From assembly GCA_964291575.2 (NCBI GenBank), contig OZ219850.1, positions 170,808 to 234,807 on the forward strand: a stretch of DNA of 64,000 bases, in the 5' to 3' direction. The DNA comes from Opitutales bacterium (GTDB lineage: Bacteria > Verrucomicrobiota > Verrucomicrobiia > Opitutales > UBA2995). Of this stretch, positions 1 through 64,000 are shown one piece after another. Both the position numbers and the translations under genes were made by a program. Within the stretch, counting starts at the first letter, position 1. Every line of letters starts with the position of its first letter. The notes under the pieces are model-generated. The model ran no database searches. It worked only from the letters and a program-made list of their open reading frames with translations, and had not been told where the DNA came from.

Positions 1-2
1 CG

Positions 3-266
3 CGAGTAGCGAGCAACTCGGTAAGCAGAGAAGTGGTTTCGATCGAGGCCAAAGGGAATGCCACGATTGATGACCTGGCACATCTGGTCTCAGGCGAACG
101 CGGCAAAGTCGTATTTGAAGAAGGGGATGTTGAGCATGGCGTATGGTCCGCTGGAATGGTCCAGGGATTGATCTACGATATTCCGACTTGCAAGGAGCTC
201 ATTGAACGCATCGTCGACGAAGCAACTCAGATAATCGACAATCTTGGCACCCTATCCTCTTCCTAA
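3..266 (+). CDS. 3' end of a CDS entering from the left window edge; function not assignable
   Basis: Frame is open from position 3 (track ORF 33..266 starts at an internal GTG). Stop at 264-266. Same strand as the following acyl-CoA genes. Confidence 0.4.
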   Translation, partial: RVASNSVSREVVSIEAKGNATIDDLAHLVSGERGKVVFEEGDVEHGVWSAGMVQGLIYDIPTCKELIERIVDEATQIIDNLGTLSSS

Positions 267-314
267 GTATTTAATTCACCCACCTGATCACCACTCAAAC
301 TCAGCACACGAATC

Positions 315-1154
315 ATGTCTTACGAAACTGTTCTTTACGACGAAAGCGATCACATCGCAACCATCACGCTCAACCGCCCCGATCGCCTCAATGCAATTAC
401 CAGACAACTCCAGGAGGATCTGTACAACGCCATGATTCGGGCGGAACAAAGCGAGGACGTACGGGTAATTATCCTAACGGGAGCCGGACGTGGTTTTTGT
501 GCCGGAGCCGACATGAACCTTCTTGGTGATACTTCCGCAAAAGCCGACACATCTGAATTGACCGACGAAGAGTGGGTGCAAGAAAATTGCCGTCCGCATG
601 ACAGGGACCATGTCCGGGAAGATTTTAGAAAAACGAACAGTTATTTCCCTGGAATTTCGAAACCGATCATCGGTGCTATCAACGGCCCCTGTGTTGGACT
701 TGGGTTTGTGATCTCTCTTTATACGGATATACGATTTGCATCGGATAAGGTCAAATTCGGGACCGCTTTCGCTCAACGTGGATTGATCGCTGAGCATGGT
801 GTCAGCTGGATGCTCCCTCGGCTGGTGGGTCTTTCCAACGCGCTTGACCTGCTCTACTCGGCACGCCTCTTCGGCGCTGAAGAAGCGTTACGGATGGGAC
901 TGGTAAGCCGTGTGGTGCCGAACGATGACTTGATGGATGAAGTCAGGCAATATGCGACTCACTTAACTACCATGATATCCCCACGTTCGTTAAAAGAAAT
1001 GAAACGGGAGGTCTACAATGCCCTCTTTCAAACCCTGTCTGAAGCCACCGATGCAGCCAATCTGGATATGGCAGCCAGTTTCCGCACCGACGACTTCAAA
1101 GAAGGAGTCGCACATTATCTGGAAAAGAGAGCGCCTAATTTCACGGGAAAGTAG
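315..1154 (+). CDS. enoyl-CoA hydratase/isomerase (crotonase) family protein
   Basis: 279 aa. N-terminal ITLNRPDRLNA and oxyanion-hole region GAGRGFCAGADM are typical of crotonases. ATG start. Confidence 0.9.
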   Translation: MSYETVLYDESDHIATITLNRPDRLNAITRQLQEDLYNAMIRAEQSEDVRVIILTGAGRGFCAGADMNLLGDTSAKADTSELTDEEWVQENCRPHDRDHVREDFRKTNSYFPGISKPIIGAINGPCVGLGFVISLYTDIRFASDKVKFGTAFAQRGLIAEHGVSWMLPRLVGLSNALDLLYSARLFGAEEALRMGLVSRVVPNDDLMDEVRQYATHLTTMISPRSLKEMKREVYNALFQTLSEATDAANLDMAASFRTDDFKEGVAHYLEKRAPNFTGK

Positions 1155-1198
1155 AAATACGCCAGGGATTGGCATAGAAGTAGTGCATTTTGGATTCC

Positions 1199-2428
1199 AT
1201 GACCGCAGGCAGTTCCTCTGATCCCAAAGACAAATTACTGGCGGGATACACCGTCCTTGACTTTACCCGAGTGCTCGCAGGCCCCTACTGCACACGCCTA
1301 CTTGCCGATCTGGGAGCCCGGGTAATCAAAGTCGAACGTCCCGGGGAAGGAGACGAAATCCGTTACACCGTGAGCCAACTGGAAGAAGGGCGCGTCGATC
1401 AAAGCAGTTATTTCGTACGCATCAATGCCGGGAAACAAGGCATCGCCATCAACCTTGCACATCCGGATGCGCGCGAACTCATACTCGACTTGTTGAACAA
1501 GGCCGACGTGTTGGTGGAAAATTTCTCTCCCGGTGTAATGGCTCGCCATGGTTTGGACGCTGAATCATTGCGGGCCATCAAGCCTGAGTTGATCTATTGC
1601 TCCATCTCCGGGTTTGGACAATCCGGTCCCAATAAATCAGATAGAGCCTACGCTCATCTCATCAATGCAATATCCGGAATGATGGACCTCGATCGAAGTG
1701 GCGAAGCAGAACCGCGTGTTCAGTACCTTCAAGCCGCCGATGTGCTTGCGGCCACGCACGCATTTGGGGCGATCTCTGCAGCCCTCCTTCGCCAGGCGCG
1801 CACGGGTCAAGGGGCGACTCTCGACGTCTCCATGTTCGAATCACTCATCGCCTCAGACGACAATACCTTCGGCGCCCTGATAAACGGAGGACCCGTTGAG
1901 CGACGGGCAAGACCCGGTATGGTCGTACATCGTGTAGGCGATCGGCACATTGCCTTGCAATCAGCCGGCTCATCCCACTTGTGGAATCGCTTGACAGAAA
2001 CCATGGAGAAGCCTGCCCTAAAAGAGGATCCGCGTTTTGTCACACCCATGGCCCGCCGTGTCCATTGGTCCGAATTGCTCGATGAGATTTACGGTTGGCT
2101 GGATACATTTGATTGTGTCGAAGACCCCCTGAATCGCCTGTTGGATGCAGGAGTACCGGCAACCCCGATGCTTACGCCGGAAGAAGCGATTGAACACCCT
2201 CAACTTCTTGCCCGAGAAGCCTTTCCAGAAATCGAACACCCCGGCCGAGGCCCCATAAAAGTTACGGCATCCCCCTTTCATGTGGACGGACAAGCGACGC
2301 ACCCACAGGGACCGGCCCCTCATCGAATCGGGGAACAAACGCACGATGTGCTTAGCGAGCTTCTTGGTTACTCCGAGCAGAAAATCAAGACGCTGCAAAA
2401 CGCGGGTGTAGTAGATGGTCCGGATTGA
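1199..2428 (+). CDS. family III CoA-transferase (CaiB/BaiF-like)
   Basis: VLDFTRVLAGPYCTRLLADLGARVIKVERPGEGD is the classic N-terminus of class III CoA transferases. The track ORF starts at TTG 1190; the first ATG is 1199. Confidence 0.88.
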   Translation: MTAGSSSDPKDKLLAGYTVLDFTRVLAGPYCTRLLADLGARVIKVERPGEGDEIRYTVSQLEEGRVDQSSYFVRINAGKQGIAINLAHPDARELILDLLNKADVLVENFSPGVMARHGLDAESLRAIKPELIYCSISGFGQSGPNKSDRAYAHLINAISGMMDLDRSGEAEPRVQYLQAADVLAATHAFGAISAALLRQARTGQGATLDVSMFESLIASDDNTFGALINGGPVERRARPGMVVHRVGDRHIALQSAGSSHLWNRLTETMEKPALKEDPRFVTPMARRVHWSELLDEIYGWLDTFDCVEDPLNRLLDAGVPATPMLTPEEAIEHPQLLAREAFPEIEHPGRGPIKVTASPFHVDGQATHPQGPAPHRIGEQTHDVLSELLGYSEQKIKTLQNAGVVDGPD

Positions 2429-2508
2429 GTTGGGAAACCTGTGAACAGCGAGCCCGGGTTTCCATCTCCTTTTGGACCCCTTTATGGAATGAAAGCCCCG
2501 AAGCTTAC

Positions 2509-2532
2509 ATTCTACCTACCGTTCGGTAGAAT
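2509..2532. promoter_or_regulatory. 24-bp palindrome ATTCTACC-N8-GGTAGAAT (candidate operator or leader hairpin), site 1
   Basis: Perfect 8-bp arms about 100 bp upstream of the 2633 start. A further half-site CCGTTCCGTAGAA lies at 2546-2558. Related sites at 16237 and 23131. Confidence 0.3.
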
Positions 2533-2632
2533 TAAATCTTGAACCCGTTCCGTAGAAGAACTGGAATCCTGATACCGAATAAATTCCAATTCCTTTACCC
2601 GGAATTACAAAAAAGACCCAAGGAAAGAGTAT

Positions 2633-4714
2633 ATGGCTGCAATAACAGATATGGTTGACCTGGAGATTCGAGACGGCGTGGCCGTCGTGCGGATTGATAA
2701 CCCTCCGGTAAACGCACTCAGTAGAGGTGTAAGAGATGGTTTGTTTGGAGCGATCACGCAGGCGGATGCAGATGAGGCTGCCGTGGCAATACTCATCATC
2801 TGCGAGGGCCGTACCTACATTGCCGGTGCGGACATCAAAGAATTTGGCAAACCTCAGGAAGGCACCTCGCTCTTTAAAGTCCAAGAGGTCATTGAGGGTG
2901 CATCCAAACCCGTGATATCCACAATTCATGGTACTGCTTTGGGTGGCGGATTGGAAGTCGCCCTCACCTGTCACTACCGCGTCGCGGTTGCTTCGGCCAA
3001 ATTCGGCTTGCCGGAAGTGCATTTGGGAATCCTTCCCGGTGCCGGAGGAACTCAACGCCTGCCAAGGGTCGTAGGCGTGGAACCGGCCATGGAGATGATG
3101 GTGAGTGGCAAACCTGTGAACGCAAAATTCGCCCTCGCAAACGGCCTCATTGATGAAATCGTCGACGATCTATTCGAAGGCGGCATGGCCTTTGCGAAAA
3201 AAGTCGCGGCCGAAGGAGGACCACTGGTCAAAGTCCGAGACAACAACGAGAAGCTCGAGGAAGCCAAGCAGGACGCGGAGCTCTTTGATCGATTTCGCAA
3301 GAAAATTGCCCGCAAGACACGAGGTTTTGACTCACCGGAAGCGATTATCCAATGCGTTGAGGACACCCTGACCAAATCGTTTGACGAAGGAATTTTGGCG
3401 GAACGTGAACGTTTCATGAAACTGATCACGGGTGCGAAGTCGGAAGCCCAACGCTACTATTTCTTCTCGGAACGACTGGCGAACAAGATCCCGGACGTCC
3501 CCAAAGATACCCCCACTATTCCGATTAAAAAAGTAGGCATGATCGGTGCCGGAACCATGGGTGGCGGTATCTCGATGAACTTTATTTCGAGAGGCATTCC
3601 TGTCACCATCGTGGAACACAAACAAGAAGCCCTGGACCGCGGATTGGCAGTGGTGCGCAAAAATTATATGCGGGGAGTCAAGAGCGGACGTACGACCGAA
3701 GAGAAAGTCGATGAGATGATGAGTCTCTTTACCCCCTCCCTCAACTTGGAAGACCTGGCCGACTGCGACCTGATCATCGAAGCCGTGTTCGAGCTCATGG
3801 ACATTAAGAAAGAAGTCTTCACCAAACTCGATGAAATTGCCAAAGACGGCGCTATACTGGCCACCAATTCTTCCGCGCTGGATGTTAATGAAATTGCCTC
3901 GGTCACCAAACGTCCCGAATGGGTCTTGGGGACTCACTTCTTCAGTCCCGCCAATATTATGCGCTTACTGGAAGTAGTCCGCGCCGACAAAACATCCAAA
4001 ACGGTTTTGGCCACAATCATGGGTTTATCAAAGTTCTTGGGCAAGGTACCGGTCGTCTCCGGAGTATGCCCCGGATTCATAGGCAATCGCATGCTCTTTC
4101 AAAGAGGTTATCAGACCAACAAATTGATTTTAGATGGAGCCATGCCCTGGGATGTGGACCGCGTTGTCTATGACTTTGGATTGCCCATGGGACCGTTCGC
4201 CATGTCCGACCTGGCGGGACTCGATATCGGCTGGGACCCCAGAACATCCAAGGGCGAAACGATTCGGGATCGACTTTGTGAAATGGATCGACGCGGACAA
4301 AAGACAGGCGCGGGTTTTTATAATTACGATCCTGAAACGAGGGCCAAATCACCCGATAAAGACGTGGAAGATCTCATCCTGGAATTCTCCGAGAAACAAG
4401 GCATCGTCCGACGCGAATTCAGCGACGAAGAAATCCTACAGCGATGCACTTACTCAATGATCAATGAAGGAGCAAAGATCCTGGATGAAGGCATGAGTCA
4501 ACGCCCCAGCGACATCGACGTTGTATGGGTAAATGGATACGGCTGGCCCACCTACCGTGGAGGGCCTATGCACTATGCGGATACGATCGGCCTGGAGAAC
4601 ATTCTGGCAACACTCATGCAGTTCCAGGAGCAGGACCAGGACGATTTCTGGCAACCTTCTCCACTGATCGAACGACTGGTAGCAGATGGAACAGGATTTA
4701 AGGACATGAATTAA
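2633..4714 (+). CDS. bifunctional enoyl-CoA hydratase / 3-hydroxyacyl-CoA dehydrogenase (FadB/FadJ-like)
   Basis: 693 aa. N-terminal crotonase domain (IDNPPVNAL, IAGADIKEF). Central Rossmann KKVGMIGAGTMGGGI plus 3HCDH C-terminal domains. Confidence 0.92.
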   Translation: MAAITDMVDLEIRDGVAVVRIDNPPVNALSRGVRDGLFGAITQADADEAAVAILIICEGRTYIAGADIKEFGKPQEGTSLFKVQEVIEGASKPVISTIHGTALGGGLEVALTCHYRVAVASAKFGLPEVHLGILPGAGGTQRLPRVVGVEPAMEMMVSGKPVNAKFALANGLIDEIVDDLFEGGMAFAKKVAAEGGPLVKVRDNNEKLEEAKQDAELFDRFRKKIARKTRGFDSPEAIIQCVEDTLTKSFDEGILAERERFMKLITGAKSEAQRYYFFSERLANKIPDVPKDTPTIPIKKVGMIGAGTMGGGISMNFISRGIPVTIVEHKQEALDRGLAVVRKNYMRGVKSGRTTEEKVDEMMSLFTPSLNLEDLADCDLIIEAVFELMDIKKEVFTKLDEIAKDGAILATNSSALDVNEIASVTKRPEWVLGTHFFSPANIMRLLEVVRADKTSKTVLATIMGLSKFLGKVPVVSGVCPGFIGNRMLFQRGYQTNKLILDGAMPWDVDRVVYDFGLPMGPFAMSDLAGLDIGWDPRTSKGETIRDRLCEMDRRGQKTGAGFYNYDPETRAKSPDKDVEDLILEFSEKQGIVRREFSDEEILQRCTYSMINEGAKILDEGMSQRPSDIDVVWVNGYGWPTYRGGPMHYADTIGLENILATLMQFQEQDQDDFWQPSPLIERLVADGTGFKDMN

Positions 4715-4759
4715 AGGTATGGCCTTAAACCCACATTAAAGGTATGGCCTTAAACCCAC
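4710..4759. repeat. perfect 25-bp tandem duplication (2 copies) spanning the stop of the FadB-like gene and the start of the next ORF
   Basis: ATTAAAGGTATGGCCTTAAACCCAC occurs at 4710-4734 and again at 4735-4759. Each copy carries TAA, an AAGG and an ATG. Confidence 0.9.
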
Positions 4760-5305
4760 CGAGCGAGGCATGGCTGAACCAGGTTCAAGAGCCGAACCTG
4801 GATCCGGAGCGTCCCATCGTGGACCCTCATCATCACCTCTGGGAATCACCTGCCTGGACCTACGCCTTGGAAGAGCTGTGGGCTGATACTGGATCGGGTC
4901 ACACTATTACAAAAACGGTATTTATTGAATGTCGCGCGAGCTACTTCGAAGATGGCCCGGATCATTTAAAACCCGTCGGCGAAACCACATTCGTTGAGGA
5001 GATTGCCTCTTGTCTATGCGAAGCTCGGTGGCCTTGCAATGCCGGACAACGGCTTCGGCTGGGACCGCCGCGATAGACCCGCCATGTCCGATGAATTTGT
5101 GGAAGCACAGGCGCGGTACTATCACCATACCATACAGTGTTTTGGAGCAGATCGCTGCATGTTTGAAAGCAACTTCCCCGTCGACCGAACTTCCATTTCC
5201 TACGCCGTCTTGTGGAACGGTTTGAAAAAGATCGCCGCTCAATATAGTGAGCCAGAGCAAACGGCCATGTTCAGTGAGACAGCAACCCGAATCTACCATC
5301 TATAA
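4744..5305 (+). pseudogene. amidohydrolase-2 (PF04909-like) gene with an internal out-of-frame deletion
   Basis: N-part (frame of 4744) has the DPHHHLW metal motif. C-part (frame of 4994) has YAKLGGL...CMFESNFPVD...IYHL. The two frames join near 5000-5012. Combined length is about 185 aa against roughly 280-300 aa expected for the family. Confidence 0.6.
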
Positions 5306-5314
5306 TCATACGAC

Positions 5315-7081
5315 ATGGATTCAGAGGACAAAGGCCCCCTTACCAGAGACGAAGCCATCGAATTGATGACTGCCGCTGAGTCACCTTTGCACGTCACGAA
5401 GACAAGCATTCGAGGGATAGAATACCAGGTATTCAAACATGCGCCCAATGACATGCGCGATCTATTCGATTATTCGAATGAGCATTTCAGAGACCGGGAC
5501 TTCCTGGTTTACGAAAAAGAACGATACACCTACGGCGATGTACATCAAAAATCCGTGGCCCTGGCCCACTCCCTCGTAGCACTTGGTATTGAGCCAGGCG
5601 ACCGGGTTGCAATTTCGATGCGGAACTATCCCGAATATGTCATCGCGCTGGAAGCCATTCTCGCAACCGGTGCCGTAGCGGTTACACTCAACGCATGGTG
5701 GGTGTCCAAAGAAATTGAATACGGCCTGGTTGATAGCGAAGCGCGGTTCGCGTTTGTCGATCACGAGCGCTGGGATCGTTTCATTCCTTCAAAAGACAAA
5801 TTGGATCTCGGTTTTGCCATTACACGAGTAAATGGAGAGTTGCCTTCCGGTGTACCGGCTATGACTGATCTCATGAAACCGACCTCTGACGAATCGTTTC
5901 CATCGCTCAAGATAGATGCCGACAGCGACGCCCTGATCATGTACACCTCTGGTTCCACCGATCATCCCAAAGGCGTGGTTCTTACCCACCGCGGTATTGT
6001 CAACGCCCTATTAAATTTTTTCTGCATCGGGGTGATAGGCGCGTTATCCGGAGAGGATAAGGGATTCAGACAATTGGTGGAAAACTGGCTGAAGGGTGGA
6101 GCCGCATCGATGGAAGACCCGATTGCTCTCAAACTACCTGAGGAACGGATGCTGGTCAATGTGCCGCTCTTTCATGTTTCAGGTTTACACACCATGCTCT
6201 TTTACAGCTTCCTGTCCGGACGAAAACTGTACCTCATGTATAAATGGGATGTAGAAAAAGCACTCGCACTGACTGAAAAAGAGAAGCTCACCACCATACA
6301 TGGCGTGCCGACCATGGTCGGAGAAATCCTGAACTCTCCTTCTTTGGAAAAACATGATTTGAGCAGCGTGACTTGGATCAGCGGAGGAGGTGCCGCGCGT
6401 CCACCCGAACATGTGAAACTCATTCAGGAGAAATTACCTCACGCAGTTCCGGGTGTGGGTTATGGGATGACAGAAACCAATGCCGCTGCCTCAACCATCA
6501 ATGGCTATGAATACATCCAGCGTCCATCCTCGGTAGGTAGAGCTTCCGCTCCCTTGATTGACATTCAAATTCGGGATTCAGACGGACACACGCTCGGCCC
6601 CAACGAAGAAGGAGAAATCTGCATGAAATCCTCCCTGAACATGCGATGCTATTGGAATAAGCCTGAGGCAACTCAGGAAACGCTCCGGGATGGTTGGATT
6701 TATTCGGGAGATCTGGGATACCTGAATGAAGACGGGTTTCTTTTTATTACCGGTCGAGCCAAGGACATCATCATTCGCGGAGGCGAAAACATCGCCTGCA
6801 GTGAAATTGAACATGTACTGTATGAACACCCTGCTGTGGACGAAGTCGCGGTGTATGGTGCACCCGATGACAGATTGGGAGAAATCGTATGTGCGAGCGT
6901 ATTTCTTAAACAAGACTGCACCGCCACCGAAGAAGAAATTAAGAATCACGTAGGTTCTCATCTATCGGCTTTTAAAGTACCCAGTCATATCCACTTCTCA
7001 TCCTCAAGGTTGCCCAGAATCGCATCGGGGAAAATGGATAAAATCACCCTGAAAAAACAAGCTGCCGATCGATGGTCGTGA
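5315..7081 (+). CDS. AMP-dependent acyl-CoA synthetase/ligase
   Basis: 588 aa. AMP-binding signature YTSGSTDHPKGV. GYGMTE and GWIYSGDLGY...RAKDIIIRGGENI motifs. Confidence 0.92.
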   Translation: MDSEDKGPLTRDEAIELMTAAESPLHVTKTSIRGIEYQVFKHAPNDMRDLFDYSNEHFRDRDFLVYEKERYTYGDVHQKSVALAHSLVALGIEPGDRVAISMRNYPEYVIALEAILATGAVAVTLNAWWVSKEIEYGLVDSEARFAFVDHERWDRFIPSKDKLDLGFAITRVNGELPSGVPAMTDLMKPTSDESFPSLKIDADSDALIMYTSGSTDHPKGVVLTHRGIVNALLNFFCIGVIGALSGEDKGFRQLVENWLKGGAASMEDPIALKLPEERMLVNVPLFHVSGLHTMLFYSFLSGRKLYLMYKWDVEKALALTEKEKLTTIHGVPTMVGEILNSPSLEKHDLSSVTWISGGGAARPPEHVKLIQEKLPHAVPGVGYGMTETNAAASTINGYEYIQRPSSVGRASAPLIDIQIRDSDGHTLGPNEEGEICMKSSLNMRCYWNKPEATQETLRDGWIYSGDLGYLNEDGFLFITGRAKDIIIRGGENIACSEIEHVLYEHPAVDEVAVYGAPDDRLGEIVCASVFLKQDCTATEEEIKNHVGSHLSAFKVPSHIHFSSSRLPRIASGKMDKITLKKQAADRWS

Positions 7082-7137
7082 CCGGTCCAAAACGAAATAG
7101 CGATCCAAGTACTAGAAGTTAACCCCAAGCATTTACC

Positions 7138-8205
7138 ATGAGCCAAACCATTAAAGCCGTACGCTGCCACCGGTACGCGGCATTCGACGACGAAGGAAAA
7201 CTATTACCCAAACCTCTACCGTTAAGAGAGGTTCTGAGTCTTGATGAGATTGAACGACCTGGGTGCGCTGATGAACATGTATTGATTGAAGTGCTCTACG
7301 CCAGTGTTCAATACCCGGACGCACTCCAGGCTCAAGGGCTCTATCAATTGAAACCAGACCTTCCCTACATTCCCGGAATGGATGTCGCCGGAACGGTATT
7401 GGAAGTGGGGGCCGGAGTGGAACACGTTGAACCGGGAGATCGGGTCGTCGCACAAATCAACCGGGGTGGTTTAGCGGAGATTACCAGCGCCCCTTCCCAA
7501 GTAGTGTTTAAAGCACCCGAGGGAGTAGACCTATCAAAATGTGCCAATCTTGGGCGCAACTTTATTCCCGCCTATTTTCCACTGAAAGTCATTGGAGAAA
7601 CAAAGCCCGGAGATCTCGTTCTTGTCGATGGAGCCTCTGGGGGCGTGGGAATGGCAGCGGTGGAATTAGCCAAAGCCATGGGCGCGCAAGTCATTGCAGG
7701 AGTCAGCGTTCCAGAGAAGATGGAATTCCCCAAAGCGGCCGGAGCCGACCGGGTTTTCTGCTACGGAAACGATCGTGAAAGCTACAAGCAATTCAAAGCC
7801 GATGTTAAACAGGCAGCCAAGGAATTGGGCCACCCGGCAGGAGTCGACTTGGTCATAGACATGGTACAAGGAGCGCTTTTTGAAGGAGCCCTCATGTCCT
7901 GCATCAGACCCTTTGGAAAAATTTGCCTGGTAGGATTTACCGCCGGGCAAAACCCGATTCGCCCGGGAATGATTTTGATCAAGGAGGCTGCAGTGATTGG
8001 CAGTTTGTGGGGTCGTTGGTCTGCGGAAAACCCTGAGAGCCATCGCCAGAACGTGACCGAGATCATTCGTTTCATGGAAAACGGAGCGGTCTGTCCGAGA
8101 GTCGGTCGCATTTTTCCAAAGGAAGCATTTATTCAGGCCTTTGAGCTGTTTGAAACGAATCGAGGCCGGGGCAACACGGTAATTTGCTTCAAAGATGAGT
8201 CATGA
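7138..8205 (+). CDS. NADPH:quinone oxidoreductase / zinc-type MDR family dehydrogenase
   Basis: 355 aa. Cofactor-binding [23 protein letters not shown]. GroES-like N-terminal region. Confidence 0.85.
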
Positions 8206-8695
8206 AGCAAAATATCCAAGAACTGGATACAAAGGGTGTTACAATCCAAAAAAGAGTTATAATGCACCATAATTTCCATGATAGTACAAATCCACTCGAA
8301 TCCAAAGTCAGTTGTTTACCAGATATGGATTTCACACTCCGCAATCACAGCAACTTGCACCTTATATCATAAAAATACATTCAGCTGCTGCCTCCATCTA
8401 GCAAACCATCCAGTTTAACACTTAAAGAATAAAATGATATGCCAAGTCTAGAAAACCACTCTGAAATACTTCATACTTCGCACCACTCAACGTATCGATT
8501 GCCTCTACGCCAGAAAGGCTCGAAGCTCAAGCCAAGGCGGCCTGAGCCTTCGGCGCATCCCACAGGCTGATCAAAACTGAAGGCGCCCGTGGTGGCAAGG
8601 CCGCCGCATGACCGAAATCCAGCATCAGGCTTAAAATTTGCCCCGAGGTGAGATTGAAAGCCGCCGCAAGACGCGAATCGAGCGCAACTGAGAAA

Positions 8696-8786
8696 ATAAT
8701 CAGAAATTTATTCCTTGACTCAAAGCATCGAATTCAAATAAAAAACGCAAAATATCCATAATCGGAAATTTAATCCTTGACTCAAA
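8696..8786 (+). promoter_or_regulatory. two 29-nt direct repeats ATAATCRGAAATTTAWTCCTTGACTCAAA (TTGACT -35-like core) in the AT-rich leader of the TonB receptor gene
   Basis: Copies at 8696-8724 and 8758-8786 are 27/29 identical by eye. They lie about 210-300 bp upstream of ATG 8998. Confidence 0.25.
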
Positions 8787-8997
8787 TGCCTGGCTTCTAG
8801 CTGTAACATAGGCCTACCTATCTTCTTTTCATCTAATTACACCCAGAATGGAGCTCGAGTACCCATATCTTTTGAGCCGATGTCCTATTGGCCCAGGGCG
8901 ACGCTGTATTCATTCTTCTCACGCCAGTCCCGTCGGAGTGGTTACCGAGTCCATTCTGTCTCTGCTTGGAACCCCGAACCCATGATACAAACAAAAT

Positions 8998-11900
8998 ATG
9001 AACGCTAAAAATTACAAATGGTTTAAGAGGATCGCTGCTGTCCTATCTCTTGGTTTAGCAGGAACGTTGCTTCCAGTGTCCGCCCAGGACTCTGAAGACG
9101 AGGAGGACATATACACCATTTCTCCGTTCACGGTAATCGAAGAGGAGGGGGTTGGCTATCTGGCGCGGTCCTCCCTGGCCGGAACACGCTTGAACACTCC
9201 CTTGAGAGATATCGCTGCCACTGTCAGCGTAATCACGCAGGAGTTCCTGGAGGATACCGGTTCCTCGGACCTGCAGGAGTTGCTCGTATACACTACAGGC
9301 ACGGAAATCGTAGGAATTGGTGGTAACTTTGCCAACCCGGACAGCACCAATGTGGTCTCGGGTATTCAGGAGCAAAATTACAGGGATCCGATTCGCAGCA
9401 CCCGGGTGCGGGGTCTTGCTGCGGCTGACCTGACCCGGAATTACTTCTCGACCATTATTGCCATGGATTCCTACAACACCAGTCGTGTAGTTATCAACCG
9501 TGGTGCGAATGCGACCCTCTTTGGTTTGGGAAGTCCGGCTGGTATAATCAACAATCAGACGGTTAATCCGCTATTTTCAGATCACGGGGAAGTTTCCTTT
9601 CAAGTCGGGAGTTATGGCTCGCATCGATCGGAACTGGATGTTGAACGGGTGCTCGTGGAAGACAAACTGTCCCTCCGGGTTGCAATCCTGAACGAGGAAA
9701 AATTCTACCAGCAGGAACCTGCATTCGAGCACGATAAGAGGATTTATGGCGTAACTGAATGGCGTCCTTTGGAGAACACCACTCTCCGGGCATCATTCGA
9801 GTCCGGTTCCATAACGGCAAACCGGCCTCGCACGCTACCTCCGCAGGATTTGGTGAGTAACTGGTTCCTTCCAGGTCCGGAGGGCACTCCCAAGCCGACG
9901 CATAATCCTTGGCAAGGAGGCGGCACCAACTACAAACGCCCGAGCGCTTACATCCCGGATAATCCTGATACTCCCTTTGAATTTGATGCGGGTGGTTTGA
10001 GAATCGTAGGTGGTAACGAATGGAGAAATCCTTCTCTCCCCAATTACTTTGGTTTTGGAGGCTATACTTTTGAGCCCGTTGTCGTTTATTCCAGCCCGAA
10101 TCTTGCCGTCCCCGATGGATCGGGTCTCGGCGTCCAGGGCACGGTATTTATTCAACCGGGAGGCAACCGGGGCGCTGATTTTTCCAACGGAGCAATCGCC
10201 CAGTCTTTTGCCACCATGCGGGGAACGGCGGAGAATCTGGGAACTATTACAGAATTCAAGCCGGATGTCCTGGACCAGAACGGTAATTCCAAAGCGGCTA
10301 CGAGAGGTTTCTATACCAACGCGGTCGTTCAGGATACGACTTTCTTTGATTTCCAAAATCTGCTCATAGACGGGCCCAACAAGAGTGAGCTGGAGTGGTT
10401 CGATTCCTTCAATCTCTCCCTGGAGCAAACCTGGTTGGACGGCGATGCCGGTGTATCCTATCAAATGAACAAGGAAGATTACCGAAGCGACTTTGACGCG
10501 AAGTTGTCTATCGGATCCCGATTCCAGGGTTTGGGCATCGACCTGAATACCCATACCAGGTGGGGGGCTCCCAATCCCAATTTCGGGCGCGTATGGATTT
10601 CCGGAAGCCGGGGATTCATCAATACCAAGGACCAATCTTTGGAAAACCACCGTCTCACCGGTTTCTACAAGTTTGATTTCGAGGATGTTGGTGATAATGA
10701 CGGCTGGCTGGGCAAAATTCTGGGCAGTCACACCATCACCGGTCTTTGGGAAGATGCGAATGACAATTCCACGTCGATTGCCTACTATCAGCCGATTTTC
10801 GATGCCAGGTTTCGAACCATTGGCGATGGTGTCCGGGCAAATTTGTCTCCACCTGTGGACCGTGGGGTAGGTTCCTATGGAATGGCCAATCTTGTTTACG
10901 TGTCCGATAGCCTGGCCAATGCCACCAGTTCCGCCGGCGCCAATATATCCAATTGGAAAACCAAATTTGACATTCAGGACGAGTACACGCTCCGTTATCT
11001 CGATTACCCTTCCGGGTCCTATAAAGACGGTACTTTCAGAGTGGAAGAACGTGTTGCCGGGTCGCCATCTCAGAATAACAATACGGTCAAGCAGGATATC
11101 AACATCGATAGTAAGGCCCTCATATTACAGAGCCGGTTTCTCGACGATCACATTGTAGCCAACTACGGCTACCGCGAGGATGACGTGGAGGTATTTACCA
11201 ACGATGCTGCACCTCGCAATACGGATGGCAGCAGAAATGTAACCGATAGCGCCTGGAAGTTGCCGACTTCACCTACTTTCGCATCTTCGACCGATGCGAC
11301 CAATTGGGGTGTCGTGGTACACGTGCCGGACGCATGGATGGAAAGCCTTGGAGGATTGGGGTTGAGTTTTCACTACGCTCAATCCGAAAACGGGCAGATT
11401 GGTGTAGAACGGATCAACCTGAGAGGGGAAAATCTTCCGCCTGTAAGTGGAGAAACTACCGAGTACGGCATTACCATCGAGGTCAATGACTGGCTAAGCC
11501 TCCGGTATAACGAGTACGAGACCCTGCAGCTTAGTGAGACCAGCATAGGCTTGACCCAAAGTTTCAGGCCCCTGATCCAGCTTTACGGCGACTACACCAG
11601 CCCAAGGCACAGGGAAGAGATTGTTGAATTAGTGAAAGCGCAACCGGAAGCATGGCCATTGGCTGCCGGTGACCCGGACGATTTTCTCAACTTCATGCCG
11701 TTTGATTCACCCTTGGGACAAGAGGTAAAGACCACGATAAACTCCCGTTTGGATGCAGCTGGTTATAACATCGATAACATCCCCGCCGGTTTTGCCGTAA
11801 CAAGCGACTTGTTGTCGGAAGGTAAGGAAATCGAGGCGGTAGCCAATATAACCAACAATTGGCGGGTTATGGTCAATATTGCGCAACAGGAGGTTGCTTC

Positions 11901-12474
11901 CACAAATTCAGGTCCCCTGTTCAAGCAGTGGATCGATGGTGAAGTGAATCCCAACTTGCAACGCTTTGGTGATTTCCCAACGAGTGGGACCGGAACTGAG
12001 ACGATCAATAATTGGCTTACCCGAAATGCTATCGTAGCCATCAACCGGGAGCTTGCCCAGGATGGCGCGAAAAGGACCAACGAAATTCGCGAGTGGCGCT
12101 GGAACCTGGTGACCAATTACACATTCGACCAGAATTCCACCATGGCCGGTTGGAATGTCGGGGGCGCCTACCGCTGGCAGGATGAAGTGGGCATCGGACG
12201 GCCAATTATCGTTGTCGACGGCGCCTTTTCTCCCGACTTGGCCAATCCCTGGTTTGGTCCCACCGAAGACAGGCTTGACGCCTGGATTGGTTGGGAGACC
12301 GAGATGAGCACATTCCTGGGTGACCGCAACATATTCAGGGTTCAGCTCAATGTGCGCAACCTGCTGGACAAAACGGATCCGATTCCGGTGGTCGCCGACC
12401 CCGATGGAGGCATTCCGGTAATCCGCATTCCAGACGAACGCACCTTCGAATTGCGCGCTTCGCTCCGGTTTTAA
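8998..12474 (+). CDS. TonB-dependent outer-membrane receptor (large, 1158 aa)
   Basis: Signal peptide ending PVSAQ. Acidic linker plus a TonB-box-like region IYTISPFTVIEE. Plug region (TRLNTPLRDIAATVSVITQEFL). C-terminal beta-barrel ending in aromatic ...RASLRF. Confidence 0.9.
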   Translation: MNAKNYKWFKRIAAVLSLGLAGTLLPVSAQDSEDEEDIYTISPFTVIEEEGVGYLARSSLAGTRLNTPLRDIAATVSVITQEFLEDTGSSDLQELLVYTTGTEIVGIGGNFANPDSTNVVSGIQEQNYRDPIRSTRVRGLAAADLTRNYFSTIIAMDSYNTSRVVINRGANATLFGLGSPAGIINNQTVNPLFSDHGEVSFQVGSYGSHRSELDVERVLVEDKLSLRVAILNEEKFYQQEPAFEHDKRIYGVTEWRPLENTTLRASFESGSITANRPRTLPPQDLVSNWFLPGPEGTPKPTHNPWQGGGTNYKRPSAYIPDNPDTPFEFDAGGLRIVGGNEWRNPSLPNYFGFGGYTFEPVVVYSSPNLAVPDGSGLGVQGTVFIQPGGNRGADFSNGAIAQSFATMRGTAENLGTITEFKPDVLDQNGNSKAATRGFYTNAVVQDTTFFDFQNLLIDGPNKSELEWFDSFNLSLEQTWLDGDAGVSYQMNKEDYRSDFDAKLSIGSRFQGLGIDLNTHTRWGAPNPNFGRVWISGSRGFINTKDQSLENHRLTGFYKFDFEDVGDNDGWLGKILGSHTITGLWEDANDNSTSIAYYQPIFDARFRTIGDGVRANLSPPVDRGVGSYGMANLVYVSDSLANATSSAGANISNWKTKFDIQDEYTLRYLDYPSGSYKDGTFRVEERVAGSPSQNNNTVKQDINIDSKALILQSRFLDDHIVANYGYREDDVEVFTNDAAPRNTDGSRNVTDSAWKLPTSPTFASSTDATNWGVVVHVPDAWMESLGGLGLSFHYAQSENGQIGVERINLRGENLPPVSGETTEYGITIEVNDWLSLRYNEYETLQLSETSIGLTQSFRPLIQLYGDYTSPRHREEIVELVKAQPEAWPLAAGDPDDFLNFMPFDSPLGQEVKTTINSRLDAAGYNIDNIPAGFAVTSDLLSEGKEIEAVANITNNWRVMVNIAQQEVASTNSGPLFKQWIDGEVNPNLQRFGDFPTSGTGTETINNWLTRNAIVAINRELAQDGAKRTNEIREWRWNLVTNYTFDQNSTMAGWNVGGAYRWQDEVGIGRPIIVVDGAFSPDLANPWFGPTEDRLDAWIGWETEMSTFLGDRNIFRVQLNVRNLLDKTDPIPVVADPDGGIPVIRIPDERTFELRASLRF

Positions 12475-12498
12475 TTGATCCAAGTAATTTTATTCACA

Positions 12499-12533
12499 AG
12501 CCGGGGAGTCAGAAATGATTCCTCGGCTTTTTT
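12499..12533 (+). terminator. Rho-independent terminator after the TonB receptor gene
   Basis: AGCCGGGGA, a 12-nt loop, then TCCTCGGCT (9-bp stem with one G-U) followed by TTTTTT. It starts 25 nt after the stop codon. Confidence 0.6.
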
Positions 12534-12557
12534 CACACCAGGCAGGGAAACCAGAAT

Positions 12558-12860
12558 ATGGCAGGGAACGATTTGGTCATAACCTTGGTTAGCTGTTTGG
12601 TTTTTATGGCATTGGTGGGATGCCTGACTGCGGCCGAGCCAGAGACTGATCCTGTTACCAAACTCATCAAAGCAGAAAATTGGGAACTGGTCAGCGCCAA
12701 CTGCATGGCTTGTCACTCAACCAAGGGATTTACGCAGGTTGGTCAAGACCGCGCGAATTGGGAGAGGACGATCCGGGATATGCAAAAGAAGCATGGCTTA
12801 TGGCCGTTGGGTGACATGGAGCCGAAGATTCCGGATTACTTGGAGAAAAATTATGGCTAA
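12558..12860 (+). CDS. small lipoprotein with a single CxxCH haem-binding motif (c-type cytochrome-like)
   Basis: 100 aa. Lipobox LVGC. ANCMACHS motif. Confidence 0.6.
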   Translation: MAGNDLVITLVSCLVFMALVGCLTAAEPETDPVTKLIKAENWELVSANCMACHSTKGFTQVGQDRANWERTIRDMQKKHGLWPLGDMEPKIPDYLEKNYG

Positions 12861-12865
12861 CCAGA

Positions 12866-13088
12866 AGTCAGCCGGTTTGGATGAGGTATCACGGCAGGAA
12901 GGCCTGCTACTTTGTCCGGAAGGAGCAGCCACCTATGCTGCCTATAAAACCTCGTTGGAAAAGGCCTTATTTCCGACAGTGACCAGGTTGTTCTCTATAA
13001 TTGTGCAACGGGGTTAAAATACGAAATGCCCCCTGCGGAAGCTACTTTGGACTGCACCCAACCCATTGATTACGAAGCCTTGAAATAA
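12866..13088 (+). pseudogene. C-terminal remnant of a PLP-dependent threonine-synthase/TrpB-like enzyme, frameshifted
   Basis: EGLLLCPEGAATYAAYKTSLEK continues in another frame as GLISDSDQVVLYNCATGLKYEMPP...EALK* . The shift is at the A-run 12959-12962. The N-terminal ~350 aa are absent. Confidence 0.55.
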
Positions 13089-13091
13089 ATT

Positions 13092-14072
13092 ATGTCTCGC
13101 ATCCTTGTTACCGAAGCCGTAACCGGTCATGCCATGGACCGCCTTCGAGAAGAAGCGGATCTGGATGTGGTGTTCGAACCCGATATCTGGAAAGATGCTA
13201 CCGCCCTGGCCGAGGCAGTGAAAGATGCTGAAGCCATCATTGTACGCAATCAAACACAGGTGACTGCCGAACTGATTGCGGCGGCACCTAAGCTAAAGAT
13301 TGTTGCACGTGCTGGAGCAGGTCTTGACAACATAGATACCGACGCAGCCACTGAAGCAGGAGTGGTGGTAAGTTATGCTCCCAGCGAAAATTCTCTTTCG
13401 GTTGCCGAACTTGCAATCGGTATGTTTCTTTCTTTGGCCAGGAATATTCCTCGTGCAAATGAAGATATCCGGGATGGAAATTGGAATCGGGCTTTGTTTA
13501 CCGGAAGTGAGCTTTCCGGAAAAACGCTCGGTGTGGTTGGTATTGGCCGCATCGGTACATTAGTCGCGCAACGGGCAAAAGCCTTCGGCATGACCCTCAT
13601 CGCTCACGATAAATTCGTAGATCAAACCGCATCGCGCTATACGGAATTGGATGTTTCATTTGTCGAACTGGATGAACTGTTGGGCGCCTCTGATTTTGTT
13701 ACCATTCATTTGCCGCTACTGCCGGAGACGCGGGAGTTATTCAATGAAGCCAGATTGACTCAAATGAAGCCCACGGCTTTTCTGGTCAACACCTCACGCG
13801 GTGAAGTAGTCGATGAAGCTGCCCTCATGCGTGCTCTTGAAAATGGTATGATCGCGGGTGCAGCCTTGGATGTGAGGGCTACCGAACCGCCCCCTGAAGG
13901 GGATGCGATTGTAAACTCCAAGCTGGTTGTTCTCACTCCCCATATCGCTGCCTTTACGCATGAGGCCCAGGAACGAGTCGTCGAATCGGTCTGTCGAGAC
14001 GCCTCTGCAGTTCTCCGGGGTGGGGCTGCTGAAGGATACTTCAACTTTCCGCAACCTAAACCTAAACGCTGA
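13092..14072 (+). CDS. D-isomer-specific 2-hydroxyacid dehydrogenase (phosphoglycerate dehydrogenase-like, no ACT domain)
   Basis: 326 aa. NAD-binding [21 protein letters not shown]. Catalytic region [13 protein letters not shown]...LDV...TPHIAAFT. Confidence 0.85.
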
Positions 14073-14358
14073 ATTCCATGTGCGCTCAATCGAATCGGCA
14101 GTATGTGGAAGCTTTTGTTTGTTGATCAGTTGGAAGGTAAGCCGGTCGATTGCGCAACTGCGGAGCAAGGGCTATGGGCGGTTGCGGCTTAGCGTTCGAT
14201 TTCTTTTGGGTTGAGCATTGGTTTCATCGGAAAACTCTACTTAATGCGCCAATAGCGATGATCGTATACTGCCCCGCATTATTTCCAAATTATCACCCGT
14301 CCGGATTGTTTGGTTTGCCCAATTAGGCGCGTTGCCGGGAATACTGTGACGGATTGTC

Positions 14359-14626
14359 GTAACTACCCAGGTATCTCAATCTATGGTCCGCAAGGATGTG
14401 ATTACCATATTACGAAACTGTAGGAGGGGGTTTATCCCGCGATTGCTAGGAGGCCGTTCAGAGAGATCGCGGCATAAAGCCGCTCCTACAGCTCTCCAAG
14501 TCGTTGATTTTTCCATCATTCCATCACTCCATTACTCCCTCCCCCAATCTTTGCGTCCTTTGCCTCTTGGCGTCTTTGCGAGAGACTCCTCTTCACAGGC
14601 CAAGCTATGGAGACCTGAGTAGTTAC
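14359..14626. mobile_element. MITE-like non-autonomous element, copy 1 (268 bp)
   Basis: Terminal inverted repeats GTAACTACCCAGGT...ACCTGAGTAGTTAC. Flanked by a perfect 8-bp direct repeat GGATTGTC (14351-14358 and 14627-14634). Internal long hairpin CTGTAGGAGGGGGTTTATCCC.... Confidence 0.8.
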
Positions 14627-14716
14627 GGATTGTCTTGCTTTATCAAGTCCAATCCGAAAGGATGGACTTCATCAATCGACCGTCAAGCGAAAGTTATAAT
14701 TCCCAATCGTTTTCAC

Positions 14717-15841
14717 ATGGTCCTGCAAGCTGACACGGTTTATAAGAAAATGGAGTTGAGGAAAAATCTGCTTCTCCAGGAGATTTTTCAAAATGGTCCG
14801 ATTGGCCGCAGTGAGTTGGGCAGGAATCTAAGAATGAGCAAATCGCGTCTCTGCGAAGTGGTTCTCGAAATGATCGACGTAGGATTGATCACGGAAGACC
14901 TCGAAGGCACAGAACGAAGAGGTCGGCGCCCGGTTCCGTTAAGCACTAATCCCGACTACGGCTGCTTTATCGGTCTGGACTTCGAAGCCAAACGAATGCG
15001 GGTAGTGGTGGTTGATTTTTCGGGCCAAGTACTTTTTCAAAAACAACAAAAGCTAAAGGCGATAAAGAGAAGAAATTCATTAATCAACAAACTCTTGGCC
15101 TTTATTGACGAAGGGACGAAAGCCGCAAAAAAATCCAAGGCTAAAATCCTGGGTATTGGCATCGCTGCACCGGGAACCATCCACAGAAAAACAGGGACTT
15201 TGGTTCATCACGATTTAATCGAGGCAGCCCATAATATTCCCCTTCGCCAGTTGGTGGAAGCCCACACCGGATTACCCTGTGTAGTCGAAAATAATATCCG
15301 GTGTTACGCATTAAGGGAATGGAGTTCGGGAGCAGCGAAAAATATGTCCAACTTTGTATTTATCGCCGTGCGTAGTGGCTTCGGCCTGGCTATTATGGCG
15401 GACGGAAAGGCCTTGAATGGCAGTCATGGACTATCAGGAGAAGCAGGCTCTGCTCCCGCACCGAGCAACGCGCCCGTTTCTCAATGGAAGACATTAAATG
15501 ATTTGGTCTCAGAGAAAGCCTTGAATGTGGAATCGGAGGAAAATGCAATCGACATACCCAGGGCAAAAGCCAAACCAGCCGGTGAAATCCTGGGTGCAAT
15601 GACAGCAACTTTAGCCACCTTGCTTGATCCTCAAGCCATTGTATTGGCTGGTGCACTACTGAAGCCGGAGGGGCCTCTCTGGAACACGGTTAACCAAACT
15701 TACAACCGTTTTATGTTGGCTGATGTAAAGGACGGAGTGCAACTGATTCCCTCGGAGGTGGGCCCATTCGCAGCTGCGATCGGCGCCACTCAAAGGTGTT
15801 TTCAGGAACTCTACTCAACCCGTCTAAACCTGGAAACATAG
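14717..15841 (+). CDS. ROK-family transcriptional regulator (NagC/XylR-like)
   Basis: N-terminal wHTH (NLLLQEIFQNGPIGRSELGRNLRMSKSRLCEVV) plus a ROK sugar-kinase-like fold. The track ORF start at 14504 lies inside the MITE. ATG 14717 or 14750 is more plausible. Confidence 0.8.
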   Translation: MVLQADTVYKKMELRKNLLLQEIFQNGPIGRSELGRNLRMSKSRLCEVVLEMIDVGLITEDLEGTERRGRRPVPLSTNPDYGCFIGLDFEAKRMRVVVVDFSGQVLFQKQQKLKAIKRRNSLINKLLAFIDEGTKAAKKSKAKILGIGIAAPGTIHRKTGTLVHHDLIEAAHNIPLRQLVEAHTGLPCVVENNIRCYALREWSSGAAKNMSNFVFIAVRSGFGLAIMADGKALNGSHGLSGEAGSAPAPSNAPVSQWKTLNDLVSEKALNVESEENAIDIPRAKAKPAGEILGAMTATLATLLDPQAIVLAGALLKPEGPLWNTVNQTYNRFMLADVKDGVQLIPSEVGPFAAAIGATQRCFQELYSTRLNLET

Positions 15842-16236
15842 TCCTTTAGAAATTAACCTAAGTCACCTCAATACTTCCAATCGAGATCGCTGTATCCGAT
15901 TTATTCATACACTTAACCCACATATTTCATAAAATTCGTGGGCGAGCGAACGGAGGTCGAGTGCTGGTGTGGGCTTTGCGCCGATGAGGGGGTGAAGCTG
16001 GGTCGACACCCTGCAAGGTCCCGAATCAAGGGAAGTCCGCTCCAGTGCCGACATACCGGAGCGCAGTAGAAGATTTGTGTATTATGCGGGTTAAGTTCCG
16101 GAAACCAACAAACGGACGATGAAAAATCTGCAGGTTTTCGATCCTGCACACAACGCAATCTTGCGAGAAACACCTTCCTTCTTGATGTAGATCAAATTTA
16201 TCACAAGGCAGTTCAAACAGCCTTCATTTAAACTTG

Positions 16237-16262
16237 AATTCTACCGTACGGTCGGTAGAATT
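16237..16262. promoter_or_regulatory. palindrome AATTCTACC-N8-GGTAGAATT, site 2
   Basis: Perfect 9-bp arms, ending 22 nt upstream of the GH31 ATG, just downstream of the ROK regulator gene. Confidence 0.35.
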
Positions 16263-16283
16263 TTTATTTGAAAAGACACTATT

Positions 16284-18611
16284 ATGAATAAATCAATTCT
16301 TCAACTCAGTCTGCTTTTTGGGACGGCAACGCTACTTACCCTAACGGCCACTGCTCAAAGCCATTCCATGGAGGACGGGCAGGCAATCAGTAAGGACTTT
16401 TCAGTCCGCACTGCCGGACCTTTCGTGGAAATTCTGCATGCAGATGTACCTGACCCGATTCTGCGCTTCAATCCCGGTGAGGGGTTCATTTCAGCGGCAC
16501 ACGCACAAGGCGCCGTCAAGGAAGTGGTCGATTCGAGTGGATTGCCACGCCATGGTCACTACCCGCTGGATTATTCTGTCCAGGAAACCATCATCGAGCC
16601 ATTTAGCTCCACGGATGATTGGAACCTGACTCCAAAAGCCAAAGGCTTCGAAATCAGCGGGGTATTAAAAGGGACTCATTCCTATACCCTGTACAACTTT
16701 ACTGTCGATGCGGTCTCCGACCAGGAACTGCGGTTTGAGATCCGTGTGAATTCCCCGGAGGTTAACCGCCTTTATCTGGAGTTTGATTCTCCGCGCGACG
16801 AGCACATCTTTGGTTTGGGTGAACAGTTTTCATTTCTCGATCTAAAGGGACATCGAGTTCCCCTTTATGTCATGGAGAAAGGGATAGGCAGAGGCCTGGA
16901 ACCCCTTACTTCGTTTCTGGACCTGGCACCCTTTCCAGCGCTCATGGAACCTGTTGATGCGCTAGTGAAGGGAATTAAGACGGAGTCTCATTTTGGAACT
17001 CATTCCTACGGCACTTATATACCGATTCCTTATTTCCTGAGCAATAAAGGCAGAGCCCTTGTCATAGACAATTTCGAATACAGTGTTTTCGACTTCAGCG
17101 AGGACGAAAGCGCCAAGATTGAACTGTGGTCCTCTCACATGAGCGGAAGGCTATTTACGGGAGCCAATCCGAATGAAATTCTTGAAACCTACACCGCCTA
17201 TGCCGGGAGAATGCATCGGCTCCCCGAATGGATGGTGGACGGGATGATGATCGGCGCGGGTGGCGGATCGGATAACGTCAGAAAAGCCATTAAGAACGCA
17301 GTCGAAGCGTATGGAAAACACGGAGTTCCCGTTACTTCCGTGAACATCCACGACTGGCAGGGAAGAAGAACGGGAGACTTGTTCATCGCCAGCCGCCTGT
17401 GGTGGACCTTCGAACCCGATGCCGACCTCTACCCGGACTGGGAAGACATGGTCAAAGAGCTTCGTAATCAGGGCATTCGCGTAATCATCTACTACAATCC
17501 GATGATGGCCTCGGAGGCAGGTGAGCAGAAGAAGAATCTGCGCAGGGACGTTTACAAAATCGCGAAAGAGGCTGGCTACCTGGTGAAGAAACAGGACGGC
17601 TCGCCTTACATCGTATCATCCGGAATCGTGAAAGCAGGCCTGCTCGACCTCACCAATCCGGAAGCAAGAGAGTGGATGAAAGACCTCATGAAGGAACAAG
17701 TGAAAGTCGGAGTATCCGGTTGGATGGCCGATTTCGCGGAGGGCCTGCCTGCCGACGCGGTTTTGCATTCCGGTGAAGATGCTGCGACCTATCATAACCG
17801 CTATCCCGTTGAGTATGCCAAACTGAACCATGAAATACTGGAAGAATTGGGCATGGAAGATGAAATCAATTTTCATTCCCGATCCGGTTATACTTTCAGC
17901 TCCCGTTATAGCACAGGCTTTTTTACCGGAGACCAATTGAACACCTGGGATGATTATGGAGGATTCAAAACGACGGTGAACGCACTGATCAGCGGTGGAC
18001 TTTCGGGCGTTCAATTTTTTCTCTACAGCTATGGTGGGTTTTGGACCATAAAACCGGATGAAGTATTTCCACATCTTCCGCCGGAGATAACAGAACTTGT
18101 TCCCGAAGAAGTCATTCCACGCTTGCGGGCCGAAATGTCACCGGAGTTGAAAGCCAGGAGACTCGAACTCGTCGCTTTCGGAGCCTATGCATTATTAGGA
18201 CCACCGGAACCGGACGACGGAATGGGACGCTTTGCCACTATCGTGAACCAACTTGCACCTTACCGAAAACAACTGGGCACAGAAGCCACAGAGACAGGGT
18301 TGCCTCTGATACGACATCCAATGCTTCATTACCCGGATGATCCCGAAATCTATAAACTCAAGTACCACTACATGTATGGAAGCGAATTCCTTGTCCGCCC
18401 GATCGTAGATCCTGGCGTCACCAAGGTAGCCGTTTACTTGCCCGCCGGCAAATGGGTCCATCTGTTTTCGGAAAAGACATTCGGAAATGAGCAGTTTGGC
18501 AAATGGGTGGAGGTGGATGCTCCCGTCGGCGAACCCGCTGTGTTTTATAAGGCAGGCTCGGCAGTGGGCGATGAGTTGTCCAAAGAGCTCAAGTCCCGCG
18601 GCTTGTTTTGA
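16284..18611 (+). CDS. exported glycoside hydrolase family 31, YihQ-like subgroup
   Basis: Signal peptide ...LTATAQS. Nucleophile region GWMADFAEGLP. Acid/base region FFTGDQ 67 residues later. HDWQGRR...SRLWWTF segment. Confidence 0.85.
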   Translation: MNKSILQLSLLFGTATLLTLTATAQSHSMEDGQAISKDFSVRTAGPFVEILHADVPDPILRFNPGEGFISAAHAQGAVKEVVDSSGLPRHGHYPLDYSVQETIIEPFSSTDDWNLTPKAKGFEISGVLKGTHSYTLYNFTVDAVSDQELRFEIRVNSPEVNRLYLEFDSPRDEHIFGLGEQFSFLDLKGHRVPLYVMEKGIGRGLEPLTSFLDLAPFPALMEPVDALVKGIKTESHFGTHSYGTYIPIPYFLSNKGRALVIDNFEYSVFDFSEDESAKIELWSSHMSGRLFTGANPNEILETYTAYAGRMHRLPEWMVDGMMIGAGGGSDNVRKAIKNAVEAYGKHGVPVTSVNIHDWQGRRTGDLFIASRLWWTFEPDADLYPDWEDMVKELRNQGIRVIIYYNPMMASEAGEQKKNLRRDVYKIAKEAGYLVKKQDGSPYIVSSGIVKAGLLDLTNPEAREWMKDLMKEQVKVGVSGWMADFAEGLPADAVLHSGEDAATYHNRYPVEYAKLNHEILEELGMEDEINFHSRSGYTFSSRYSTGFFTGDQLNTWDDYGGFKTTVNALISGGLSGVQFFLYSYGGFWTIKPDEVFPHLPPEITELVPEEVIPRLRAEMSPELKARRLELVAFGAYALLGPPEPDDGMGRFATIVNQLAPYRKQLGTEATETGLPLIRHPMLHYPDDPEIYKLKYHYMYGSEFLVRPIVDPGVTKVAVYLPAGKWVHLFSEKTFGNEQFGKWVEVDAPVGEPAVFYKAGSAVGDELSKELKSRGLF

Positions 18612-18728
18612 GCTGCAATCGGAAGTCATTTACTATTTGGGTCAAGACAACTTAAGGGGGTTCTGGCTGCCAATTCGAATTGAACCATTCATCCGGCAAA
18701 GGATCTAAAACCACAAACAGGAGCTAAT

Positions 18729-18821
18729 ATGGTAAAACACAAGAATCGTAGAAATTTCCTTAAAGCAGCTGGCCTCGGCATAGCACTCGACGAAAACAAA
18801 TTGGAAAAGTACAAAGTCTGA
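18729..18821 (+). pseudogene. orphan 30-codon ORF consisting only of a twin-arginine signal peptide (remnant of an exported enzyme)
   Basis: MVKHKNRRNFLKAAGLGIALDENKLEKYKV*. RRNFLK is the canonical Tat motif. GGAG lies 6 nt upstream. Below the 60-aa cut-off of the track. Confidence 0.4.
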
Positions 18822-18998
18822 TCCCGTCGGATCATTGCTTGCAGTTTTGATAAAGCCTGTGCAGTCCACTGGTTCAATATTCGGCCTTTGAAGCCTGAAA
18901 GAAGACCACTATGCCCATTGATTTCAACGCCCTGCCCTTGAGACTTTTTGAGTGCGGTCGCTTTGGCCAGATTTCGGAAATCAGGTTACGCATTGAAA

Positions 18999-19925
18999 CT
19001 ACTCATGCAATGCCAACCAGGCTTTGATCATATTCGTGACCAACTCGGGGTTGTCGCGATGAGGCCAATGTCCGGCATCCGGGATCGTGACCAAGGTCCA
19101 GTCCTGATCGAGCTCGTCCCAGGTATTATTCAAGGATGCCGGCAGCAAGGCACGATCCTTTAACCCGTGAAACTGCAAAACGGGCATTTGAATGCGCTCA
19201 ATATTCATGAAGTCCGAGTCATCAAACGGTTCCCGTGGAAAATTGGCTCGGTAATAATTCATCATTGCATCCAGACTGGAGTTTTCAAAAGCCTCCAAAT
19301 AGATCGCTTCCAATGCAGCATCACCTCCCCCATGAGAAGCCGCAAAGCGTTTGGGATCTAATGCCAGATGCGAATCATCCTGCTGAAATCTTCTGGCATA
19401 GGCAGAATTGCGGTATTGATCTTCGAATTTAGCCAGTTCTTTGGCGAAGTTTTTCACATGCGGCAAATTGAGGATGATCAAATGGCTGGTCAGATCGGGT
19501 CGAGCCGCAGCGAAACTCCAGGCAATTCCCCCACCCCAGTCATGACCCACAATGACCGCGTTTTCCCGACCTTCGTTTTCAATGATCGCTGCAACATCGG
19601 CTATTAAGAAACGCATATCATAATTTTCTATTCCGGTCGGCTTATCACTTTTGTTATATCCACGCGTGTCCATCGCCGCAACGGTATAGCTGTCAGCCAG
19701 GCCTTCCATCTGATGACGCCAGGAATACCAGAAATCCGGGAAGCCATGGATAAAAACCACCAGAGGGCCATCGCCTGCTTGGGCGTAGTGAATCGCTACC
19801 CCGTCGCTATCCGCAAATTTGTGTTCCACCGAATCGACAAATTCAGCCTTCCCCACTGAGCTTGGAATCATTCCCCAACTGGCGAATAAAACGAGTTGAA
19901 TGAGAGGTCTCTTTTTATACGTCAT
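18999..19925 (-). CDS. alpha/beta hydrolase, epoxide-hydrolase/haloalkane-dehalogenase-like, exported
   Basis: 308 aa. HGFPDFWYSWRHQ and nucleophile motif GHDWGG. N-terminal signal sequence. Confidence 0.8.
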   Translation of the reverse strand: MTYKKRPLIQLVLFASWGMIPSSVGKAEFVDSVEHKFADSDGVAIHYAQAGDGPLVVFIHGFPDFWYSWRHQMEGLADSYTVAAMDTRGYNKSDKPTGIENYDMRFLIADVAAIIENEGRENAVIVGHDWGGGIAWSFAAARPDLTSHLIILNLPHVKNFAKELAKFEDQYRNSAYARRFQQDDSHLALDPKRFAASHGGGDAALEAIYLEAFENSSLDAMMNYYRANFPREPFDDSDFMNIERIQMPVLQFHGLKDRALLPASLNNTWDELDQDWTLVTIPDAGHWPHRDNPELVTNMIKAWLALHE

Positions 19926-19966
19926 AGCTGAATTTAATCCATTCGAATCACCTCTGGCCAGATTTC

Positions 19967-21643
19967 CTATTGGTTGATAGAAACTCTGACTTCCCGAACT
20001 TGCTCGGAAGTGACCTTCTTAGAGGAGTTGGCAAAGCGTGCTTTCGAATAGTTGATTACCGCTGAAATCTCCTGATCGGACAGGGAAGACAACGATGGCA
20101 TAAGGTTGTTGTATTGACGATTTTCGATCCCAGCACTCCCCTGCAGAATGAGCTGAATGGTATAGGTATCATCGTTCAAGAAACGCTCTGAGTTTATCAA
20201 TGACGGCTGCATATTAGGCACCCCGCTTCCATCCACCTGATGACATGCCATGCAATACACCTTGTAAATTTCGGATCCTTTATGATCGTAGGAATTCACT
20301 TCGAATGACTCAGTGCTGACAGGAGCTTCGGCTCTCGATTGATTGGCCATTAGGTCACCTGCAACAGGAACATTAGCATCTACTTCTCCAGTATACTCGA
20401 TCTTCCATACTCGACCGGTATTGTCTTCGGAAAGATACAATGCTCCGTCTGAGTCGGTGGCAATCCCTGTGGGGCGATACGTTGCCGAGGCAGGTGTGAG
20501 CAGAACATCTGCTCCTTTAAAACCGTCTGCAAATACCTCGTATCCACCGGCAGGGTACTTGCCTTCAAAGGGAACAAATACAACGTTATACCCTTGCTGA
20601 GGAAAAGGGGCCCGATTCCAGGATCCATGAAAGGTAACAAAGGCACCCCCTTGGTACTTTTCCGGGAATTGACTCCCGTGATAAAACTGAAGACCGACCG
20701 GAGCCCAGTGCCCCGGGAAGGATAATATCGGATCATCATAAAGGCCGTCCTCAGCGAGGGTTTTCCCATCGCCTCCATACTCCGGGTTTATCATATGCGC
20801 TTCTCGCTCTTGGTCGTAATAGACGTAAGGCCATCCAAAATCATTCCCTTTCCGAATAAGAAGAAACTCTTCGGCAGGTTTTTCTGCACTTTCCCGTTCG
20901 TTATAAAACTGAGGCCACTGCTGATAAAGCCCATCCCGTCCATTGGAAACGCCATATAATTCACCCTTGTGCTCGTCCCACTGAAACGCGACAGCATTTC
21001 TAACTCCCGTGGCAATGAGTTCACCGTCTACTTGCTGCAATTGATTCACCCGTTCCGCATCAAATTTCCAAACTCCACCCTCCCATTCCAACTCATCACA
21101 CGGCATTTTTCCCGGGGAACCCATGGCACGATCTTGCTCCTGGCATGAGTTGCTGGGACCTCCCGTGGCTACGTATAGATTTCCTTCTCCGTCAAATGCC
21201 AGATTTTTACTGGCGTGGATACGAGGTTTTGGAAATCCCGATACAATAACTTCAAAATGCTGCTGAGGGAGTAACTTTCCTTCGGTAAGCTTGTATCGCA
21301 CCACCTGCGTAGTCGAGCCAGCGTAGAGATAACCATTATAGATGCGGATAATCTTTACCATGCTTCCCAACTCACCAAAAAATTTGATTGTTTCCATGGT
21401 GCCATCCCCATCGGAATCGCGGAGCGCACAAATATAATTCAGATCTACTGCTCGAAGTAGTGAAACATAAATATCGCCATTGTCGCGAACCGCGATCCCC
21501 CGGGCCTTTCCTATTTGATCAGCAATAACCGTCGCCTTGAATCCTGGAGGCAGGAGAATACCGCCGTTGTCCGCAGACAACTCACTGAATAAAAAGAAAG
21601 ATAATAGACAGCATTTTGTAACGATCAATTCGAAGCATCGCAT
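19967..21643 (-). CDS. PQQ-dependent sugar (glucose/sorbosone) dehydrogenase fused to a C-terminal cytochrome c domain
   Basis: 558 aa. Beta-propeller sGDH-like body. C-terminal CMACHQVDGSG haem motif. Signal peptide. Confidence 0.75.
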   Translation of the reverse strand: MRCFELIVTKCCLLSFFLFSELSADNGGILLPPGFKATVIADQIGKARGIAVRDNGDIYVSLLRAVDLNYICALRDSDGDGTMETIKFFGELGSMVKIIRIYNGYLYAGSTTQVVRYKLTEGKLLPQQHFEVIVSGFPKPRIHASKNLAFDGEGNLYVATGGPSNSCQEQDRAMGSPGKMPCDELEWEGGVWKFDAERVNQLQQVDGELIATGVRNAVAFQWDEHKGELYGVSNGRDGLYQQWPQFYNERESAEKPAEEFLLIRKGNDFGWPYVYYDQEREAHMINPEYGGDGKTLAEDGLYDDPILSFPGHWAPVGLQFYHGSQFPEKYQGGAFVTFHGSWNRAPFPQQGYNVVFVPFEGKYPAGGYEVFADGFKGADVLLTPASATYRPTGIATDSDGALYLSEDNTGRVWKIEYTGEVDANVPVAGDLMANQSRAEAPVSTESFEVNSYDHKGSEIYKVYCMACHQVDGSGVPNMQPSLINSERFLNDDTYTIQLILQGSAGIENRQYNNLMPSLSSLSDQEISAVINYSKARFANSSKKVTSEQVREVRVSINQ

Positions 21644-21899
21644 GGCTTAAATTATGGGTCAGTGGTGAGCAATCAGCAAGTGGAAAGGCAGTGGACTAAG
21701 CATCCATTATCTTTGCGCCAGAAACAATGGCATAAAAGGCTTCCTTCCCTTCGAAAAAATTGAACATGGAGGATTCCCTTTCCATCTATTGCAAAGCAGT
21801 GATAGGCCAACCCGGAAGGGGCAAAACCAAACAAAAAATAAGAGTGTCCACCTTTTTCACTACGGACAGAAAATACGAGGTAAAGATCGATTCGAGAAC

Positions 21900-22561
21900 T
21901 TGATACCCACGCGATCCTCGATTGAAGAGGAACGACTTCATAGAAAACAGCAATTGGCGGGGGGTATCAGTGAAGGGGTACATATAAGCGAACTGACCGA
22001 TCATTTCTGGGTCAAATCCCTTTGGCAAAGTGTCCGATTTGGTGTTGGTGAATGAGGAGGGTGAGATTGTTGAAGGAATCACGAGATGTTAATGGCTATT
22101 CATTCCCGGATTCACGCAACGTCCCGATGCGATTGCCGCCGCCCATGCCCATTCCCTGGTCGGCTTTGGGGAGGAAACTGGATCCCATTACGCAGGATGC
22201 ATGTGCGTTTTATGAAGACCATGCTATATTTGACGACTATACCGGTGTGGTGAGTGAACTCGATGAGGGTGATCGGATTGCCAAAGCCCTCGGTGATAAA
22301 AAGTCGGCTATACTGAAAAACCATGGTTTGCTCACCGTCGGCAGCTCAGTGGAAGAAACCGCTTGGTGGTTTATCAGCATGGAGCGCTGTTGCCAGGCTC
22401 AAATTATGGCCGAGTCAACGGGCAGTGAGGTCCACCTCATTGATCATGAAACAGCAATGATGACCCGAAACGAAGGCGTCGGGTTTCCGGTTGCCGGCTG
22501 GTTCAGTTACCAGCCTATCTGGCAAGATATTGTGGCGGCGAATCCGGACTTACTGGATTAA
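21900..22561 (+). pseudogene. class II aldolase/adducin-family gene with multiple frameshifts in its N-terminal half
   Basis: The C-terminal half is intact (KSAILKNHGLLTVGSSVEETAWWF). The N-terminal half is readable only by hopping frames: GVHIS..DHFWV / PFGKVSDLVLVNEEGEIVEG / AIHSRIHA / RPDAIAAAHAHS / LDPITQDACAFY. The start coordinate is approximate. Confidence 0.6.
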
Positions 22562-22809
22562 TCGTCTCCCCACCAGGTCTCTTCCGGACGGATATTCTCC
22601 TTAAGGTACTCTTGGTCCATCTGCATTAAACCCGGTGTCTTGGGAACATCGATATAACTGTCTGTCACAACTACGGGTTCTTTTCCCATGAGTTCGGTTC
22701 ATTGGCTGTCTCTCGAGCTTGCAAGCTCGACGCTCTTTCGGAAATCTTCAGGTATCCGGACCGGCTTGGAAGATGTACGCGATCTCGGACTCTCCATGCT
22801 TGTTCTCTT

Positions 22810-23102
22810 GTAACTACTCAGGTATCTTAAACAATCGCCCCATGGATGATTTATAGATAGTAAATTACTAACCTGTAGGAGGGGGTTTATCCCCCGATTG
22901 CAGTGAGGCACGTTTGGAAGATCGGGGGATAAACCCCCTCCTACAGTTCTCCAAGTCTTGTTGATTTTTCGATTATACCAATACTCCATTACTCCATCAT
23001 CCCCCCCCCTCATTCTTTGCGTCCTTTGCCTCTTGGCGGCTTTGCGAGAGACTCCTCTTCACGTTCCCCCTCAGGCTAGGCTATGGAGACCTGAGTAGTT
23101 AC
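22810..23102. mobile_element. MITE-like element, copy 2 (293 bp)
   Basis: Same TIRs as copy 1 (GTAACTACTCAGGT...ACCTGAGTAGTTAC). Perfect 8-bp flanking direct repeat GTTCTCTT (22802-22809 and 23103-23110). Perfect 26-bp internal hairpin. Confidence 0.85.
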
Positions 23103-23130
23103 GTTCTCTTTTCTTTCGATTCAAGCTTGT

Positions 23131-23154
23131 ATTTTAACGAACGGTCGGTAGAAA
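23131..23154. promoter_or_regulatory. degenerate copy of the ATTCTACC-N8-GGTAGAAT palindrome, site 3
   Basis: ATTTTAAC GAACGGTC GGTAGAAA. The right half plus spacer closely matches site 2 (ACGGTCGGTAGAA). It ends 12 nt before the thiolase ATG. Confidence 0.25.
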
Positions 23155-23165
23155 ACGATCTTGTT

Positions 23166-24350
23166 ATGAGAGAATCTGTACTCGTTGCCAACGCTCGAAC
23201 CCCACTCGCAAAATCCTTCCGAGGATCCTTCAATATGACGCGCCCTGATGATCTGGTCGCGCATTGTATCAAGGCTTGTTTGGAAAAGACTCCCGTCCTG
23301 GATCCGAAGGACATTGAGGATGTGATTATAGGTTGCGCGAATCCCGAAGGACCTCAGGGATCTAACGTCGCTCGTATTTCCCTGCTGCGTGCAGGGCTTC
23401 CAACTTCCGTTCCTGGCACCACGATCAACCGTTTTTGTTCCTCTGGATTGCAATCGGCCGTTTTCGCCTCGCATTACATTAAAAATGAAGGAGCTGAGGT
23501 AGTCGTGTCGGGTGGGGTAGAGAGTATTTCCCAAGTTCCCAAACCAGCGCATGATCCGAATCCCTGGATTGTGGAGCATATCCCCGAGGCCTATATGGTG
23601 ATGGGAGACACTGCGGAGGTGGTCGCCAAACGTTACAAGGTCTCTCGTGAAGCCCAGGATGAATATGCGTTGGCAAGTCAGCAGCGTACGGCTCACGCGC
23701 AGGAAAACGGTTTGCTGGACGAGGAACTGGCACCCATGCAGGTCACTCGTGCGATTCTCGAAAAAGGAACCGGCAAAGTCCTGGATACGGAAGAACACTT
23801 TATTGAGAAGGATGAGTGTAATCGACCCACAACCACCATGGAAGGCTTGCTCGGTCTTAGACCGTATTTTGATCCTGAAAACGGTAGCATCACCGCCGGA
23901 AACGCGTCGCAGATTTCAGATGGTGCGGCCGTAAACGTATTTATGTCCCGGGACAAAGCCGAATCCCTTGGATTGAAACCAAAAATCGCCTTTCGTGGTT
24001 TCGCCGTTGCCGGTTGTGATCCCGATGAGATGGGCATCGGACCCATTTATGCGATTCCGAAGTTGTTGAAGCAGCACGACCTTTCCATTGATGACATTGG
24101 CCTATGGGAGCTGAACGAAGCCTTTGCCGTCCAGGTAATTTACTGCCGGGACCATCTGGGAATTCCCATGGATCGACTGAATGTAAACGGAGGCTCCATT
24201 GCTATCGGCCACCCCTTTGGAATGACGGGCGCTCGTTTAGTGGGTACGATTTCCAATGAAATGCGTAGACGCAATGCCCGCTATGGCGTTGTTACCATGT
24301 GTGTGGGCGGTGGACAGGGTGCAGCCGGCTTGTTCGAGTTGTGCGATTGA
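23166..24350 (+). CDS. acetyl-CoA C-acyltransferase (3-ketoacyl-CoA thiolase)
   Basis: Thiolase motifs NRFCSSGLQS (active-site Cys), NVNGGSIAIGHPFGMTG and CVGGGQG. The track start is TTG 23127; ATG 23166 gives the usual MRE.V..A.RTP N-terminus. Confidence 0.92.
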   Translation: MRESVLVANARTPLAKSFRGSFNMTRPDDLVAHCIKACLEKTPVLDPKDIEDVIIGCANPEGPQGSNVARISLLRAGLPTSVPGTTINRFCSSGLQSAVFASHYIKNEGAEVVVSGGVESISQVPKPAHDPNPWIVEHIPEAYMVMGDTAEVVAKRYKVSREAQDEYALASQQRTAHAQENGLLDEELAPMQVTRAILEKGTGKVLDTEEHFIEKDECNRPTTTMEGLLGLRPYFDPENGSITAGNASQISDGAAVNVFMSRDKAESLGLKPKIAFRGFAVAGCDPDEMGIGPIYAIPKLLKQHDLSIDDIGLWELNEAFAVQVIYCRDHLGIPMDRLNVNGGSIAIGHPFGMTGARLVGTISNEMRRRNARYGVVTMCVGGGQGAAGLFELCD

Positions 24351-24377
24351 TTTGGTAGGCGTTTGTAACTATGCGGG

Positions 24378-24608
24378 CTAGTGTGGTGTCCCAGAAATTC
24401 CCTTGCACGCCCGTCGGGGTCATGCCGTAGAAAAGTGATGCCTTACGAAAGAAAAGGGTCGGGTCAAAAAAACTGTATTCCGTTGTACTCCATACACTTT
24501 TACAAGACGACCGATCCTGTAAGGCATAACTTTTTACGTCTTGACCCCTTCTCCCGCGACCTCGAAACTCGCAGTTTATGTGAATGAATTTACAGGACAC
24601 CACACTAG
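24378..24608. repeat. 231-bp element bounded by perfect 14-bp inverted repeats CTAGTGTGGTGTCC (family B), copy 1
   Basis: TIRs at 24378-24391 and 24595-24608. The core recurs in inverted orientation at 42641-42788. No clear target-site duplication. Confidence 0.7.
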
Positions 24609-24724
24609 TTACAACTGAACCTTCAGACGGTTGAATTTGTGGATCCTGCTCTCTTTGTGCAGTAGGTCTTTCCGGGCCAGATAGTCAAACACTTCGACGG
24701 CTTCCGTCAGGCGCCGTTTTCCTG

Positions 24725-24793
24725 TCCATCCATGTCCATCCATGTTAATTCTAATTCCTAATTCCTAATTCCTAATTGGCGCCAACGGCGCCT
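24725..24793. repeat. micro-tandem word array: (GTCCATCCAT)x2, (TTCCTAA)n, GGCGCC-AAC-GGCGCC hairpin
   Basis: Read directly. The hairpin at 24778-24792 ends 1 nt from the sulfatase stop codon. Confidence 0.85.
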
Positions 24794-26215
24794 TCATCCT
24801 TCTCCAGGCCAATGTGGGGATGGCACGTGCTCGGATCTGAGGCGTCTTTCCAAGTCATTCGCGATTTCCGGATATTGCCCGGATACATCGGACTCTTCCC
24901 TGGGGTCCACCTCCAGGTCATACAATTCCAATGGGCCATCCAGGCCGTAGCGAACCGCCTTCCACTTGCCCAATCGTCCCGCCTGCCAGAGCCGTTTTCT
25001 GGGAAATTCCCAGTAGAGGAACCGTGTTGAGAGATCCTGGGGTTCCCCCCGAAGGGTCGGCGCCAAGCTGACTCCGTCAAGGTCCACGGGCAGCGGGGCT
25101 CCGGTCAGCTCCGCAAAAGTAGGGAGAATGTCCGCGAACATCCAGACCGTTTCATCGGTTGCCCCGGCCTCCACCTCGCCCGGCCACCTCACGATGAGGG
25201 GAACGTTGAGACCGCCCTCGTAAACCGTGCCTTTCCTTCCCCTTTTTCCTGCATTCGAGTCGAGAAACACCGTCCGGTCATTATTCACCGCCCCGTTGTC
25301 CGAGGTAAACATGACCAGCGTCTCTTCGGTAATTCCCAATCGTTCCAGCTCTTCCATTATTTCGCCCAGGTATCCGTCCAGACGCGACACCATGGCGGCA
25401 TAGATCTTGAACGGTTCCGGCCAATCCTCCTCCTCATAGGGACCAAGGGATGGCACTTCCATAAGGGCGTGGGGAATGGTGAAGGGAAGGTAGAGAAAGA
25501 ATGGTTCTTCCCTGTGCCGGCGCATGAAATCGAGGGCAAAATCGCGCATCAGGTCGTTGGAATACACTTGCCGTCTTCCACCCTGGTTTTCGGGAATGGC
25601 CATCTTTTCGCGGTTCCTCCAAAGAAAATCCGTGTAATAGTAGGAAGCGTGATTCTGATTGAGGTACCCCAGCCACTCATCGAAGCCCATGTGAGTCGGT
25701 GTCCCCACCGAAGTCGGCTCCCCTATTCCCCATTTGCCGGCCGCTCCCGTGGCATAGCCGGCTTCTTTTAGAACCGAGGCGACAGTCGGTTCATCCCCGA
25801 TCAATGATAACCGCATGCTGCCTTCCCCGAATTGCTCCAATTCGCCTCCCACTTGCGGTCCATTTCCCCGAATGCGGGCATGCCCCGCGTGCAGGCCCGT
25901 CATCAACACACAGCGGGAAGGAGCGCACACCGGCGAACCGGCATAGAATTGGGTAAACCGGGTTCCCTGTTCCGCCAGCCGGTCAATATGCGGGGTGAGA
26001 ATCTGATCCCCTCCAAAACAACCGAGATCTCCATATCCCAGATCATCCGCCATAATGAAGATGATATTGGGCTTGGTCGGGAAAGATTCCGCCCACACCA
26101 CCGATTGAATTGAACCGCAGAGGACACAGAGGAAAAAGCTCGCCAAGGCGCGCCAATCAGGAATTAGGAATGAAGAATGAGGAATTGGGAGAAGATGATG
26201 AACCACAGAGGACAT
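24794..26215 (-). CDS. sulfatase (formylglycine-dependent, arylsulfatase-A-like)
   Basis: IIFIMADDLGYGDLGCFG and CAPSRCVLMTG (C-x-P-x-R) motifs. The start is set at the first ATG giving a hydrophobic leader (26215). The track ORF extends to 26389 through repeats. Confidence 0.88.
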   Translation of the reverse strand: MSSVVHHLLPIPHSSFLIPDWRALASFFLCVLCGSIQSVVWAESFPTKPNIIFIMADDLGYGDLGCFGGDQILTPHIDRLAEQGTRFTQFYAGSPVCAPSRCVLMTGLHAGHARIRGNGPQVGGELEQFGEGSMRLSLIGDEPTVASVLKEAGYATGAAGKWGIGEPTSVGTPTHMGFDEWLGYLNQNHASYYYTDFLWRNREKMAIPENQGGRRQVYSNDLMRDFALDFMRRHREEPFFLYLPFTIPHALMEVPSLGPYEEEDWPEPFKIYAAMVSRLDGYLGEIMEELERLGITEETLVMFTSDNGAVNNDRTVFLDSNAGKRGRKGTVYEGGLNVPLIVRWPGEVEAGATDETVWMFADILPTFAELTGAPLPVDLDGVSLAPTLRGEPQDLSTRFLYWEFPRKRLWQAGRLGKWKAVRYGLDGPLELYDLEVDPREESDVSGQYPEIANDLERRLRSEHVPSPHWPGEG

Positions 26216-26479
26216 AGAGAGCACAGAGGGGGAGGAATGCAAAGGAAGAAGGCAGAAGGCAGAATGGGATCCACGAAGGACACGAAGAGGCGCGAAGAAA
26301 ATTTCGATCACGATCAAGATCAAGATTCGCCTCTCTTTCCTCTTCACTCTTTCCTCTTTCCTCTGGAGCGAAGCGACTTCCTCCCTCATTCTTTGCGTCC
26401 TTTGCCTCTTGGCGGCTTTGCGAGAGACTCCTCTTCACGTTCCCCCCCTCAGGCCAGGCTATGGAGACCTGAGTAGTTA
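26116..26479. repeat. mosaic word array ending in the right half of the MITE; overlaps the 5' end of the sulfatase CDS
   Basis: Words present: CCTCTGTGTCCTCTG, GGCGCGCC, (TTCCTAA)n in reverse orientation, (GATCAx)n, and CTTTGCGTCCTTTGCCTCTTGGCGGCTTTGCGAGAGACTCCTCTTCACGTT...GGAGACCTGAGTAGTTAC. Confidence 0.85.
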
Positions 26480-26740
26480 CCAAATCCTGCTAACATTCCA
26501 CCAGCGGGAGGTTCGAAAAACCATTTGTTGGGAAATGTCTGCATGGTCGCCGCCTGGTTTCCCTTTTCTTAGCTGGAATTTATGCGACCTCATCTCCGGT
26601 GGCACATCCACCAGATAATCTTTGTAAATCTGGAATTCATTCCAATTCTGCAAGAAATGCCCGGTGGCCAGATCATTTGGCACCCTTTTCAGGATGAAAG
26701 CATTCAGTGGACTAACTTGAAAAATAACGTTGATTTTCAA
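26477..26740 (-). CDS. possible degenerate RelE/HigB-like (killer-protein-like) toxin; very tentative
   Basis: 87 codons from a TTG. Only a loose by-eye resemblance of ...VDVPPEMRSHKFQLRKGKPGG..ISQQMVFRT to the ..LH.LKG.RKG.WS..IN.QWR..F pattern. Confidence 0.2.
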   Translation of the reverse strand: MKINVIFQVSPLNAFILKRVPNDLATGHFLQNWNEFQIYKDYLVDVPPEMRSHKFQLRKGKPGGDHADISQQMVFRTSRWWNVSRIW

Positions 26741-26800
26741 GATAATTACACTCAGCTTGGTAAGTGCGCAGGGCACGCAAAAACGAAGAAAGGCATTACC

Positions 26801-27058
26801 ATGAAAAACCATAAGGAAATCACGACGGAAGAATTTGACCGCCTGTTCGACGCTGGCAAAGACATCAGCGACATGGTCGACTGGTCGAAAGGCAAGCGTT
26901 TGCATGGCGGCAAGCGGCCTGGGTCAGGGCGCAAAGCCACTGGGCGCAAACCCTATACCGTTCGCCTTCAGCCTGAAGTTCACACCAAGATTCAGCAGCG
27001 GGCAAAAAAGAAAGGGATCAGCATTTCCGAATACATCGAAGAGTTGGCAAGCCGGTGA
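26801..27058 (+). CDS. ribbon-helix-helix (CopG/BrnA-like) antitoxin-type protein
   Basis: 85 aa. N-terminal EEFDRLFDAGKDISDMVDWSKGKR resembles BrnA-type antitoxins. C-terminal KPYTVRLQPEVHTKIQQRAKKKGISISEYIEELA is an RHH fold pattern. AAAGG lies upstream of the ATG. Confidence 0.55.
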   Translation: MKNHKEITTEEFDRLFDAGKDISDMVDWSKGKRLHGGKRPGSGRKATGRKPYTVRLQPEVHTKIQQRAKKKGISISEYIEELASR

Positions 27059-27265
27059 GGGTTTCCAATGTCTCCGATTAATTCCCCTTTCACGGCTGAT
27101 GATGAACCCGATTCCCTTAAAAATGCTACTCCCACACCAAGCTACGGGGTATCTAAGCACTTTTATCCGCCACTAAGCGGGGGACCGGAAATCGGGGACG
27201 TGCTATTACCGCCTCCAGGTGAGCCGGGCCTTTGACCTGTCCGATTAATATTGAAAACAAATTAA

Positions 27266-27605
27266 ACAGATTTACACGGATAAAGCGCCAACGGCGCCCG
27301 CATTTGTGCCCCTTCGTGTCCTCCGTGGATCTAATTTCTATTCAGCCTTTAACCTTCAGCCTTCAGCCCCTCTCTCAGCATCTCTTTTCCTTTGTGCCTT
27401 TTAATTCCTAATTGGCGGCCACGGCGCCTTTTGTGGAACCCCGTTGGGGTTCGTATTTTTTCCGATTCCTACCCAGTGTGCGTTTTGCGACACTGGGCTT
27501 TGGAGTGGAACTGCTTTGCAGTTCATTCAAGACTACTTTCCTCTTTCCTCTTTCCACTTTCCTCTGGGCTCCAGCCCCCCTCTGTGTCCTCTGTGGTCTC
27601 TGTGG
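27266..27605. repeat. mosaic word array
   Basis: Contents: ACAGATTTACACGGATAA, GCGCC-AAC-GGCGCC, AGCCTTY repeats, TTCCTAATTGGCGGCCACGGCGCC, hairpins GAACCCC-GTT-GGGGTTC and CCCAGTGT..ACACTGGG, CTCTGTGTCCTCTGTGGTCTCTGTGGTTA. Confidence 0.85.
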
Positions 27606-28952
27606 TTAAAATTTCTCGGTTTTAGCCAGAGGATTCTCAAACCAGATCACACCGAGTTTGAGGTTTTCCTCCGAGGTGACCACATCCGGATCGCCATCCA
27701 GATCCACATCGCAAAGCTGCAAATTGTCGTATTTCTCCTCAATGCGGCCCGGGGATTCACGGATGTCATGCAGTTTCCAACTGCCAGTTGTCGGTGTATC
27801 GTCATACTCGAGCCAGGAGACACGCGAGCCGACGCCCACATGGGTCGTGAATACGAGATCCACCTTACCGTCCCCATTCACATCGCCACACGCGACTCCC
27901 TTGGTCCCATTCTTGTAACCGGAGAAAGGGCGTTCACCATCCACATGCACCGGGCAGGAGGTAAATTCTTTCCCGTAGGCATGATTTCGGTACCAAGTTG
28001 CTACACGACTGCTTTGAGTATCCCGGTAGTCGGTGGCAACTATGTCGACATGACCGTTGCCGTCGAAGTCCGTCAAGGCCAGGAATGAAGCGGTATCCCC
28101 AAAAAGATCCACAGTGTGCATCCTCCAGGGCAAGTCCGGCAAAAAATTCGGACTGGGGTTTTCCAACCAAGCCAGCACATGTCGGGCTCCGGTTACGATG
28201 TCGAGATCCCCATCGCCATCCATATCGACCGGTTCGATACTCATAATACTGGGGGTTTCATTTGAGATCACGTACTCCTCCCATTCCATCGCCCGCGGAT
28301 CCTTTGAGGCCCGATACCAGTAGAGAGTTGGACTCGGTGTGCCTTTGTTCATTGCTCCCCCAATTACATCCAGTCCAGCCTCTCCATCCAACTGTGCCAC
28401 TTCTACCTGAACCCAGAGTCGCGCCGCCCTGTCTAAGCGCGTGCGAGTCCATCCGGTCTCATCCAGGTAGTCATTTGACGGACCGGGAGCCCAATGAATA
28501 AACAGTTGGCGGGTTGTCTCACTGGCAGTGATCACGTCCATCGATCCATCGCCATTCAGATCCCCGAATTTGGAATCTTCAATATCCCCCGCATCCAAAA
28601 TCACGCGTTTCACCCACTCCCCTTCCTTGGAATCAGAGCTGCCAGGATTCAAATACACAATGGCTTTGGAGGCATGCTGCCAGGCCGCCACCACATCCGG
28701 ATATCCGTCGTTGTCAACATCTTCCACATCGATACCGTCAGCGCCTTTTCCCATAAGTGGTCCCTTGTGAATGAAATGCATGATCCATTCGGCATCCTCA
28801 GTTTCCGACCCTTCTCTTTCAATAGAAGGCTTTATTGAATCGGTCGCCGAATCAGGGTACCCACAGGCGGCACAAAAGGAAAAGAAAAGGCCAAGACCAG
28901 CGAGGATATGCCCCAATCGTCTGCACAACGCTTCTGTTCCGTTTACCTGCAT
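27606..28952 (-). CDS. FG-GAP/VCBS repeat (integrin-alpha-like beta-propeller) lipoprotein
   Basis: Six or more D-x-[DN]-x-D-G-x-x-D Ca-binding repeats (DVDNDGYPDVV, DLNGDGSMDVI, DMDGDGDLDIV, DFDGNGHVDIV, DVNGDGKVDLV, DVDLDGDPDVV). N-terminal signal with Cys. Confidence 0.85.
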   Translation of the reverse strand: MQVNGTEALCRRLGHILAGLGLFFSFCAACGYPDSATDSIKPSIEREGSETEDAEWIMHFIHKGPLMGKGADGIDVEDVDNDGYPDVVAAWQHASKAIVYLNPGSSDSKEGEWVKRVILDAGDIEDSKFGDLNGDGSMDVITASETTRQLFIHWAPGPSNDYLDETGWTRTRLDRAARLWVQVEVAQLDGEAGLDVIGGAMNKGTPSPTLYWYRASKDPRAMEWEEYVISNETPSIMSIEPVDMDGDGDLDIVTGARHVLAWLENPSPNFLPDLPWRMHTVDLFGDTASFLALTDFDGNGHVDIVATDYRDTQSSRVATWYRNHAYGKEFTSCPVHVDGERPFSGYKNGTKGVACGDVNGDGKVDLVFTTHVGVGSRVSWLEYDDTPTTGSWKLHDIRESPGRIEEKYDNLQLCDVDLDGDPDVVTSEENLKLGVIWFENPLAKTEKF

Positions 28953-29067
28953 CCTTGTCCCCCATTATTATCTGTCGCCATACCCGGACTAGGCAAGCGA
29001 CATCCCGCCGGATATCAAAGTTAGCGTTTGAATAAGCAGGCCGCCTGCGGGTAAGTTCCTTAACCGG

Positions 29068-30933
29068 ATGAAAGGCTTATTGTTATCCCGGTTCCTCAAT
29101 GCCCAACTGATATTGATAATTCTGCTTTGCCCCATCGTCGGGGCCGCCGCTACGGAAAGACCCAACATCCTCTGGATCATCGCTGAAGATGCTTCTCCCC
29201 ACATTGGATGCTATGGCGAAACCCTCATCAAAACGCCGCGGTTGGATCAGATGGCCAGTAACGGCATCCGCTTTTCCCAGGCTTTTGTTACCGCTCCAGT
29301 CTGCTCCCCCTGCCGCTCGGCCATGATTACCGGAATCTATCAAACGACCCTGGGAGCCCAAAACCACCGCAGCCAGCAAACCGCGCTCAAAGGCGGCGGC
29401 AATACCGCCTACTACGACAGCTACGAGTTGCCGGGGGCGGTTAAACTGGTTCCGGAGCTTTTTCAGAAAGCAGGCTATTTCACTACCCTGGGCGATGGAC
29501 CGGATTGCCGGAAGCTGGGCAAGACCGACTACAATTTTATTTTCGACCCTTCCGTTTATCACGGGGCCGACTGGCGACTCTGCCCGACCGACCGGCCGTT
29601 CTTCGCCCAAATCATGCTGAAAGGCGGGAAAGACTGGCAACGGGTTCAACGCAGGACCGACCCCGATCGTGTCCAACTGCCGCCCTACTATCCGAACCAT
29701 CCTGTTTTGCGCAAACGCTGGGCGGCTTACCTCGACAGTTGGACCAAACAGGACCGGGAAGTTGGCCAGATCCTCGACGATCTGGAGAAAGCCGGAGTCG
29801 CTGAAAATACCATCGTCTTTTTCTGGACCGATCACGGACTGACCCATGCAAGGGCCAAACAATTTCTCTATGACGAGGGTATCAAAATTCCCCTGCTGGT
29901 GCGTTTCGGGGACAAACGCATGAAGGGAACGGTGCGAGACGATCTGATCCTGCAAATCGACGTTGCCGCAACCTCCCTGGCGTTGGCTGGGATTTCAGCG
30001 CCGGACAATATGCATGGAAGGAATGTATTCCAGGCGAACTACACACCGCGCAGCATGGTCGTTTCCGCACGCGACCGATGCGATGAGACCGTAGACATAA
30101 TCCGCTGCATCCGCACGAATCGCTTCAAGTACATCCGCAACTTCATGTCCTATCGTTCCCATACGCAACCGAACGAATCAAAAGACGACGAGGATTTCCT
30201 GCTGACCCTGAGAGCGCTGCAGGATTCGGGTAAACTGACCGAACTGCAGAGCCGAATCCTCGCCCCCACCCGCCCCGTGGAAGAACTGTATGACCTGCGG
30301 TCAGATCCATTCGAAACCGTAAACCTGGCCAACCGCCCGGAGTTCCGGAATACGCTCATAGATTTGCGAAAACAATTGTATTCCTGGATGAAGGACAGCG
30401 GCGATACAGGACTAATCCCGGAGCCTATCCTGGAAGACATGGGCCGCACCTTCGACAATAAGTATTTTATCTTAAAACAACCGAGGCACAGAAATCTCAT
30501 AGGCAATCTCATCAACCTTATCGAGGCCGGTGAACAGGCCAAAACGGACCCCTTGAACAATGCGCTGATGTCGCCGGATCCTTCCCACCGTTATTGGGCA
30601 GCCACCTGGCTTGGGATTAACGGAGGCGAGGAAAGCATCCACCTCCTGGAGGAGAGGTTGATGGATCCGGTCCCCGCCGTCCGAATTGCGACCGCCCGTT
30701 CTCTACATCAGCTTGGCAGCGCCCAAAACACAGTCCAAATCATTGCAGACGAAATCGGTGATTATAACCTCATTAACGGACTATTTGCCATGCGCGCCCT
30801 GGAATGGATTGGCCACGATTCCACGCTGGAGCGCCAGCACATCGAGGAAGCACGGAATCATCCCTACGAATATGTCCGGCGCATCGCAAACCGCCTTTCT
30901 GCAACTGGCATTGACCGGAAAAGCGGAATATAA
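29068..30933 (+). CDS. sulfatase with C-terminal HEAT-repeat domain
   Basis: Signal peptide. ILWIIAEDASPHIGCYG and CSPCRSAMITG motifs. The C-terminal ~150 aa show HEAT-like repeats (PDPSHRYWAATWLG.., DPVPAVRIATARSL.., NHPYEYVRRIANRL). Confidence 0.85.
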   Translation: MKGLLLSRFLNAQLILIILLCPIVGAAATERPNILWIIAEDASPHIGCYGETLIKTPRLDQMASNGIRFSQAFVTAPVCSPCRSAMITGIYQTTLGAQNHRSQQTALKGGGNTAYYDSYELPGAVKLVPELFQKAGYFTTLGDGPDCRKLGKTDYNFIFDPSVYHGADWRLCPTDRPFFAQIMLKGGKDWQRVQRRTDPDRVQLPPYYPNHPVLRKRWAAYLDSWTKQDREVGQILDDLEKAGVAENTIVFFWTDHGLTHARAKQFLYDEGIKIPLLVRFGDKRMKGTVRDDLILQIDVAATSLALAGISAPDNMHGRNVFQANYTPRSMVVSARDRCDETVDIIRCIRTNRFKYIRNFMSYRSHTQPNESKDDEDFLLTLRALQDSGKLTELQSRILAPTRPVEELYDLRSDPFETVNLANRPEFRNTLIDLRKQLYSWMKDSGDTGLIPEPILEDMGRTFDNKYFILKQPRHRNLIGNLINLIEAGEQAKTDPLNNALMSPDPSHRYWAATWLGINGGEESIHLLEERLMDPVPAVRIATARSLHQLGSAQNTVQIIADEIGDYNLINGLFAMRALEWIGHDSTLERQHIEEARNHPYEYVRRIANRLSATGIDRKSGI

Positions 30934-31757
30934 ACCCTCGACTTCTTACTCTTCAGGCGGGTCCACGCGCCCCACGATCGCCCCACTTCCCGGTTTTTCT
31001 TCAGGATACTCCACAACACCCATGGTTCTGACGGATCCCAGGCAAAGGCCTGCCCTTCCGCCGGAATTTGAATGGTATCCACCCATTTCAAAATGGATCC
31101 TCCCTTGGGTATTTCCAGAGCGTAGAGTTCCTTTCGATCGTGGCCCGTTCCATAGAGTCTCCCATCCGGTCCGAAAGCGCCACCCGAGCAACCATAATTC
31201 TCGAATCTTGCAACCAACTCCGCCGGAAATACCCAAGCCGCCACCCGGCGCCATTGCTCATCAAACTTGACCACCTGCGTCCAACTGGGATCCTTGCCCG
31301 GTTCCGCCGCCCGATTCCCATAATAGACAAAGCCGGCATACCAGAACCCGGCCCTGCGGTCGACCCAGGTGATCGAGCCGAATCCGTGCCCGAAGCTGTG
31401 CGACTCGATATGCTCCAGTGTCTCCGCATCGAATACCTCCACCGAACTGGTGGATGGCACCCCCGGGTAGTTGGAATGGGCCGCATACAACCTGCCCTCA
31501 TGAAAGAATCCGTCGTTCATGTGAATGAGCGGATCCCCCTCCGGACATTCCCAGGAAGCAACCCTGACTCCATCCGACTTCCGGTACTTCCCAATGGCAA
31601 AATCGGAAACGACGTAGGCAAACTCGTCATCGACGGCGACACCCTGTTTCGCTTCCGGCACCGGAAAGCGCCTGATCTCCGCGTGTTTTCTTTCCGCATG
31701 AGAAAGTGGGCGGAAAATACTGAAAAATAGGGCAAAGCACAAAGCGGCGCGAGTCAT
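30864..31757 (-). CDS. exported hypothetical protein (beta-propeller-like composition)
   Basis: 297 aa with a signal peptide (ALCFALFFSIFRPLSHA). No motif I can name. The last ~23 codons overlap the 3' end of the convergent sulfatase gene and look like read-through. Confidence 0.55.
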   Translation of the reverse strand: MTRAALCFALFFSIFRPLSHAERKHAEIRRFPVPEAKQGVAVDDEFAYVVSDFAIGKYRKSDGVRVASWECPEGDPLIHMNDGFFHEGRLYAAHSNYPGVPSTSSVEVFDAETLEHIESHSFGHGFGSITWVDRRAGFWYAGFVYYGNRAAEPGKDPSWTQVVKFDEQWRRVAAWVFPAELVARFENYGCSGGAFGPDGRLYGTGHDRKELYALEIPKGGSILKWVDTIQIPAEGQAFAWDPSEPWVLWSILKKNREVGRSWGAWTRLKSKKSRVYIPLFRSMPVAERRFAMRRTYS

Positions 31758-32062
31758 GGCGATGGGCTACATGTACACCTTGTCAAACGAGATGGTAGAG
31801 GCTTTTTAATAGGGGAATATCGGGTTGATTTCAGGATCGACTAATCAGGAAAATTGACCGTGTTTACATTTGACAAGGGTCGAGGATTATCCTTTCATGC
31901 CTTCTCCGCAAAATTTTTCGACTCTAACTAGGAAATATTCGTTGAGGTCGCTTTCCTCCCTTTTCCATGGCCGTAGGCCCATGTTCCGGATAATTTGTCC
32001 GTCTGACCGCTATTCCCACTATTTCAACGATCAAGGCACGTAAACTCCAAAAAACTATCCGC

Positions 32063-34957
32063 ATGAAAACGAATCAACTTCTCAGAAACAATGCCCCGGG
32101 GTTCTTCCCCCGTTTTTTTCGCCACCGTTTCGATTTGTTCACATTGGCCCTTATGCTGGCCCTGGCCGCGCCCGGCTTGAAAGCCGGAGACATCGAAGGG
32201 TTTGTCACCGACGCCAATACGGGAAGATATCTGCCCGGGGTTGAAGTGGTCGTCCTCGGCGAAGGCCGCATGGCCGTCACCGACCGCGATGGGAGTTATC
32301 GCATTCCCGATCTTCCCGCCGGGACCTATACCGTGCAGATTCGTTACATCGGTTACAGCCCCATCAGCGAATCGGTTGCCGTTCCCCAAACCGGATCGGC
32401 CACTCTATCCGTGGAAGTTGGATTGGAATTTGTGGAACTCCCCGCCTTCCGCGTGGAAGGTTACCGTGAAGCCCGGGCCCTGGCCCTCCAACAAAAGCGC
32501 ACCGCCAACAACATCCTCGATATCATCTCCGCCGACTCGGTGGGATCCCTGCCCGACCAGAATGTGGCGGAAGCTCTGGCCCGTATTCCCGGTGTCAGCC
32601 TGGACGTGGACGCCGGTGAAGGCCGCTTCGTCAGCATCCGTGGTCTGGAGCCGAACTTCAACAACGTGACCTTCAATGGCGCCACCGTGGCCGCCCCCGC
32701 CGCAGGTGGACGCGAAGGTCGAGCCATGCCCTTGGACGTAGTGGGTTCCGGTCAGATCTATCAGATTGAAGTCATCAAAGCGGTAACCCCCGACATGGAC
32801 GGCAATGCTCTTGGTGGGACGATTAATATCAAAAGCGTCAGCGCTTTCGATCAACCGGACCGATTTGTATTCGGTAAAGTTGAAGTGGGAGAAAACAGCG
32901 ATCGCAGCGGAACCCTCTTCGATGGGGATATCACTTGGGGGAATACCTTCAACGACGGCAAGATGGGGATCTCCCTTTCCGCCCACTATTCGGAACGGCC
33001 TTTTACATCCCATGAGATTCAGGCCAGTTACGGAGAGCAAAATGGCCGCTACTTTGTTGAAACCTTTGAACTCCAACCGGCCATGGGAGAACGGACCAGG
33101 ATGGGATTCAATTATAACATCGAATTCCTCCCGGATTCTGATTCCGAATTTTATATTCGCGGTATCTTCAACCAGTTCGACGAAAGTGAACGTCAACAGG
33201 AAATGATCATGGATACCCGCCGGGATCCGGAGTTCCTCTCCTCCACTGCGGCGGACTTCAACCGGATGCGCATGGAGCAACGGGACTTCCGCCGGGAAAT
33301 TGACCAAGGCCTGTTCAACATCTCGGTAGGTGGTCACCGCCAATACGATAATATGCGCGTTTCGGGAGACGTCACCTATTCGGTGGCGGAGGAAGAGGTG
33401 CCTTTCATTAAAACCGTTCAGTTCCGCACCGGAAACGAAGATTTTATCCAACAGCGCTTTTTCTATGAATTCAGCGGTCTCTACCCGAATTTTGATGACA
33501 AAGGTTTCCTCACCGAGCAACAGGATCAATTCAACCTGCGACGCTTCCGCGAGGACGATTCCTATTCCAAGGAAGAAACCTATGCGCCCCGCCTGGATTT
33601 CGAGTGGGAAAATGAGGACTTCCTCGGCGGACGGACTACTTTCAAATCGGGGGCGAAAATTACCTCGCGGGATCGCTTCGTGGACGATAACTCCACCCGC
33701 CCGGTGGGAGATTTCACCATGCTTCAGATCGCCGCTCCCGAACCTAACTCGGGATTCCCCATATATGGCGGGCGCTACCAATACCCTTCCACTCTGGATG
33801 TGTTGAAGGCCCTGGACTACCTCAATGCCAATCGCAGCGCCTTTGAGGTGGATCCGGTTGAATCTACCTCAAACTCCGTGGAAGACGACTACGACATCAC
33901 GGAAGATATCCTGGCCCTTTACTTCATGGCCACTATCCAGGCCTCGGAGAATATGACCGTCCTGGCCGGAATACGCTGGGAAGATACCGATGCCGGTCTG
34001 AAATCTTTCGAATTCCAAGAAGGGGAAACCGCCCAAGGGGATGTCTTTAACCTGGTCGAAACGGAAGGCGATTTCGCTTACAGTAATTTCCTTCCCAACT
34101 TGCAATTCCGTTATCAAATGGGCGCCAACACCATTTTGAGAACTGCCATCACCGGAACCGTTGGACGTCCTCCCTATGAAAAAGCAGCTCCCAACAATGT
34201 CTTCGAGTATGAAGAGCTGGACCCGGATGACCAAGCGGATCCCAACTTCCCCTTTATCGGAGAAGTTGAGCTCGGTAATCCGGAACTGTCGCCCTACGAG
34301 TCGATCAACTTAGAACTCGGCATAGAGCGCTATCTCGAGTCCGGTGGCCTTATTTCTGCCGGCTTTTTCCAAAAGGAAATCGATAACCCGATCTACGAAT
34401 TCTCTGAAGATCTCAGAAATGAGATCCGGCATGAAATCGCTTTTGAAGCATTGTCCAGGGTCCAGTTCAGAAACGCCGATAAAGGGTCCATTACCGGTTT
34501 CGAACTCGCCGCTCAGATTCCATTTAGCAGCTTTCTGGAGGAAGGTTTTCTCAATGGTTTCGGACTGGACGTCAATGCCACCTTCATCAGCTCCGATGTC
34601 ACCATCTTTGACCGCACGGAGGATGACCTTCCCTTCTTCCGTCAACCGGAGAACATCTACAACGTCGCCTTCTATTATCAAAAACACGGATTGGCAGCCA
34701 GGATCGCCTACAATTTCCAGGACGAGAGCCTGCGCGAACTGTCCGGCGGTGCCGACTCGGATCGCTGGGATGACACCCGCGACTATACGGACATTCAGGC
34801 CAGCTACGCCATCAGCGATAACTACACCATCTATATGAACTGGCAGAACATTTTCGAAGCCGAAAAGATTCGCACTTACGGCAGGGGCACCAAGCGCCTG
34901 CGCCGCGGTGAATTCTACGGCTCCTATGTCCGCGCCGGCATCCGTTACAATTGGTAG
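32063..34957 (+). CDS. TonB-dependent receptor with N-terminal carboxypeptidase-regulatory-like domain
   Basis: 964 aa. Signal peptide. GFVTDANTGRYLPGVEVVV...DGSYRIPDLPAGTYTVQIRYIGY (CarbopepD_reg-like). Plug (DIISADSVGSLPDQNVAEALARIPGVS). Barrel ending ...GIRYNW. Confidence 0.9.
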   Translation: MKTNQLLRNNAPGFFPRFFRHRFDLFTLALMLALAAPGLKAGDIEGFVTDANTGRYLPGVEVVVLGEGRMAVTDRDGSYRIPDLPAGTYTVQIRYIGYSPISESVAVPQTGSATLSVEVGLEFVELPAFRVEGYREARALALQQKRTANNILDIISADSVGSLPDQNVAEALARIPGVSLDVDAGEGRFVSIRGLEPNFNNVTFNGATVAAPAAGGREGRAMPLDVVGSGQIYQIEVIKAVTPDMDGNALGGTINIKSVSAFDQPDRFVFGKVEVGENSDRSGTLFDGDITWGNTFNDGKMGISLSAHYSERPFTSHEIQASYGEQNGRYFVETFELQPAMGERTRMGFNYNIEFLPDSDSEFYIRGIFNQFDESERQQEMIMDTRRDPEFLSSTAADFNRMRMEQRDFRREIDQGLFNISVGGHRQYDNMRVSGDVTYSVAEEEVPFIKTVQFRTGNEDFIQQRFFYEFSGLYPNFDDKGFLTEQQDQFNLRRFREDDSYSKEETYAPRLDFEWENEDFLGGRTTFKSGAKITSRDRFVDDNSTRPVGDFTMLQIAAPEPNSGFPIYGGRYQYPSTLDVLKALDYLNANRSAFEVDPVESTSNSVEDDYDITEDILALYFMATIQASENMTVLAGIRWEDTDAGLKSFEFQEGETAQGDVFNLVETEGDFAYSNFLPNLQFRYQMGANTILRTAITGTVGRPPYEKAAPNNVFEYEELDPDDQADPNFPFIGEVELGNPELSPYESINLELGIERYLESGGLISAGFFQKEIDNPIYEFSEDLRNEIRHEIAFEALSRVQFRNADKGSITGFELAAQIPFSSFLEEGFLNGFGLDVNATFISSDVTIFDRTEDDLPFFRQPENIYNVAFYYQKHGLAARIAYNFQDESLRELSGGADSDRWDDTRDYTDIQASYAISDNYTIYMNWQNIFEAEKIRTYGRGTKRLRRGEFYGSYVRAGIRYNW

Positions 34958-34974
34958 TCCTGGATGCTCGATTC

Positions 34975-35300
34975 TCGATTCTGGGTTACTCTCGCTACTT
35001 GTCACGCCGTAATCCATGAAGGCGGAAGCTCGCCAAGAGGCGCTAAGAGGCGCCTCCGGCGCCAGTGATCAGTGGTCAGTGAGCGCCATTATCTGCTTTC
35101 AGCAGAACAAGATCGCTTCGCGAGCAGTATTTAACGGAGGGCGGGTTTTCCAACCCGCCCATTCGTAGGGGCGAGGCATGCCTCGCCCACATTCCTTCAT
35201 GCCACGCCGTGAGGCGGGTCCCCTGGCGCCACAGGCGCCAATCGTGATCTTGATCTTGATCGTGATCTTGATCGAAAATCCCTGAGGAATTCCGTAGGAT
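34975..35300. repeat. mosaic word array with GC palindromes
   Basis: Contents: CTTGTCACGCCGTAATCCATGAAGGCGGAAGC, GGCGCC-TCC-GGCGCC, CAGTGGT units, hairpin GGGCGGGTT-TTCC-AACCCGCCC (35140-35161), perfect 20-nt palindrome GGGCGAGGCATGCCTCGCCC (35170-35189), (GATCAx)n. Confidence 0.85.
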
Positions 35301-35306
35301 GCTGAA

Positions 35307-36582
35307 ATGCCGCAAACTCATAAACGTCGGTCCTTCCTAAAGAAATCCCTTACCTCTGGTATGGGTCTGCTACTCGTTGCGCAGCTTCGGGGCCAAGGCA
35401 AAAACAACGCGGTTATTACTGCCGAAAACTACCTTCGTTCGATTCTTTATACTCCCGGGGAAGTTAGGGCTTGGCTTGCGGGAGAAGCCTTTCCCTTTGC
35501 CAGGTACAGCTCCGAGTTCGGATGGTTGCTGCCCGATGCCTATTTCAGGGACGGGGTGGATAATTCGGTATCCCAATACCGCTATGAAAAAGACGACGGA
35601 CCCCGCATACGCGTAAACTACGCCGGCAAGCCTTGCCGGATAAACACCTATGGTGACAGCTTTACACAATGTCACCAGGTGAGCGACGGAGAAACCTGGC
35701 AGGAAGTTCTGGCCGCTCACCTTCACGAACCGGTTCGCAATTTCGGTATCGGCGGATGGTCCGTTTACCAGGCTTACCTTCGCATGCTGAAGGAGGAGGA
35801 AAGAACGCCGTCTGACGTTATCATTTTCAACATCTACCACGACGATCATTCCCGAAACCTGGATGCCTGGAGGAATATCCGGGTAAACAAACACCAACGC
35901 TTCATTGAACCCACCCTTCCCCATCTTGTGGTTAATCCGACCACCGGGCTCTTTGAAGGAAATGCCCAATCCATGCCCAACCGAAGATAGTTTGATGAAC
36001 CTCTGTGATTTCGACTGGGTCTACAAGCGCTTCAAGGACGACTTTGCCTTGAGCATAGAGCTTGCACACCTGAACGCCGACACAGCGAATCCGAAAGCAC
36101 AATACAAAGACCTGCTGGATCTTGCCACGACCCACGGAATCAGGACTCGCGCGGACCAATACCCCACCCTCGAAAAAGCGGCCGATGCTCTGCACGACGA
36201 AGCGGCCTTCTATTCCACCATGCGATTGGTTGAAAAAATCGAAGACCATGTCGAACGAACAGGCAAGAGGCTGTTGTACATTCTCTCCTATTCGGCCGGG
36301 AAAATTGCTCGGATAAGGGATGAAGATCCAAGATGGGATAAAGCCTTTGTGGACTTTCTAAAAAAGCGAACACATCCGGTCGTCGATATGGCCCAGGAAC
36401 ACATAAGGGATCATGCGGAGAACTACAAAATCGATTTTAACGATTACCTGAAAAAATTCTTCGTGGGTCATTACAACCCACGGGGGAACTTCTTCTGCGC
36501 ATTCGCCGCCAAGGATGCCCTGGTGAAATTGCTCGATCCCAAACCCATGGCTTATTCGGACAATCCCGAAATCATGCAATGA
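35307..36582 (+). pseudogene. Tat-exported SGNH/GDSL-type hydrolase split by one frameshift (or a sequencing error)
   Basis: Track ORFs 35307..35990 and 35905..36582 are two halves of one gene. Tat motif KRRSFLKK. Block I TYGDSFT. Block II GIGGWS. C-terminal GHYNPRGN. The frame switch is near 35955-35965. Confidence 0.6.
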
Positions 36583-36667
36583 TGCCGGCAATCGTGCCAG
36601 GCCTGACACATGAGTTCGGCTGAATCATCTGCCAGGGCTACCAGGTATTTTCCATCTACTGAAACAA

Positions 36668-38143
36668 TCATCGTTGGATTTCCAGTTCGGCATAACGAAC
36701 GGAATGATACTCCTGCCCGTAGCCCATTTCCAAAAGGTCCACTCGGTTGCCAGGTTTACTTCCACCCCTCTCAGTGTTGGTAAAAAATCGGCCTTTCATA
36801 GGGGTTTTCAAGGGAACCCTCGCTATAGGACTCGGCTTTCCCGCATCATCCAGTTCAACCACGTACATTTCAGCGCCACTTTTCAAATCCGCTGAATATA
36901 TCCCCACCAAACTCCCATCTTCCAATCGGTGAAGTCGCCCCCAAAAAAGACCAACAAATCCTTTCTTTCCGGATTCCGATTCGCTGACTTCCACCAAGGA
37001 ACGCCTCAAAACCATTTTGCCTTCCTTCACCCGGGCGTATCCAATTTCTTGCGACAGGTCTTCACCGGGAAAAAACCGATCCCTTAAAAAGGGATATTGG
37101 AAACGTTGTTTGAGGTAGAGAATATGTGCCGTTCCGTCCTCATCGACTAACAGGTCCAGATTCATGGCATATCCCGGCCGATCCCGGATGCTGTCCACGA
37201 GAATCGATGGCTCGAAATGTCCGCGTTTAGCCTCCGGCGCCCATGTATAGTAAACATCCCGGAAGGCATAATCCCAATGTCGCCTGAAAACCTCATATTT
37301 GGCTTTTCTCCATTCTGCGACGGGCTCCTTTATATCACTGATGGCAAGGACATGGGCCTCTCCGTTCCTTACGAATAAATTTGGGTACAAGCTGCGAATC
37401 GGAAAGGTGAAGGGGAGGAAAGGATGCCACTTGCCTCCGGCATCACGGTAAGTTGGGTAATATAGCTCAGAATCAGGATCCAATACAAACAACAGGATCT
37501 CCCCTGTATGGGGCCACACTGCAATTCCCCGATAGGTGTGTTCCCGGAATCGACCACCCGATGAAAACTCTGGTTCAATCGTAGAGAGTCGCAGTTTCGT
37601 AGAATTCACCGAAAACCGGATGAGGTGAGGATGCGAATCCCACAAGGCGGCTTGGTTTTCCTCGCGAAAGAACCTGTACCTGGTTTTGGGATTTACAAAA
37701 ATTGCCAGAGAATCGGGCCCGACAAAAGCTATCGGACAGGGTTCGCGATTCCTCGGCCCTCGATCTTCCAAAACAACTTTCCAACCTCTGGCCAGGCGCT
37801 TGTAGATTTGCCAGAAGGTGTTTGCATAAGGTTCCTCGCCAATGACCGGACGCGAAAGGGAAAACCAGACATCGTCCCCTTTTCGGACCAACATGGGTGA
37901 TCCCGCATTCCAGCCGGGAGAAGAACCGTTGTTAAACCGCGGAATCCTCAAATCGATGGCTTCTTCGCGGTTTACCTCTACCCTTAAACCGAATACAGAG
38001 CCTGCCAGGACTGTGGAAAGGCCTAACGAAAGCCAGACTGTTCCATATCGAATATTCAAAATAACAATTCCGCTTCCTTCATGAATTGTTGGAGGACTGC
38101 GTATTCCAGGGACACTCTCATCCTGGCTCCCGGAAACAGTCAT
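36668..38143 (-). CDS. hypothetical protein, probably exported
   Basis: 491-codon ORF. A hydrophobic segment GTVWLSLGLSTVLAGSVFG near the N-terminus suggests the true start is an internal TTG near 38060. No nameable motif. Confidence 0.5.
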   Translation of the reverse strand: MTVSGSQDESVPGIRSPPTIHEGSGIVILNIRYGTVWLSLGLSTVLAGSVFGLRVEVNREEAIDLRIPRFNNGSSPGWNAGSPMLVRKGDDVWFSLSRPVIGEEPYANTFWQIYKRLARGWKVVLEDRGPRNREPCPIAFVGPDSLAIFVNPKTRYRFFREENQAALWDSHPHLIRFSVNSTKLRLSTIEPEFSSGGRFREHTYRGIAVWPHTGEILLFVLDPDSELYYPTYRDAGGKWHPFLPFTFPIRSLYPNLFVRNGEAHVLAISDIKEPVAEWRKAKYEVFRRHWDYAFRDVYYTWAPEAKRGHFEPSILVDSIRDRPGYAMNLDLLVDEDGTAHILYLKQRFQYPFLRDRFFPGEDLSQEIGYARVKEGKMVLRRSLVEVSESESGKKGFVGLFWGRLHRLEDGSLVGIYSADLKSGAEMYVVELDDAGKPSPIARVPLKTPMKGRFFTNTERGGSKPGNRVDLLEMGYGQEYHSVRYAELEIQR

Positions 38144-38197
38144 TTCCGGTTAAATTGTTCACAAATCGGCGGACTTTTTCGAGGATGGAATGGTTAG

Positions 38198-38342
38198 ACG
38201 CGCAGAAGCGCGCCAATTAGGAATTAGGAATGAAGAATGAGGAATTGGGGAGAAGGAAGTTTTAAACTATTAGGCTCGGTGACAGAGCCAGGGTGTTTTA
38301 GCCGGAAAGAGGACTCTCGCAAAGTTCGCCAAGAACGCTAAG
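38198..38342. repeat. word array flanking the IS element on the left
   Basis: GCGCGCC, then AATTAGGAATTAGGAATGAAGAATGAGGAATTGGG (near-identical to 26149-26190), then CTCGCAAAGTTCGCCAAGAACGCTAAG. Confidence 0.8.
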
Positions 38343-38429
38343 ATTTTTTAGAATACAGAGATATTGAAATAAGAAAGGTGTGGTTTTGTGATGGTATGGG
38401 TTCAATCCGAATCTGATAAAACTTGTTAA

Positions 38430-38627
38430 GCATGGCAGCGTTCGGAAACATTAGAAGCAACTCGTGGGTGATTGTGCTAACCCGCGGGTGGCTACTGGAG
38501 ACGCTCGGAACAAGCACTGGAATAATTCTCCGATTTTGTGATTGAGCGCCGACGGATACGCACCCACATGGTGAAAAACCGAATACCTGTTTGTCACGTG
38601 GCCGTCTGCTTCCAGAACGCTGCCTGC
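38430..38627 (+). ncRNA. candidate IS110 bridge (seek) RNA in the 5' non-coding arm
   Basis: Long-range closing stem GCAtGGCAGCGTTCGGAA (38430-38447) pairs with TTCCaGAACGCTGCCTGC (38610-38627): 17 bp with two 1-nt bulges. Inner stem GTGGGTG (38464-38470) pairs with CACCCAC (38561-38567). The structure ends 27 nt before the transposase ATG. Confidence 0.4.
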
Positions 38628-38653
38628 TTTAAATAATAAGAAAGATTAATCTA

Positions 38654-39835
38654 ATGATAGAAAACAAAACCAAATGCAACCGAATCATTGGCTTGGATAT
38701 GCATCCGGATGTTTTTGCCGCAGCAGCGCTGCAGAACACCGATGCTGCAAGCGCTAAGACCCTCTGGGTACATGACCGTCAAAAAACCGCCCAACTCGAA
38801 CAGTGGGCCGATAAACACCTTCAGCCAGGTGACGTCCTGCTACTGGAAGCTTCCGGCAACAGCTTCGAAGTAGCTTCGCGTCTCCACACTCTGGGTTTCA
38901 CCGCCCTGGTGTTGGAAAGTGCACAAGCCGGTAAGCTGCGAGAGAACTTTTGTAACGATGATCGTCATAGCGCCGTGAAGCTGGCCCGTGTTTACCTCAG
39001 CGGATTAGCCAAATTAGTCTGGCAACCCGATGAGGCGACTCGCGATCACCGCGAGGTCTTTTTCGCCCATCGTAATGCCGTAAAGGATACCACCCGCTGC
39101 CGCAACCGGATCCGGGGGTTCCTCAATGAACACTGTGTGCGGCTGCCAACCGGCACACGACTGACTCAAGCCAGTGGGCTGAAACGTGCCCTGAGCCTAT
39201 ACAACTGGAACGCTCTGCAGCAATCCCTGCTGGAAGATAAATTTAGCCAACTGTGGGAAACTGAAAAACGCCGCAAGCGTTTGGAACAAACCATGATTGC
39301 CGAACTGATTGCCCGGCCAGCCTGGGCGCGCCTCTGGCGCCTGATGGGTATCCGCCATCGGGTGGCCTTTGGGCTGATGGCCATAATCGGGGATGTCCAT
39401 CGTTTTGCCACTGCCAAAAAACTCGTCGGCTACCTCGGCCTGTCTCCGCGCAAAGAACAATCCGGTAACAATGCGCGTGGACGCGAACGAGGGATAGGCA
39501 AGACGGGACGAGGTGACTTGCGTGCCTTACTTATACAGAGCGCCCAAAATGCCCTAAACCAACGAGGCAGTCCGCTTCACAAATGGGGCTGGAAACTCCT
39601 GATCAAAAAGAATCGCAAATTGGCCGTAGCAGCTGTCGCACGCAAACTGACTGTAGCAGTCTGGCATTTGCTCATGGGACACTTCACACCACTGGTCGAA
39701 CTTGATGACCACCTCCAAACTAAACTTCTAAAACTTGCAACTGTGATGGGAAAGCAAAAGCTCTCTGAGCTCGGCTATCCCAATAGGAACGCATTTACTC
39801 ACCATATCTTTAAACAAATTAAACATTGCACTTGA
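38654..39835 (+). CDS. IS110-family transposase/recombinase
   Basis: 393 aa. N-terminal DEDD RuvC-like region (IIGLDMHPDVFAAAAL...LLEASGNSFE). C-terminal Transposase_20 region (IIGDVHRFATAKKLVGYLGLSPRKEQSGN). Confidence 0.92.
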   Translation: MIENKTKCNRIIGLDMHPDVFAAAALQNTDAASAKTLWVHDRQKTAQLEQWADKHLQPGDVLLLEASGNSFEVASRLHTLGFTALVLESAQAGKLRENFCNDDRHSAVKLARVYLSGLAKLVWQPDEATRDHREVFFAHRNAVKDTTRCRNRIRGFLNEHCVRLPTGTRLTQASGLKRALSLYNWNALQQSLLEDKFSQLWETEKRRKRLEQTMIAELIARPAWARLWRLMGIRHRVAFGLMAIIGDVHRFATAKKLVGYLGLSPRKEQSGNNARGRERGIGKTGRGDLRALLIQSAQNALNQRGSPLHKWGWKLLIKKNRKLAVAAVARKLTVAVWHLLMGHFTPLVELDDHLQTKLLKLATVMGKQKLSELGYPNRNAFTHHIFKQIKHCT

Positions 39836-39926
39836 TTGACCACATACCTGCTTTTTGTGGCTAAATTCCCATCCGTGGCTCTTCCTTGGCCAAAATTTGC
39901 CGCATCCACCCTTCAACCCTCAAATC

Positions 39927-40100
39927 GAAAAATTCCTAATTCCTAATTGGCGCCCCCTGGCGCCTCTTTGCGTTCTTGGCGATCTTTGCGAGAGGTAATT
40001 CCTCTGGGATTTTCGATCACTATCACGATTTATTTCAGCACCTTCAGCCATCAGCCTTTATAACCTCTGTGTCCTCTGTGCTCTCTGTGGTGATTTGTTT
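39927..40100. repeat. word array flanking the IS element on the right
   Basis: (TTCCTAA)n-TTGGCGCC-CCCT-GGCGCC, CTTTGCGTTCTTGGCGATCTTTGCGAGAGG, GATCAC units, AGCCTT units, CTCTGTGTCCTCTGTGCTCTCTGTGG. Confidence 0.85.
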
Positions 40101-40113
40101 AAAGGACGTCACC

Positions 40114-42606
40114 CTATCTCCAGGTTTTTCGCAGTTCCGTCACCTGGGCCCGGGAGTGCCTGAGAAATTTGCCGGAAATGACTTCTTCCGGCCGGCCTTC
40201 CCAATTCCAGCGGATGTTGAAACTCCCCACACCGCCTGAAGACAGTTGGTAACGAACTTCCACGGGATAGGTTTCACCTTCTTCCATGTCCAGCACGGCG
40301 GTATGAAAACCGGGAAAATCATCCAGTTCCATCAATGGCCTGCCGTTGATGATGAGGGAGAGGGCTTGCTCAGTGCTCCCGGTAAAGGTGATCTCACCGG
40401 AATGAGGACCAACCAAAAAACCACTCCAGATTCCGCCCCAATCATTTCCTCGTTTTTCCACCGCGTTATCGTAATCGATGGACAGGGCATCCAGGGGATA
40501 TTCTCCCTGTGGGTTGAAGAAGGAGGAACTGCCGAAAAAGGTTCCAACCAACCCCGGCATTTTGGGATGGTGATAGTCGGCCGGCAAAACTGCGCCCGGG
40601 ATCGCAATTTCGAAACCCAGGCTATCCACCGGAAGCTCCTCGGTCAATTTTCCGCCCAGAGCTTTTTTCAGATGGGGCAAATCGTAGTGCAACAACACGC
40701 CGTGGGCCGCATTGGCCAGTTGGTGAAATGAGCGTTCCCTTTTCAATATACTCTCCCAGGAACCGAGGCAGTTTACCAACCGGGTTCGCCCGATGAGTCC
40801 CGGTTCCAGAAAGGCGGCGTGCAGAGCCGCTACGGCAATTTGACCTTCCCCATGCAAGTCCACCCCTCGCCGGTCCCCGCCCCGGGTGTAACGAACCGCC
40901 CTCAAAATATCTTCTACACGCATACCCAGATAGCTCTCCCCCAAGACATAGGCGCTCTGAATATCCTCCTGATCCGTTCCAAAGAAACCGCCCTGGGTGA
41001 CCTGAAATTTCTGAGCCGTTTCCCCTACTCCCCGGGGATCTGCCGCCACAACCGGTCTGCCCGATTTCGCCACCTCATCCAGCCAGCCTCCTTCATAGGC
41101 CGAGGCCCCGGCGCCCTCGGTGCTGACATACAGCAAGGGCTTTTCCCCATTGGCCTCAACAGGTCGCAGATCCAGTAGGGGCAGGAATAATCCTTCCTCC
41201 GTCTCCAGAAGTCCCTTGTGGATAGTGTAACCATCGCGCTCGACCCTTCCCATTTCATGATAAACCGGCCGGGGAATTTCCATGAGAGGACGGACCTTTA
41301 GAGCAGAGCGAACCAACCGACGTTTTCCCTCTTCCTCCAGGCCATCCCAAACCGAGTCCCGCCCCGATCGAGCGGCCTCCAGCTTTTCCCGGAACAAATC
41401 GAATATCGACCGGGCCCCTTCCACATCCATAACCTGTCCCCCGGGGGTAGCCCAAAGCTCTTCCGGGGTAAACAGATCGAGCGGCGGCTCAACAATGGTT
41501 TCCACCCGCCCCTTCAACCATTGATTGAACCAGCGCATGGCCGCTTCCCGCTGGGTGCGGTTATAATTGTGACCAGCGTTGTTCTCCAGAATGTCGGCCC
41601 GTTCGGAAAATCCGAGATCCGTGTAATGGCGCTTGATCCAGCGGAAACTTTCCCAAACCGCATCGATTTGGAAAAAGTCGTGGGTGGAGGCCAGGACCTT
41701 GACTGGCGCAGGGGCTCGCATCAAATAGAGGGAGGGTTGCTCGATCCCGCTGGACATCTGGCCAAAATGCATTTGCTCCCAGTCCCCCATGGAATCGTGG
41801 ATCTGCCGGCGCAACAAATGGAGCCAACAGCTGGGGGCAGCCACTTTCAGGCGATCATCCAGGGCGAAGATGAAAGAGGTCTGCGTCCCCCCGCCGCTAT
41901 TACCGGTAATCCCGAGCAAATCGGAGTCGACCTCGGGACGACTCGCCAGGTAATCCAGAGCCCGAATGCCATCCCAGGCGAAGTACTGCATGAGGCCTTC
42001 ACCCAGCAAGGTGGCTATAACCCCCTCCTGCATGTGCATGTGAGTGCCGTAGTAGGGCCTGCTCCCATCATCCCTCTGGTATTGCTGGCGCTCCCCTTGA
42101 TCCAGTGGATCGAAAACCAAACCGACCATCCCATTCAAAGCCAGCAATGCGCCCATGGACTGGTATTCGTCATGCGCCTTGGCCACGTGGGCATGGCCGC
42201 ATGGAACCAGAACACCGGGATAAGGAGGGGCAAATCTGCCACTTTCCGGCACATACAGATTGGCCGAGACCAGGAAATCCGGACGGCTTTCCATAAGGAC
42301 CTTCTCAACGCGGAATCCGGGACGGCGCAACACACCTGTCACTTGCGGTTTCAGAGGAGTCCTCTCGGGAAAGCCTCCCAACAATTCAATCATCTGCCCT
42401 CGCAAGGTCCGGTTGTGCTCTTCCCACCCGCCTTCCTCCTGCAGTCGAAGAAAATCCTCCTGCCAGTCCTCGTAGGCGGACAACAGCTTCTCCTTCATCC
42501 AAACCTCAACCATATCCCCGGGAATGACACCGTCCGGCAAGCGGTCCGGCACAACCCGCACTTCTTCCGCCGTCAGGTGAATCACACCCCCCACCAACAA
42601 AATCAT
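40114..42606 (-). CDS. exported alpha/beta-hydrolase (esterase/peptidase-like) with C-terminal PA14-like domain
   Basis: Nucleophile elbow ITGNSGGG. The C-terminal ~140 aa are PA14-like (GLVGTFFGSSSF...GETYPVEVRYQLSSGG). The track start at 42801 runs through repeat family B. ATG 42606 is preceded by AAGGGAG and gives MILLVGGVIHLTA. Confidence 0.65.
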   Translation of the reverse strand: MILLVGGVIHLTAEEVRVVPDRLPDGVIPGDMVEVWMKEKLLSAYEDWQEDFLRLQEEGGWEEHNRTLRGQMIELLGGFPERTPLKPQVTGVLRRPGFRVEKVLMESRPDFLVSANLYVPESGRFAPPYPGVLVPCGHAHVAKAHDEYQSMGALLALNGMVGLVFDPLDQGERQQYQRDDGSRPYYGTHMHMQEGVIATLLGEGLMQYFAWDGIRALDYLASRPEVDSDLLGITGNSGGGTQTSFIFALDDRLKVAAPSCWLHLLRRQIHDSMGDWEQMHFGQMSSGIEQPSLYLMRAPAPVKVLASTHDFFQIDAVWESFRWIKRHYTDLGFSERADILENNAGHNYNRTQREAAMRWFNQWLKGRVETIVEPPLDLFTPEELWATPGGQVMDVEGARSIFDLFREKLEAARSGRDSVWDGLEEEGKRRLVRSALKVRPLMEIPRPVYHEMGRVERDGYTIHKGLLETEEGLFLPLLDLRPVEANGEKPLLYVSTEGAGASAYEGGWLDEVAKSGRPVVAADPRGVGETAQKFQVTQGGFFGTDQEDIQSAYVLGESYLGMRVEDILRAVRYTRGGDRRGVDLHGEGQIAVAALHAAFLEPGLIGRTRLVNCLGSWESILKRERSFHQLANAAHGVLLHYDLPHLKKALGGKLTEELPVDSLGFEIAIPGAVLPADYHHPKMPGLVGTFFGSSSFFNPQGEYPLDALSIDYDNAVEKRGNDWGGIWSGFLVGPHSGEITFTGSTEQALSLIINGRPLMELDDFPGFHTAVLDMEEGETYPVEVRYQLSSGGVGSFNIRWNWEGRPEEVISGKFLRHSRAQVTELRKTWR

Positions 42607-42640
42607 CCCAAATAAGACTCCCTTTACCGCCCTGGATGGG

Positions 42641-42788
42641 CCGCGGGGGAAGGGGTCAAGACGTAAAAAGTTTTGCCTTACAGGGTCGGTCGTCTTGAAA
42701 AAGTGTATGGAGTACAACGGAATACAGTTTTTAAGACCCGACCCTTTTCTTTCGCAAGGCAGCACTTTTCTACGGCATGACCCACTAG
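42641..42788. repeat. family B element, truncated copy 2 (inverted relative to copy 1)
   Basis: CGCGGGGGAAGGGGTCAAGACGTAAAAAG...CTACGGCATGACCCACTAG aligns with the reverse complement of 24400-24560. Confidence 0.75.
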
Positions 42789-42797
42789 GAGGTCCCC

Positions 42798-44105
42798 TCA
42801 CCGATCGCCAATGGAACCGTCCGGCCAGCGATGTGCGCTCCAGTCCTTGGGTTTATAGGGCATTTTGGCCGCTACCTTTTCGTCCAGATCCAATCCGAGG
42901 CCAGGCCGGTCCGGCGGTAGCGCGAATCCATTTTCAAAGACTACACCTCCCCCATGAAAAAGGTCCTGGAAATAGGGAGACTGGCCTGAGCCAATTTCCA
43001 GTAAGGTGGCGTTGGGCGTGCTCATGCACACGTGCAGGCTGGCCATGGTGCTGACTTCGCTCTGGGGATTATGAGGGGACATTTCGATGCGGAATGCCTC
43101 CGCCAAAGCGGCAATTTTACGCATCTCCCCAATCCCTCCGCAATGGACCACGTCCGGGTTCACGTAATTCACCAAGTGCCGGGCGCAGATTTCAGTAAAC
43201 GCGTACTTGGTCAACAATCGTTCCCCTGTGGCCAAAGGCACGGCCGTTTGCGACCGAAGGAGAGCCAACTCGCCGATGTCTTCCTGCTGGGTCGCTTCCT
43301 CCACCCAGAAGGGATCATACTCCTCCGCTCGGCGGCAAAACTGAATCGCCATCGGGGTGGTCGGCTTCCCATGGGCATCGATCAAAATGTCGAAATCCGG
43401 GCCCACCGCTTCCCGTACCCGCCTGAGCCGGTCGATGGCCGTCCGAATCATCTTGGCCGGCTCGACCAGATTATTCTCGGCCTCGAGGAAACCGGCCTTG
43501 CAGGCGGTCCACCCCTGTTCCTTCCGTTTCAAGTACCTTTCCGGATATGAGAGCGGTTCGGGTTTCGGCGTTCCGGGAGGCTGGTGGTGATGCATGAGAA
43601 CGTTCCCGCTACGCACGTGCGGATAGACGCGGACTTTATCGCGTGCCTTTCCTCCCAGAAGTTTCCAGATAGGCTGTCCCAGCGCCTTTCCCAGAATATC
43701 CCACAAGGCGATCTCCACCGCACTGAGGGCGGAGGTGAGGATAGGACCGCCCCGGTAACGTGGGCCCCGGAACATACCCTGCCACAAGCGTTCGATATTG
43801 GTGGGGTCCTTACCTAGAAGATAGCGCTTGTGCTCCTGAATGGCCGCTTCCACCGTAAGTCCCTTGCCGGTCATGGTTCCTTCACCGAGACCGGTTATTC
43901 CCTGGTTGGTGTAGATCTTGACGTAAACGAAATTTTCGTCGTTTGCCGAATCGACAACAAAGGTCCGCAGGTCGGTAATTTCCAGGTTCAAGTCCTCCGC
44001 CCTGGCATAATGTGCTTCTGACTCCTTCGAGCGGGCCAGAAGGCTTTGCCTTGCCAAACCGGCCATTCCCGTAAGACCCAAACCCAAAAATTGGCGACGC
44101 TTCAT
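42798..44105 (-). CDS. enolase-superfamily dehydratase (mandelate racemase/galactonate-mannonate dehydratase-like) with a twin-arginine signal peptide
   Basis: 435 aa. MKRRQFLGLGLTGMAGLA Tat motif. MR/MLE N- and C-terminal domains (KIYTNQGITGLGEGT, DAHGK, EEATQQED, LATGERL). Confidence 0.8.
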   Translation of the reverse strand: MKRRQFLGLGLTGMAGLARQSLLARSKESEAHYARAEDLNLEITDLRTFVVDSANDENFVYVKIYTNQGITGLGEGTMTGKGLTVEAAIQEHKRYLLGKDPTNIERLWQGMFRGPRYRGGPILTSALSAVEIALWDILGKALGQPIWKLLGGKARDKVRVYPHVRSGNVLMHHHQPPGTPKPEPLSYPERYLKRKEQGWTACKAGFLEAENNLVEPAKMIRTAIDRLRRVREAVGPDFDILIDAHGKPTTPMAIQFCRRAEEYDPFWVEEATQQEDIGELALLRSQTAVPLATGERLLTKYAFTEICARHLVNYVNPDVVHCGGIGEMRKIAALAEAFRIEMSPHNPQSEVSTMASLHVCMSTPNATLLEIGSGQSPYFQDLFHGGGVVFENGFALPPDRPGLGLDLDEKVAAKMPYKPKDWSAHRWPDGSIGDR

Positions 44106-44205
44106 AGTTTAAATGGCTTTTGAATGACCAATTTAACCATCACCTCAGTTTCCATGCCAGCAATATCATGCCCCTTCACCAGACGTTCTCATTCTTCTAC
44201 CTTTC

Positions 44206-44912
44206 ATTTGTGGAACCCCTTTGGGGTTCGATGATGGGGTGATCGGTAACCCAGCGTGCGCTGCGCGACACTGGGCTTTGGAGTTCAACGCCGTTGGCGT
44301 AAAAACCAGATCTTTGCATCGGTTGATTTCATTGCGCTTCGAGAATTTTGCGAGGAGTCATTTCCCTTCTCCAAGTCGGTGGTTTTTCGATCAAGATCAT
44401 GATCAAGATCACGATCACGATGATTTACTTCGTGCCCCTTCGTGGATCCAATTCCCTTTCAGCCTTTAGCCTTCAACCTTCAGCCTTTAGAATCCTTTGT
44501 GCCTTTGTGCCTTTTCATTCCTAATTCCTAATTGGCGCCAACGGCGCCCCTCCTCTTTCCACTTGGCGCGTCAGCGCTCCCCCCTCCTACAGCTCTCCAA
44601 GTCATTGATTTTTCCACCACTCCACCATTTCTCTTTCCATGGGGGACAGGAATGTCCCCCCTCCGTTACTCCATCACTCCCCCACTCCATCACTCCATCA
44701 CTCCACCACTCCACCACTCCCCCACTCATTCTTTGCGTCCTCTGCCTCTTGGCGGCTTTGCGAGATGCCCCTCTTCACGTTTCCCCCTCCTTTATTTCTG
44801 CGCTAATCTGCGTCATCTGCGGTTCCTCTCCCTCTCAGCATCTCAGCAACTCTTCCAATTCCTAATTCCTAATTCCTAATTCCTAATTGGCGCGAAGCGC
44901 CTTTAGCCTTCA
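44206..44912. repeat. largest mosaic word array (~0.7 kb), includes an internal MITE fragment
   Basis: Order: GAACCCC hairpin, CCCAG..CTGGG hairpin, (GATCAx)n, AGCCTTY units, TTTGTGCC x2, (TTCCTAA)n-GGCGCC hairpin, MITE interior (CCTCCTACAGCTCTCCAAGTC...), GGGGGACAGGAATGTCCCCC palindrome, (CCAYCACTC)n, CTTTGCG... word, AATCTGCG units, CATCTCAGC units, (TTCCTAA)4-TTGGCGCGAAGCGCC, AGCCTT units overlapping the stop codon of 44910. Confidence 0.9.
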
Positions 44913-46064
44913 GCCTTTATTGAAACAATCCATCAAATCGGGCCTGGTTTCCCAACCTATGCCGCTTTCCTCGGGAGCGGAGGCCCGTCCATCCTCGATT
45001 TCAACCGACACCCCAAATCCCCCGAAGGGGGCAAATACCCCGGGATAGACTTCCGTTCCGCCTATCTGAAGGCCTTGGGCGATGTGAAGGTTGAACAAAT
45101 TCCCACCATGAGGGAAACAGCTTCTCCGCGACCAGCCGGAATTTTCCAGGGCATGGATGATGTCCAGGTATTCCGCGATCCCGTAGGCCAAACCCGGGTC
45201 CATCTGTAGAATATCCCGTTCCGGACGCAATCCCCCGTAGCGAATCAGGTTGTTTACCTCCTGCAGTGAGAAGAGGTTCTCCCCTGTGGCCAGGGGCGGC
45301 CCGTAGGCTGTACCCAACCGTTTGTATGCCTCGAAGTCCAAGGGATCGACCGGCTCCTCGTACCAACGCAGGTTCAAATCCACCAGGGCTCTCCCCCATT
45401 CCAGCGCCTCCTCCCCACTGAAGCGCCCGTTCGCGTCTACGGCCACGTCACTGGAAGAACCCACCGTGGTTATGGCGGTTTCTATCCGCTGCAAATCCTC
45501 CTTCAAGGATGCGCCGCCGACTTTGATCTTAACGGACCGGAATCCCCCTTCGAGATAGCCTTGCAACTCCCGCCGCAAACGGTCCTGTCCACCCTCATCA
45601 TAATAGTATCCACCGGCCGCATAAACCTCGACCGCGGGATCGAATCGGCCCCCGTTAAAACGATCCGCCAAGCACCGATAGAGCGGCTTCCGTTCGAGTT
45701 TTGCGTAGAGGTCCCAGGCTGCCATGTCAACGGCGCCAATGGCGACCGATCGCTCACCATGACCCCCTTGCTTTTCGTCGCGGCGCATGAGCCGGTTCAA
45801 CAGCAAGGGATCCGGAAACCCATCCCGGTTGTAGGCGGATGGGTCCGCCCGTAACAGGCGCGGGGCAAAGCGCTCCAGGATCATTTCGGTTTGGGCGTAA
45901 CGCCCAATGGACCCGAATCCGTAACCGGTCTCGATGGATCCATCATTCCGCCTTGCCAGGATGGCCACAACCGATCCCGTCATCCCGGCAAAACTGACCG
46001 TGGCATTTCGGTAATCGGCCTGCAGGGGGATGGTCCGAGCCCGTATGGATTCAATCCTGGTCAT
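44910..46064 (-). CDS. enolase-superfamily (mandelate racemase/muconate lactonizing enzyme family) acid-sugar dehydratase candidate
   Basis: 384 aa. MR-subgroup layout (KIKVGG, DANGRF, EEPVDP, LATGENL, HGG). Confidence 0.78.
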   Translation of the reverse strand: MTRIESIRARTIPLQADYRNATVSFAGMTGSVVAILARRNDGSIETGYGFGSIGRYAQTEMILERFAPRLLRADPSAYNRDGFPDPLLLNRLMRRDEKQGGHGERSVAIGAVDMAAWDLYAKLERKPLYRCLADRFNGGRFDPAVEVYAAGGYYYDEGGQDRLRRELQGYLEGGFRSVKIKVGGASLKEDLQRIETAITTVGSSSDVAVDANGRFSGEEALEWGRALVDLNLRWYEEPVDPLDFEAYKRLGTAYGPPLATGENLFSLQEVNNLIRYGGLRPERDILQMDPGLAYGIAEYLDIIHALENSGWSRRSCFPHGGNLFNLHIAQGLQIGGTEVYPGVFAPFGGFGVSVEIEDGRASAPEESGIGWETRPDLMDCFNKG

Positions 46065-46088
46065 GCGAATTTATATCCAAATTAAACG

Positions 46089-47252
46089 CTAGTGCTTGGA
46101 ACACTCCTTCATCAACTCGCGCAAGCCTATGGCAGAAGCGTCTCCTTCCAGCGGGTACGTTTCCGACCCATTGTAGAGAATGAATTTCCGGTTCGGTTTG
46201 AGATCCGAACACGCTCTCCTGAAATGGCTGCTTGGCTTGGGGGCCGACGTGCGCTTGATCTCTATTGCCCACAACTCTCCACCCGGGAACTGCAATAGTA
46301 AATCGATTTCCACACCCGTGGACGTTCGGTAGAAGTAAGCCTCCACATTTCTGGGCGCACTCGCCAGAAGGCTTTCGATAGCGAATCCCTCCCAACTCAT
46401 GCCAACCACCGGATGTGAGAACAGGGCTTCGCGATCTGAAATCCCCAGCAACTGGTGAACGATTCCGCTGTCCCGCACATAAACTTTTGGTGACTTCACC
46501 AACCGCTTGCCAGTGTTGGCATGCCACGGATGCAAACGCCTCAACAGGAGGAGATCTACCAGAAGATCCACATAACGGAAGATGGTAACACTGCTCACAT
46601 CTAGTCCCGAAGCCAGTTTTGCGGCATTCAGATTGCTTCCCTGCTGGTGAGCCAACATCGTCCAGAATCGACGCAAGGTGGTGGCAGGGACGCGAGGACC
46701 CAACTGAGGAATGTCACGCTCGAGATAGGTTCGGATGAAGTCCTCTCGCCAATCCACACTGACTTCGTTCGTCTCCGCCAATACGCTTCTGGGAAATCCA
46801 CCGCGAAGCCAAAGTGTATCGAGTTCAATCGACTCGACCTCCAGAGGGGTTACCCCCGTCAACTCAAGATACTGAATCCGGCCAGCCAGACTCTCGGAAG
46901 GCTGCTTGAGGAGATCGATCGATGCCGACCCAAGAATCAGATATCTGCCGTTGCCGGCACCTTTCATGCGAGCCCGATCGATCAGCCCTCTCAACACCGG
47001 AAACAGATCCGGCGCTCGGTGAATCTCATTGAGAATAACCAACTTGTCCAGGTGTCCTGAAAGGTAACTCAAAGGATCCTGCAACTTCGCCAAGTCCGCC
47101 GGACTTTCCATATCCAAGTAAATTGATGAAAGTACCTCAGAAACGTGATGGGCCAATGTCGTCTTTCCCACCTGACGAGGGCCAAGCAATGCCACAGCCG
47201 GATTATTTTTTAATCCGTTAGCAACCCGTGAGTACAATGCCCTTTCAATCAT
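46089..47252 (-). CDS. AAA+ ATPase with DUF4143-type C-terminal domain
   Basis: Walker A LLGPRQVGKTTLA. Typical AAA_14 plus DUF4143 architecture. The track start is TTG 47261; the first ATG is 47252. Confidence 0.8.
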   Translation of the reverse strand: MIERALYSRVANGLKNNPAVALLGPRQVGKTTLAHHVSEVLSSIYLDMESPADLAKLQDPLSYLSGHLDKLVILNEIHRAPDLFPVLRGLIDRARMKGAGNGRYLILGSASIDLLKQPSESLAGRIQYLELTGVTPLEVESIELDTLWLRGGFPRSVLAETNEVSVDWREDFIRTYLERDIPQLGPRVPATTLRRFWTMLAHQQGSNLNAAKLASGLDVSSVTIFRYVDLLVDLLLLRRLHPWHANTGKRLVKSPKVYVRDSGIVHQLLGISDREALFSHPVVGMSWEGFAIESLLASAPRNVEAYFYRTSTGVEIDLLLQFPGGELWAIEIKRTSAPKPSSHFRRACSDLKPNRKFILYNGSETYPLEGDASAIGLRELMKECSKH

Positions 47253-47253
47253 A

Positions 47254-47290
47254 CCTTGCAAATCTAATACGAAATGTTAGATTTGCAAGG
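47254..47290 (-). promoter_or_regulatory. perfect 14-bp hairpin abutting the ATPase start codon
   Basis: CCTTGCAAATCTAA (47254-47267), 9-nt loop, TTAGATTTGCAAGG (47277-47290). In mRNA sense the stem ends 1 nt before ATG 47252. Confidence 0.35.
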
Positions 47291-47334
47291 TATTTCCTGG
47301 CTAGCCCAAACGTGATGGCAGAGACAGTAAGTTG

Positions 47335-47549
47335 TCAGTGGTCAGTGGTCAGTGGTCAGTGGTCAGTTATCAGTGGTCAGTGGTCAGTGGTTTCTCGATG
47401 CTTGTTCGTGACCTTTGCGAGAGTCAATTCCTCGGGAATTTTCGATCACGATTCCAAGAAATCTCAGCAACTCGGCAACTCAGCATCTCAGCCTCTCCAA
47501 TAATTCCTAATTCCTAATTCCTAATTGGCGCCCCCAGGCGCTTTTGTGG
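47335..47549. repeat. mosaic word array starting with about 8 tandem CAGTGGT heptamers
   Basis: (CAGTGGT)n at 47335-47390, CTTTGCGAGAG, GATCAC, CATCTCAGC/AACTCGGC units, (TTCCTAA)n-TTGGCGCC-CCCA-GGCGC, TTTTGTGGTTA ending in the stop codon of the PhoD gene. Confidence 0.9.
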
Positions 47550-49292
47550 TTATTTTAATTCGCTCAGCTTGATCGTGCGCGAAAAAATCGGTTCGTCGTC
47601 GATGCTGACGATCTCGAACCGCATTTCGGGGTCATCCAGCCCGGTATGGAAATTCAGGACCCCGAAGGATGGCTTCTCGTTGTAGCCGAAGACGGCCCCC
47701 GGCATCAGGTCGGCCGTATGGATGTTGGTCAGCCGGGAACTCGACATTTCATAGAGGGGATAATCCCCCTCCCGATGGTTTATCCAAAAGTCGCTACGGT
47801 GCCGGTCCCCGGAGAGGAGAAGCACGCCCTCGATCCGGTTCCGGCCAAGGTAGCGGAAGATTTCTTCCCGTTCCTCGATGAACCCGTTCCAGGTATCTTT
47901 GCTTCCGGGTTTGGCTGCGGAAGCCCAGGCCACCGGCGAGGCGATAACCTTGAAGGCAGCCTTGGAGGCTTTCAGACCCGACAACAACCAATCCTTCTGA
48001 ACCGGGCCCAGCATGGTCTTCTCCTCCTTGTGCGGATTGGTCCGGTAAGTTCGGCCATCCAGCATGAAGATGTCCACGTCACCCAGGGAGAATTGGAACC
48101 AACAACCCGGCCAACCCGGCACGCCTCCTCCGGGATTTACCCAGTTGCGCTGAAATACTTCGACCATGGGCTGCTTCCAGACCGGCCTGTCTCTATACGG
48201 CCCCATCCAGACATCATCCGTGGCCGAATCGTGATCGTCCCAGATGGCGTATAGGGCGGTGGTATGCCCAAGTTTTCGGAAATCCGGTTGAGATTGACGG
48301 CGGTAGTAAGTGTAGCCGTGAAAGGCTCCCGGCATTTCCGGCATGTTGATGTAGACGTTGTCTCCCAGCAACAACATGGCGTCCAATTGCCGCGCCGCCA
48401 AAGTGGACCACATGTATTCATACTTGGGTGTGTAGCCGGCACATCCCCCTACACCGATCTTGAATGAACCCGAACTACCCATCTCCGGGTAGGTGCGGAA
48501 AGTGAGCCCGGCATCCCTCAGCACAGGAGCTCCATTCACCAACACATCATAGCGATACTGCGTGTCGGATTGCAGGCCTTCTACCGTCACTACAACAGTG
48601 TAATCCGCCCCGGCCTCGGCTCGACCCGAGGCTTTGGCTGCAAGCTGCCCGCCTTGGTCGAAACAGCGGACCTCCACCGTATCCTCTCCCATTGTCCTGA
48701 ACCAGAAACGGGCGCTTTCACTGGTTACCGACCCCAACATGGGCCCATGGATGAGACCGTCCCCCTTTTCCTCCGCCACAGCCTGAAATCGGGGAGAATT
48801 CGTAAGGTTTTTCAACAGATCCCTGGGACCGGCCAGGAAGCGGGAAAACTCCATACCGTTCTGCAAAGCCTTGCCCATGGATTCCATGGCTTTTCCGACT
48901 TCCCCCTTTACCGAATGAGCCACCGTCAGGATGAACCAGGACTCCGCGTCGGTGGCATCCTCCTCCAGGCGAAACTCGGCCAAAGAGATGGCTTCATCTA
49001 TGTCCCCTTCCAGAATCTTCAACAGTTGCCGTTGCCCCCGGCGCTTGTAGAGCATCTCCGCCCTCACCGCGGAAAACTGCCGCCGGGTCCATTCGTTTTC
49101 GCTACCGTAATAGGCGAAATCCGGATCCTCCACCCAGGCATCCTCCGGCGCGAATTGCCCATAGTTCTCGGCAATGGCTTTTATTTCCTCTACCGTCAGC
49201 GGCCTCGTGTCGCCCGCTTTGTTCCCCTGCGGATAAACCGCCGAACCAAGCAAAAGCACCGCCAGAACCAATATTGAGGAAATCAAGCGCAT
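47550..49292 (-). CDS. PhoD-like alkaline phosphatase/metallophosphatase, exported, with helical N-terminal domain
   Basis: LLLGDNVYIN, IWDDHDSATDD and LLLSGDRHRSDF metallophosphatase motifs. Signal peptide MRLISSILVLAVLLLGSAVYPQG. The track start at GTG 49361 lies in repeat DNA; ATG 49292 chosen. Confidence 0.85.
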   Translation of the reverse strand: MRLISSILVLAVLLLGSAVYPQGNKAGDTRPLTVEEIKAIAENYGQFAPEDAWVEDPDFAYYGSENEWTRRQFSAVRAEMLYKRRGQRQLLKILEGDIDEAISLAEFRLEEDATDAESWFILTVAHSVKGEVGKAMESMGKALQNGMEFSRFLAGPRDLLKNLTNSPRFQAVAEEKGDGLIHGPMLGSVTSESARFWFRTMGEDTVEVRCFDQGGQLAAKASGRAEAGADYTVVVTVEGLQSDTQYRYDVLVNGAPVLRDAGLTFRTYPEMGSSGSFKIGVGGCAGYTPKYEYMWSTLAARQLDAMLLLGDNVYINMPEMPGAFHGYTYYRRQSQPDFRKLGHTTALYAIWDDHDSATDDVWMGPYRDRPVWKQPMVEVFQRNWVNPGGGVPGWPGCWFQFSLGDVDIFMLDGRTYRTNPHKEEKTMLGPVQKDWLLSGLKASKAAFKVIASPVAWASAAKPGSKDTWNGFIEEREEIFRYLGRNRIEGVLLLSGDRHRSDFWINHREGDYPLYEMSSSRLTNIHTADLMPGAVFGYNEKPSFGVLNFHTGLDDPEMRFEIVSIDDEPIFSRTIKLSELK

Positions 49293-49981
49293 TTTGTAAT
49301 CGATCCTGAATAAGTTTTCATCGTTTCGGAAGGTTGGATAGTTCGGATTTTCTCGCGCCACTTGTCACGCCGTAATTCATGAAGGCGGAAGCACGCAAAG
49401 ACCGCTAAGAAGAAACCACAAAAAGCTCAAAAATCCCAAAAAGTTTTCTACAACTAACCACAGATTATACAGATTTACACGGATAAGGCGCCGCAGGCGC
49501 CCGCCTCTGTGTCTTTTCCACTATTATTTGGCCGTTAATCCTTTTATTGAAATTGTTGGGGGACAGGAATGTCCCCCCTCCTTTTTTAATCTGCGTTAAT
49601 CTGCGTCATCTGCGGTTCCTCTTCTCCTAATTCCCTGTCTTTGCGTTCTTGGCGATCTTCCGCCTTCAAGCGTTACGGCGTGACGTGTTGCGAGAGTTAA
49701 ATTAGTGAGAAGTGGAGAGATGCCAGGAATTAAGCCTTTAGCCTTCGTGCCTTCAATTCCTAATTCCCAATTCCTAATTCCTAATTCCTAATTCCTAATT
49801 GGCGCCCCCAGGCGCCTCTTATCCTGTGCATCCATGTTTAATTTTCGATCACGATCAAGATCACGATCAAGATCACGATTCCAAGAAATCTCAGCATCTC
49901 GGCAACTCAGCATCTCGGCATCTCTAATAATTCCTAATTCCTAATTGGCGCCCCCAGGCGCCTTTGTGCTCTGTGGTTAAT
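49293..49981. repeat. mosaic word array (~0.69 kb) including the shared leader cassette
   Basis: Contains nearly the whole vocabulary, including the longest (TTCCTAA)n run (49757-49800) and two TTGGCGCCCCCAGGCGCC hairpins. Confidence 0.9.
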
Positions 49982-52504
49982 TCATCTCTCCACAAAATGC
50001 ATGGCGTAGAGGCTGGCTCCACGCATTTTGAACTGCAGCCGAATGGCTTTACCGGCAAGGTGTCCCAAGTCCGACCTGGTTTTTCCCTCGAGGCTGAGGG
50101 TGGAGTGCCGCATTTGATTGGCCCTCAACCCTGCCAGATCCCGGAGGTCGGCCTCGCGGTTCAACCATTCCACTTCATGCCGGATAAAGTTGCCGTTGAT
50201 CCATATGCAGTTCTCGGCCTCATATCCGGGAATGGTCTTTCCTTCTTCATCCAGGATTCCAACCAGGCAATACCCGAGGGCGCGGGTATCGATATTCAGC
50301 TCCAGCCGGTTTCCATCAAAGGTTAGAGGACGGGTTACCACGGTTACTTCTCGATGGTAGGGAGTATCGGCCGAGACAAAACCATCCAGACGCTGCACCG
50401 CCCGATAAATTCCGTTTCCGGCTTTGTTGCGGACGGCAGGGGAATGATATTCCTCCTGCCCGTAGAAGTACTGCCAAATTTCATCGCCGCGCCGAATCAT
50501 TCCCTCCGACATGTAAATCTGGTGGATGTCGCGGTCCTGATAACGATCCATTGGAATATAGGCCGGCCGCATGAACCGCTTCCAGTTGACTCCATCCCGG
50601 CTTATCGCCACATGCGATTCCATGGTTCCCGAACCTTTCTTATAGGATGGGTGATAAAGAATGCGCCGGTTCAACGGCTGATGCGGCTCTTCGTAATCAT
50701 AATACATGGCCGGAAAAGAGATGTAGGCATCCTCGGCCCATGGGTACTTCATGCCCTTGGGAACATAGATCCCGCTCCCCCCGGGATCGACTGAAAGGTC
50801 CGGAGCGAATACGGTTGGCATTTCCACGCTGAAGTCGCCCGGAGTCAGGGGTCCGTTATCCATCCACCAGGGAATGGGCAATCGAAGCGGTCGCGTTTGC
50901 GCGATCTCGAGTGCTTCCTTTTGGGTCAGAGGATCGACCGGCCAGGGGGAGTAGATATCTGCCGTTTCGGAAAGGACGAACTGCCGGCTCGTTCCCCCTC
51001 CCGGGGTCATAGGATGTCCGGTGCGGTGATAACCCACATACAATTGCCGCTGATCGTCGTAGAATAAACTGGATTGGGAACCGGAACGAAAAGGTAGAAC
51101 CGCAGTGCGATGGCGCTGCCATTTCCATCCGTCCGGGGAGGTGTAGAGGTAAACGCCCCGGCCTTCCAAGCCGCTGACATACTTCCACCGGTGCTCGGGC
51201 GGTCCATTGGGATCGATTATGGGACGTCCCAGTGGCGCCGCTTCGGGAATGACGATATTCTTGTCGCCCTTCCAATGGTAACCGGTGTCCGGAGCTACAA
51301 AGTTCACCCCATCATGGGAAATACGAATGCCCAGGTAGTCGTCCGCCACCCCATGGTAGATGCGGATTATTCCCTGCTCATCCTCAATGACGGTCAGGTG
51401 CTTGCGGACCTGTCCCAGTAATCCTTCAACCACCCGGGTTATGTATTTGGGCTGATGGGTATTGAAGGTGATTCCACGGCTGGATTCAAAGAGGGAATCG
51501 TCCCAGAAAACGTGCTTTGATCCACCGAGATCCACCCTGCCGGATTTTGGAGAATCAGGTCCGAAACGAAGGGACGGTCCCTTCATCAGGGAAACTTCGG
51601 GAACGGAAGGAGCAAAGCTTCCCGGCGGTTGGAATCCATCTCGATAAACCATTCCCCTGGAAAAGCGTAGCTCGTCCAACATGCCCGGCAGTGGATCTCC
51701 CCAACGTCCGTTTCGCCCTACACTCATGTAGGACTCGTCGCCCCTTGGCAGTCGCTTCAGTTCGATTTTCTTACGATCCATTCGCTCGCCATCGGAGTAT
51801 AGGGTCATGACATCCCGGCTGGAATCAAACGTCAGGGCGAAATGATGCCACTGCCCATCCTGGAACGCCTCGGTTGCATACCCCAAGGAAACCTCGTTTC
51901 CGGACGTAGCGTTTTGGAATCCAAAGCGGCCTTGGACCGTATCCACGGTCAGTCGAGTATGGGTAGCGTTCTCCGCCCGAGGTCCGGTTCCGATTTCGAA
52001 GACGACTCCCTCTCCCTGGCGGTTTGGATGCCCCTTCAGCCATAACTCCACCGTCCAATCGAAATCCCCCAGATTCAGATCGGTCATGGAAGGATTGACA
52101 AAACCTACCTGTTTGCGCAGGTGGCGCTCTCCCCCGGTCATCAGGGCGGCAAATTCGGCGTTGTGCCAAGTGAGCGGGACCTGGGTTCGGCCGGGTGGTA
52201 TGGGCAATGGCTGAAGAGAGGCGGTGGCCTCACCCGTCTCCGGAATCTCTACCGGGGGATGGGGAACGGTCGACAAGGCGCGTCCCCATTTGCCAGCAGT
52301 GAGGGTTCCTCCCAACCCGAGGACCATGGGCGCATCCAATCCGGCGCTGGAGTCGAGTGTATGGCTTGGATACAACCACTCCGGCTCGTCGAAGAGCCAC
52401 AAGGCCACCGTCTCCGGCCTCATGTCGCCCGTTCTGTCCACCTGCGCGTAAGCCGGGCCAAGCAAAAGCGGCGCCAAGCATAATATTTGGGTAATCATTC
52501 GCAT
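49982..52504 (-). CDS. exported LamG/concanavalin-A-like lectin domain protein with a large GH-like (beta-propeller plus beta-sandwich) C-terminal region; function unknown
   Basis: 840 aa. Signal peptide MRMITQILCLAPLLLGPAYAQ. LamG-like block DWTVELWLKG...GQWHHFALTF...LDELRFS. The C-terminal ~120 aa resemble the beta-sandwich that follows GH32/GH43-type propellers (by eye). Confidence 0.6.
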   Translation of the reverse strand: MRMITQILCLAPLLLGPAYAQVDRTGDMRPETVALWLFDEPEWLYPSHTLDSSAGLDAPMVLGLGGTLTAGKWGRALSTVPHPPVEIPETGEATASLQPLPIPPGRTQVPLTWHNAEFAALMTGGERHLRKQVGFVNPSMTDLNLGDFDWTVELWLKGHPNRQGEGVVFEIGTGPRAENATHTRLTVDTVQGRFGFQNATSGNEVSLGYATEAFQDGQWHHFALTFDSSRDVMTLYSDGERMDRKKIELKRLPRGDESYMSVGRNGRWGDPLPGMLDELRFSRGMVYRDGFQPPGSFAPSVPEVSLMKGPSLRFGPDSPKSGRVDLGGSKHVFWDDSLFESSRGITFNTHQPKYITRVVEGLLGQVRKHLTVIEDEQGIIRIYHGVADDYLGIRISHDGVNFVAPDTGYHWKGDKNIVIPEAAPLGRPIIDPNGPPEHRWKYVSGLEGRGVYLYTSPDGWKWQRHRTAVLPFRSGSQSSLFYDDQRQLYVGYHRTGHPMTPGGGTSRQFVLSETADIYSPWPVDPLTQKEALEIAQTRPLRLPIPWWMDNGPLTPGDFSVEMPTVFAPDLSVDPGGSGIYVPKGMKYPWAEDAYISFPAMYYDYEEPHQPLNRRILYHPSYKKGSGTMESHVAISRDGVNWKRFMRPAYIPMDRYQDRDIHQIYMSEGMIRRGDEIWQYFYGQEEYHSPAVRNKAGNGIYRAVQRLDGFVSADTPYHREVTVVTRPLTFDGNRLELNIDTRALGYCLVGILDEEGKTIPGYEAENCIWINGNFIRHEVEWLNREADLRDLAGLRANQMRHSTLSLEGKTRSDLGHLAGKAIRLQFKMRGASLYAMHFVER

Positions 52505-52859
52505 AATTTATTCGATCAAGATAAAGTCATCATCGTTTCGGAGAATTGGATTGTCCTGAAATTCTCTCGCCACTTGTCACGCCGTAATTCATGAAGGCGG
52601 AAGCACGCAAAGACCGCTAAGAAGGAACCACAATTAAAGGCAGAAGGATGAAGGAAGAAGGCTGAATAGCCGCCATCTTGATCCTGATCGTGATCATGTT
52701 CGCAAATATAAAAGGGGAAAAGACTCACGCAAAGGTTAAGCACAAGCATCCGGAAATCAACTGACCATTTCCAAAACTGACCTCTGATAACTGAACTCTG
52801 CACACTGACAACTGGCGCCCCCGGCGCCTCTCCCTCTGTGTCCTCTGTGCTCTCTGTGG
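52505..52859. repeat. mosaic word array including the second copy of the leader cassette
   Basis: CACTTGTCACGCCGTAATTCATGAAGGCGGAAGCACGCAAAGACCGCTAAGAAGG, AGCCTT-type units, (GATCAx)n, CAGTT/CAGAGG units, GGCGCC-CCC-GGCGCC, CTCTGTGTCCTCTGTGCTCTCTGTGGTTA. Confidence 0.9.
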
Positions 52860-55265
52860 TTAATCTTCCAAAAACTGCATGGCGTAGAGATCCGTGCCCC
52901 GCATGTGGAAAACCAGGCGAACCGTTTTTCCAGCCAGGGCGGTGAGGTCCGTGCCCTTTTCCAACCATTCCACGGTATGTGCAACCGAGTTGGTATTGAT
53001 GTAGATACAATCCTCCAGTGCGTAACCCGGTATGGAATTTCCACCTTCATCGAGGATACCCACCTGGGCGTAACCAGCGGCGCCGGTGTCGATGTTCAAC
53101 ACCAAACGATTTCCCGTAAAGGTAAGGGGTAAAGTGGTGAAGCCGCCTCCGGTATAAGAGGTGCGAAGGGAAACAAACCCGTCCAATCGCTGGGTCAGCC
53201 GATGCGTAACCGGGCTGGGCGCATCCTCGGTCCAGGGATCGTGATAGGAGGCCCGCGTGTAGGAATACTGGAAAATCTCATTTCCCCGCCTGACCATGCC
53301 ATGGGCCAGATAAGGCCGCCTCACCGGAAAACCCTTATGGTCTCCGATGGGCAGATAGGCCGGCCTGGGATACCGTTTCCAACTCAATCCATCGCGGCTG
53401 ACCGCCAACTGGGGTTCCACCATGCCGGTGCCCATTTCCCGGCTGGGATGGGCCAGAATCTGCCGGGCCTGCGGTCCGTCTCCATGGTAGTGGAAAAACC
53501 AGAGCGGAAAAGCCAGGTAGGCGTCCTCCGCCCAAGGGTATTTGATAGCCCGAGTGTTGTAGAGATCGGTCGCCACCGGATCCAGATTCGGGTCCCGGCC
53601 CATGGCTATAGGGAACTCGACCCCGAAACCCGGAGGGGCCAGGGGTCCATTGTCCAGCCACCAGGGATCCCACTGCTCCACCTTCAGGGGCCGCTCCCGG
53701 TGGATTCGCAATGCCTTTTCCCGCGTGGTAGGCTCAAATTCCCAAGCCCCAAAAAGGTCCGTGACCTCCGTCCGCACAAAAAACCGCTCGGTCCGCCCGG
53801 AGGGAGTCGAGCCGTAGTCGGACCGATGATGTCCCAGATACACCTGGCGCTGGTCGTCGTAATACAGGGTCGAAGCCGACCCGGGCCAGAAGGGAAGCGC
53901 CGCCGTTTCACTGCGTTGAAAAGTCCACCCGTCGGGTGACGTCCAGATATACCAGCCTCCCCGGTCGTGCAGCCCTACCAATGCTTTCCATCGTTCCTCG
54001 GGCGGACCATTTGGATCGATGATAACGGAACCGGCTTTGGCCGGCCCGGGAATGACTTGGTTGCCCCGGCCATTGCCCAAATCCGGAGCTTCGAAATGAA
54101 GGCCATCCCGGGAGGTCCAAACGGCGACTCCTCCCGCGCCTTCACCGTAAAGCCTTATGAGTCCGTCATTGCCCTCGATCACAGTGGACCAACCAATTCC
54201 TCTATCCAGGACAATTTCTTCCAGTCGGGCCGGATGCGGGATCAGCCTTGCCCCCTCGCTCTCGGCCAGAAAAACGTCATCGAGGAAGAGATGCTTGCGG
54301 GAGCCCATTTCCACTACTCCGGAAGGAGCCCCGTTGCCCGAAAAGAGGAGTTCCCCTCCTTTTTTCAGGGTATAAGGTTTCCTGCCTGCCATATGCAGGC
54401 GCGAGTAACTTCCGGGAGGAGAAAAAGTTCCGGTATAATCGACACTGTCGGAAAAGCGTAGTTCATCGATAGCCCCGGGCAGGGGTCGGTTCCACAGTCC
54501 GTCCCGGGCAACGCTGAAGTAGGCCTCTTCCCCAATGGGGAGCGCCTGCAACAGGGCCGATGCTTCCGCCACCACCTCCCCGTTGAGATACCAAATCAAC
54601 CGGCCATTACCATGAGTGAGGGCATAGTGATTCCAACCATTTCCGATAGCATCCCGGGAACGGAGTTCCACAGTCCCTCCTCCAGCCCGGTTGTAGAAAC
54701 GGAGCTGATGTTCCTCCGGTATGACCGAAAGCCGGGTAACCCGGTCATTTTCCCCCCGGGGTCCACTGCCGATTTCAAATACCACTCCCTCCCCGGCAGC
54801 CCTCTCGTCCAGCTTCAACCAGAATTCAACCGTCCAGTCACCAGACCCGAGATTGAGGCCCGTCCGAGTGGCATTTTCAAACTCGAGCCGTCGCAAGTGC
54901 CTGTTCCCATTGGTAAACAGGGCGGCAAAGCGGTTATTGAACCAGGTCAAAGGTTCCACCGTGCGACCGGGTTGGAGCGCAGGAGCCTTCAATCCGAAGC
55001 GGATGTGGGTTTCCTCATTGGAGGGTTCGTAAACCGGCTCCCAATCCTCCGGTTCGACCGCGCCAAGAGCGCCGCCAAACTTCCCCGGCACGATGGACCC
55101 GCCCCGCCCCAAAATCAGGTGCAGGCCATTGGGGGTGGCATCCGAGAGCGGACAACTGGGATAAAGGCCTTCCTGCTCGTCAAACAACCATAGAGCCACC
55201 GTCTCGGCCCTGGACACGGGAACCGAAAGCAGCAGCAAAGCGGCGAAGGAAAATATTCGTTTCAT
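52860..55265 (-). CDS. paralogue of 49982..52504 (LamG domain plus GH-like region), exported
   Basis: 801 aa from ATG 55265 (MKRIFSFAALLLLSVPVSRA). Collinear similarity to the neighbour throughout (ETVALWLFDE, DWTVEFWLK, IDELRFS, KYPWAEDAY, RLDGFVS, LYAMQF). Confidence 0.6.
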   Translation of the reverse strand: MKRIFSFAALLLLSVPVSRAETVALWLFDEQEGLYPSCPLSDATPNGLHLILGRGGSIVPGKFGGALGAVEPEDWEPVYEPSNEETHIRFGLKAPALQPGRTVEPLTWFNNRFAALFTNGNRHLRRLEFENATRTGLNLGSGDWTVEFWLKLDERAAGEGVVFEIGSGPRGENDRVTRLSVIPEEHQLRFYNRAGGGTVELRSRDAIGNGWNHYALTHGNGRLIWYLNGEVVAEASALLQALPIGEEAYFSVARDGLWNRPLPGAIDELRFSDSVDYTGTFSPPGSYSRLHMAGRKPYTLKKGGELLFSGNGAPSGVVEMGSRKHLFLDDVFLAESEGARLIPHPARLEEIVLDRGIGWSTVIEGNDGLIRLYGEGAGGVAVWTSRDGLHFEAPDLGNGRGNQVIPGPAKAGSVIIDPNGPPEERWKALVGLHDRGGWYIWTSPDGWTFQRSETAALPFWPGSASTLYYDDQRQVYLGHHRSDYGSTPSGRTERFFVRTEVTDLFGAWEFEPTTREKALRIHRERPLKVEQWDPWWLDNGPLAPPGFGVEFPIAMGRDPNLDPVATDLYNTRAIKYPWAEDAYLAFPLWFFHYHGDGPQARQILAHPSREMGTGMVEPQLAVSRDGLSWKRYPRPAYLPIGDHKGFPVRRPYLAHGMVRRGNEIFQYSYTRASYHDPWTEDAPSPVTHRLTQRLDGFVSLRTSYTGGGFTTLPLTFTGNRLVLNIDTGAAGYAQVGILDEGGNSIPGYALEDCIYINTNSVAHTVEWLEKGTDLTALAGKTVRLVFHMRGTDLYAMQFLED

Positions 55266-55456
55266 AGGGGAAAAAGGGGTCAAAAAACGTGAAGAGGAGT
55301 CTCTCGCAAAATCGTGATCGTGATCGTGATCGAAAATTTCTGAGGAACCAACCACGGATTGAATTTTCAACTGGGAAGAAAACGTAAAGAGGAGTCTCTT
55401 TGCGTCTTTGCGAGATGCCCCTCTTCACGTTTCCCCCCTATTGCCTTTTTTCCCGT
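55266..55456. repeat. word array with an inverted pair of the GAGAGACTCCTCTTCACG word
   Basis: CGTGAAGAGGAGTCTCTCGCAAA (about 55290-55312) faces TTTGCGAGATGCCCCTCTTCACG (about 55405-55430). GATCAC units and CCACGGATT lie between. Confidence 0.8.
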
Positions 55457-56605
55457 TTACCATGCCTCTCGGTAAATATTTTCCGCGTCCGCAGCCGAAA
55501 GTGCCCGTGGATTGTTCCGCAACAAACGGGTTACTTTCATGGATTCCCTGGCCAAGGTTGGGATGGCTTCCTCGGGAACCCCGAAATCGCGCATCCGTTG
55601 CGGAATACCACAGTTCCGGGAAAGTTTCTCGAGCCGGGCCAATCCCCTTTCAGCAGCTACCTCATCAGAATCTCCGATCCCAACTCCCAGCGCCCTGGCG
55701 ATCCCGGCGTAGCGGTCGGGAGCAGCTGGCAAATTGAATCGAAAAACGGCTGGGGTCAGCAGTGAATTGGATACACCGTGAGCTACGTGATAGGCCCCTC
55801 CCAAGGGATAGGACAGGGCATGAACGGCAGCCGTATTGACGGGACCCAGACAGAGGCCTCCATTCATGGCCCCGTGCATGACCCGGGTCCTCGCCTCCAG
55901 GTCCGAACCGTTTTCAACAGCCCTTTCAAGGCCCCCTCCGATCTGGCGAATGCCTTCCAATGCAATGGCATCTACCACCGGATGAGCATGCAAGTTGGCA
56001 TAGGCTTCCATGCAATGCACCAGGGCATCGTAACCGGTCGCAGCCGTTATGGAAGGAGGCAGACTCAGGGTCAGTTCCGGATCCACGAAAGAGGCATCCG
56101 GAACCAGATGCGGACTGACCACGCCTTTCTTCAACTTCTCGCCTTCATCCAGAATGATCGAATTGGGAGAAACATCGGCTCCGGTGCCCGCGGTAGTCGG
56201 TATGCAAGCCAGGTAGGTTTCCCGGCCCTTTAACAGCCCGATTCCGAATACCTCCTCAACCATCTGGGAACCGTTCCAGAGAGCGGCAACCAACTTGGCC
56301 ACATCCAGGGCGCTGCCTCCACCAAACCCGACAATTGCATCGGGTTCATAGGCTTGTGCCGCCTGAAGCGCCTGGTAGAAATCAGTCAGGTCCGGTTCCC
56401 GGTCCGTTCCGACGAACATCCCGACTTCCAACCCCTCTGCTTTCCAGGTTTCCATTTGGGCTTGCGCCATTTCAGCGGGCACTCCCTCGCTCGTTATCAG
56501 GAATACTCTTTTCCTGGAAGCAGCATTCAGTTCAGCAGCCGCCCCGGACACACAGCCCGGACCAAAAAAGAGGCGCTTGGGTTGTTGTAAGATTAAAGGG
56601 TTCAT
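55457..56605 (-). CDS. iron-containing alcohol dehydrogenase (lactaldehyde reductase/propanediol oxidoreductase-like)
   Basis: 382 aa. GFGGGSALDVAKL dinucleotide motif. Conserved His cluster (ALVHCMEAY, HALSYPLGGAYHVAHG). Confidence 0.85.
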   Translation of the reverse strand: MNPLILQQPKRLFFGPGCVSGAAAELNAASRKRVFLITSEGVPAEMAQAQMETWKAEGLEVGMFVGTDREPDLTDFYQALQAAQAYEPDAIVGFGGGSALDVAKLVAALWNGSQMVEEVFGIGLLKGRETYLACIPTTAGTGADVSPNSIILDEGEKLKKGVVSPHLVPDASFVDPELTLSLPPSITAATGYDALVHCMEAYANLHAHPVVDAIALEGIRQIGGGLERAVENGSDLEARTRVMHGAMNGGLCLGPVNTAAVHALSYPLGGAYHVAHGVSNSLLTPAVFRFNLPAAPDRYAGIARALGVGIGDSDEVAAERGLARLEKLSRNCGIPQRMRDFGVPEEAIPTLARESMKVTRLLRNNPRALSAADAENIYREAW

Positions 56606-56644
56606 GTAACTACTCAGGTAGTTTAAACAATGGTCCGTCCCAGG

Positions 56645-56733
56645 AAAAAGGGGTCAAACGCAAAATGTTGAAATCGACCGCTAACGTTCCCCCCACCATC
56701 CAGATTTTAACATTTTGCGTTTGACCCCTTTTT
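56645..56733. repeat. 89-nt near-perfect hairpin (family C), copy 1
   Basis: 31-nt arms AAAAAGGGGTCAAACGCAAAATGTTGAAATC / GATTTTAACATTTTGCGTTTGACCCCTTTTT with one G-T pair and a 27-nt loop. Preceded by a MITE left TIR at 56607. The right arm contains the sulfatase stop codon. Confidence 0.9.
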
Positions 56734-58080
56734 CAGGTCGCCAGGCGGAGGTTCGGACGCCTGCCCGCCAGCCGCTTCATCAAATTGGGGATTCGGCGCC
56801 ATTTCCTGAGCCCCGATCCGGCGGCGCCAGTCCCGCAATGCGGCGGACAGGGTCTCCACCAACTCGGGATATTCCCCGGCCAAGTCGTTTTCCTCCCAGG
56901 GATCCTCCTTCAGGTCGAAGAGTTCAAAAGCTGGAAACTCAGCTGAATTGCCCATACTCCCTTCAAACCACTCGATCAACTTGTGGTTTCCGCGAAGGGC
57001 CGAACCACAAGGCCCCAGCCCGGTGTGATGATAGTGTGGGTAGTGCCAGAAGAAAGTTCTCGGCTCATCAATTGCACCTTCCCCGGAAATAACAGGCAGC
57101 AGGTTCAACCCGTCCAGCTCTGCTTCCGGCAACCTCGCCCCCGTCATGGCCGCCAATGTGGGAAGCAGGTCGGCCAGGGAAACAGCCCCCTCAATGACGC
57201 GTCCCCCGTCCAAGCCCCCGGGCCACCGCATCAGGAAGGGCACGCGAAGCCCGCCCTCATAGAGGTCGGATTTGGCCCCTCGCCAGGGTTTGCGAACGTT
57301 GCTGTCGGCATAGGCGCCATGATCGGAGGTAAAAACGACAATGGTGTCCTCCCGCCCACCCGACTGGTCCAGAGCCTCCATCAACCGGCCAAACGCATCG
57401 TCCAACTCCGCCACCATGGCCGCCTGGGTTGGATGAACCCACTCCTTCTCCCGGGGAGGTTTGTTTTGAAAGCGTTCCAGGTAAGTCGATGGAGCTATCT
57501 CCGGACGGTGAATGGTGTTGTGAGCCAACACACACAGGAACGGCTTGTCGCGGGGTCGCCGGAGAAACTCAATGGTCCGGTCCGTCAGTTTCCGCACATT
57601 GTGGGCATCGTCCTCGGGATCGAAATGGGGCTTAGGCTTTAGCGTGACAAATACCTCGTCGAACCCATGGGATTCCGGATCCATGGGCCGGTGCCTCCGG
57701 TAATGGTAATCCTGCCCCAGGTGCCATTTTCCAATGTGAGCGGTTTCGTATCCCTGAGCTTTGAACACGTCTCCCAGGGTTTGCTCGTGAACCGGCAGTC
57801 CTTTTTGCCAATCCGGGGTAATCAAACGGGGATTGGCGGGAACGGTGCCCGGAATGTAATTGGTCAAATGCAGACGTGCCGGATGGCGCCCCGTGTAAAT
57901 CCCGGCCCGGGCCGGAGAGCAAACCGGCCCCGTGGCGTAAGCCCGGTCGAAGCGGATTCCCTTGCCGGCAAAAGCATCGAGATGCGGAGTCTCGTAGTAT
58001 CCGCTGCCGTAACAACCCAATTGGCAGGACGACAGATCATCCACGATGACCAGCAATATATTGGGATGGCTCCCCGTCAT
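56707..58080 (-). CDS. sulfatase (formylglycine-dependent) without a recognisable signal peptide
   Basis: 457 aa. ILLVIVDDLSSCQLGCYG and CSPARAGIYTG motifs. Starts directly MTGSHPNILLV. The last 8 residues KKGSNAKC and the TAA are encoded by the family C hairpin arm. Confidence 0.88.
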   Translation of the reverse strand: MTGSHPNILLVIVDDLSSCQLGCYGSGYYETPHLDAFAGKGIRFDRAYATGPVCSPARAGIYTGRHPARLHLTNYIPGTVPANPRLITPDWQKGLPVHEQTLGDVFKAQGYETAHIGKWHLGQDYHYRRHRPMDPESHGFDEVFVTLKPKPHFDPEDDAHNVRKLTDRTIEFLRRPRDKPFLCVLAHNTIHRPEIAPSTYLERFQNKPPREKEWVHPTQAAMVAELDDAFGRLMEALDQSGGREDTIVVFTSDHGAYADSNVRKPWRGAKSDLYEGGLRVPFLMRWPGGLDGGRVIEGAVSLADLLPTLAAMTGARLPEAELDGLNLLPVISGEGAIDEPRTFFWHYPHYHHTGLGPCGSALRGNHKLIEWFEGSMGNSAEFPAFELFDLKEDPWEENDLAGEYPELVETLSAALRDWRRRIGAQEMAPNPQFDEAAGGQASEPPPGDLKKGSNAKC

Positions 58081-58181
58081 TCCAATCCCCCTCTTGCCTT
58101 GTGTGACGACAGATCATCCACGATGACCAGCAATATATTGGGATGGCTCCCCGTCATTCCAATCCCCCTCTTGCCTTGTGT
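58028..58181. repeat. perfect 77-bp tandem duplication (2 copies) covering the sulfatase start codon, first 17 codons and 24 nt of leader
   Basis: 58028-58104 equals 58105-58181 base for base as read. Confidence 0.9.
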
Positions 58182-58215
58182 GCTTCTCGTGGCCATTTCC
58201 ACTTCTTGGACCAGG

Positions 58216-58302
58216 AAAAAGGGGTCAAACGCAAAATATTAAAATCCGATTGGCGGGGGGAAGTAGAGGAGGATTTCAACATTTTGCGTTTGACCCCTTT
58301 TT
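58216..58302. repeat. family C hairpin, copy 2 (inverted orientation)
   Basis: Arms at 58216-58246 and 58272-58302. The two mismatches are A-C on the plus strand, hence G-U on the minus strand. Confidence 0.9.
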
Positions 58303-58340
58303 CCCCTTTGCTTCTTGGCGGCTTTGCGAGAGACTCCTCT

Positions 58341-59933
58341 TTATATTTTTTCCGCCTTTCCCGCCTTTTCCGCCTCTTCTCTTCTCAACTTTCTCACCTG
58401 ATGAATGGTCAATTCCTCCACATGGGCCGGCCGGTAACCTCCGAAGAGGCGGCTGGTCAGATAACCCACGCCAAAGAGAATGAAGTGACCGAACAGGCCG
58501 ATGAGCATGGAGTTCATTTCCCAATTGAACCCGAAATCCAGGATGCGGCGGCCCTCCCCGTCGGGCTTGGACAAGAGGGCCCAGGAGGTAAAGATCACAC
58601 ATGCCGCAATTCCGTAATAGACCCCGGTGCGGGTGGCGCGCCGTGTCAGAAAACCGAGACAGAATAATCCCAGGGTACCGCCCGATATGATGGTGGCGAT
58701 GGTTATGGCCCGTTCCATCAGGGGAACCGATCCATCCTTGGGAAGCAACAGTATCGCTATGGTGGAGGCCGATAAGCCCCCGATCATTACAAAGAGCCGC
58801 CCGCAAATCAGGCGTGTTCTCTCCTTCACTTTGGGAAAGATATTTCCGAAGTAGTCGGTGGTCAGGACCGTTGCTATACTGTTGAGATCGGCGCTCACCG
58901 AGGACATGGCCGCGGCCAGGATTGCGGCCAATATCAACCCCAATACCCCCGCCGGAATGTAGTGGGAAAGAAAATAAGGCATGACCTCATCCGCCTTGAC
59001 GGGTCCGGCATCACCGGGCATCAGTTCGAAGAATCCATAGAAACTGCCCCCGATGAACATGAAGGCGAAGAATATGGGCAGGCAGCAAAACGCCCCCATC
59101 AAGGCGCCGCGGCTGGCCGCCTTGTCCGACTCGCCGATGAGGTAGTTCTGCACGATGTGCTGATCGGTGATATAGCGGCGGCTCCACTGAATGAAGTATG
59201 CGAAGAAGAAAATCCAGATGGTGGTGGTCTCCCGGTCGAAGAGCATGCGCCAGGAAAACTCCCAGGAACCGAAACTGTAACGGCCCGCCTCCCATGAAGA
59301 CTTGATGATACCCGCCGGATCCCCGATCTCCGGAGCAAACAGGACCCGGATCAGAATGAGCGCGGCTCCGCCCGACAAAATGATTCCCTGAGCCACGTTG
59401 GTCCAGGCCACCGCCGTGATGCCCCCGATCATGGTGTAGATCAAGGTGAACAGACCGGTGCCTAAAATGACATGCATGGGGTCCCAACCGGTAAAGACAT
59501 AAAGCGCTATGCCCGTCGTCACCAGCGTCACCCCGAGGTCGAAGGTGCGGTCGGCCAGAAATCCCAGCGAGGTGTAGATGCGACTGCCCAGTCCGAACCG
59601 GCGGCCGACAAATTCGTAGGCGCTCATCTGCACCACCCGCCGGTAAAAGGGCACGATCCACACCGCGACGATCAGGAGCACCAACGGCAGCAACATGTGC
59701 GGGAGGAACAGTATCATCCCCTTATCGTAGGCGGTGCCGGGGTGCCCGACAAAGGTGCCGCTCCCCACGATGGTAGCCATCAGGGTAAAACCCACCGCCC
59801 AGGACGGAATGGAACGGTCCGCCGTGAAGAACTTGCGCACGGTCCGTTGCCCGCGGGAGACGTAAAGCCCTATACCGGCAATGCACGTCAAATAGATTAG
59901 AACTACTACCCAGTCGATAACAGCTAACTCCAC
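58341..59933 (-). CDS. sodium:solute symporter (SSS) family transporter
   Basis: 530 aa, about 13 hydrophobic segments, with the typical SSS N-terminus (DWVVVLIYL...GLYVSRGQRTVRKFFTADRSIPSW). Confidence 0.88.
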   Translation of the reverse strand: MELAVIDWVVVLIYLTCIAGIGLYVSRGQRTVRKFFTADRSIPSWAVGFTLMATIVGSGTFVGHPGTAYDKGMILFLPHMLLPLVLLIVAVWIVPFYRRVVQMSAYEFVGRRFGLGSRIYTSLGFLADRTFDLGVTLVTTGIALYVFTGWDPMHVILGTGLFTLIYTMIGGITAVAWTNVAQGIILSGGAALILIRVLFAPEIGDPAGIIKSSWEAGRYSFGSWEFSWRMLFDRETTTIWIFFFAYFIQWSRRYITDQHIVQNYLIGESDKAASRGALMGAFCCLPIFFAFMFIGGSFYGFFELMPGDAGPVKADEVMPYFLSHYIPAGVLGLILAAILAAAMSSVSADLNSIATVLTTDYFGNIFPKVKERTRLICGRLFVMIGGLSASTIAILLLPKDGSVPLMERAITIATIISGGTLGLFCLGFLTRRATRTGVYYGIAACVIFTSWALLSKPDGEGRRILDFGFNWEMNSMLIGLFGHFILFGVGYLTSRLFGGYRPAHVEELTIHQVRKLRREEAEKAGKAEKI

Positions 59934-59952
59934 GATATAATCCTCGACTTCC

Positions 59953-60942
59953 TTACCAGGGCATCACCCGCCCCGTATGTTTACGACCGATTTCCGCCGC
60001 CTCCCGGCTGCCGCCGGCCGCTATATCGATTCCTCCATCGATACCGGAAATTACATTGTCGGGCAGAACGTTATTGAGAAAAGCCACCCCGGCCGCATCG
60101 GCCGCGGCCAGAACGCGATCGTTGGCCGCCACCACCTCCGGAGGCAAGGGGGGATCGGCCCGTCCCTCCAGGTACCCGTAGGACAACCCCATGTCGCGCG
60201 GACCCGACTCGACAAAGGCCAGCCCCGCCACCGCCGCGGTCGCCTCGCAGTTGCGCAGGGCATGGGGATCTTCGATCTTCACCCCCAACATGATTTCCCC
60301 CCGCGGGTTCAAGGGCCAGGTATCGGCCACCGTAAAATATTCCTCGCGGGTAAGCCCCCAGATCTTTCTGGCAAAACCATCGCTGCCCATACCGCGGACA
60401 CCTTCCTCGAGCCCCCCTTCGAGATCGAGTCCCTGTCGATGCACGGGGTAGCGGGCTTGCCGGACAAACTCCCGCACCGCCTCGGGGTCGCGGGCCCGGC
60501 ACAAATGAACCCCGTGGATGCCGGCCGAGAGCGCCTGCTGAACCATCCAGCCATTGATCTTCACCGATTGGGGGTCCAGGCCCATCAAGGGCAAGGTCAC
60601 GACCACGGCCGGTGTGCGGTGTCCGCTCGGAGTGGGTCCTCCCTCCAGCAACCCGGACATGAAGGACCGCAGGAGATTGAAATCCAGGGCGGAGTGCTCC
60701 ATGTCGTACATGATCAGATCCGCCCAGGTCTTGGACAGGGATTTCCCCAGCTCGAACATTTCTTCACCGGTGCGCGGCGCGTCGCTTCCACGGGCGCCGT
60801 AGGTATAGTAAATGGGTTGGCCGGCCTCCAACAACTCAATGGCCTTGTTGAGGCGCTTGGGACCTGAATACTCCGCCCCAAGACAGGAAGCCGCCGCGAA
60901 AGCGGCCAGAAAACAGGGAACTCGAAACACGCGCGACATCAT
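59953..60942 (-). CDS. HpcH/HpaI-family (2-keto-3-deoxy-sugar-acid) aldolase homologue with an N-terminal signal/lipoprotein-like peptide
   Basis: IMYDMEHSALD and GVKIEDPHALRNCEATAAVAGLAFVESGPRDMGLSYG match the HpcH/HpaI pattern. N-terminus MMSRVFRVPCFLAAFAAASCLGA. Start set at ATG 60942 (track start 60984). Confidence 0.75.
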   Translation of the reverse strand: MMSRVFRVPCFLAAFAAASCLGAEYSGPKRLNKAIELLEAGQPIYYTYGARGSDAPRTGEEMFELGKSLSKTWADLIMYDMEHSALDFNLLRSFMSGLLEGGPTPSGHRTPAVVVTLPLMGLDPQSVKINGWMVQQALSAGIHGVHLCRARDPEAVREFVRQARYPVHRQGLDLEGGLEEGVRGMGSDGFARKIWGLTREEYFTVADTWPLNPRGEIMLGVKIEDPHALRNCEATAAVAGLAFVESGPRDMGLSYGYLEGRADPPLPPEVVAANDRVLAAADAAGVAFLNNVLPDNVISGIDGGIDIAAGGSREAAEIGRKHTGRVMPW

Positions 60943-60961
60943 GACAGACGGGGTTGGTTGA

Positions 60962-62641
60962 TTAAAGGGATCCGGCGCCCACACCTTGGGGCGGGTCCTC
61001 TTTCAAAGTAAAGGTGCGGATAACATCGAAGGCGTTTACCCCGCCAGTAGTGGTTTGGACCGCGCCCCAGACTTCCATCCGGCGACCGTCGGAGGACTTG
61101 ATCACCCGCCACTGGCCATCCTCGTGATCTTCACTAAGGCGCACGGGGCGGCCGGCCAAATCGGAGGGCAGGGGCTCCGCCGTTTTCAGAACAGTGGAGT
61201 AAGTTTGGGAATTGAAGGAAAGGGATAGGATCCTGCCGCGGAGAGCATCTTCCAGAAATATATCTGCAATGGGTATTCGACTCGCATCCCCCACCGAAGG
61301 TTCAACCATGTTTCCCTCAAACGTCACCCTCGCCTCAATCGGCCCCACCGGTCCCTTGAGCACGTTTCCCGAAAAATAACTGGGCCCGAGGGTTTCCTTG
61401 TCCTCCAGGAACTTCCAATCCTGCCAGACCGTATTGTTCTCCGCTATGATCTCGGAACGTTGCAGATACATGCCGCCGTAGTTCTCAGCAATCACGTTCC
61501 CGACAAATTGAGCCCGTGACTCCATGGTTATCCGCATGGCTCCGGAGTTGTCCGCGGAGTTGCGGTTCCCCACAAAGAGATTCCCCTCTACCAGGACGTT
61601 AAACTGTTCTTTGGCCGGATAAGGGTCCAAGGGTGCATCGTAGCGGTGTTCCTGCCCTCCGATAAACAGCCCGCCCGCATCGTCGTCGCTGTAGTTGCCC
61701 ACAAAGACATTGGACGAAATTTCGGGCGCGGCCCACAGCGCCACAAAGACCCCGCCCGCGTCGTTGTTGGCCAGGGAGGAATTGGCTACGATAACGTTAC
61801 CGGAAAATTCCCCGCCCGACCCGTCAAACCAGGATACCGCCCCGCCATCGCTGCTGCGCATCGGATCGTCCATGCCGGCCCGGTTGTTGGCGAAAACATT
61901 GTTCTTCACCACCGGGTTGGCCCCTAAGTCCACCGCCAAGGCGCCCCCCCGACCACACTCGGTGGAGTTGTTGAAAAAATAGTTGTGCGAAATCTCGGGC
62001 TTGGCTCCGTTGAGGACCATGACGGCTCCTCCGTCATTGCCGGTCTCGTGGATGAGAGGAGGGTTCCACGGATCCGGGATCAGGGTGCGGTTGTTGACAA
62101 AGACGCAATTGGTTATGGTCGGAGAAACGCCGTCGCAATGAAGGGCGGCTCCTTTCCCTCTAACGCGCGCATCCACCAGATGAAAGCCGTCCAGCCGCGC
62201 ATGATCGGCCCCGAAGAGGATCCGCCGGTCCCCGTTCCCATCCAATACCGTAGCGTGGGCATAAACGTCGCGTTCGCCCCCCGGCCTTGCGTAGCCGCCA
62301 TACAAGTGAACATGCGGGCGCAATACAAAGGTCGGTTGCAGGTAGCGACCCTTGCAAACGAGCACGGCCACCCGGTGGTTCGGGGTGGCAAAGCCGGAAT
62401 GCTCAAGCGCGTGAACGATGCTGGCCCAGGGCTTGGATTTCGAGCCATCCCCGACCACGTCGTCTCCGGAACCTTCATCGACATAAAAGACTTGTCCGTA
62501 TTGTCCCGGATCCACCGCCTCCGACCGGGGTCCCACCATGGCTGGAAGAAGGATAGGGAAAAAGGCACAGAGGCACAGAGGCACACAGGCACAAAGGAGG
62601 CGCCGTCGGCGCCAATTTGGAATTAAGAAAGATGTAACCAC
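60962..62641 (-). CDS. right-handed parallel beta-helix (pectate-lyase-fold) protein, candidate polysaccharide lyase/hydrolase
   Basis: Repeated NN..G.GGA/DAGG beta-helix turns (FFNNSTECGRGGAL, FANNRAG, ANNDAGGVFV, SDDDAGGLFI, GNRNSADNSGAM). Start uncertain: GTG 62641 gives a signal peptide, ATG 62539 does not. Confidence 0.7.
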   Translation of the reverse strand: MVTSFLIPNWRRRRLLCACVPLCLCAFFPILLPAMVGPRSEAVDPGQYGQVFYVDEGSGDDVVGDGSKSKPWASIVHALEHSGFATPNHRVAVLVCKGRYLQPTFVLRPHVHLYGGYARPGGERDVYAHATVLDGNGDRRILFGADHARLDGFHLVDARVRGKGAALHCDGVSPTITNCVFVNNRTLIPDPWNPPLIHETGNDGGAVMVLNGAKPEISHNYFFNNSTECGRGGALAVDLGANPVVKNNVFANNRAGMDDPMRSSDGGAVSWFDGSGGEFSGNVIVANSSLANNDAGGVFVALWAAPEISSNVFVGNYSDDDAGGLFIGGQEHRYDAPLDPYPAKEQFNVLVEGNLFVGNRNSADNSGAMRITMESRAQFVGNVIAENYGGMYLQRSEIIAENNTVWQDWKFLEDKETLGPSYFSGNVLKGPVGPIEARVTFEGNMVEPSVGDASRIPIADIFLEDALRGRILSLSFNSQTYSTVLKTAEPLPSDLAGRPVRLSEDHEDGQWRVIKSSDGRRMEVWGAVQTTTGGVNAFDVIRTFTLKEDPPQGVGAGSL

Positions 62642-63586
62642 AAAAAATTTCTTGTTCGTGAAGCGATCCTGTTCCGGCGCGGCCGGATCAAGCGAAGCGT
62701 TGTCAGAAAAACTTTGCGATTCTTTGCCATTCTTTGCGTGCTTTGCGAGAGTCAAATTTGATCAGGATCAAGACTTTGCAGGGGACTGGAATGTCCTCTC
62801 TCCTTAATTCAATTGTAACTACTCAGGTCTCCAAAGCCTAGCCTGCATTTCTACCAAATTTTCATGGGATAGGGATGGAGGAGGGAGGATAAGGAATGAT
62901 GGAGTAATGGAGTGATGGAGTGATGGAGTATTGGAGTGATGGAGTGATGGAGTGATGGAATAATGGAATGTGGCGGAATCAGGATATAACGGAGAGGGGG
63001 TTTTCCATTGGATTTAACGGAGGGGGGACATTCCTGCCTGTCACGCCGGGAGGCGGATCCCCCATAACCCATAAAACAGGGGGTTGGAAACCCCCCTCTC
63101 CTTTAAATCCCAGTTGAAGAAAAAGGGGTCAAACGCAAAATGTTGAAATCGACCGCTAGCGTTCCCTCCTCCATCCAGATTTTAACATTTTGCGTTTGAC
63201 CCCTTTTTCGGTCGCACTCTCATTCTTTGCGTCCTTTGCCTCTTGGCGGCTTTGCGAGAGACTCCTCTTCACGTTTCCCTCCCAGTTGAAAATTCAATCC
63301 GTAATTATCCGTCCTCATCCGTGTAATCCGTGGTTGGTTCCTTTCAGCCTTTAGCCTTCAACCTTCAGCCTTTAGAATCCTTTGTGCCTTTGTGCCTTTG
63401 TGGATTCAATTCCTAATTCCTAATTGGCGCCAACGGAGCCTGTGCCTTCTTCTCTGCGATAATCTGCGTAATCTGCAGTTGGTGGTAAAAATTTTTTTGC
63501 GCTTTTTGTGCCTTTTGTGGTTCCCTTTTTCCTTACTGGCCGAAAAACCTGGCCGCGAAGCAACTGAATAGAACCATCCGTCCAAA
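62642..63586. repeat. mosaic word array (~0.95 kb) between divergent genes
   Basis: Inverted MITE right end at 62816, (GGAGTGATG)n, GGGGGGACATTCC palindrome half, AGGGGGTT-GGAA-ACCCCCCT hairpin, family C hairpin, CTTTGCG... word, CCGTGTAATCCGTGG, AGCCTTY units, TTTGTGCC x3, (TTCCTAA)n-TTGGCGCC, AATCTGCG units. Confidence 0.9.
63120..63208. repeat. family C hairpin, copy 3
   Basis: Same 31-nt arms as copy 1. The loop differs at a few positions. Confidence 0.9.
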
Positions 63587-64000
63587 GTGTCCCTTTCCTT
63601 CCCCATCGCCGCCATACACTGGCTGGATGGCACAGTAATTGTAGTCTACCTGCTCGGGATCACCCTCCTGGGGGTTCACACCGGCAAGCAGGTGAAGCGG
63701 TCGGCCGATTTTTTCATGCCCCGGCGCTTCGGCAAGGTCATGATGATCATGCATGCCTTTGGCACCGGCACCGCCTCCGACCAGGCCGTAACGGTTGCCT
63801 CGGGCACGGTGCGCAGCGGTCTCTCCGGAATCTGGTACCAGTGGTTGTGGCTTCTGGTTACACCCTTTTTCTGGATCATTGCCCCCATCATGCGGAGGTT
63901 TCGGGCCACCACTACGGCCGACGTATTCGAACTCCGCTACGACCGAAGCGTGTCCTTCCTGTTCTCCCTGGTCGGCATTCTCAGCATGATAGCCAAGATC
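63587..64000 (+). CDS. sodium:solute symporter family transporter, 5' part (runs off the right window edge)
   Basis: Not in the track because there is no in-window stop. The frame is open from stop TAG 63569-63571. GTG 63587 gives SLSFPIAAIHWLDGTVIVVYLLGITLLGVHTGKQVKRSADFFMPRRFGKVMMIMHAFGTGTASDQ..., a typical SSS N-terminus. Confidence 0.7.
   Translation, partial: MSLSFPIAAIHWLDGTVIVVYLLGITLLGVHTGKQVKRSADFFMPRRFGKVMMIMHAFGTGTASDQAVTVASGTVRSGLSGIWYQWLWLLVTPFFWIIAPIMRRFRATTTADVFELRYDRSVSFLFSLVGILSMIAKI

What the first reader, a model, noticed from the sequence alone, without database searches (positions are those of the whole stretch)
14351..14634. MITE with 14-nt terminal inverted repeats and 8-bp target-site duplications; two intact copies, both just upstream of genes
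Copy 1 (14359-14626) is flanked by GGATTGTC on both sides. Copy 2 (22810-23102) is flanked by GTTCTCTT on both sides. Both begin GTAACTAC[CT]CAGGT and end ACCTGAGTAGTTAC. Different duplicated flanks at two loci are the signature of transposition rather than recombination. No cognate transposase is in the window (the IS110 element makes no such TIR/TSD). Isolated left ends (56607) and right ends (26456-26479; inverted at 62816) and interior fragments (44575-44800) are embedded in the word arrays, so this element is one source of the vocabulary. Copy 1 sits about 90 bp before the ROK regulator start and copy 2 about 60 bp before the thiolase start, so they may donate promoters or leaders.
Basis: seen in the sequence. 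Interest (0 to 1): 0.65.

Follow-up and report, generated by a model that had tools for sequence, protein, structure and literature searches.

The report
IS66-type MITE, recently inserted twice
Two copies of a small non-coding jumping element sit in front of two genes; closely related strains have the same sites empty, so both insertions are real and probably recent, but this is a new member of a familiar class, not a new kind of system.

Summary
Copy 1 (14359-14626, 268 bp) and copy 2 (22810-23102, 293 bp) have 14-nt terminal inverted repeats, GTAACTACYCAGGT and ACCTGAGTAGTTAC. Each is flanked by its own perfect 8-bp duplication (GGATTGTC; GTTCTCTT).

Contigs about 99% identical to the window carry a single copy of each 8-mer and no element. 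Copy 1 is precisely absent in three contigs and missing in two more; copy 2 is precisely absent in two.

The family can now be named. The same 14-nt ends bound 1.5-kb insertion sequences in metagenomes. Each encodes one 479-486-aa IS66-family transposase and makes 8-bp duplications. They match the published single-gene ISBst12-group element ISDge4. The window has no such transposase, so the element is non-autonomous here.

Homologous elements occur in at least four Opitutales-class genomes, three of them with perfect 8-bp duplications.

The conserved core is an inverted pair of GTAG-type REP palindromes almost identical to the Pseudomonas putida REP consensus.

Nothing supports the idea that the element donates promoters. 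It carries the genome's intergenic repeat "words" as much as it supplies them.

Verdict: a real, probably recently mobilised MITE and a new member of a known kind.

The parts
14351..14358 (.). Left target-site duplication of copy 1 (GGATTGTC)
   Evidence: The 8-mer is present once in the empty alleles L041, L042 and L045.
14359..14626 (+). MITE copy 1, 268 bp. End A (resembles the right end of the parent IS) is on the left and end B (resembles the IS left end) on the right.
   Evidence: Absent from five conspecific contigs.
14359..14372 (+). Terminal inverted repeat, end A, of copy 1 (GTAACTACCCAGGT)
14418..14491 (.). Core hairpin of copy 1: an inverted pair of GTAG-type REP units, with GTAG on the outside, around a 22-nt spacer. 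The arms differ at 3 positions.
   Evidence: REP features and the P. putida consensus.
14512..14546 (+). Short tandem octamer array (TCCATYAY units) inside copy 1
   Evidence: families D2, D6.
14547..14596 (+). The roughly 50-nt module (A/T)TCTTTGCGTCC...GAGAGACTCCTCTTCAC, which also occurs outside the element
   Evidence: D2, D3: about 7 copies in the window.
14613..14626 (-). Terminal inverted repeat, end B, of copy 1 (ACCTGAGTAGTTAC on the + strand)
14627..14634 (.). Right target-site duplication of copy 1 (GGATTGTC)
22802..22809 (.). Left target-site duplication of copy 2 (GTTCTCTT)
   Evidence: Present once in the empty alleles L043 and L046.
22810..23102 (+). MITE copy 2, 293 bp, same orientation as copy 1
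   Evidence: Absent from L043 and L046.
22873..22946 (.). Core hairpin of copy 2: a perfect inverted pair of GTAG-type REP units (26-nt arms, 22-nt spacer)
23103..23110 (.). Right target-site duplication of copy 2 (GTTCTCTT)
26376..26480 (+). Truncated copy: the 50-nt module plus end B with its terminal repeat (26467-26480). No end A.
   Evidence: 96% identical to copy 2 over 101 nt.
44575..44790 (+). Interior fragment without ends: the tail of the right REP arm, the octamer array and the 50-nt module
56606..56643 (+). Solo end A (repeat plus 24 subterminal nt) fused to a different 91-nt palindromic module. It abuts the start codon of the Fe-ADH gene on the minus strand.
62815..62975 (-). Inverted partial copy: end B, its subterminal segment and an expanded octamer array of about 11 units. 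It lacks the 50-nt module.
   Evidence: (D1).

Best explanation
This is a non-autonomous derivative (MITE) of an IS66-family insertion sequence of the single-gene, ISBst12-like group, living in a marine Opitutales-like (Verrucomicrobiota) genome. A DDE transposase of that group, encoded elsewhere in the genome or now lost, would bind the two GTAACTACTCAGGT ends and insert the element with a staggered cut that is repaired into an 8-bp duplication. Both window copies were most likely inserted recently in this strain's lineage, into intergenic DNA 91 and 63 nt ahead of the ROK and thiolase start codons. The element has four parts. End A is about 60 nt and resembles the right end of the parent IS. 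A conserved core follows, made of an inverted pair of GTAG-type REP palindromes. Next comes a variable region that takes up the genome's intergenic repeat modules and an expandable octamer. End B is about 35 nt and resembles the IS left end. Shown here: the repeats, the duplications, the empty sites, the link to the IS family, and the absence of a transposase from the window. Inferred: mobilisation in trans, the direction of change (insertion rather than excision), and the absence of any regulatory role.
For: (1) Both copies have 14-nt terminal repeats and different perfect 8-bp duplications. (2) Empty sites exist in conspecific contigs that are about 99% identical to the window in the aligned flanking DNA. 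A single GGATTGTC is found in L041, L042 and L045. A single GTTCTCTT (or GTTCTCTA) is found in L043 and L046. L047 and L048 also lack copy 1. (3) The identical 14-nt ends bound 1.5-kb elements in metagenomes that encode one 479-486-aa protein (L021, L027, L036; L022 has a 12/14 right end). These proteins match NCBIfam NF033517 'IS66 family transposase' at 282-298 bits against a cut-off of 180, and Pfam DDE_Tnp_IS66 plus DUF6444 (with zf-IS66 in two of the three). L027 has the duplication GAAAAATT, L022 has a 7/8 duplication, and L015 has the ends GTAACTACTCAG with the duplication AAAAATAC. (4) The published ISDge4 (IS66 family, ISBst12 group, single transposase gene) has the terminal repeats GTGACTACTCAGCA and GTAACTGCTCAGCA and an 8-bp direct repeat (PMC12898284). 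(5) End B of the MITE (GTAACTACTCAGGTCTCCA) equals the transposase-proximal end of those elements, and end A resembles their distal end. This fits an origin by internal deletion. (6) Homologous MITEs occur in Opitutales and Opitutia genomes. Three have perfect 8-bp duplications (L003, L009, L012), and three copies in one genome are 98-100% identical, indicating a recent burst there. (7) The window has no IS66 transposase, by Pfam scans of 39 ORFs and translated searches.
Against: The full-length elements come from unassigned metagenome contigs and from proteobacterial contigs, and only 8-kb pieces of the relatives could be read. Four of the nine intact Opitutales-lineage copies lack a duplication (L006, L008, L011, L013). 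No independent assembly carrying a filled allele was seen. The polymorphism could in principle reflect precise excision in the other strains. Upstream of the copy-1 site the strains differ by other small rearrangements, and L041 and L042 show odd short joins that may be assembly artefacts.
Confidence: 0.88

Rival explanations
1. The polymorphism reflects loss, not gain. The element was ancestral at both sites and was precisely excised in the other strains, for example by slippage between the 8-bp duplications helped by the terminal repeats and the hairpin. On this reading the window copies are old rather than recently inserted.
For: The 8-bp direct repeats and a strongly folding element (z = -5.2 and -6.8) are a good substrate for slippage. 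L047 and L048 show that a deletion between GGATTGT repeats may have happened at this very locus. Copies 1 and 2 are only 79% identical.
Against: Copy 1 is absent from all five other contigs, drawn from five different sequence data sets, and copy 2 from both others. The duplications are perfect. A more distant Opitutales chromosome has only 112 bp upstream of its ROK gene and no element, although its gene context differs. About 35 kb of syntenic sequence from other strains contains no terminal repeat at all.
Confidence: 0.1
2. The mobile unit is really the REP pair at the core (a REPIN), moved by a REP-associated tyrosine transposase (RAYT). The outer repeats and the flanking 8-mers would then be incidental.
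For: The core is a head-to-head pair of GTAG-tagged palindromes almost identical to the P. putida REP consensus. Such pairs also occur outside elements bounded by the terminal repeats, at L012 1744-1817, L006 2385-2498 and as a single unit in L043. Opitutus terrae is reported to be rich in GTAG REPs.
Against: The empty sites lack the whole 268- or 293-bp unit exactly from one terminal repeat to the other, leaving one 8-mer. From established knowledge, HUH/Y1-type transposition does not create 8-bp duplications. The outer repeats match those of IS66 elements. No Y1 transposase was found in the window.
Confidence: 0.03
3. Beyond being mobile DNA, the copies have been co-opted as regulatory elements, acting as a promoter, leader, attenuator or mRNA-stabilising hairpin for the ROK regulator and thiolase genes.
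For: Both window copies lie 91 and 63 nt upstream of co-oriented genes. A 26-27-bp hairpin would fold strongly in any read-through transcript. The solo end A at 56606 abuts a start codon. MITEs and REP pairs are reported to affect neighbouring gene expression in other bacteria (background section of PMC3733652).
Against: No sigma-70-like promoter or terminator lies inside either copy. Orientation relative to neighbours is mixed across nine copies, and two lie between convergent genes. Conspecific strains do without both insertions. No Rfam family matches.
Confidence: 0.1
4. The repeats are a by-product of recombination among the genome's mosaic intergenic repeat arrays, not of transposition.
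For: The element's interior is a mosaic of modules found elsewhere, and truncated or chimeric copies exist. Intergenic arrays differ greatly between strains.
Against: There are precise insertions with different perfect 8-bp duplications, single-copy 8-mers at the empty sites, and ends identical to those of transposase-encoding IS66 elements.
Confidence: 0.01

Closest known systems
ISBst12 group of the IS66 family (e.g. ISDge4 of Deinococcus geothermalis, PMC12898284; the 1.5-kb elements in loci L021/L027, L022 and L036)
   Same: The terminal sequence is GTAACTACTCAG..., identical over 14-19 nt to the L021/L027 and L036 ends. Duplications are 8 bp. End B matches the transposase-proximal end and end A resembles the distal end.
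   Different: The window element has no transposase gene and is 268-293 bp instead of about 1.5 kb. Its interior is unrelated to the IS: a REP pair, an octamer array and repeat modules. The host lineage is Opitutales, and no autonomous copy was seen there.
Classical bacterial MITEs (RUP, Correia/NEMIS, ERIC, Nezha and others, as listed in PMC3733652)
   Same: It is small and non-coding, has terminal inverted repeats and target duplications, lies in intergenic DNA close to genes, folds strongly, exists in several copies, and depends on a transposase supplied in trans.
   Different: The parent family is IS66/ISBst12. I found no description of a MITE from that family in the searchable literature. 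The element is unusually modular, and its variable region differs between genomes.
REPINs, i.e. head-to-head pairs of GTAG-1-type REPs (Pseudomonas putida REP consensus; Bertels & Rainey REPIN concept, cited in PMC3733652)
   Same: The core consists of two inverted units of the form GTAG + GA + 5-bp stem + TTTAT/TTTAC loop + stem + GAT, separated by 21-22 nt. The stems vary by compensating changes within each unit. One unit, TTGTAGGAGCGGGTTTATCCCGCGAT, is nearly identical to the reverse complement of the P. putida consensus.
   Different: Here the pair is cargo inside a DDE-type MITE. The polymorphic unit is the whole element bounded by the terminal repeats and flanked by an 8-bp duplication. 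No RAYT gene was seen. The spacer occurs in both orientations relative to the MITE ends.

Membership tests
Bacterial MITE | Short (under about 500 bp) and non-coding | tested here: met
   268 and 293 bp. There is no ORF conserved between the copies; the only long ORF overlapping copy 2 (22699-23013, minus strand) has no counterpart at copy 1.
Bacterial MITE | Terminal inverted repeats | tested here: met
   14 nt, perfect in copy 2 and 13/14 in copy 1.
Bacterial MITE | Target-site duplications of fixed length that differ between copies | tested here: met
   GGATTGTC and GTTCTCTT in the window; CTTTCAAA, GATTGCAT and GAAAAAAG in L003, L009 and L012. Four of the nine intact copies lack one.
Bacterial MITE | Presence/absence polymorphism with a precise empty site | tested here: met
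   L041, L042 and L045 for copy 1; L043 and L046 for copy 2.
Bacterial MITE | Ends shared with an autonomous, transposase-encoding element | tested here: met
   1.5-kb elements with identical 14-nt ends that encode IS66-family transposases.
IS66 family, ISBst12-like group (as a non-autonomous derivative) | Ends begin with GTAA and follow the GT(A/G)ACT(A/G)CTCAG pattern | tested here: met
   GTAACTACTCAGGT compared with ISDge4 GTGACTACTCAGCA / GTAACTGCTCAGCA and with the ends of L015, L022, L027 and L036. That IS66-family ends begin with GTAA is recalled from ISfinder and was not checked here.
IS66 family, ISBst12-like group (as a non-autonomous derivative) | 8-bp target duplication | tested here: met
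   IS relatives; ISDge4.
IS66 family, ISBst12-like group (as a non-autonomous derivative) | Full-length relatives encode a single IS66-type DDE transposase, without tnpA and tnpB | tested here: met
   One 479-486-aa ORF fills each 1.5-kb element. NF033517 scores 282-298 bits; Pfam finds DDE_Tnp_IS66 and DUF6444.
IS66 family, ISBst12-like group (as a non-autonomous derivative) | A cognate transposase in the same genome that can act in trans | not testable with these tools
   None in the 64-kb window or in the Opitutales loci held.
REP / REPIN (core hairpin only) | GTAG tetranucleotide at one end of a short palindrome; compensating stem changes | tested here: met
   CT-GTAG-GA-GGGGG-TTTAT-CCCCC-GAT, with stem variants GGGGC/GCCCC, GCGGC/GCCGC and GCGGG/CCCGC, each self-complementary.
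REP / REPIN (core hairpin only) | Inverted pair with GTAG ends outside and a spacer of 20-100 bp | tested here: met
   The spacer is 21-22 nt in 11 pairs and 62 nt in L006b.
REP / REPIN (core hairpin only) | Association with a RAYT (Y1 transposase) gene | tested here: not met
   No Y1_Tnp hit among 39 window ORFs. The rest of the genome could not be tested.
IS110 family (the only transposase in the window) | Would have to produce these terminal repeats and 8-bp duplications | not tested
   The IS110-type gene at 38654-39835 was identified, but its ends were not mapped and no MITE-type terminal repeat lies near it. That DEDD-type IS110 elements lack such repeats and duplications is established knowledge, not a result obtained here.

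The most novel reading that the evidence does not exclude
The element may be a nested hybrid of two non-autonomous mobility systems: a DDE-type (IS66/ISBst12) MITE whose conserved cargo is a REPIN-like pair of Pseudomonas-type GTAG REPs. Each MITE jump would then seed new REP sites, and with them the octamer and other repeat modules, into intergenic DNA. Those sites could recruit RAYT or REP-targeting insertion sequences, or act as RNA hairpins. On this reading the MITE would drive the growth and strain-to-strain turnover of the mosaic intergenic repeat arrays of this lineage.
Probability: 0.12. Interest if true: 0.55.

Novelty: new member of a known kind. Interest (0 to 1): 0.38.

Why it matters
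The result gives a clean, population-verified example of recent MITE mobilisation in an uncultured marine Verrucomicrobiota lineage. It assigns the element to the little-studied single-gene (ISBst12-like) branch of the IS66 family, for which I found no MITE described. The two insertions are ready-made strain markers. They also form natural filled-versus-empty pairs for asking whether a MITE placed 60-90 nt upstream of a gene alters expression of a ROK regulator and a thiolase. The REP-pair cargo and the module-swapping variable region may help explain how the unusual intergenic repeat arrays of these genomes spread. None of this changes how such elements are understood to work.

Tried and rejected
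(1) An exact look-up of the thiolase protein found no record. It was solved through a homologue search.

(2) An exact 25-nt empty-site pattern for copy 1 found nothing in metagenome contigs. The real empty alleles differ by two SNPs within the pattern and were reached through proteins instead.

(3) Rfam at gathering thresholds gave no match anywhere in the window, and there are no tRNA genes.

(4) Sigma-70 promoter and terminator scans found nothing inside either copy.

(5) Translated searches with IS66 transposases against the window and all Opitutales loci gave only noise, with E of 0.2 or higher. The autonomous partner in this lineage was therefore not found.

(6) The metagenome scan with the 19-nt end B returned no further Opitutales-type MITEs, only IS66 elements and a few unrelated short elements.

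(7) ROK cluster members with N-terminal extensions (P0304) were checked in the hope of an independent filled allele. They turned out to be another MITE-less allele.

(8) Literature searches for an IS66- or ISBst12-derived MITE, and for MITEs in Verrucomicrobia, found none. The one MITE mentioned beside IS66 elements makes a 4-bp repeat and is unrelated.

(9) An IS110 origin was considered and set aside. This rests on the IS66 match of the ends, plus general knowledge of IS110 elements.

(10) A REPIN/RAYT origin was considered and rejected because of the structure of the empty sites.

Full report
1. THE OBSERVATION

Reading the sequence confirms both copies exactly as described.
- Copy 1 runs from 14359 to 14626 (268 bp). 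It begins GTAACTACCCAGGT, ends ACCTGAGTAGTTAC, and has GGATTGTC on both sides (14351-14358 and 14627-14634).
- Copy 2 runs from 22810 to 23102 (293 bp). It begins GTAACTACTCAGGT, ends ACCTGAGTAGTTAC, and has GTTCTCTT on both sides (22802-22809 and 23103-23110).

The copies align over their full length. Mean column identity is 85% and global pairwise identity is 79%. Similarity stops exactly at the terminal repeats.

The 14-mer, allowing up to 2 mismatches, occurs 7 times in the window against 0.23 expected, and no shuffle reached 7. The other three hits are partial copies:
- an end-B fragment at 26376-26480;
- a solo end A at 56606-56643;
- an inverted end B with an expanded octamer array at 62815-62975.

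An interior fragment without ends lies at about 44575-44790. Everything else is accurate.

2. THE DECISIVE TEST: EMPTY SITES

I reached conspecific contigs through the flanking genes.

For copy 1, the ROK protein has identical or near-identical copies in several assemblies.
- L041 (Logan SRR33343654), L042 (ENA ERZ23495174) and L045 (a 3.14-Mb contig from ENA ERZ25069412) are 99.3-99.4% identical to the window downstream of the site.
- At the site they read ...CTGTGAC GGATTGTC TTGCTTTGTCAAG.... That is one GGATTGTC and no element.
- L047 (a TARA scaffold) and L048 also lack the element. They additionally lack window 14310-14350, where the window has a third GGATTGT at 14303-14309.

For copy 2, the thiolase homologue P0179 (98% identical) led to L043. 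A cluster member led to L046, which lies on the same 3.14-Mb contig as L045.
- Both are 99% identical to the window on each side of the site.
- Both read ...CTCCATGCTT GTTCTCT(T/A) TTCTTTCGATTC.... Window 22802-22809 and window 23103-23110 both map onto this single 8-mer.

So both insertions are polymorphic within one species-level population, and each 8-mer is a true target-site duplication. None of L041-L043 (about 31 kb in all) contains the terminal repeat.

There are three caveats. The DNA just upstream of the copy-1 site differs between strains through other small rearrangements. L041 and L042 contain short odd joins and an N-gap that may be assembly artefacts. I found no second assembly carrying a filled allele.

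3. WHICH FAMILY

A scan of one genome per species with the 19-nt end B found homologous elements only in Opitutales and Opitutia genomes (L003, L006, L008-L013). Short unrelated elements with the same ends turned up in two Elusimicrobiota genomes. In a betaproteobacterial genome the same ends bound a 756-bp element (L007) that encodes the N-terminus of an IS66-type transposase.

A relative of L007 on a Rhodoferax-type contig (L015) has the ends GTAACTACTCAG... and the 8-bp duplication AAAAATAC.

The same scan of metagenomes found elements of about 1.5 kb bounded by the identical 14-nt repeats. These are L021, L027, L035 and L036; L022 has a 12/14 right end, L018 carries a degraded copy, and L030 is 2.5 kb.
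- In L021, L027, L036 and L022, one ORF of 479-486 aa fills the element.
- These proteins match NCBIfam NF033517 'IS66 family transposase' at 282-298 bits against a cut-off of 180. They also match Pfam DDE_Tnp_IS66 and DUF6444, with zf-IS66 in two of the three.
- They are only 36-47% identical to each other, so the terminal sequence is conserved across a deep branch of the family.
- L027 has the duplication GAAAAATT and L022 a 7/8 duplication.

The published ISDge4 is described as IS66 family, ISBst12 group, with a single 449-aa transposase. Its terminal repeats are GTGACTACTCAGCA and GTAACTGCTCAGCA, and it makes an 8-bp direct repeat (PMC12898284).

End B of the MITE (GTAACTACTCAGGTCTCCA...) equals the transposase-proximal end of these elements. 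End A (GTAACTACTCAGGTATCTT...) resembles their distal end. This fits an origin by internal deletion of such an IS.

The window itself encodes no IS66 transposase. Pfam scans of 39 ORFs found only one IS110-type transposase, at 38654-39835. Translated searches with four full-length IS66 transposases gave only noise.

4. ANATOMY AND FAMILY BEHAVIOUR

Nine intact copies were compared: two from the window and seven from the relatives. They share four parts.
- End A, about 60 nt.
- A 74-nt core hairpin.
- A variable region.
- End B, about 35 nt.

Five of the nine have perfect 8-bp duplications. L003, L006 and L012 come from one genome and are 98-100% identical, which indicates a recent burst there.

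The core hairpin is CT-GTAG-GA-GGGGG-TTTAT-CCCCC-GAT, then a 21-22-nt spacer, then the inverse of the first arm.
- Each arm is a small palindrome in its own right.
- Its 5-bp stem varies as GGGGG/CCCCC, GGGGC/GCCCC, GCGGC/GCCGC or GCGGG/CCCGC. Complementarity within the arm is almost always kept, even when the two arms of a pair differ.
- This matches the published description of GTAG-tagged REPs: the GTAG end, two 'GW' extra bases, a 3-bp tail, compensating stem changes, and head-to-head pairs 20-100 bp apart. The same paper reports that Opitutus terrae is highly enriched in such repeats (PMC3733652).
- One unit, TTGTAGGAGCGGGTTTATCCCGCGAT, is almost base-for-base the reverse complement of the Pseudomonas putida REP consensus ...TTCGCGGGtaaaCCCGCtCCtaCaggg (PMC11585281).

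The spacer occurs in both orientations relative to the MITE ends. One orientation is seen in window copies 1 and 2 and in L011. The other is seen in L003, L006, L008, L009, L010, L012 and L013. Both orientations occur within one genome. Inversion across the inverted arms would explain this.

Such pairs also occur outside MITEs, in L012, L006 and L043.

The variable region differs between genomes.
- In the window it holds a TCCATYAY octamer array. The array appears to have grown from the segment TCAATCACCATCCC of the shorter copies and reaches about 11 units at 62893-62975.
- It also holds a 50-nt module that occurs about 7 times in the window, mostly outside MITEs.
- In L009 and L013 the same region carries other intergenic modules: the ATTCCTAA...GGCGC hairpin and CCTCTGTG...GGTTAA.

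The element is therefore a carrier of the 'vocabulary' as much as its source.

5. FUNCTION

The best-supported account is a selfish one: mobilisation in trans by an ISBst12-like IS66 transposase, with 8-bp duplication. The transposition chemistry of this family is poorly characterised, and I infer rather than show the trans-mobilisation step.

For a regulatory role I found nothing positive.
- There is no sigma-70-like promoter or terminator inside either copy.
- There is no Rfam match.
- All nine copies are intergenic, but their orientation relative to neighbours is mixed and two lie between convergent genes.
- Conspecific strains lack both insertions.

The element would fold strongly if transcribed (z = -6.8 and -5.2), so effects on read-through transcripts cannot be excluded.

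Copy 2 sits just upstream of an operator-like palindrome at 23119-23153 that is also found ahead of two other genes. The insertion leaves that palindrome intact.

6. COMPARISON AND NOVELTY

The element meets every MITE criterion I could test. It also meets the sequence-level criteria for derivation from the ISBst12-like group of the IS66 family. The one criterion that could not be tested is the presence of a cognate transposase in the same genome.

The core meets the structural criteria for a head-to-head REP pair, but no RAYT gene was seen. I therefore describe it as REPIN-like cargo, not as a functioning REPIN.

Searches of the available literature found no MITE attributed to IS66 or ISBst12, and none described in Verrucomicrobia. 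ISfinder could not be consulted.

This is a new member of a known kind. It is well supported and modestly interesting, mainly as a verified, probably recent mobilisation event and for its REP-pair cargo.

7. HOST

The host assignment is an inference. The gene content is sulfatases, TonB-dependent receptors, GH31 and PSD1. The closest named thiolase hits, at 75-76% identity, are from Opitutaceae, Opitutae and Verrucomicrobia. MITE homologues occur only in Opitutales and Opitutia genomes. One conspecific scaffold comes from a TARA sample. Together these point to a marine Opitutales-like bacterium. The source genome itself was not in the collections searched.

Noticed in passing
window 16226-16260, 23119-23153, 2497-2531: An operator-like palindrome, TTCTACCG-N6-CGGTAGAA (family D15), lies just upstream of the GH31 gene. 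More degenerate versions lie upstream of the thiolase and of the 2633-4714 fatty-acid oxidation gene. It may be the binding site of a shared regulator, perhaps the adjacent ROK protein. MITE copy 2 is inserted 8 nt upstream of the thiolase copy.
   Followed up: no
window 56644-56734, 63119-63209, 58211-58303: A separate 91-nt near-perfect palindromic repeat, GAAAAAGGGGTCAAACGCAAAATGTTGAAATC...GATTTTAACATTTTGCGTTTGACCCCTTTTTC, in three copies that are 92-97% identical. One copy is fused to the solo MITE end A and overlaps the last codons of the sulfatase ORF 56707-58080.
   Followed up: no
window 56603-56619: The solo end A (GTAACTACTCAGGT at 56606) directly abuts the predicted ATG of the Fe-dependent alcohol dehydrogenase gene (55457-56605, minus strand). 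That gene's entire 5' leader would therefore be MITE sequence.
   Followed up: no
window 58028-58181: A perfect tandem duplication of a 77-bp unit (two 100% identical copies; D17) spans the predicted start of the sulfatase gene 56707-58080.
   Followed up: no
window 14075-14350 versus L041, L042, L045, L047, L048: The 280 bp upstream of the copy-1 site differs in every strain examined, through segment replacements and deletions. The window has a third GGATTGT at 14303-14309, and L047 and L048 look like a deletion between such repeats. L041 and L042 also show short odd joins that may be assembly artefacts.
   Followed up: partly
window 22696/22697 and 18771-18781 versus L043 and L041: The window lacks a 1.6-kb block (HAD hydrolase and short-chain dehydrogenase genes; L043 8400-10027) only 113 bp left of MITE copy 2. 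Its class II aldolase gene is truncated (169 aa against 260 aa). It also lacks a 1.2-kb MR_MLE gene that L041 and L043 carry at window position ~18781.
   Followed up: partly
window 24605-30936 versus L043 and L046: Identity to conspecific contigs drops sharply, from about 99% (up to 24382) to 87-92% across the sulfatase and FG-GAP genes. This suggests a recombined or horizontally replaced tract. The intergenic repeat arrays in between cannot be aligned between strains.
   Followed up: no
L004 2781-2928 and L005 145-313 (Elusimicrobiota); L023 496-572; L029 31-274: Short elements of 77-244 bp with the same or nearly the same 14-nt terminal repeats but unrelated interiors occur in other phyla. 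None has a flanking duplication. They may be independent MITEs derived from ISBst12-like elements.
   Followed up: partly
L004 2775-2780, L006 4401-4406, window 14351-14356: GGATTG lies directly against end B in L004 and L006 and forms the first six bases of copy 1's duplication; L009's duplication is GATTGCAT. This could be a target preference or a coincidence.
   Followed up: no
window 38654-39835 and flanks 38196-38253, 39925-39971: The IS110-type transposase gene is embedded in the AATTCCT...GGCGCC repeat arrays. IS110-family elements are reported to target REP-like palindromes in Pseudomonas. The ends and target of this element were not mapped.
   Followed up: no
window 8512-8697 versus L003 4211-4398: A 188-nt intergenic stretch upstream of the TonB-dependent receptor gene is 87% identical to a stretch in a different Opitutales genome. 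It was the strongest non-MITE match between the window and the related loci. Its nature is unknown.
   Followed up: no

Follow-up and report, generated by a model that had tools for sequence, protein, structure and literature searches.

Repeat words in the gaps of the window

The window, the whole stretch of 64,000 nucleotides of Opitutales DNA that was analysed, carries about 60 tandem arrays of period 6-10 detected by TRF, nearly all of them in gaps between 14.4 and 63.5 kb. Shared 11-mers were defined as those found at 6 or more places in a 729-kb pool drawn from six related genomes. They cover 4.1 kb of the 9.1 kb of gap DNA, and in 17 gaps right of 14 kb (to 63.6 kb) they account for 25% or more of the bases. 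A preliminary description had counted 15 such gaps and about 5 kb; its mosaic gaps are real, but both figures change. Of the 17 gaps, 14 lie inside 24.3-63.6 kb and three lie to the left of its start (14073-14719, 15842-16283 and 22562-23126). Left of 14 kb, where it had found gaps free of words, coverage is indeed 0-16%. The main features are as follows (percentages, bases in shared 11-mers):

14073-14719, unstranded: vocabulary gap, 33%; GTAG REPIN 14418-14491, (TCCATCAC)n 14512-14538, C-module 14548-14611
22562-23126, unstranded: vocabulary gap, 42%; perfect GTAG REPIN hairpin 22873-22946, array 22978-22997, C-module 23014-23077
24351-24793, plus: vocabulary gap, 53%; (TGTCCATCCA)n, (TAATTCC)n, then hairpin TTGGCGCCAACGGCGCC, whose end is 1 nt from the stop codon of a minus-strand sulfatase gene
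26111-26581, unstranded: vocabulary gap, 60%; arrays of AATGAGG, AAGGCAG, GATCAA and CTCTTTC, C-module 26399-26453
27059-27605, plus: vocabulary gap, 53%; ACAGATTTACACGGATAA+hairpin word 27257-27315, arrays of TTCAGCC, CTTTCCT and CTCTGTGGT
34958-35306, unstranded: vocabulary gap, 62%; CACTTGTCACGCCGTAATCCATGAAGGCGG word, GTAG-type hairpin GGGCGAGGCATGCCTCGCCC(CTAC) at 35169, (ATCTTG/GATCAA)n array
38144-38343, minus: vocabulary DNA left of IS110; hairpin+(AATTAGG)n module 38201-38249, the only minus-oriented one of the window, then a C word
38654-39835, plus: IS110-family transposase gene; right end of the element near 39861, abutting the CTTTTTGTGG/CTA word
39836-40113, plus: vocabulary gap, 56%; (AATTCCT)n+hairpin module, C word, GATCAC array, and three CTCTGTG units whose end adjoins the stop codon of the 40114 gene
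44106-44909, plus: largest mosaic gap, 65%; nearly all words plus-oriented, in the order E I B A-hairpin D H O D D C K J A-hairpin
47262-47549, plus: vocabulary gap, 66%; (CAGTGGT)x9, C word, ATCTCAGC array, and a (TAATTCC)n+hairpin module directly 3' of the stop codon of a PhoD-like gene
49362-49981, plus: vocabulary gap, 69%; two A-hairpin modules, GATCAC/GATCAA array, GGGGGACAGGAATGTCCCCC hairpin
52505-52859, unstranded: vocabulary gap, 53%; CACTTGTCACGCCG word, GAAGGAT array, CCCTCTGTG array
55371-55456, plus: short vocabulary gap, 59%; variant of the C-module
56606-56734, unstranded: gap with a MITE-like palindrome (91 nt, perfect, 56644-56734)
58081-58340, unstranded: vocabulary gap, 31%; palindrome halves, C-module 58305-58359
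62561-63567, unstranded: 1-kb mosaic gap between divergent genes, 61%; AGGCACAG and GGAGTGAT arrays (purine form on plus), hairpins, MITE-like palindrome, C-module, and a series of ATCCGTG, AGCCTTY, CCTTTGTG and A-hairpin

Each word named in the preliminary description was located in the window, including GGGCGAGGCATGCCTCGCCC at 35169, and the listed words gave 8-9 matches against 0 expected from shuffles; the array written there as CCATCACTC has a period of 8 on re-measurement. Its statement that the words generate fake or over-extended ORFs was borne out, for example at 44497-44865, at 47228-47503 and at the starts of 24794-26389 and 14504-15841.

Spread of the words across the clade

One 22-mer has at least 86 matches in five other Opitutales/Opitutia MAGs, throughout which the words occur, and 338 kb of loci from distant relatives yielded only 2 vocabulary matches; the spread is genome-wide yet limited to the clade. 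In the pool, shared 11-mers make up 38% of non-coding versus 5% of coding bases. Arrays, with period peaks at 7 and 9, number 132 versus 31 per 100 kb; in control relatives their density is about one quarter of that in the clade, and the words are nearly absent. Words of 20-40 nt remain identical between genomes that show 4-15% divergence in their orthologous genes, and the abundance of word families differs several-fold between sister genomes.

That the words are an assembly or sequencing artefact is highly improbable. Short tandem arrays are prone to mis-assembly, and two of the related MAGs were assembled from short reads and are fragmented, their contigs breaking at IS copies, but the same words, modules and composite blocks were recovered in six independent assemblies. 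Three of these, all among the five MAGs, have contigs of 1.7-3.6 Mb, a size that suggests long-read assemblies, and the arrays have not collapsed in them. Moreover, the arrays are mostly 15-75 bp long and fit inside a single read, and orthologous modules lie at matching gene ends in two assemblies.

Hairpins, palindromes and headed arrays

Three kinds of element appear to be combined in the gaps. The first comprises GTAG-tagged REP/REPIN hairpins and MITE-like palindromes. GTAG-tagged REP doublets (REPINs) were found at 14418-14491 and 22873-22946, the latter with -33.1 kcal/mol (z -9.3), and the 91-nt palindrome at 56644-56734 (-32.3 kcal/mol, z -12.8) has another copy at 63119-63209 and half copies at 58215-58304. 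The second pairs a GC hairpin (GGCGCC-N3-4-GGCGCC) with a short (AATTAGG)n array to which it is anchored; units beside the hairpin are perfect and distal ones degenerate. The third consists of many 7-10-bp arrays that start with a fixed 5' header (AACCAC...) on the purine-rich strand. In total, more than 40 word families and 328 canonical array units were distinguished, most words being neither palindromes nor carriers of GTAG, and unit types differ by 1-2 substitutions (CACAGAG, CACAAAG, CGCAAAG, CGCAGAT, CACGGAT).

Several words are in fact pieces of longer copied blocks of 50-90 nt. The 60 nt at 44455-44514 match 63340-63399 at 100% identity, and imperfect arrays reappear with their unit order unchanged in this pair and in families D10 and D16. 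A C-module subfamily of 55-85 nt, present in 5-7 near-identical copies over 49 kb of the window, was unseen in the other genomes.

A purely mutational patchwork built with no dedicated enzyme could also produce this picture, and we regard it as possible, if rather unlikely: slippage would make the arrays, template switching or short-tract ectopic recombination at stalled forks would copy snippets between gaps, and strand-asymmetric instability on the lagging-strand template would eliminate arrays of one orientation and so leave the polarity. The interrelated units are consistent with such a process, as are copied blocks that end where arrays end, with no terminal repeats (D14), and the over-representation of heptamers in bacteria has been attributed to polymerase slippage (PMC4692102). 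However, the arrays have fixed non-repeat headers and hairpin anchors, the control relatives are poor in both arrays and words, and the identity of words across diverged genomes would need constraint or continual homogenisation.

Hairpins next to stop codons

Of 141 copies of the (TTAGGAA)n module, 26 have their GGCGCC hairpin no more than 40 bp downstream of a stop codon and 2 have their array end there, a hairpin-specific position that a mutational patchwork does not predict. These hairpins stand 0-30 nt past the stop codon in sense orientation. In the direction of the gene, AAUUAGG rather than a U tract comes after the hairpin, which is therefore not a canonical terminator. Some of these modules probably act as mRNA 3'-end structures. 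This genome shows no enrichment of canonical hairpin+T terminators (28 vs 22 and 37 vs 25 in shuffles), so another 3'-end signal may serve. As read from the sequence, (AATTAGG)n also places stop codons in all three frames of both strands.

These observations would suit a view of the words as selected functional sites, namely arrays bound by nucleoid or regulatory proteins, hairpins that end transcription or shield mRNA at its 3' end, or polar chromosome-organising signals (cf. KOPS, Chi). The sequences of the words are conserved between species, and a 9-10-bp period close to one helical turn makes some arrays candidates for protein binding. Nevertheless, we consider selection for such functions improbable as the explanation, as convergent, divergent and tandem gaps are filled alike (34-43%), the abundance of single words varies widely between sister genomes, and the gaps of the first 14 kb do without words.

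Orientation of the words follows GC skew

The orientation of micro-tandem words correlates with the GC skew of coding DNA (rho -0.62, p 1e-10) and not with gene strand (rho -0.05); the bias relative to transcription is not significant (108:82, p 0.07), which also speaks against selected functional sites. The polarity extends to CCTTTGTG (21:5) and ATCCGTG (42:13), two words that are not themselves GC-skewed, and is absent from the non-tandem words CTTTGCGAGAG (32:32) and TAACGGAGG (24:21). Asymmetric words of the window are strongly biased to the plus strand, and neighbouring words in the pool share their orientation in 318 cases and oppose it in 111. Contrary to the previous impression, neither the orientation nor the order of the words is free.

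Replication direction is deduced here from local GC skew and not from a mapped origin or terminus. On this basis, the polarity tracks replication as known polar motifs do, in line with functional sites, and orientation-dependent repeat instability in a mutational patchwork predicts it equally. A step of copying or retention that is coupled to replication and places the purine-rich strand on the G-rich one, the lagging-strand template, would account for the polarity. Single-strand (HUH/Y1, RAYT-type) mobilisation behaves in this way, and the lagging-strand template is where Y1 transposition takes place (PMC3333891, PMC6006769).

Turnover at orthologous gaps

When orthologous gaps of related genomes were compared, the vocabulary was kept and the arrangement was not. 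Gaps flanked by genes of 87-96% identity are rearranged or resized, one measuring 114 bp versus 1763 bp. The L026 gap orthologous to 49362-49981 holds the same words arranged differently, and next to the 49982 gene a module of 2 units in the window has 4 in L026. Such copy-number changes are expected of a mutational patchwork. In contrast, selected sites should not lose their arrangement, or even their presence, at orthologous gaps whose adjoining promoter-proximal DNA is 98-99% identical. Among the genomes compared, which include no strain-level relative, neither target-site duplications nor clean pairs of empty and filled sites were seen.

Proposed copying of modules between gaps

Taken together, we tentatively favour, with confidence a little short of even, non-autonomous intergenic repeat modules specific to a genus-level Opitutales lineage, copied between gaps, resized by slippage and tied to replication. 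Modules and composite blocks of 50-100 nt would be copied from gap to gap, replication slippage would then let array lengths drift, and fast loss of copies would leave orthologous gaps with a shared vocabulary in different arrangements. The clade-wide spread, non-coding enrichment, copied blocks and family-like abundances count for this copying of modules, as do the turnover, the unit-number change in L026, the polarity, the defined ends, the stop-adjacent hairpins and the REPINs. Counting against it, more than 40 families would require many enzymes or a loosely specific mechanism; the non-palindromic words without GTAG, the polarity deduced from GC skew, the missing U tract, the unpolarised CTTTGCGAGAG and TAACGGAGG and the lack of duplications and empty sites weigh on the same side. 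So does the lack of a RAYT/Y1 gene: none was found in the window, as previously stated, and none in 729 kb of the clade by tblastn with E. coli RayT and Pfam on selected ORFs, a weak test that samples about 3% of the genomes. That no mobilising gene was found agrees with a mutational patchwork.

Relationship to known repeat systems

The mosaic of the Opitutales gaps may be counted among the relatives of REP/BIME and cyanobacterial heptamer repeats, as an exceptionally rich one. The preliminary description was right to compare them with REP/BIME mosaics and to see a larger, mostly micro-tandem, genome-wide vocabulary, but missed the orientation by GC skew, the fixed headers, the longer copied blocks and the IS110 gene; the stop-adjacent hairpin, REPINs and MITE-like palindromes, turnover, genome-specific abundance and insertion of IS110 in words are likewise new. 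REP/BIME/REPIN systems with RAYT in Enterobacteria and Pseudomonas are also high-copy, extragenic, hairpin-based linker mosaics, often just downstream of genes (PMC3733652, PMC3116915, PMC3333891), and vary between related genomes. The analogy is closer than the preliminary description supposed, because the Opitutales vocabulary includes true GTAG-tagged REP doublets and Opitutus terrae is reported to be rich in GTAG REPs (PMC3733652). Unlike those systems, however, the Opitutales DNA consists mostly of non-palindromic 6-10-bp arrays in dozens of families, its most frequent hairpin (GGCGCC-N-GGCGCC) carries neither a GTAG nor a CGTC tag, its modules stand in direct rather than alternating orientation with GC-skew polarity, and the DNA sampled yielded no RAYT.

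The STRR (short tandemly repeated repetitive) heptamers found in heterocystous cyanobacteria, like the GGGNATC heptamers of Xanthomonas and Nostoc, also form arrays of 7-bp units scattered through intergenic DNA. These systems too are lineage-specific, have several families of unit in one genome, lie near the ends of neighbouring ORFs and vary in length among relatives (PMC4692102). They differ in phylum and unit sequences; moreover, periods of 8-10 come close to 7 in frequency in Opitutales, where arrays are hairpin-anchored or headed, combined with REPINs and strand-polarised, whereas no leading/lagging preference is reported for the Xanthomonas heptamers (PMC4692102). PATEs derived from IS200/IS605 share hairpin-bearing ends without terminal inverted repeats and a replication-linked orientation bias in which the lagging-strand template carries the active strand (PMC6006769, PMC3333891). 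PATEs are not characterised by tandem arrays, however, and the Opitutales sample yielded no Y1 transposase and has undefined element ends and cleavage sites. The 91-nt palindrome and some composite blocks resemble MITEs in being short, non-coding and multi-copy, but most words have no terminal inverted repeats. The STRR sequences are reportedly those of Mazel et al. 1990.

The previous claim that no RAYT-like or other mobilising gene is present is incomplete, as the IS110 transposase gene lies at 38654-39835. Some IS110/IS1111 elements target REP sequences, e.g. IS621 in E. coli. Similarly, IS110-family copies in Opitutales sit inside vocabulary words, in one case between TAACCACAGAG and AACACAGAG and in another at the junction of ...CTTTTGTGG with CTATTT. 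They use the repeats as insertion targets and need not be the makers of the words.

Distribution of intergenic repeats in the window

The genes of the window are concerned with polysaccharide utilisation and encode sulfatases, TonB-dependent receptors, Laminin_G_3 and GH31 proteins, enolase-superfamily enzymes and a sodium:solute symporter. Tandem Repeats Finder detected about 60 arrays with periods of 6-10 in the window, almost all of them in gaps between 14.4 and 63.5 kb. The (TTCCTAA)n-TTGGCGCC module was present in 9 copies and TTGGCGGCTTTGCGAGAG in 8 copies, compared to none of either in shuffled sequences. The words of the preliminary description, i.e. the short hairpins and arrays recurring in intergenic gaps, were present in the window as listed, and the remaining ones were found as word families D1-D18.

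A gap map was built from 11-mers that occur in six or more places of a pool of 729 kb, which comprises the window and 86 loci from five related MAGs. On this map, 17 gaps of the window right of 14 kb consisted of 25-69% vocabulary (4.1 kb of 9.1 kb of gap DNA), and the gaps left of 14 kb of 0-16%, consistent with the earlier view that the left part is word-poor. The interval first proposed for the words, 24725-63586, was too short: the gaps right of 14 kb are indeed word-filled, but three of the 17 (at 14.1, 15.8 and 22.6 kb) precede its start.

The word-poor part, 1-14000, carries TonB-receptor and other genes on the + strand, and its long gaps at 4715-5314 and 8206-8997 are essentially word-free. 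The sign of the GC skew flips near 18-22 kb of the window. The contrast between 1-14000 and 14000-64000 may reflect a genomic island, constraints from operons or the boundary of a replichore.

Composition of the vocabulary

A de novo census yielded 40 words of three kinds: palindromes, a GC hairpin joined to AATTAGG units, and arrays led by a header. The palindromic words comprise the following features, as well as hairpins footed by GTAG or TAACGGAG.

14418-14491, GTAG-tagged REP doublet (REPIN), fold -24.3 kcal/mol, z -5.5
22873-22946, GTAG-tagged REP doublet (REPIN), fold -33.1 kcal/mol, z -9.3
56644-56734 and 63119-63209, 91-nt MITE-like perfect palindrome

The GTAG tag is carried by CTGTAGGAG-stem words and GTAGGGGCGAGGCATGCCTCGCCC; the commonest hairpin, GAGGCGCC-N-GGCGCCAATT, has no such tag, nor do TAACGGAGG-stem words. 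The GC hairpin has the form GAGGCGCC-N3-4-GGCGCC (or GGCGCGCC); on the purine strand, 1-6 perfect AATTAGG units come after it, and degenerate units (AATGAGG, AATTGGG, AATGGGG) come after these. Words of the third kind are arrays of a 7-nt core (CACAGAG, CACGGAT, CACAAAG, CGCAGAT or CGCAAAG) with 1-3-nt spacers. Fixed headers start most arrays of two cores, (T)AACCAC in 47 of the 60 CACAGAG arrays and RACCAC in 64 of the 87 CACGGAT arrays, and the header of CGCAAAG arrays is CTCTCGC. A CACAGAGNN array is among the words of the vocabulary. In the pool, 328 distinct array units were counted, and the array periods peaked at 7 (341 of 966 arrays; units including AATTAGG, AAGGCTG, AATGAGG, AGCATCC and CAGTGGT) and at 9 (259 arrays).

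Several words of the preliminary description turned out to be pieces of longer blocks, each copied as a unit, and a non-tandem element was also found:

44455 and 63340, 60-nt imperfect array, 100% identical
47444 and 49871, 76-nt block, 95% identical
5-7 copies across 49 kb of the window, C-module, a copied block of 55-85 nt
44200-44312 and 27471-27518, non-tandem element of ~100 nt, (TTTGTGGAACCCC..GGGGTTCG)...GGTAACCCAGCGTGCGCTGCGCGACACTGGGCTTTGGAGTTCAACGCCGTTGGCGTAAAA, with three small hairpins

The ~100-nt element recurs across the clade, with about 20 copies in the loci; it had no match in Rfam, and its fold was marginally better than those of shuffled sequences (z -2.0). For the window as a whole, Rfam 15 gave no match at the gathering score.

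Occurrence across the clade

An exact 22-mer from the commonest module matched at least 86 eight-kb stretches and, among the matches listed, all were in five Opitutales/Opitutia MAGs, three of which have contigs of 1.7-3.6 Mb, among them CBDBFA010000003.1 (3.6 Mb). The words are thus found beyond the window, in five further MAGs. The window is syntenic with JAJDZZ010000003.1 (locus L026), with 87-91% nucleotide identity over 44.9-52.5 kb, and it therefore derives from a sixth related genome. In the pool, shared 11-mers covered 38% of non-coding bases compared to 5% of coding bases. Array density was 132 per 100 kb in the pool and 31 per 100 kb in loci of distant relatives, where the vocabulary had 2 matches in total. 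These loci (338 kb), used as a negative control, came from a metagenome scan with the PhoD-like protein, in which all homologues were at ≤57% identity. Viral contigs and plasmids gave no matches. With the same words recurring in these assemblies, an origin of the repeats in assembly or sequencing error is so improbable that it can be set aside for practical purposes. Opitutus terrae is reported to be rich in GTAG REPs (PMC3733652), and our literature search found no paper on such repeats in Opitutales beyond this note on GTAG REPs.

Relation to genes and transcription

In the pool, the four types of gap were filled to a similar extent (34-43%), and a preference for any gap type was therefore dropped. 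An orientation linked to transcription was also dropped, since the bias was at most weak (108:82, p 0.07). The hairpin+(AATTAGG)n module is an exception. In 26 of its 141 copies, the hairpin end lies ≤40 bp past a stop codon; the array end lies ≤40 bp from a stop codon in 2 copies, and the hairpin end is that near a 5' gene end in 4. The order in gene direction is stop codon, at times an AACCAC array, hairpin, and then AAUUAGG repeats. A rho-independent terminator was considered, as the hairpin lies 0-30 nt past stop codons, but was rejected, because AAUUAGGAAUUAGG comes next and there is no U tract; T-rich tails occur on the opposite strand only. Consensus hairpin+T terminators were barely or not clearly enriched in this genome, and sigma-70-like promoter matches in 44000-63999 of the window numbered 2, compared to 8.8 expected from shuffles. 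The promoter and terminator signals of the lineage may be non-canonical. Avoidance of restriction-modification sites was dropped as well, since coding DNA shows no avoidance of GGCGCC or GATC.

Because the (AATTAGG)n/(TTCCTAA)n unit is 7 nt long and includes TAG (TAA on the opposite strand), three units, for example at 49755-49800, suffice for a stop codon in every frame of both strands. Many other words, including CCTTTGTG and CCATCACT, are free of stop codons and generate the fake ORFs noticed at first reading. Since the repeats cause fake ORFs, over-extended gene starts and short-read assembly breaks, they should be masked in the annotation of Opitutales MAGs.

Turnover between genomes

Orthologous gaps between genes of 82-96% identity have the vocabulary, and sometimes the gene-proximal module, in common, but differ in arrangement. 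One pair is 98-99% identical over 390 bp of promoter-proximal DNA, and the homology ends abruptly where the vocabulary starts; in one orthologous module, the number of units is 2 versus 4. Between genes 96% identical in two MAGs, the gap measures 114 bp (L009:3335-3449) versus 1763 bp (L011:4554-6317), the longer one being all vocabulary, of which roughly 1.2 kb is duplicated within the gap. No word-rich gap was found in the pair of loci L015/L076 (96% identical). Core words occur in all six genomes and other words vary strongly: one genome has up to 43 TCCATCAC arrays per 100 kb and the others have 0-8, AGCCTTY is nearly absent from three of the six, and the 91-nt palindrome was found in two only. 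The window and the assembly CBDCNU each have a private, near-identical C-module subfamily. Repeat families that proliferate and then die out would be expected to show this pattern, and regulatory sites kept as a fixed set would not. Selection on the words for binding of proteins or for 3'-end functions accounts for their sequence conservation and for the stop-adjacent hairpins, but leaves the turnover unexplained, and we consider it quite unlikely.

Strand polarity

The main revision of the preliminary description concerns orientation. The words had been described as shuffled and used in both orientations. This does not hold for asymmetric words, which strongly favour the + strand in the window and whose orientation tracks GC skew in the pool. 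Across 86 units of 8 kb, their net orientation correlated with the GC skew computed from ORFs of ≥250 aa only (Spearman rho -0.62, p 1e-10); the correlation with gene strand was -0.05 for word orientation and 0.09 for skew. Pyrimidine-rich word forms sit on the C-rich strand.

Strand distribution of polarised words (word: copies on the C-rich strand, copies on the G-rich strand)
TTCCTAA: 78, 31
CCTTTGTG: 21, 5
ATCCGTG: 42, 13
AGCCTTY: 22, 6

Base-composition skew alone is insufficient for the polarity of CCTTTGTG and ATCCGTG, because G equals C in both. The non-tandem words CTTTGCGAGAG (32:32) and TAACGGAGG (24:21) are unpolarised. Neighbouring words in the pool are co-oriented (318:111), with neighbour pairs preferred but not fixed, and the two longest contigs show one long stretch mostly in a single orientation. 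As the leading strand is usually G-rich, the purine-rich forms would lie on the lagging-strand template.

Mobilising genes and IS110 insertions

A tblastn search with E. coli RayT against the window and the 86 loci (729 kb, ~3% of clade genomes) gave a best E-value of 2.8. No Y1_Tnp domain was found among the Pfam-scanned ORFs of the window, and no Y1 by Pfam in repeated segments of 1.3-1.7 kb, where IS5-like DDE, IS3 and IS110 transposases were found. Thus, of the initial statement that no RAYT or other mobilising gene is present, the part on Y1/RAYT agrees with these searches of the window, but an IS110-family element lies there. Such elements were found inside words at five places:

Window, 38654-39861
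Locus L021, 3392-4670
Locus L063, 2412-3690
Locus L004, 1-141
Locus L069, 1-131

Two IS110 copies of the assembly CBDCML, 99.9% identical, are bounded by TAACCACAGAG and AACACAGAG, i.e. they lie within a CACAGAG array. The window copy and those of the assembly JAJDZZ end in ...CTTTT(T)GTGG. In two of the three, CTA(T/A)(T/A)T comes next, a match to GTGCCTTTTGTGGCTATTT, a word with 36 copies. By analogy with IS621, which reportedly uses REPs as targets, this suggests that the bridge-RNA recombinases of IS110 may target the repeats, with AACCACAGAG and GCCACAAAAG as candidate target words.

Comparison with known repeats and possible origin

The hairpin words have the palindrome and copy number of REPs/REPINs, and some of them the GTAG tag, and this part of the vocabulary belongs with GTAG REPs/REPINs; the tandem arrays, which form most of the vocabulary, have no stem-loop. 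BIMEs consist of alternating REPs with few, defined linkers, whereas the "linkers" here are variable arrays, neighbours are mostly co-oriented and the GGCGCC-hairpin modules stand in direct orientation. Since the orientation is not alternating, the whole system falls outside the BIME definition. The 91-nt palindrome resembles a MITE in its terminal inverted repeats and multiple copies, and most words have no terminal inverted repeats.

Dispersed intergenic heptanucleotide arrays of several unit families also recall the STRRs, reportedly made of CCCCAGT, TTGGTCA and CAACAGT units in heterocystous cyanobacteria. Different from these, the host here belongs to Opitutales, and the nearest unit, GTGGTCA, matches TTGGTCA at 6 of 7 positions. 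Compared to STRRs and to the GGGNATC arrays of Xanthomonas and Nostoc (PMC4692102), which are likewise heptamer arrays, the repeats differ in sequence, host, anchoring and polarity. A replication-linked orientation bias is shared with IS200/IS605-type elements (PATE), although its direction here is inferred from skew; PATEs have subterminal hairpins at both ends, defined cleavage sites and a Y1 transposase, and no Y1 was found in the sampled DNA (~3% of clade genomes). Y1/RAYT enzymes act on single-stranded-DNA hairpins, with a preference for the lagging-strand template, and are able to amplify BIMEs (PMC3333891, PMC6006769).

Based on the polarity, the defined headers, the anchoring by hairpins, the blocks copied as units, the subfamilies private to single genomes, the REPINs and the literature, we tentatively favour a mosaic of non-autonomous modules, which would be copied from gap to gap, altered in length by slippage and lost fast, their copying or survival being linked to the single-stranded DNA of the replication fork. 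The weak point of this reading is that the searches of the window and of the 729 kb of the clade (~3% of these genomes) found no RAYT/Y1 gene; in addition, most words have neither a palindrome nor a GTAG tag. The main rival needs no enzyme and invokes slippage and template switching with orientation-dependent instability, a route that is possible but somewhat doubtful. Going further than the favoured mosaic, the hairpin- and header-anchored micro-tandem modules might represent an undescribed class of mobile or templated bacterial DNA, distinct from REP/RAYT and made on single-stranded DNA at the fork, with a nick-and-slip HUH-like enzyme or templated patch repair as possible routes. We regard such a class as unlikely; if true, it would explain a large, changing, GC-skew-polarised vocabulary that accounts for ~40% of the intergenic DNA of one Opitutales genus.

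The clade may help to clarify the origin, spread and function of REP/BIME, STRR and similar repeats, as its vocabulary is unusually dense (~38% of non-coding bases) and clearly polarised by strand, and turns over very fast beside genes that are well conserved. Several genomes of species level can be compared, and three of these have Mb-scale contigs. REPINs, MITE-like palindromes, heptamer arrays and IS110 insertions occur in the same gaps, so that their relationships can be studied jointly.

Other features of the window

One syntenic gap is occupied by different AAA_14+DUF4143 ATPase genes in the window, at 46089-47261 (-), and in L026:5028-6203; the two genes have 31% amino-acid identity and opposite orientations, between flanking genes of 87-91% nucleotide identity. 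Further DUF4143 genes occur in loci L015, L064 and L080, and the AAA_14+DUF4143 gene looks like a mobile or replaceable cassette. At 58028-58182, a perfect 77-bp x2 tandem duplication overlaps the sulfatase gene 56707-58080 at its 5' end; with 100% identity, it is either very recent or an assembly duplication. Finally, a 145-nt inverted repeat outside the vocabulary (24417-24561 and 42639-42783, 94% identity, arms 18 kb apart) has one arm at the end of the gene 40114-42801 and the other just past a thiolase gene.

Follow-up and report, generated by a model that had tools for sequence, protein, structure and literature searches.

The 64,000-nt stretch of Opitutales DNA analyzed here, hereafter called the window, raises the question of how the export signals of two unrelated predicted exported enzymes came to be written in the short repeat words that fill the intergenic regions around them. 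The genes concerned encode a sulfatase (24794..26215, minus strand) and a right-handed beta-helix protein (60962..62641, minus strand). That the DNA of both leaders equals intergenic repeat vocabulary had been claimed in a first-pass annotation and was corroborated, with matches of 20-30 nt where shuffled sequences give 0.

Repeat arrays in the intergenic regions

From 14 to 64 kb, almost all intergenic regions contain arrays of the words AATTCCT, GCCTTCA, CTCAGCA, GGTCAGT, TCCATCAC, CCTCTGTGN and GATCA[AC]GATCAC. The words measure 7, 8, 9 and 12 nt, are chained with hairpins in a stereotyped manner into mosaics of 7-9-nt tandem units and consist of about 66% pyrimidines on one strand. They show periods of 7 and 8 nt, occur in both orientations, are found mostly at the 3' ends of genes and lie flush with stop codons. 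By class they are intergenic short tandem-repeat arrays (heptamer/STRR-like) with head-to-tail units of 6-9 nt; the STRR heptamers of Cyanobacteria are likewise intergenic heptamer arrays. The copies share modules, for example 26122-26190 with 49765-49833 (78%) and 26149-26192 with 38209-38258, but length and word order vary from locus to locus. At the two leader-gene junctions neither a TIR nor a TSD was evident, and no Rfam family was found across the window. The vocabulary recurs at related Opitutales loci and is absent from the more distant genomes compared. In the literature we found no account of these arrays or of bacterial repeat-derived signal peptides. The arrays seem to represent an undescribed and highly dynamic feature of the clade, which abuts stop codons and alters C-terminal tails.

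An example lies upstream of the sulfatase gene, where an array block of 1.39 kb (26216..27605) with a small RHH-like ORF inside (26582..27058, plus strand) adjoins an FG-GAP gene (27606..28952, minus strand). The TTAA with which the array terminates provides the stop codon TAA of the latter, whose C-terminal tail is unlike that of the array-free orthologue. Exact-protein look-ups of the window FG-GAP protein, P0007 and P0122 found none of them on record.

Translation of the pyrimidine-rich strand gives a mean Kyte-Doolittle (KD) hydropathy of +0.38, compared with -1.22 for the other strand. Canonical arrays carry a TAA in each of the three frames within 1-5 codons of the hairpin on its upstream side, and frame 0 is without start codon, so that they are unusable as ready-made leaders. 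Only degenerate array copies would work as leaders.

Composition of the two leader-coding regions

The 5' end of the sulfatase gene is built from AATTCCT words, the TGGCGCC hairpin and CTCTGTG/TTTGTGCC words. Its minus-strand ORF has an ATG at 26215 and reads ...LSMSSVVHHLLPIPHSSFLIPDWRALASFFLCVLCGSIQSVVWA|ESFPTKPNIIFIMADD; according to ORF and translation, the signal-peptide coding region comprises the 42 codons from this ATG (26090..26215), with the predicted cleavage after VVWA at 26090 and with GTG 26206 and TTG 26146 as alternative starts. A CTCT[A]TGTCCTCTGTGG word (26201..26220) supplies both ATG 26215 and GTG 26206. It is followed by a degenerate AATTCCT array with a TGGCGCGCC palindrome (26147..26192) encoding PIPHSSFLIPDWRA, the n-region with the sole Arg of the leader. 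Within it, CATTCCTAATTCCTGATTGGCGCGCC (26147-26172) has five further matches in the window, one of them a gene-free copy at 38207-38232, where shuffles give 0.00. The word CCTCTGTGTCCTCTGCGGTT (26113..26132), which encodes the h-region core LCVLCG and closes with the GGTT(C)AA typical of array ends, has six further matches at up to 3 mismatches, again with 0.00 expected. The final 18 nt (CAATCGGTGGTGTGGGCG, 26090-26107) are not derived from repeats and are common to the orthologues; they encode the presumed ancestral c-region with the cleavage site, QSVVWA, at which homology to orthologues with ordinary leaders resumes. The span 26116-26215 given in the first-pass annotation thus holds repeat words, as stated there, but does not reach the cleavage site. 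A gene-free copy of the leader string had also been announced and was found at 38209-38258. It belongs to a degenerate paralogous AATTCCT/hairpin module (38207..38258, minus strand) near-identical to that of the leader, with about 50 nt (48 bases) between it and the downstream gene 36668..38143, whose frame it does not share. The mature sulfatase (24794..26089) is assigned to the PF00884 family by the Pfam domains of its homologues, which carry PF00884/PF16347 at 88-90% identity, and its CAPSR active-site motif is intact.

The beta-helix gene begins with the same intergenic words. Its ORF from GTG 62641, found as proposed earlier except that the peptide given there was one V short, reads V-VTSFLIPNWRRRRLLCACVPLCLCAFFPILLPAMV-GPRS, and the region encoding (M)VTSFLIPNWRRRRLLCACVPLCLCAFFPILLPAMV extends over 62534..62641 on the minus strand. 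The hairpin module AATTGGCGCC-GAC-GGCGCC (62599..62617) is read as N-W-R-R-R-R-L. Exact modules of this kind occur six times in the window including the leader, with 0 expected, and the one in the leader is followed by TGTGCC 8-mers. The hairpin of the leader scores terminator-like in sense direction, a feature that counts against its being coding sequence. The adjoining TTTGTGCC/CTGTGCC 8-mer words (62564..62595) encode the h-region LCACVPLCLCA. Translation confirmed that, as had been supposed, the hairpin yields WRRRR and the TGTGCC words LLCACVPLCLCA. The last part of the leader, FFPILLPAMV (62534..62563), is probably ancestral and homologous to FFPAHLPAVA of the related locus L081; the mature protein (PF13229) is encoded by 60962..62533.

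Comparison with orthologous genes

In related Opitutales both genes also exist with ordinary leaders encoded by unique DNA, MIQPLWRLFLLLFLPVTGGQSVAWA in the sulfatase and MAHFLEYSVRKRLLTLLLTVFFPAHLPAVA in the beta-helix protein. The expectation that relatives without the repeats use unrelated leaders was therefore borne out in L002, L207 and L081. In L002, the stop codon of the FG-GAP gene overlaps the ATG of the sulfatase (ATGA, junction of 0 bp) and the leader is MIQPLWRLFLLLFLPVTGGQSVAWA, which is also found in L207 behind ordinary non-repeat DNA. In the window, L085, L086, L001, L212 and L214 the same junction holds arrays of about 50-1390 bp (about 230-400 bp in L001, L086, L085 and L212). 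When array-type and ordinary sulfatase leaders are compared, homology resumes only at CAATCGG; for the beta-helix leader of L081, which lies in unique DNA, it resumes at TTTTTCCC. Since homology is restricted to the sequence from the c-region and cleavage site onward, the arrays replaced start codon, n-region and h-region. The alignments thus point to arrays having taken the place of the first two-thirds of both export signals, in enzymes unrelated to each other, with the ancestral cleavage site kept. The ordinary leader is taken as ancestral here on the basis of the wider orthologue set, not of a gene tree. That ordinary and array-type sulfatase leaders meet at a TTGGCG microhomology was rejected as chance, as the alignment is out of frame.

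For the sulfatase, no fewer than six genomes have array-type leaders (six of type A); for the beta-helix protein, three do. The type-B sulfatase leaders of L086 and L001 are without a conserved nearby start. Pairwise dS, sliding-window divergence and quartet site counts (32/25/13) disagree on the history of the relatives, which indicates recombination among the lineages; owing to this mosaic history, a single and a repeated origin of the leaders are not separable.

Signal-peptide features and start codons

The maximal hydropathy over 10 residues (KD) is 2.72 in the sulfatase and 2.71 in the beta-helix leader, compared with 2.3-3.0 in orthologues with ordinary leaders, and both array-type leaders contain uncharged spans of 20 residues, as is characteristic of a Sec h-region. 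The sulfatase cleavage site V-W-A|E is identical to that in the ordinary leaders of the orthologues. In the beta-helix protein the counterpart of A-V-A|G in L081 is L-P-A|M or A-M-V|G, the residues at -3 and -1 being small or neutral. The n-region of the beta-helix leader carries a net charge of +4 (WRRRR); that of the sulfatase, counted from ATG 26215, contains one Arg and one Asp (net 0) and is unusually long with 22 aa. Every listed orthologue of both proteins has a signal peptide, and export is expected for both.

Other types of export signal were rejected. For a Tat signal with its motif S/T-R-R-x-F-L-K, the sulfatase has a single Arg only, and the RRRRLL of the beta-helix leader is WRLL in L209 and RKRLL or without RR in ordinary orthologues. 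For a lipoprotein lipobox of the form [LVI][ASTVI][GAS]C, inspection of the leaders showed L directly before Cys (FLC, VLC, PLC, CLC); the sole A-C (LLCAC) follows a hydrophobic stretch of two residues, and the orthologues have no Cys there.

The confident genes of the window have A/T-rich upstream regions without Shine-Dalgarno motif, and starts can therefore not be ranked by context. The codon equivalent to 26215 is GTG in L085, ATG in L212 and ACG in L213/L214, while GTG 26206 is kept in all five type-A sulfatase sequences and TTG 26146 is conserved as well, which makes the predicted sulfatase start ambiguous. L211 and L209/L210 retain the GTG equivalent to 62641 in the beta-helix gene, and no other start codon lies there between it and the preceding in-frame TAA.

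Translation might also begin within the array segment, at TTG 26146 (giving MASFFLCVLCGSIQSVVWA) and GTG 62584 (giving MPLCLCAFFPILLPA), in which case only the h-region would be repeat-encoded and the AATTCCT/hairpin part would be 5' UTR. Such shorter leaders would agree with the presence of TTG 26146 in all five type-A sequences, with the compact leader of MAR/MAH plus a hydrophobic stretch that this codon yields in most relatives, with the public gene call for P0265, which begins at the GTG equivalent to 62584, and with the net charge 0 of the long n-region from ATG 26215. We nevertheless regard them as unlikely, for the sulfatase n-region has a pN/pS of 0.33 in the gene frame versus 0.62 and 4.29 in the other frames, and the n-region of the beta-helix leader likewise shows coding-like changes and a 9-nt in-frame deletion in its hairpin. 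Moreover, neither TTG 26146 nor GTG 62584 would leave a charged n-region in the window (the sulfatase leader from TTG 26146 has no charged residue at all, whereas relatives have MAR or an extra Arg), and TTG 26146 lies in a GC palindrome, in contrast to the A/T-rich context of confident starts.

Signs of translation and selection

Indels among the array-type leaders are in frame, with 21 nt in the sulfatase (P0246) and 9 nt in the beta-helix protein (L209/L210, the hairpin deletion mentioned above). For the beta-helix leader, pN/pS amounts to 0.25-0.41 in the gene frame versus 1.18 and 1.01 in the others. Nine of its 18 changes are synonymous (tally by eye; binomial p ~0.02 against 25% expected), as are six of the 13 changes in the sulfatase n-region (also by eye; p ~0.08), both being small counts. 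Changes in the sulfatase h-region are swaps among hydrophobic residues or Ser. Taken together, these patterns indicate translation of the array-derived part of the leaders in the frame of the gene. Some of the conservation could stem from concerted evolution among array copies, which was considered because of the near-identical gene-free copy at 38207-38258. The pS of the beta-helix leader (0.20-0.28) is close to the dS of the mature part (0.21-0.40), which argues for long co-inheritance of leader and gene.

The mature proteins show dN/dS values of 0.145-0.17 (sulfatase, five orthologues) and 0.13-0.15 (beta-helix protein), that is, about 0.15 at dS 0.3-0.6 and the same as in orthologues with ordinary leaders. 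Judged by these ratios, the mature proteins are under purifying selection and the genes remain functional. This bears on the view that the arrays destroyed the signal peptides, that translation starts downstream (at ATG 62539, at GTG 26098 or at the FIMADD Met) and that the proteins stay in the cytoplasm, are mis-localised or are turning into pseudogenes, the open frame being an accident of stop-poor low-complexity DNA. Gene calls of relatives do start with MVGPRS (P0272) or MADDLGYG (P0242, P0250, P0251), in the sulfatase of L001 a stop interrupts the frame 31 codons ahead of the cleavage site, leaving only a TTG, and elsewhere in the window ORFs often extend into arrays upstream of their normal Met. 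Destroyed leaders are nevertheless highly improbable in view of the dN/dS values and of the persistence of array-type leaders in several species with in-frame indels and frame-specific substitutions. A MADD start would lose the conserved first beta-strand KPNIIFI. Finally, a start at ATG 62539 with a cytoplasmic product, named in the first-pass annotation as the alternative outcome, is unlikely because it would remove a leader that is present in every orthologue; the Met itself is not conserved (GTG in L211, GGT in L209).

Origin of the leaders

We consider it probable that both leaders consist of an array-derived 5' part fused to the ancestral c-region, and that this chimera is translated and still directs export. 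The account builds on the observed repeat origin, the replacement relative to the orthologues, the persistence across species, the in-frame indels and the frame-specific substitutions; from there we infer the actual translation start, the cleavage and the export. At both genes, an array directly upstream, with its pyrimidine-rich strand in sense orientation, would have replaced the 5' part of a Sec-type leader. The start codon (ATG/GTG) would stem from the CTCT[A/G]TG word in the sulfatase and, in the beta-helix gene, from the DNA immediately preceding the array. The TGGCGCC hairpin would provide Trp-Arg or Arg4 as basic n-region and the CTCTGTG/TTTGTGCC words a hydrophobic core of Leu, Cys, Val and Phe, and the new segment would run on without frameshift into the retained c-region with its signal-peptidase site (SVVWA|E; LPAxV|GPRS). 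Such a chimera may work because signal peptides presumably need physicochemical features only. The pyrimidine-rich strand would yield codons with T in the middle position and thereby hydrophobic residues, so that in-frame intrusions in sense orientation may have been tolerated and then selected.

That the likeness is a coincidence of shared T/C-richness, or that the words were conversely born from leader-coding sequence, appears effectively refuted by match statistics and orthologue alignments: ordinary leaders are T-rich as well, and the TTGGCG (W-R) of the ordinary sulfatase leader and the RKRLL of the ordinary beta-helix leader suggest that some of the protein-level similarity is convergent, but the exact or near-exact 20-30-nt matches have a shuffle expectation of 0.00, a 69-nt stretch matches an intergenic array, ordinary orthologous leaders cannot be aligned to the array segment, and the 7- and 8-nt periods, both orientations and predominant placement at gene 3' ends speak against the reverse direction.

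The arrays had also been proposed to act as a reservoir that supplies secretion leaders. Of this proposal, the use of array DNA as start, n-region and h-region holds, whereas export was not given to leaderless genes; nor did a systematic function emerge, since only two of about 35 window genes are concerned and the loci of relatives showed the sulfatase only. Scanning metagenome DNA with TTCCTAATTGGCGCC yielded 120 loci, nearly all of them chance matches in unrelated coding DNA because the 15-mer is too short; two of the 120, L112 and its near-identical duplicate L168, were flagged with array context. A phmmer search with the 36-aa beta-helix leader gave 0 matches among 1.84 billion representatives, and a profile of the array-frame peptide (FLIPNWR...) against 5.8 billion proteins gave 104 candidates with one match at E=4.

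It is conceivable, and in our view quite unlikely, that the arrays are an active clade-wide process which continually rewrites both gene ends and expands until functional constraint is reached. If this were true, 3' ends would receive new stops and C-terminal tails (TAA|CCACAG) from the arrays, and 5' ends, where the pyrimidine-rich strand is in sense orientation, would receive starts and the n- and h-regions of signal peptides. Secretion leaders of Opitutales would be regenerated repeatedly from shared words, cytoplasmic proteins would occasionally gain one, and the birth of targeting signals from non-coding DNA would be directly visible across sister genomes.

Relation to known systems

Signal peptides tolerate sequence change. 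In engineered constructs in yeast, Kaiser and colleagues reportedly found in 1987 that random peptides can, in a considerable share of cases, take over the role of a signal sequence. This fits the present case, in which an unrelated hydrophobic stretch after a basic residue could substitute for n- and h-region; unlike there, the substitution is natural, has a defined genomic source and can be traced across related genomes. To our knowledge, natural new leaders with an identifiable source and surviving before and after states in sister genomes are scarce. The marine Opitutales (Verrucomicrobia) thus offer a rare, traceable case in which junk-like repeats were apparently turned into working protein code. 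Two unrelated predicted exported enzymes show the same outcome, a kept cleavage site with the upstream part replaced by repeat words, and may serve as a model of how repetitive non-coding DNA comes to be used as functional coding sequence in bacteria.

In-frame fusions with host ORFs are known from Rickettsia palindromic elements (RPEs) and further MITEs (PMC10969869). As is probable here, mostly non-coding repeats come to lie in frame in genes and are translated without destroying the protein. RPEs, however, are discrete elements of about 150 bp with a conserved peptide of their own, inserted internally in cytoplasmic metabolic genes, whereas the leaders are a mosaic of 7-9-nt words at the extreme 5' end, in which a functional module was swapped for an equivalent one. 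Arrays of the heptamer TAACTGA are intergenic in Beggiatoaceae, Cyanobacteria and Bacteroidetes (PMC4679880). They resemble the window arrays as 7-nt direct repeats located between genes and near gene ends, in a setting with few Shine-Dalgarno sites. They are built from a single or a few heptamers, sit for the most part immediately before start codons and have been proposed to be regulatory, while here many words and hairpins are chained, lie flush with stop codons and are probably coding in two cases. The tandem repeats of Borg elements create new protein regions (PMC9879509). These repeats are likewise fast-evolving, lie within or at the edge of ORFs and form compositionally biased segments under selection. 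They originate locally inside ORFs and give disordered hydrophilic regions, unlike the recruitment of pre-existing genome-wide intergenic words into a hydrophobic targeting signal.

Start-site and secretome predictions in repeat-rich Verrucomicrobia are likely to be systematically unreliable. Because the leaders are repeat-derived, public gene calls conflict: the annotation of the window sulfatase includes 58 additional residues encoded by repeats, and the proteins of relatives are cut to MADD or MVGPRS.

Intergenic Repeat Arrays

The window has a G+C content of about 52% and originates from a marine Opitutales (Verrucomicrobia) genome; for both its sulfatase and its beta-helix protein, the nearest relatives are encoded in Opitutales/Opitutae MAGs. 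From about 14 kb to the window end almost all intergenic regions are filled with a recurring set of words: (AATTCCT)n followed by a TGGCGCC-N3-5-GGCGCC hairpin, CCTCTGTG(N) 9-mers, TTTGTGCC and TCCATCAC 8-mers, the 7-mers GCCTTCA, CTCAGCA and GGTCAGT, GATCA[AC]GATCAC, and CTTTGCG...GAGAG blocks as well as several longer hairpin elements. A search of the window against Rfam gave no match for the arrays, and no paper on these Opitutales arrays was found in the literature search. One strand of the array segments is 66% pyrimidine; its translation yields hydrophobic peptides (mean Kyte-Doolittle hydropathy +0.38), that of the opposite strand hydrophilic ones (-1.22).

Twelve AATT-GGCGC modules are present in the window. 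Canonical copies carry an upstream TAA within 5, 3 and 1 codons in the three frames, frame 0 being without a start codon. The only open copies, at 26155 and 62614, are degenerate, sense-oriented and gene-adjacent, and both read through in the W-R frame as part of long ORFs, of 453 codons for the first and 550 for the second. In forward orientation, AATTGGCGCC-N-GGCGCC modules followed by TCCTTTGTGC or TTTGTG score as intrinsic-terminator-like (e.g., 62599-62617, minus strand). Nine of the 12 hairpin modules are oriented opposite to the neighboring genes on the minus strand, an arrangement that would fit a role in terminating antisense transcripts.

Array-Type Leader of the Sulfatase

Read from ATG 26215 on the minus strand, the sulfatase (24794-26215, leader 26090-26215) starts with MSSVVHHLLPIPHSSFLIPDWRALASFFLCVLCGSIQSVVWA|ESFPTKPNIIFIMADD; the same ORF is public as P0245, called from ATG 26389. 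The first-pass annotation regarded this leader and that of the beta-helix protein as written in intergenic repeat words, and the match counts bear this out: CCTCTGTGTCCTCTGCGGTT has seven matches with at most three mismatches (0.00 expected) and CATTCCTAATTCCTGATTGGCGCGCC six (0.00 expected), among them a gene-free copy at 38207-38232. In addition, 69 nt of the leader (26122-26190) are 78% complementary to the intergenic array 49765-49833.

Nearly all of the 60 closest homologs whose N-termini were read possess a signal peptide immediately before the conserved KPNIIFIMADD strand; the few that lack one, e.g., P0030, were called in truncated form. The public proteins P0003, P0004, P0005 and P0007 (82-86% identity) and P0247 (inside the 90% cluster) have a common ordinary leader, M-I-Q-P-L-W-R-L-F-L-L-L-F-L-P-V-T-G-G-Q-S-V-A-W-A. 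In the related locus L002 it is encoded by unique DNA, and its ATG overlaps the stop codon of the upstream FG-GAP gene (27606-28952, minus strand, in the window) without any intergenic space (ccATGAtcc); in L207 DNA for the same leader is preceded by about 180 bp of ordinary, non-repeat sequence. At the same junction the array extends over 1390 bp in the window, about 400 bp in L085, about 230 bp in L086, L001 and L212, and about 50-150 bp in L214.

The alignment with the ordinary leader restarts only at CAATCGG(T/A)GG, i.e., at the Q-S-V/E-x-W/R-A codons and the cleavage site, which makes the c-region ancestral. The parts before it, from the start codon through the n-region to the h-region, are array sequence and close with the usual array terminus CTCTG(C/T)GGTT(C)AA. 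Type A leaders (window, L085, L212, L213, L214, P0246) consist of AATTCCT words, the palindrome and CTCTGTG words; in type B (L086, L001, P0243, P0244, P0254) GCCTTCA words replace the AATTCCT/hairpin part. In L212 a type A leader is joined to a c-region, SEARA, that characterizes type B and L207.

Along 24794-26089 the divergence from L085, L086, L001, L002 and L207 forms a mosaic: in nt 151-300 L086 and L207 differ by 3%, the window and L086 by 18%. Quartet site counts conflict as well, which indicates homologous recombination among these Opitutales species. Given this mosaic history, of which the L212 combination is another example, the array-type leader may have had a single origin or several.

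The FG-GAP gene is affected, too. Beside arrays its product ends in AKTEKF, AKTEK, AKSGKE or VEISTR, with CCACAG words directly after the stop codon, and in the array-free L002 in AGNPAGSGNLPGPLP; the tail is altered at the same time as the sulfatase leader. Convergent genes of the window have arrays set directly against their stop codons (27603-27608, 44910-44912, 47547-47552, 49976-49984, 52857-52862), and flush stops also occur in L001, L085, L086 and L212. For several of them the TAA is the terminal TTAA of the array itself (TAA|CCACAGAG... in gene sense). Given these shared termini and the changed FG-GAP tail, gene 3′ ends are also rewritten by arrays. A small ORF within the array block between both genes (26582-27058, plus strand) has a ribbon-helix-helix/antitoxin-like C-terminus (...RLQPEVHTKIQQRAKKKGISISEYIEELA) and is absent from this junction in all relatives examined.

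Array-Type Leader of the Beta-Helix Protein

The beta-helix protein (60962-62641, minus strand, leader 62534-62641) reads VVTSFLIPNWRRRRLLCACVPLCLCAFFPILLPAMV-GPRS from GTG 62641. Repeat words occur in its leader as well: the module AATTGGCGCC-GAC-GGCGCC is present without mismatch, as it is five more times in the window (0 expected), and TGTGCC 8-mers follow it. All listed orthologs have a leader before GPRSEAVD, for example the ordinary MAHFLEYSVRKRLLTLLLTVFFPAHLPAVA of P0121/L081, which is encoded by unique DNA behind a 280-bp A/T-rich divergent promoter region. The window and L081 have only TTTTTCCC...GCC..G (FFPxxLPAxx) in common; upstream of it the window leader is array throughout. The ordinary leaders, those of L002, L207 and L081, are not alignable to the array segment upstream of the retained 3′ part. 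Two further genomes, L211 (P0272) and L209/L210 (P0265), share the array-type leader.

About 110 nt upstream of the GTG (62642-62755, minus strand) diverge by about 4.5% among the window, L209 and L211, less than the leader or synonymous sites. The stretch contains CGCAAAG words and is unrelated to the region upstream of the ordinary leader in L081; it probably represents a promoter or 5′ UTR gained along with the arrays.

Start Codons, Translation and Selection

Upstream of 23 confident starts across the window the regions are A/T-rich and a Shine-Dalgarno motif is absent, so that starts cannot be ranked and start calling is unreliable. Public start calls for the orthologs of both proteins vary: at one extreme P0245, the window's own gene, carries 58 additional codons of repeat origin, and at the other the protein is cut back to MADDLGYG or MVGPRS. 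For the beta-helix protein the predicted start GTG 62641 is well supported: L209 and L211 have an in-frame TAA 32 codons upstream, the first ATG/GTG/TTG past it is the homologous GTG, and this codon is kept in all three array-type genomes. The codon at 26215 of the sulfatase is ATG, GTG or ACG among relatives, L213/L214 having an ATG 11 codons upstream instead, and GTG 26206 and TTG 26146 are kept in all type A sequences compared. A start at 26215 or 26206 is favored over TTG 26146, though not firmly. Type B leaders have no conserved nearby start; in L001, a long-read MAG, an in-frame stop leaves TTG as the only one.

Length differences preserve the frame: 9 nt are missing inside the beta-helix hairpin of L209/L210 (WRRRRLL to WRLL) and 21 nt in the sulfatase n-region of P0246 (HSSFLIP, three heptamers). 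The pN/pS ratio of the beta-helix leader (three genomes) is 0.25-0.41 in the gene frame versus 1.18 and 1.01 in the other two, that of the sulfatase n-region (five type A genomes) 0.33 versus 0.62 and 4.29, and that of the sulfatase h/c-region 0.52, all from small substitution counts. In a manual tally of the aligned beta-helix leaders, 9 of about 18 changes are synonymous (25% expected, binomial p ~0.02), and changes in the sulfatase h/c-region are swaps among hydrophobic residues or Ser. Array-type and ordinary leaders are indistinguishable in h-region hydrophobicity and -3/-1 residues, and the mature proteins show a dN/dS of 0.13-0.17 against orthologs of either kind. At synonymous sites the beta-helix leader has diverged by 0.20-0.28 and the mature gene to a similar extent (0.21-0.40); gene and chimeric leader were therefore co-inherited across speciation.

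Conservation of array DNA has other possible sources: the near-identical gene-free copy 38207-38258 illustrates that array copies can stay alike without coding. The hairpin of the beta-helix leader, moreover, has a terminator-like score on the sense strand. The evidence above, although indirect, consistently favors translation of the array-derived part of both leaders, and we consider it reasonably probable that array DNA encodes a translated, functional N-terminal part of each.

Proposed Mechanism, Generality and Precedents

Intergenic arrays may grow or insert until they meet a constraint, which would explain why they abut stop codons. Intrusion into a 5′ end would survive only with the pyrimidine-rich strand as sense, the frame kept and a start codon present; the segment would then re-create what a Sec leader loosely requires, ahead of an untouched cleavage site. 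The event is a replacement inside an existing leader. Of the proposal that arrays form a reservoir of secretion leaders, the replacement of leader parts by array DNA stands, but not the supply of export to a cytoplasmic protein. Array-derived leaders occur in two of about 35 genes in the window; 14504-15841, 47550-49361 and 52860-55370 are array-adjacent examples in which an ordinary Met-plus-leader persists 3′ of the array. In the loci of relatives, about 90 kb in total, the sulfatase is the only gene to recur with an array-derived leader, and database-scale searches for a wider class returned nothing usable.

That genes can take up repetitive DNA as coding sequence is known in kind, and three precedents come closest: Rickettsia palindromic elements and other MITEs are translated in frame after insertion (PMC10969869), TAACTGA forms intergenic heptamer arrays (PMC4679880), and tandem repeats make new protein regions in Borgs (PMC9879509). 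Unlike the Opitutales case, none of these three remakes a targeting signal out of intergenic words that recur genome-wide. The Opitutales example is clean and can be traced, though it is rare in the sequences covered here.

Further Repeat Elements

Two palindromic intergenic families are separate from the short-word arrays, and neither was matched in Rfam: one of about 90 nt (GAAAAAGGGGTCAAACGCAAAATGTTGAAATC...GATTTTAACATTTTGCGTTTGACCCCTTTTTC; 56644-56734, 58215-58304, 63119-63209) and one of about 94 nt (CTGTAGGAGGGGGTTTATCCC...GGGATAAACCCCCTCCTACAG; 14409-14502, 22864-22957). Near the 5′ end of another sulfatase gene (56707-58080) lies a perfect 77-nt tandem duplication (58028-58181), which spans the start codon, the first 18 codons (MTGSHPNILLVIVDDLSS) and 24 nt upstream. 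As 77 is not a multiple of three, the upstream copy falls outside the reading frame; the duplication could be a real recent event or an assembly artefact. Finally, a 145-nt element that looks like a MITE occurs in two inverted copies with 94% identity. The first (24417-24561) sits between the 3′ ends of the thiolase and sulfatase genes, the second (42639-42783) between 42798-44105 and 40114-42801, where it lengthens an ORF 5′ of the Met that is likely the true start.
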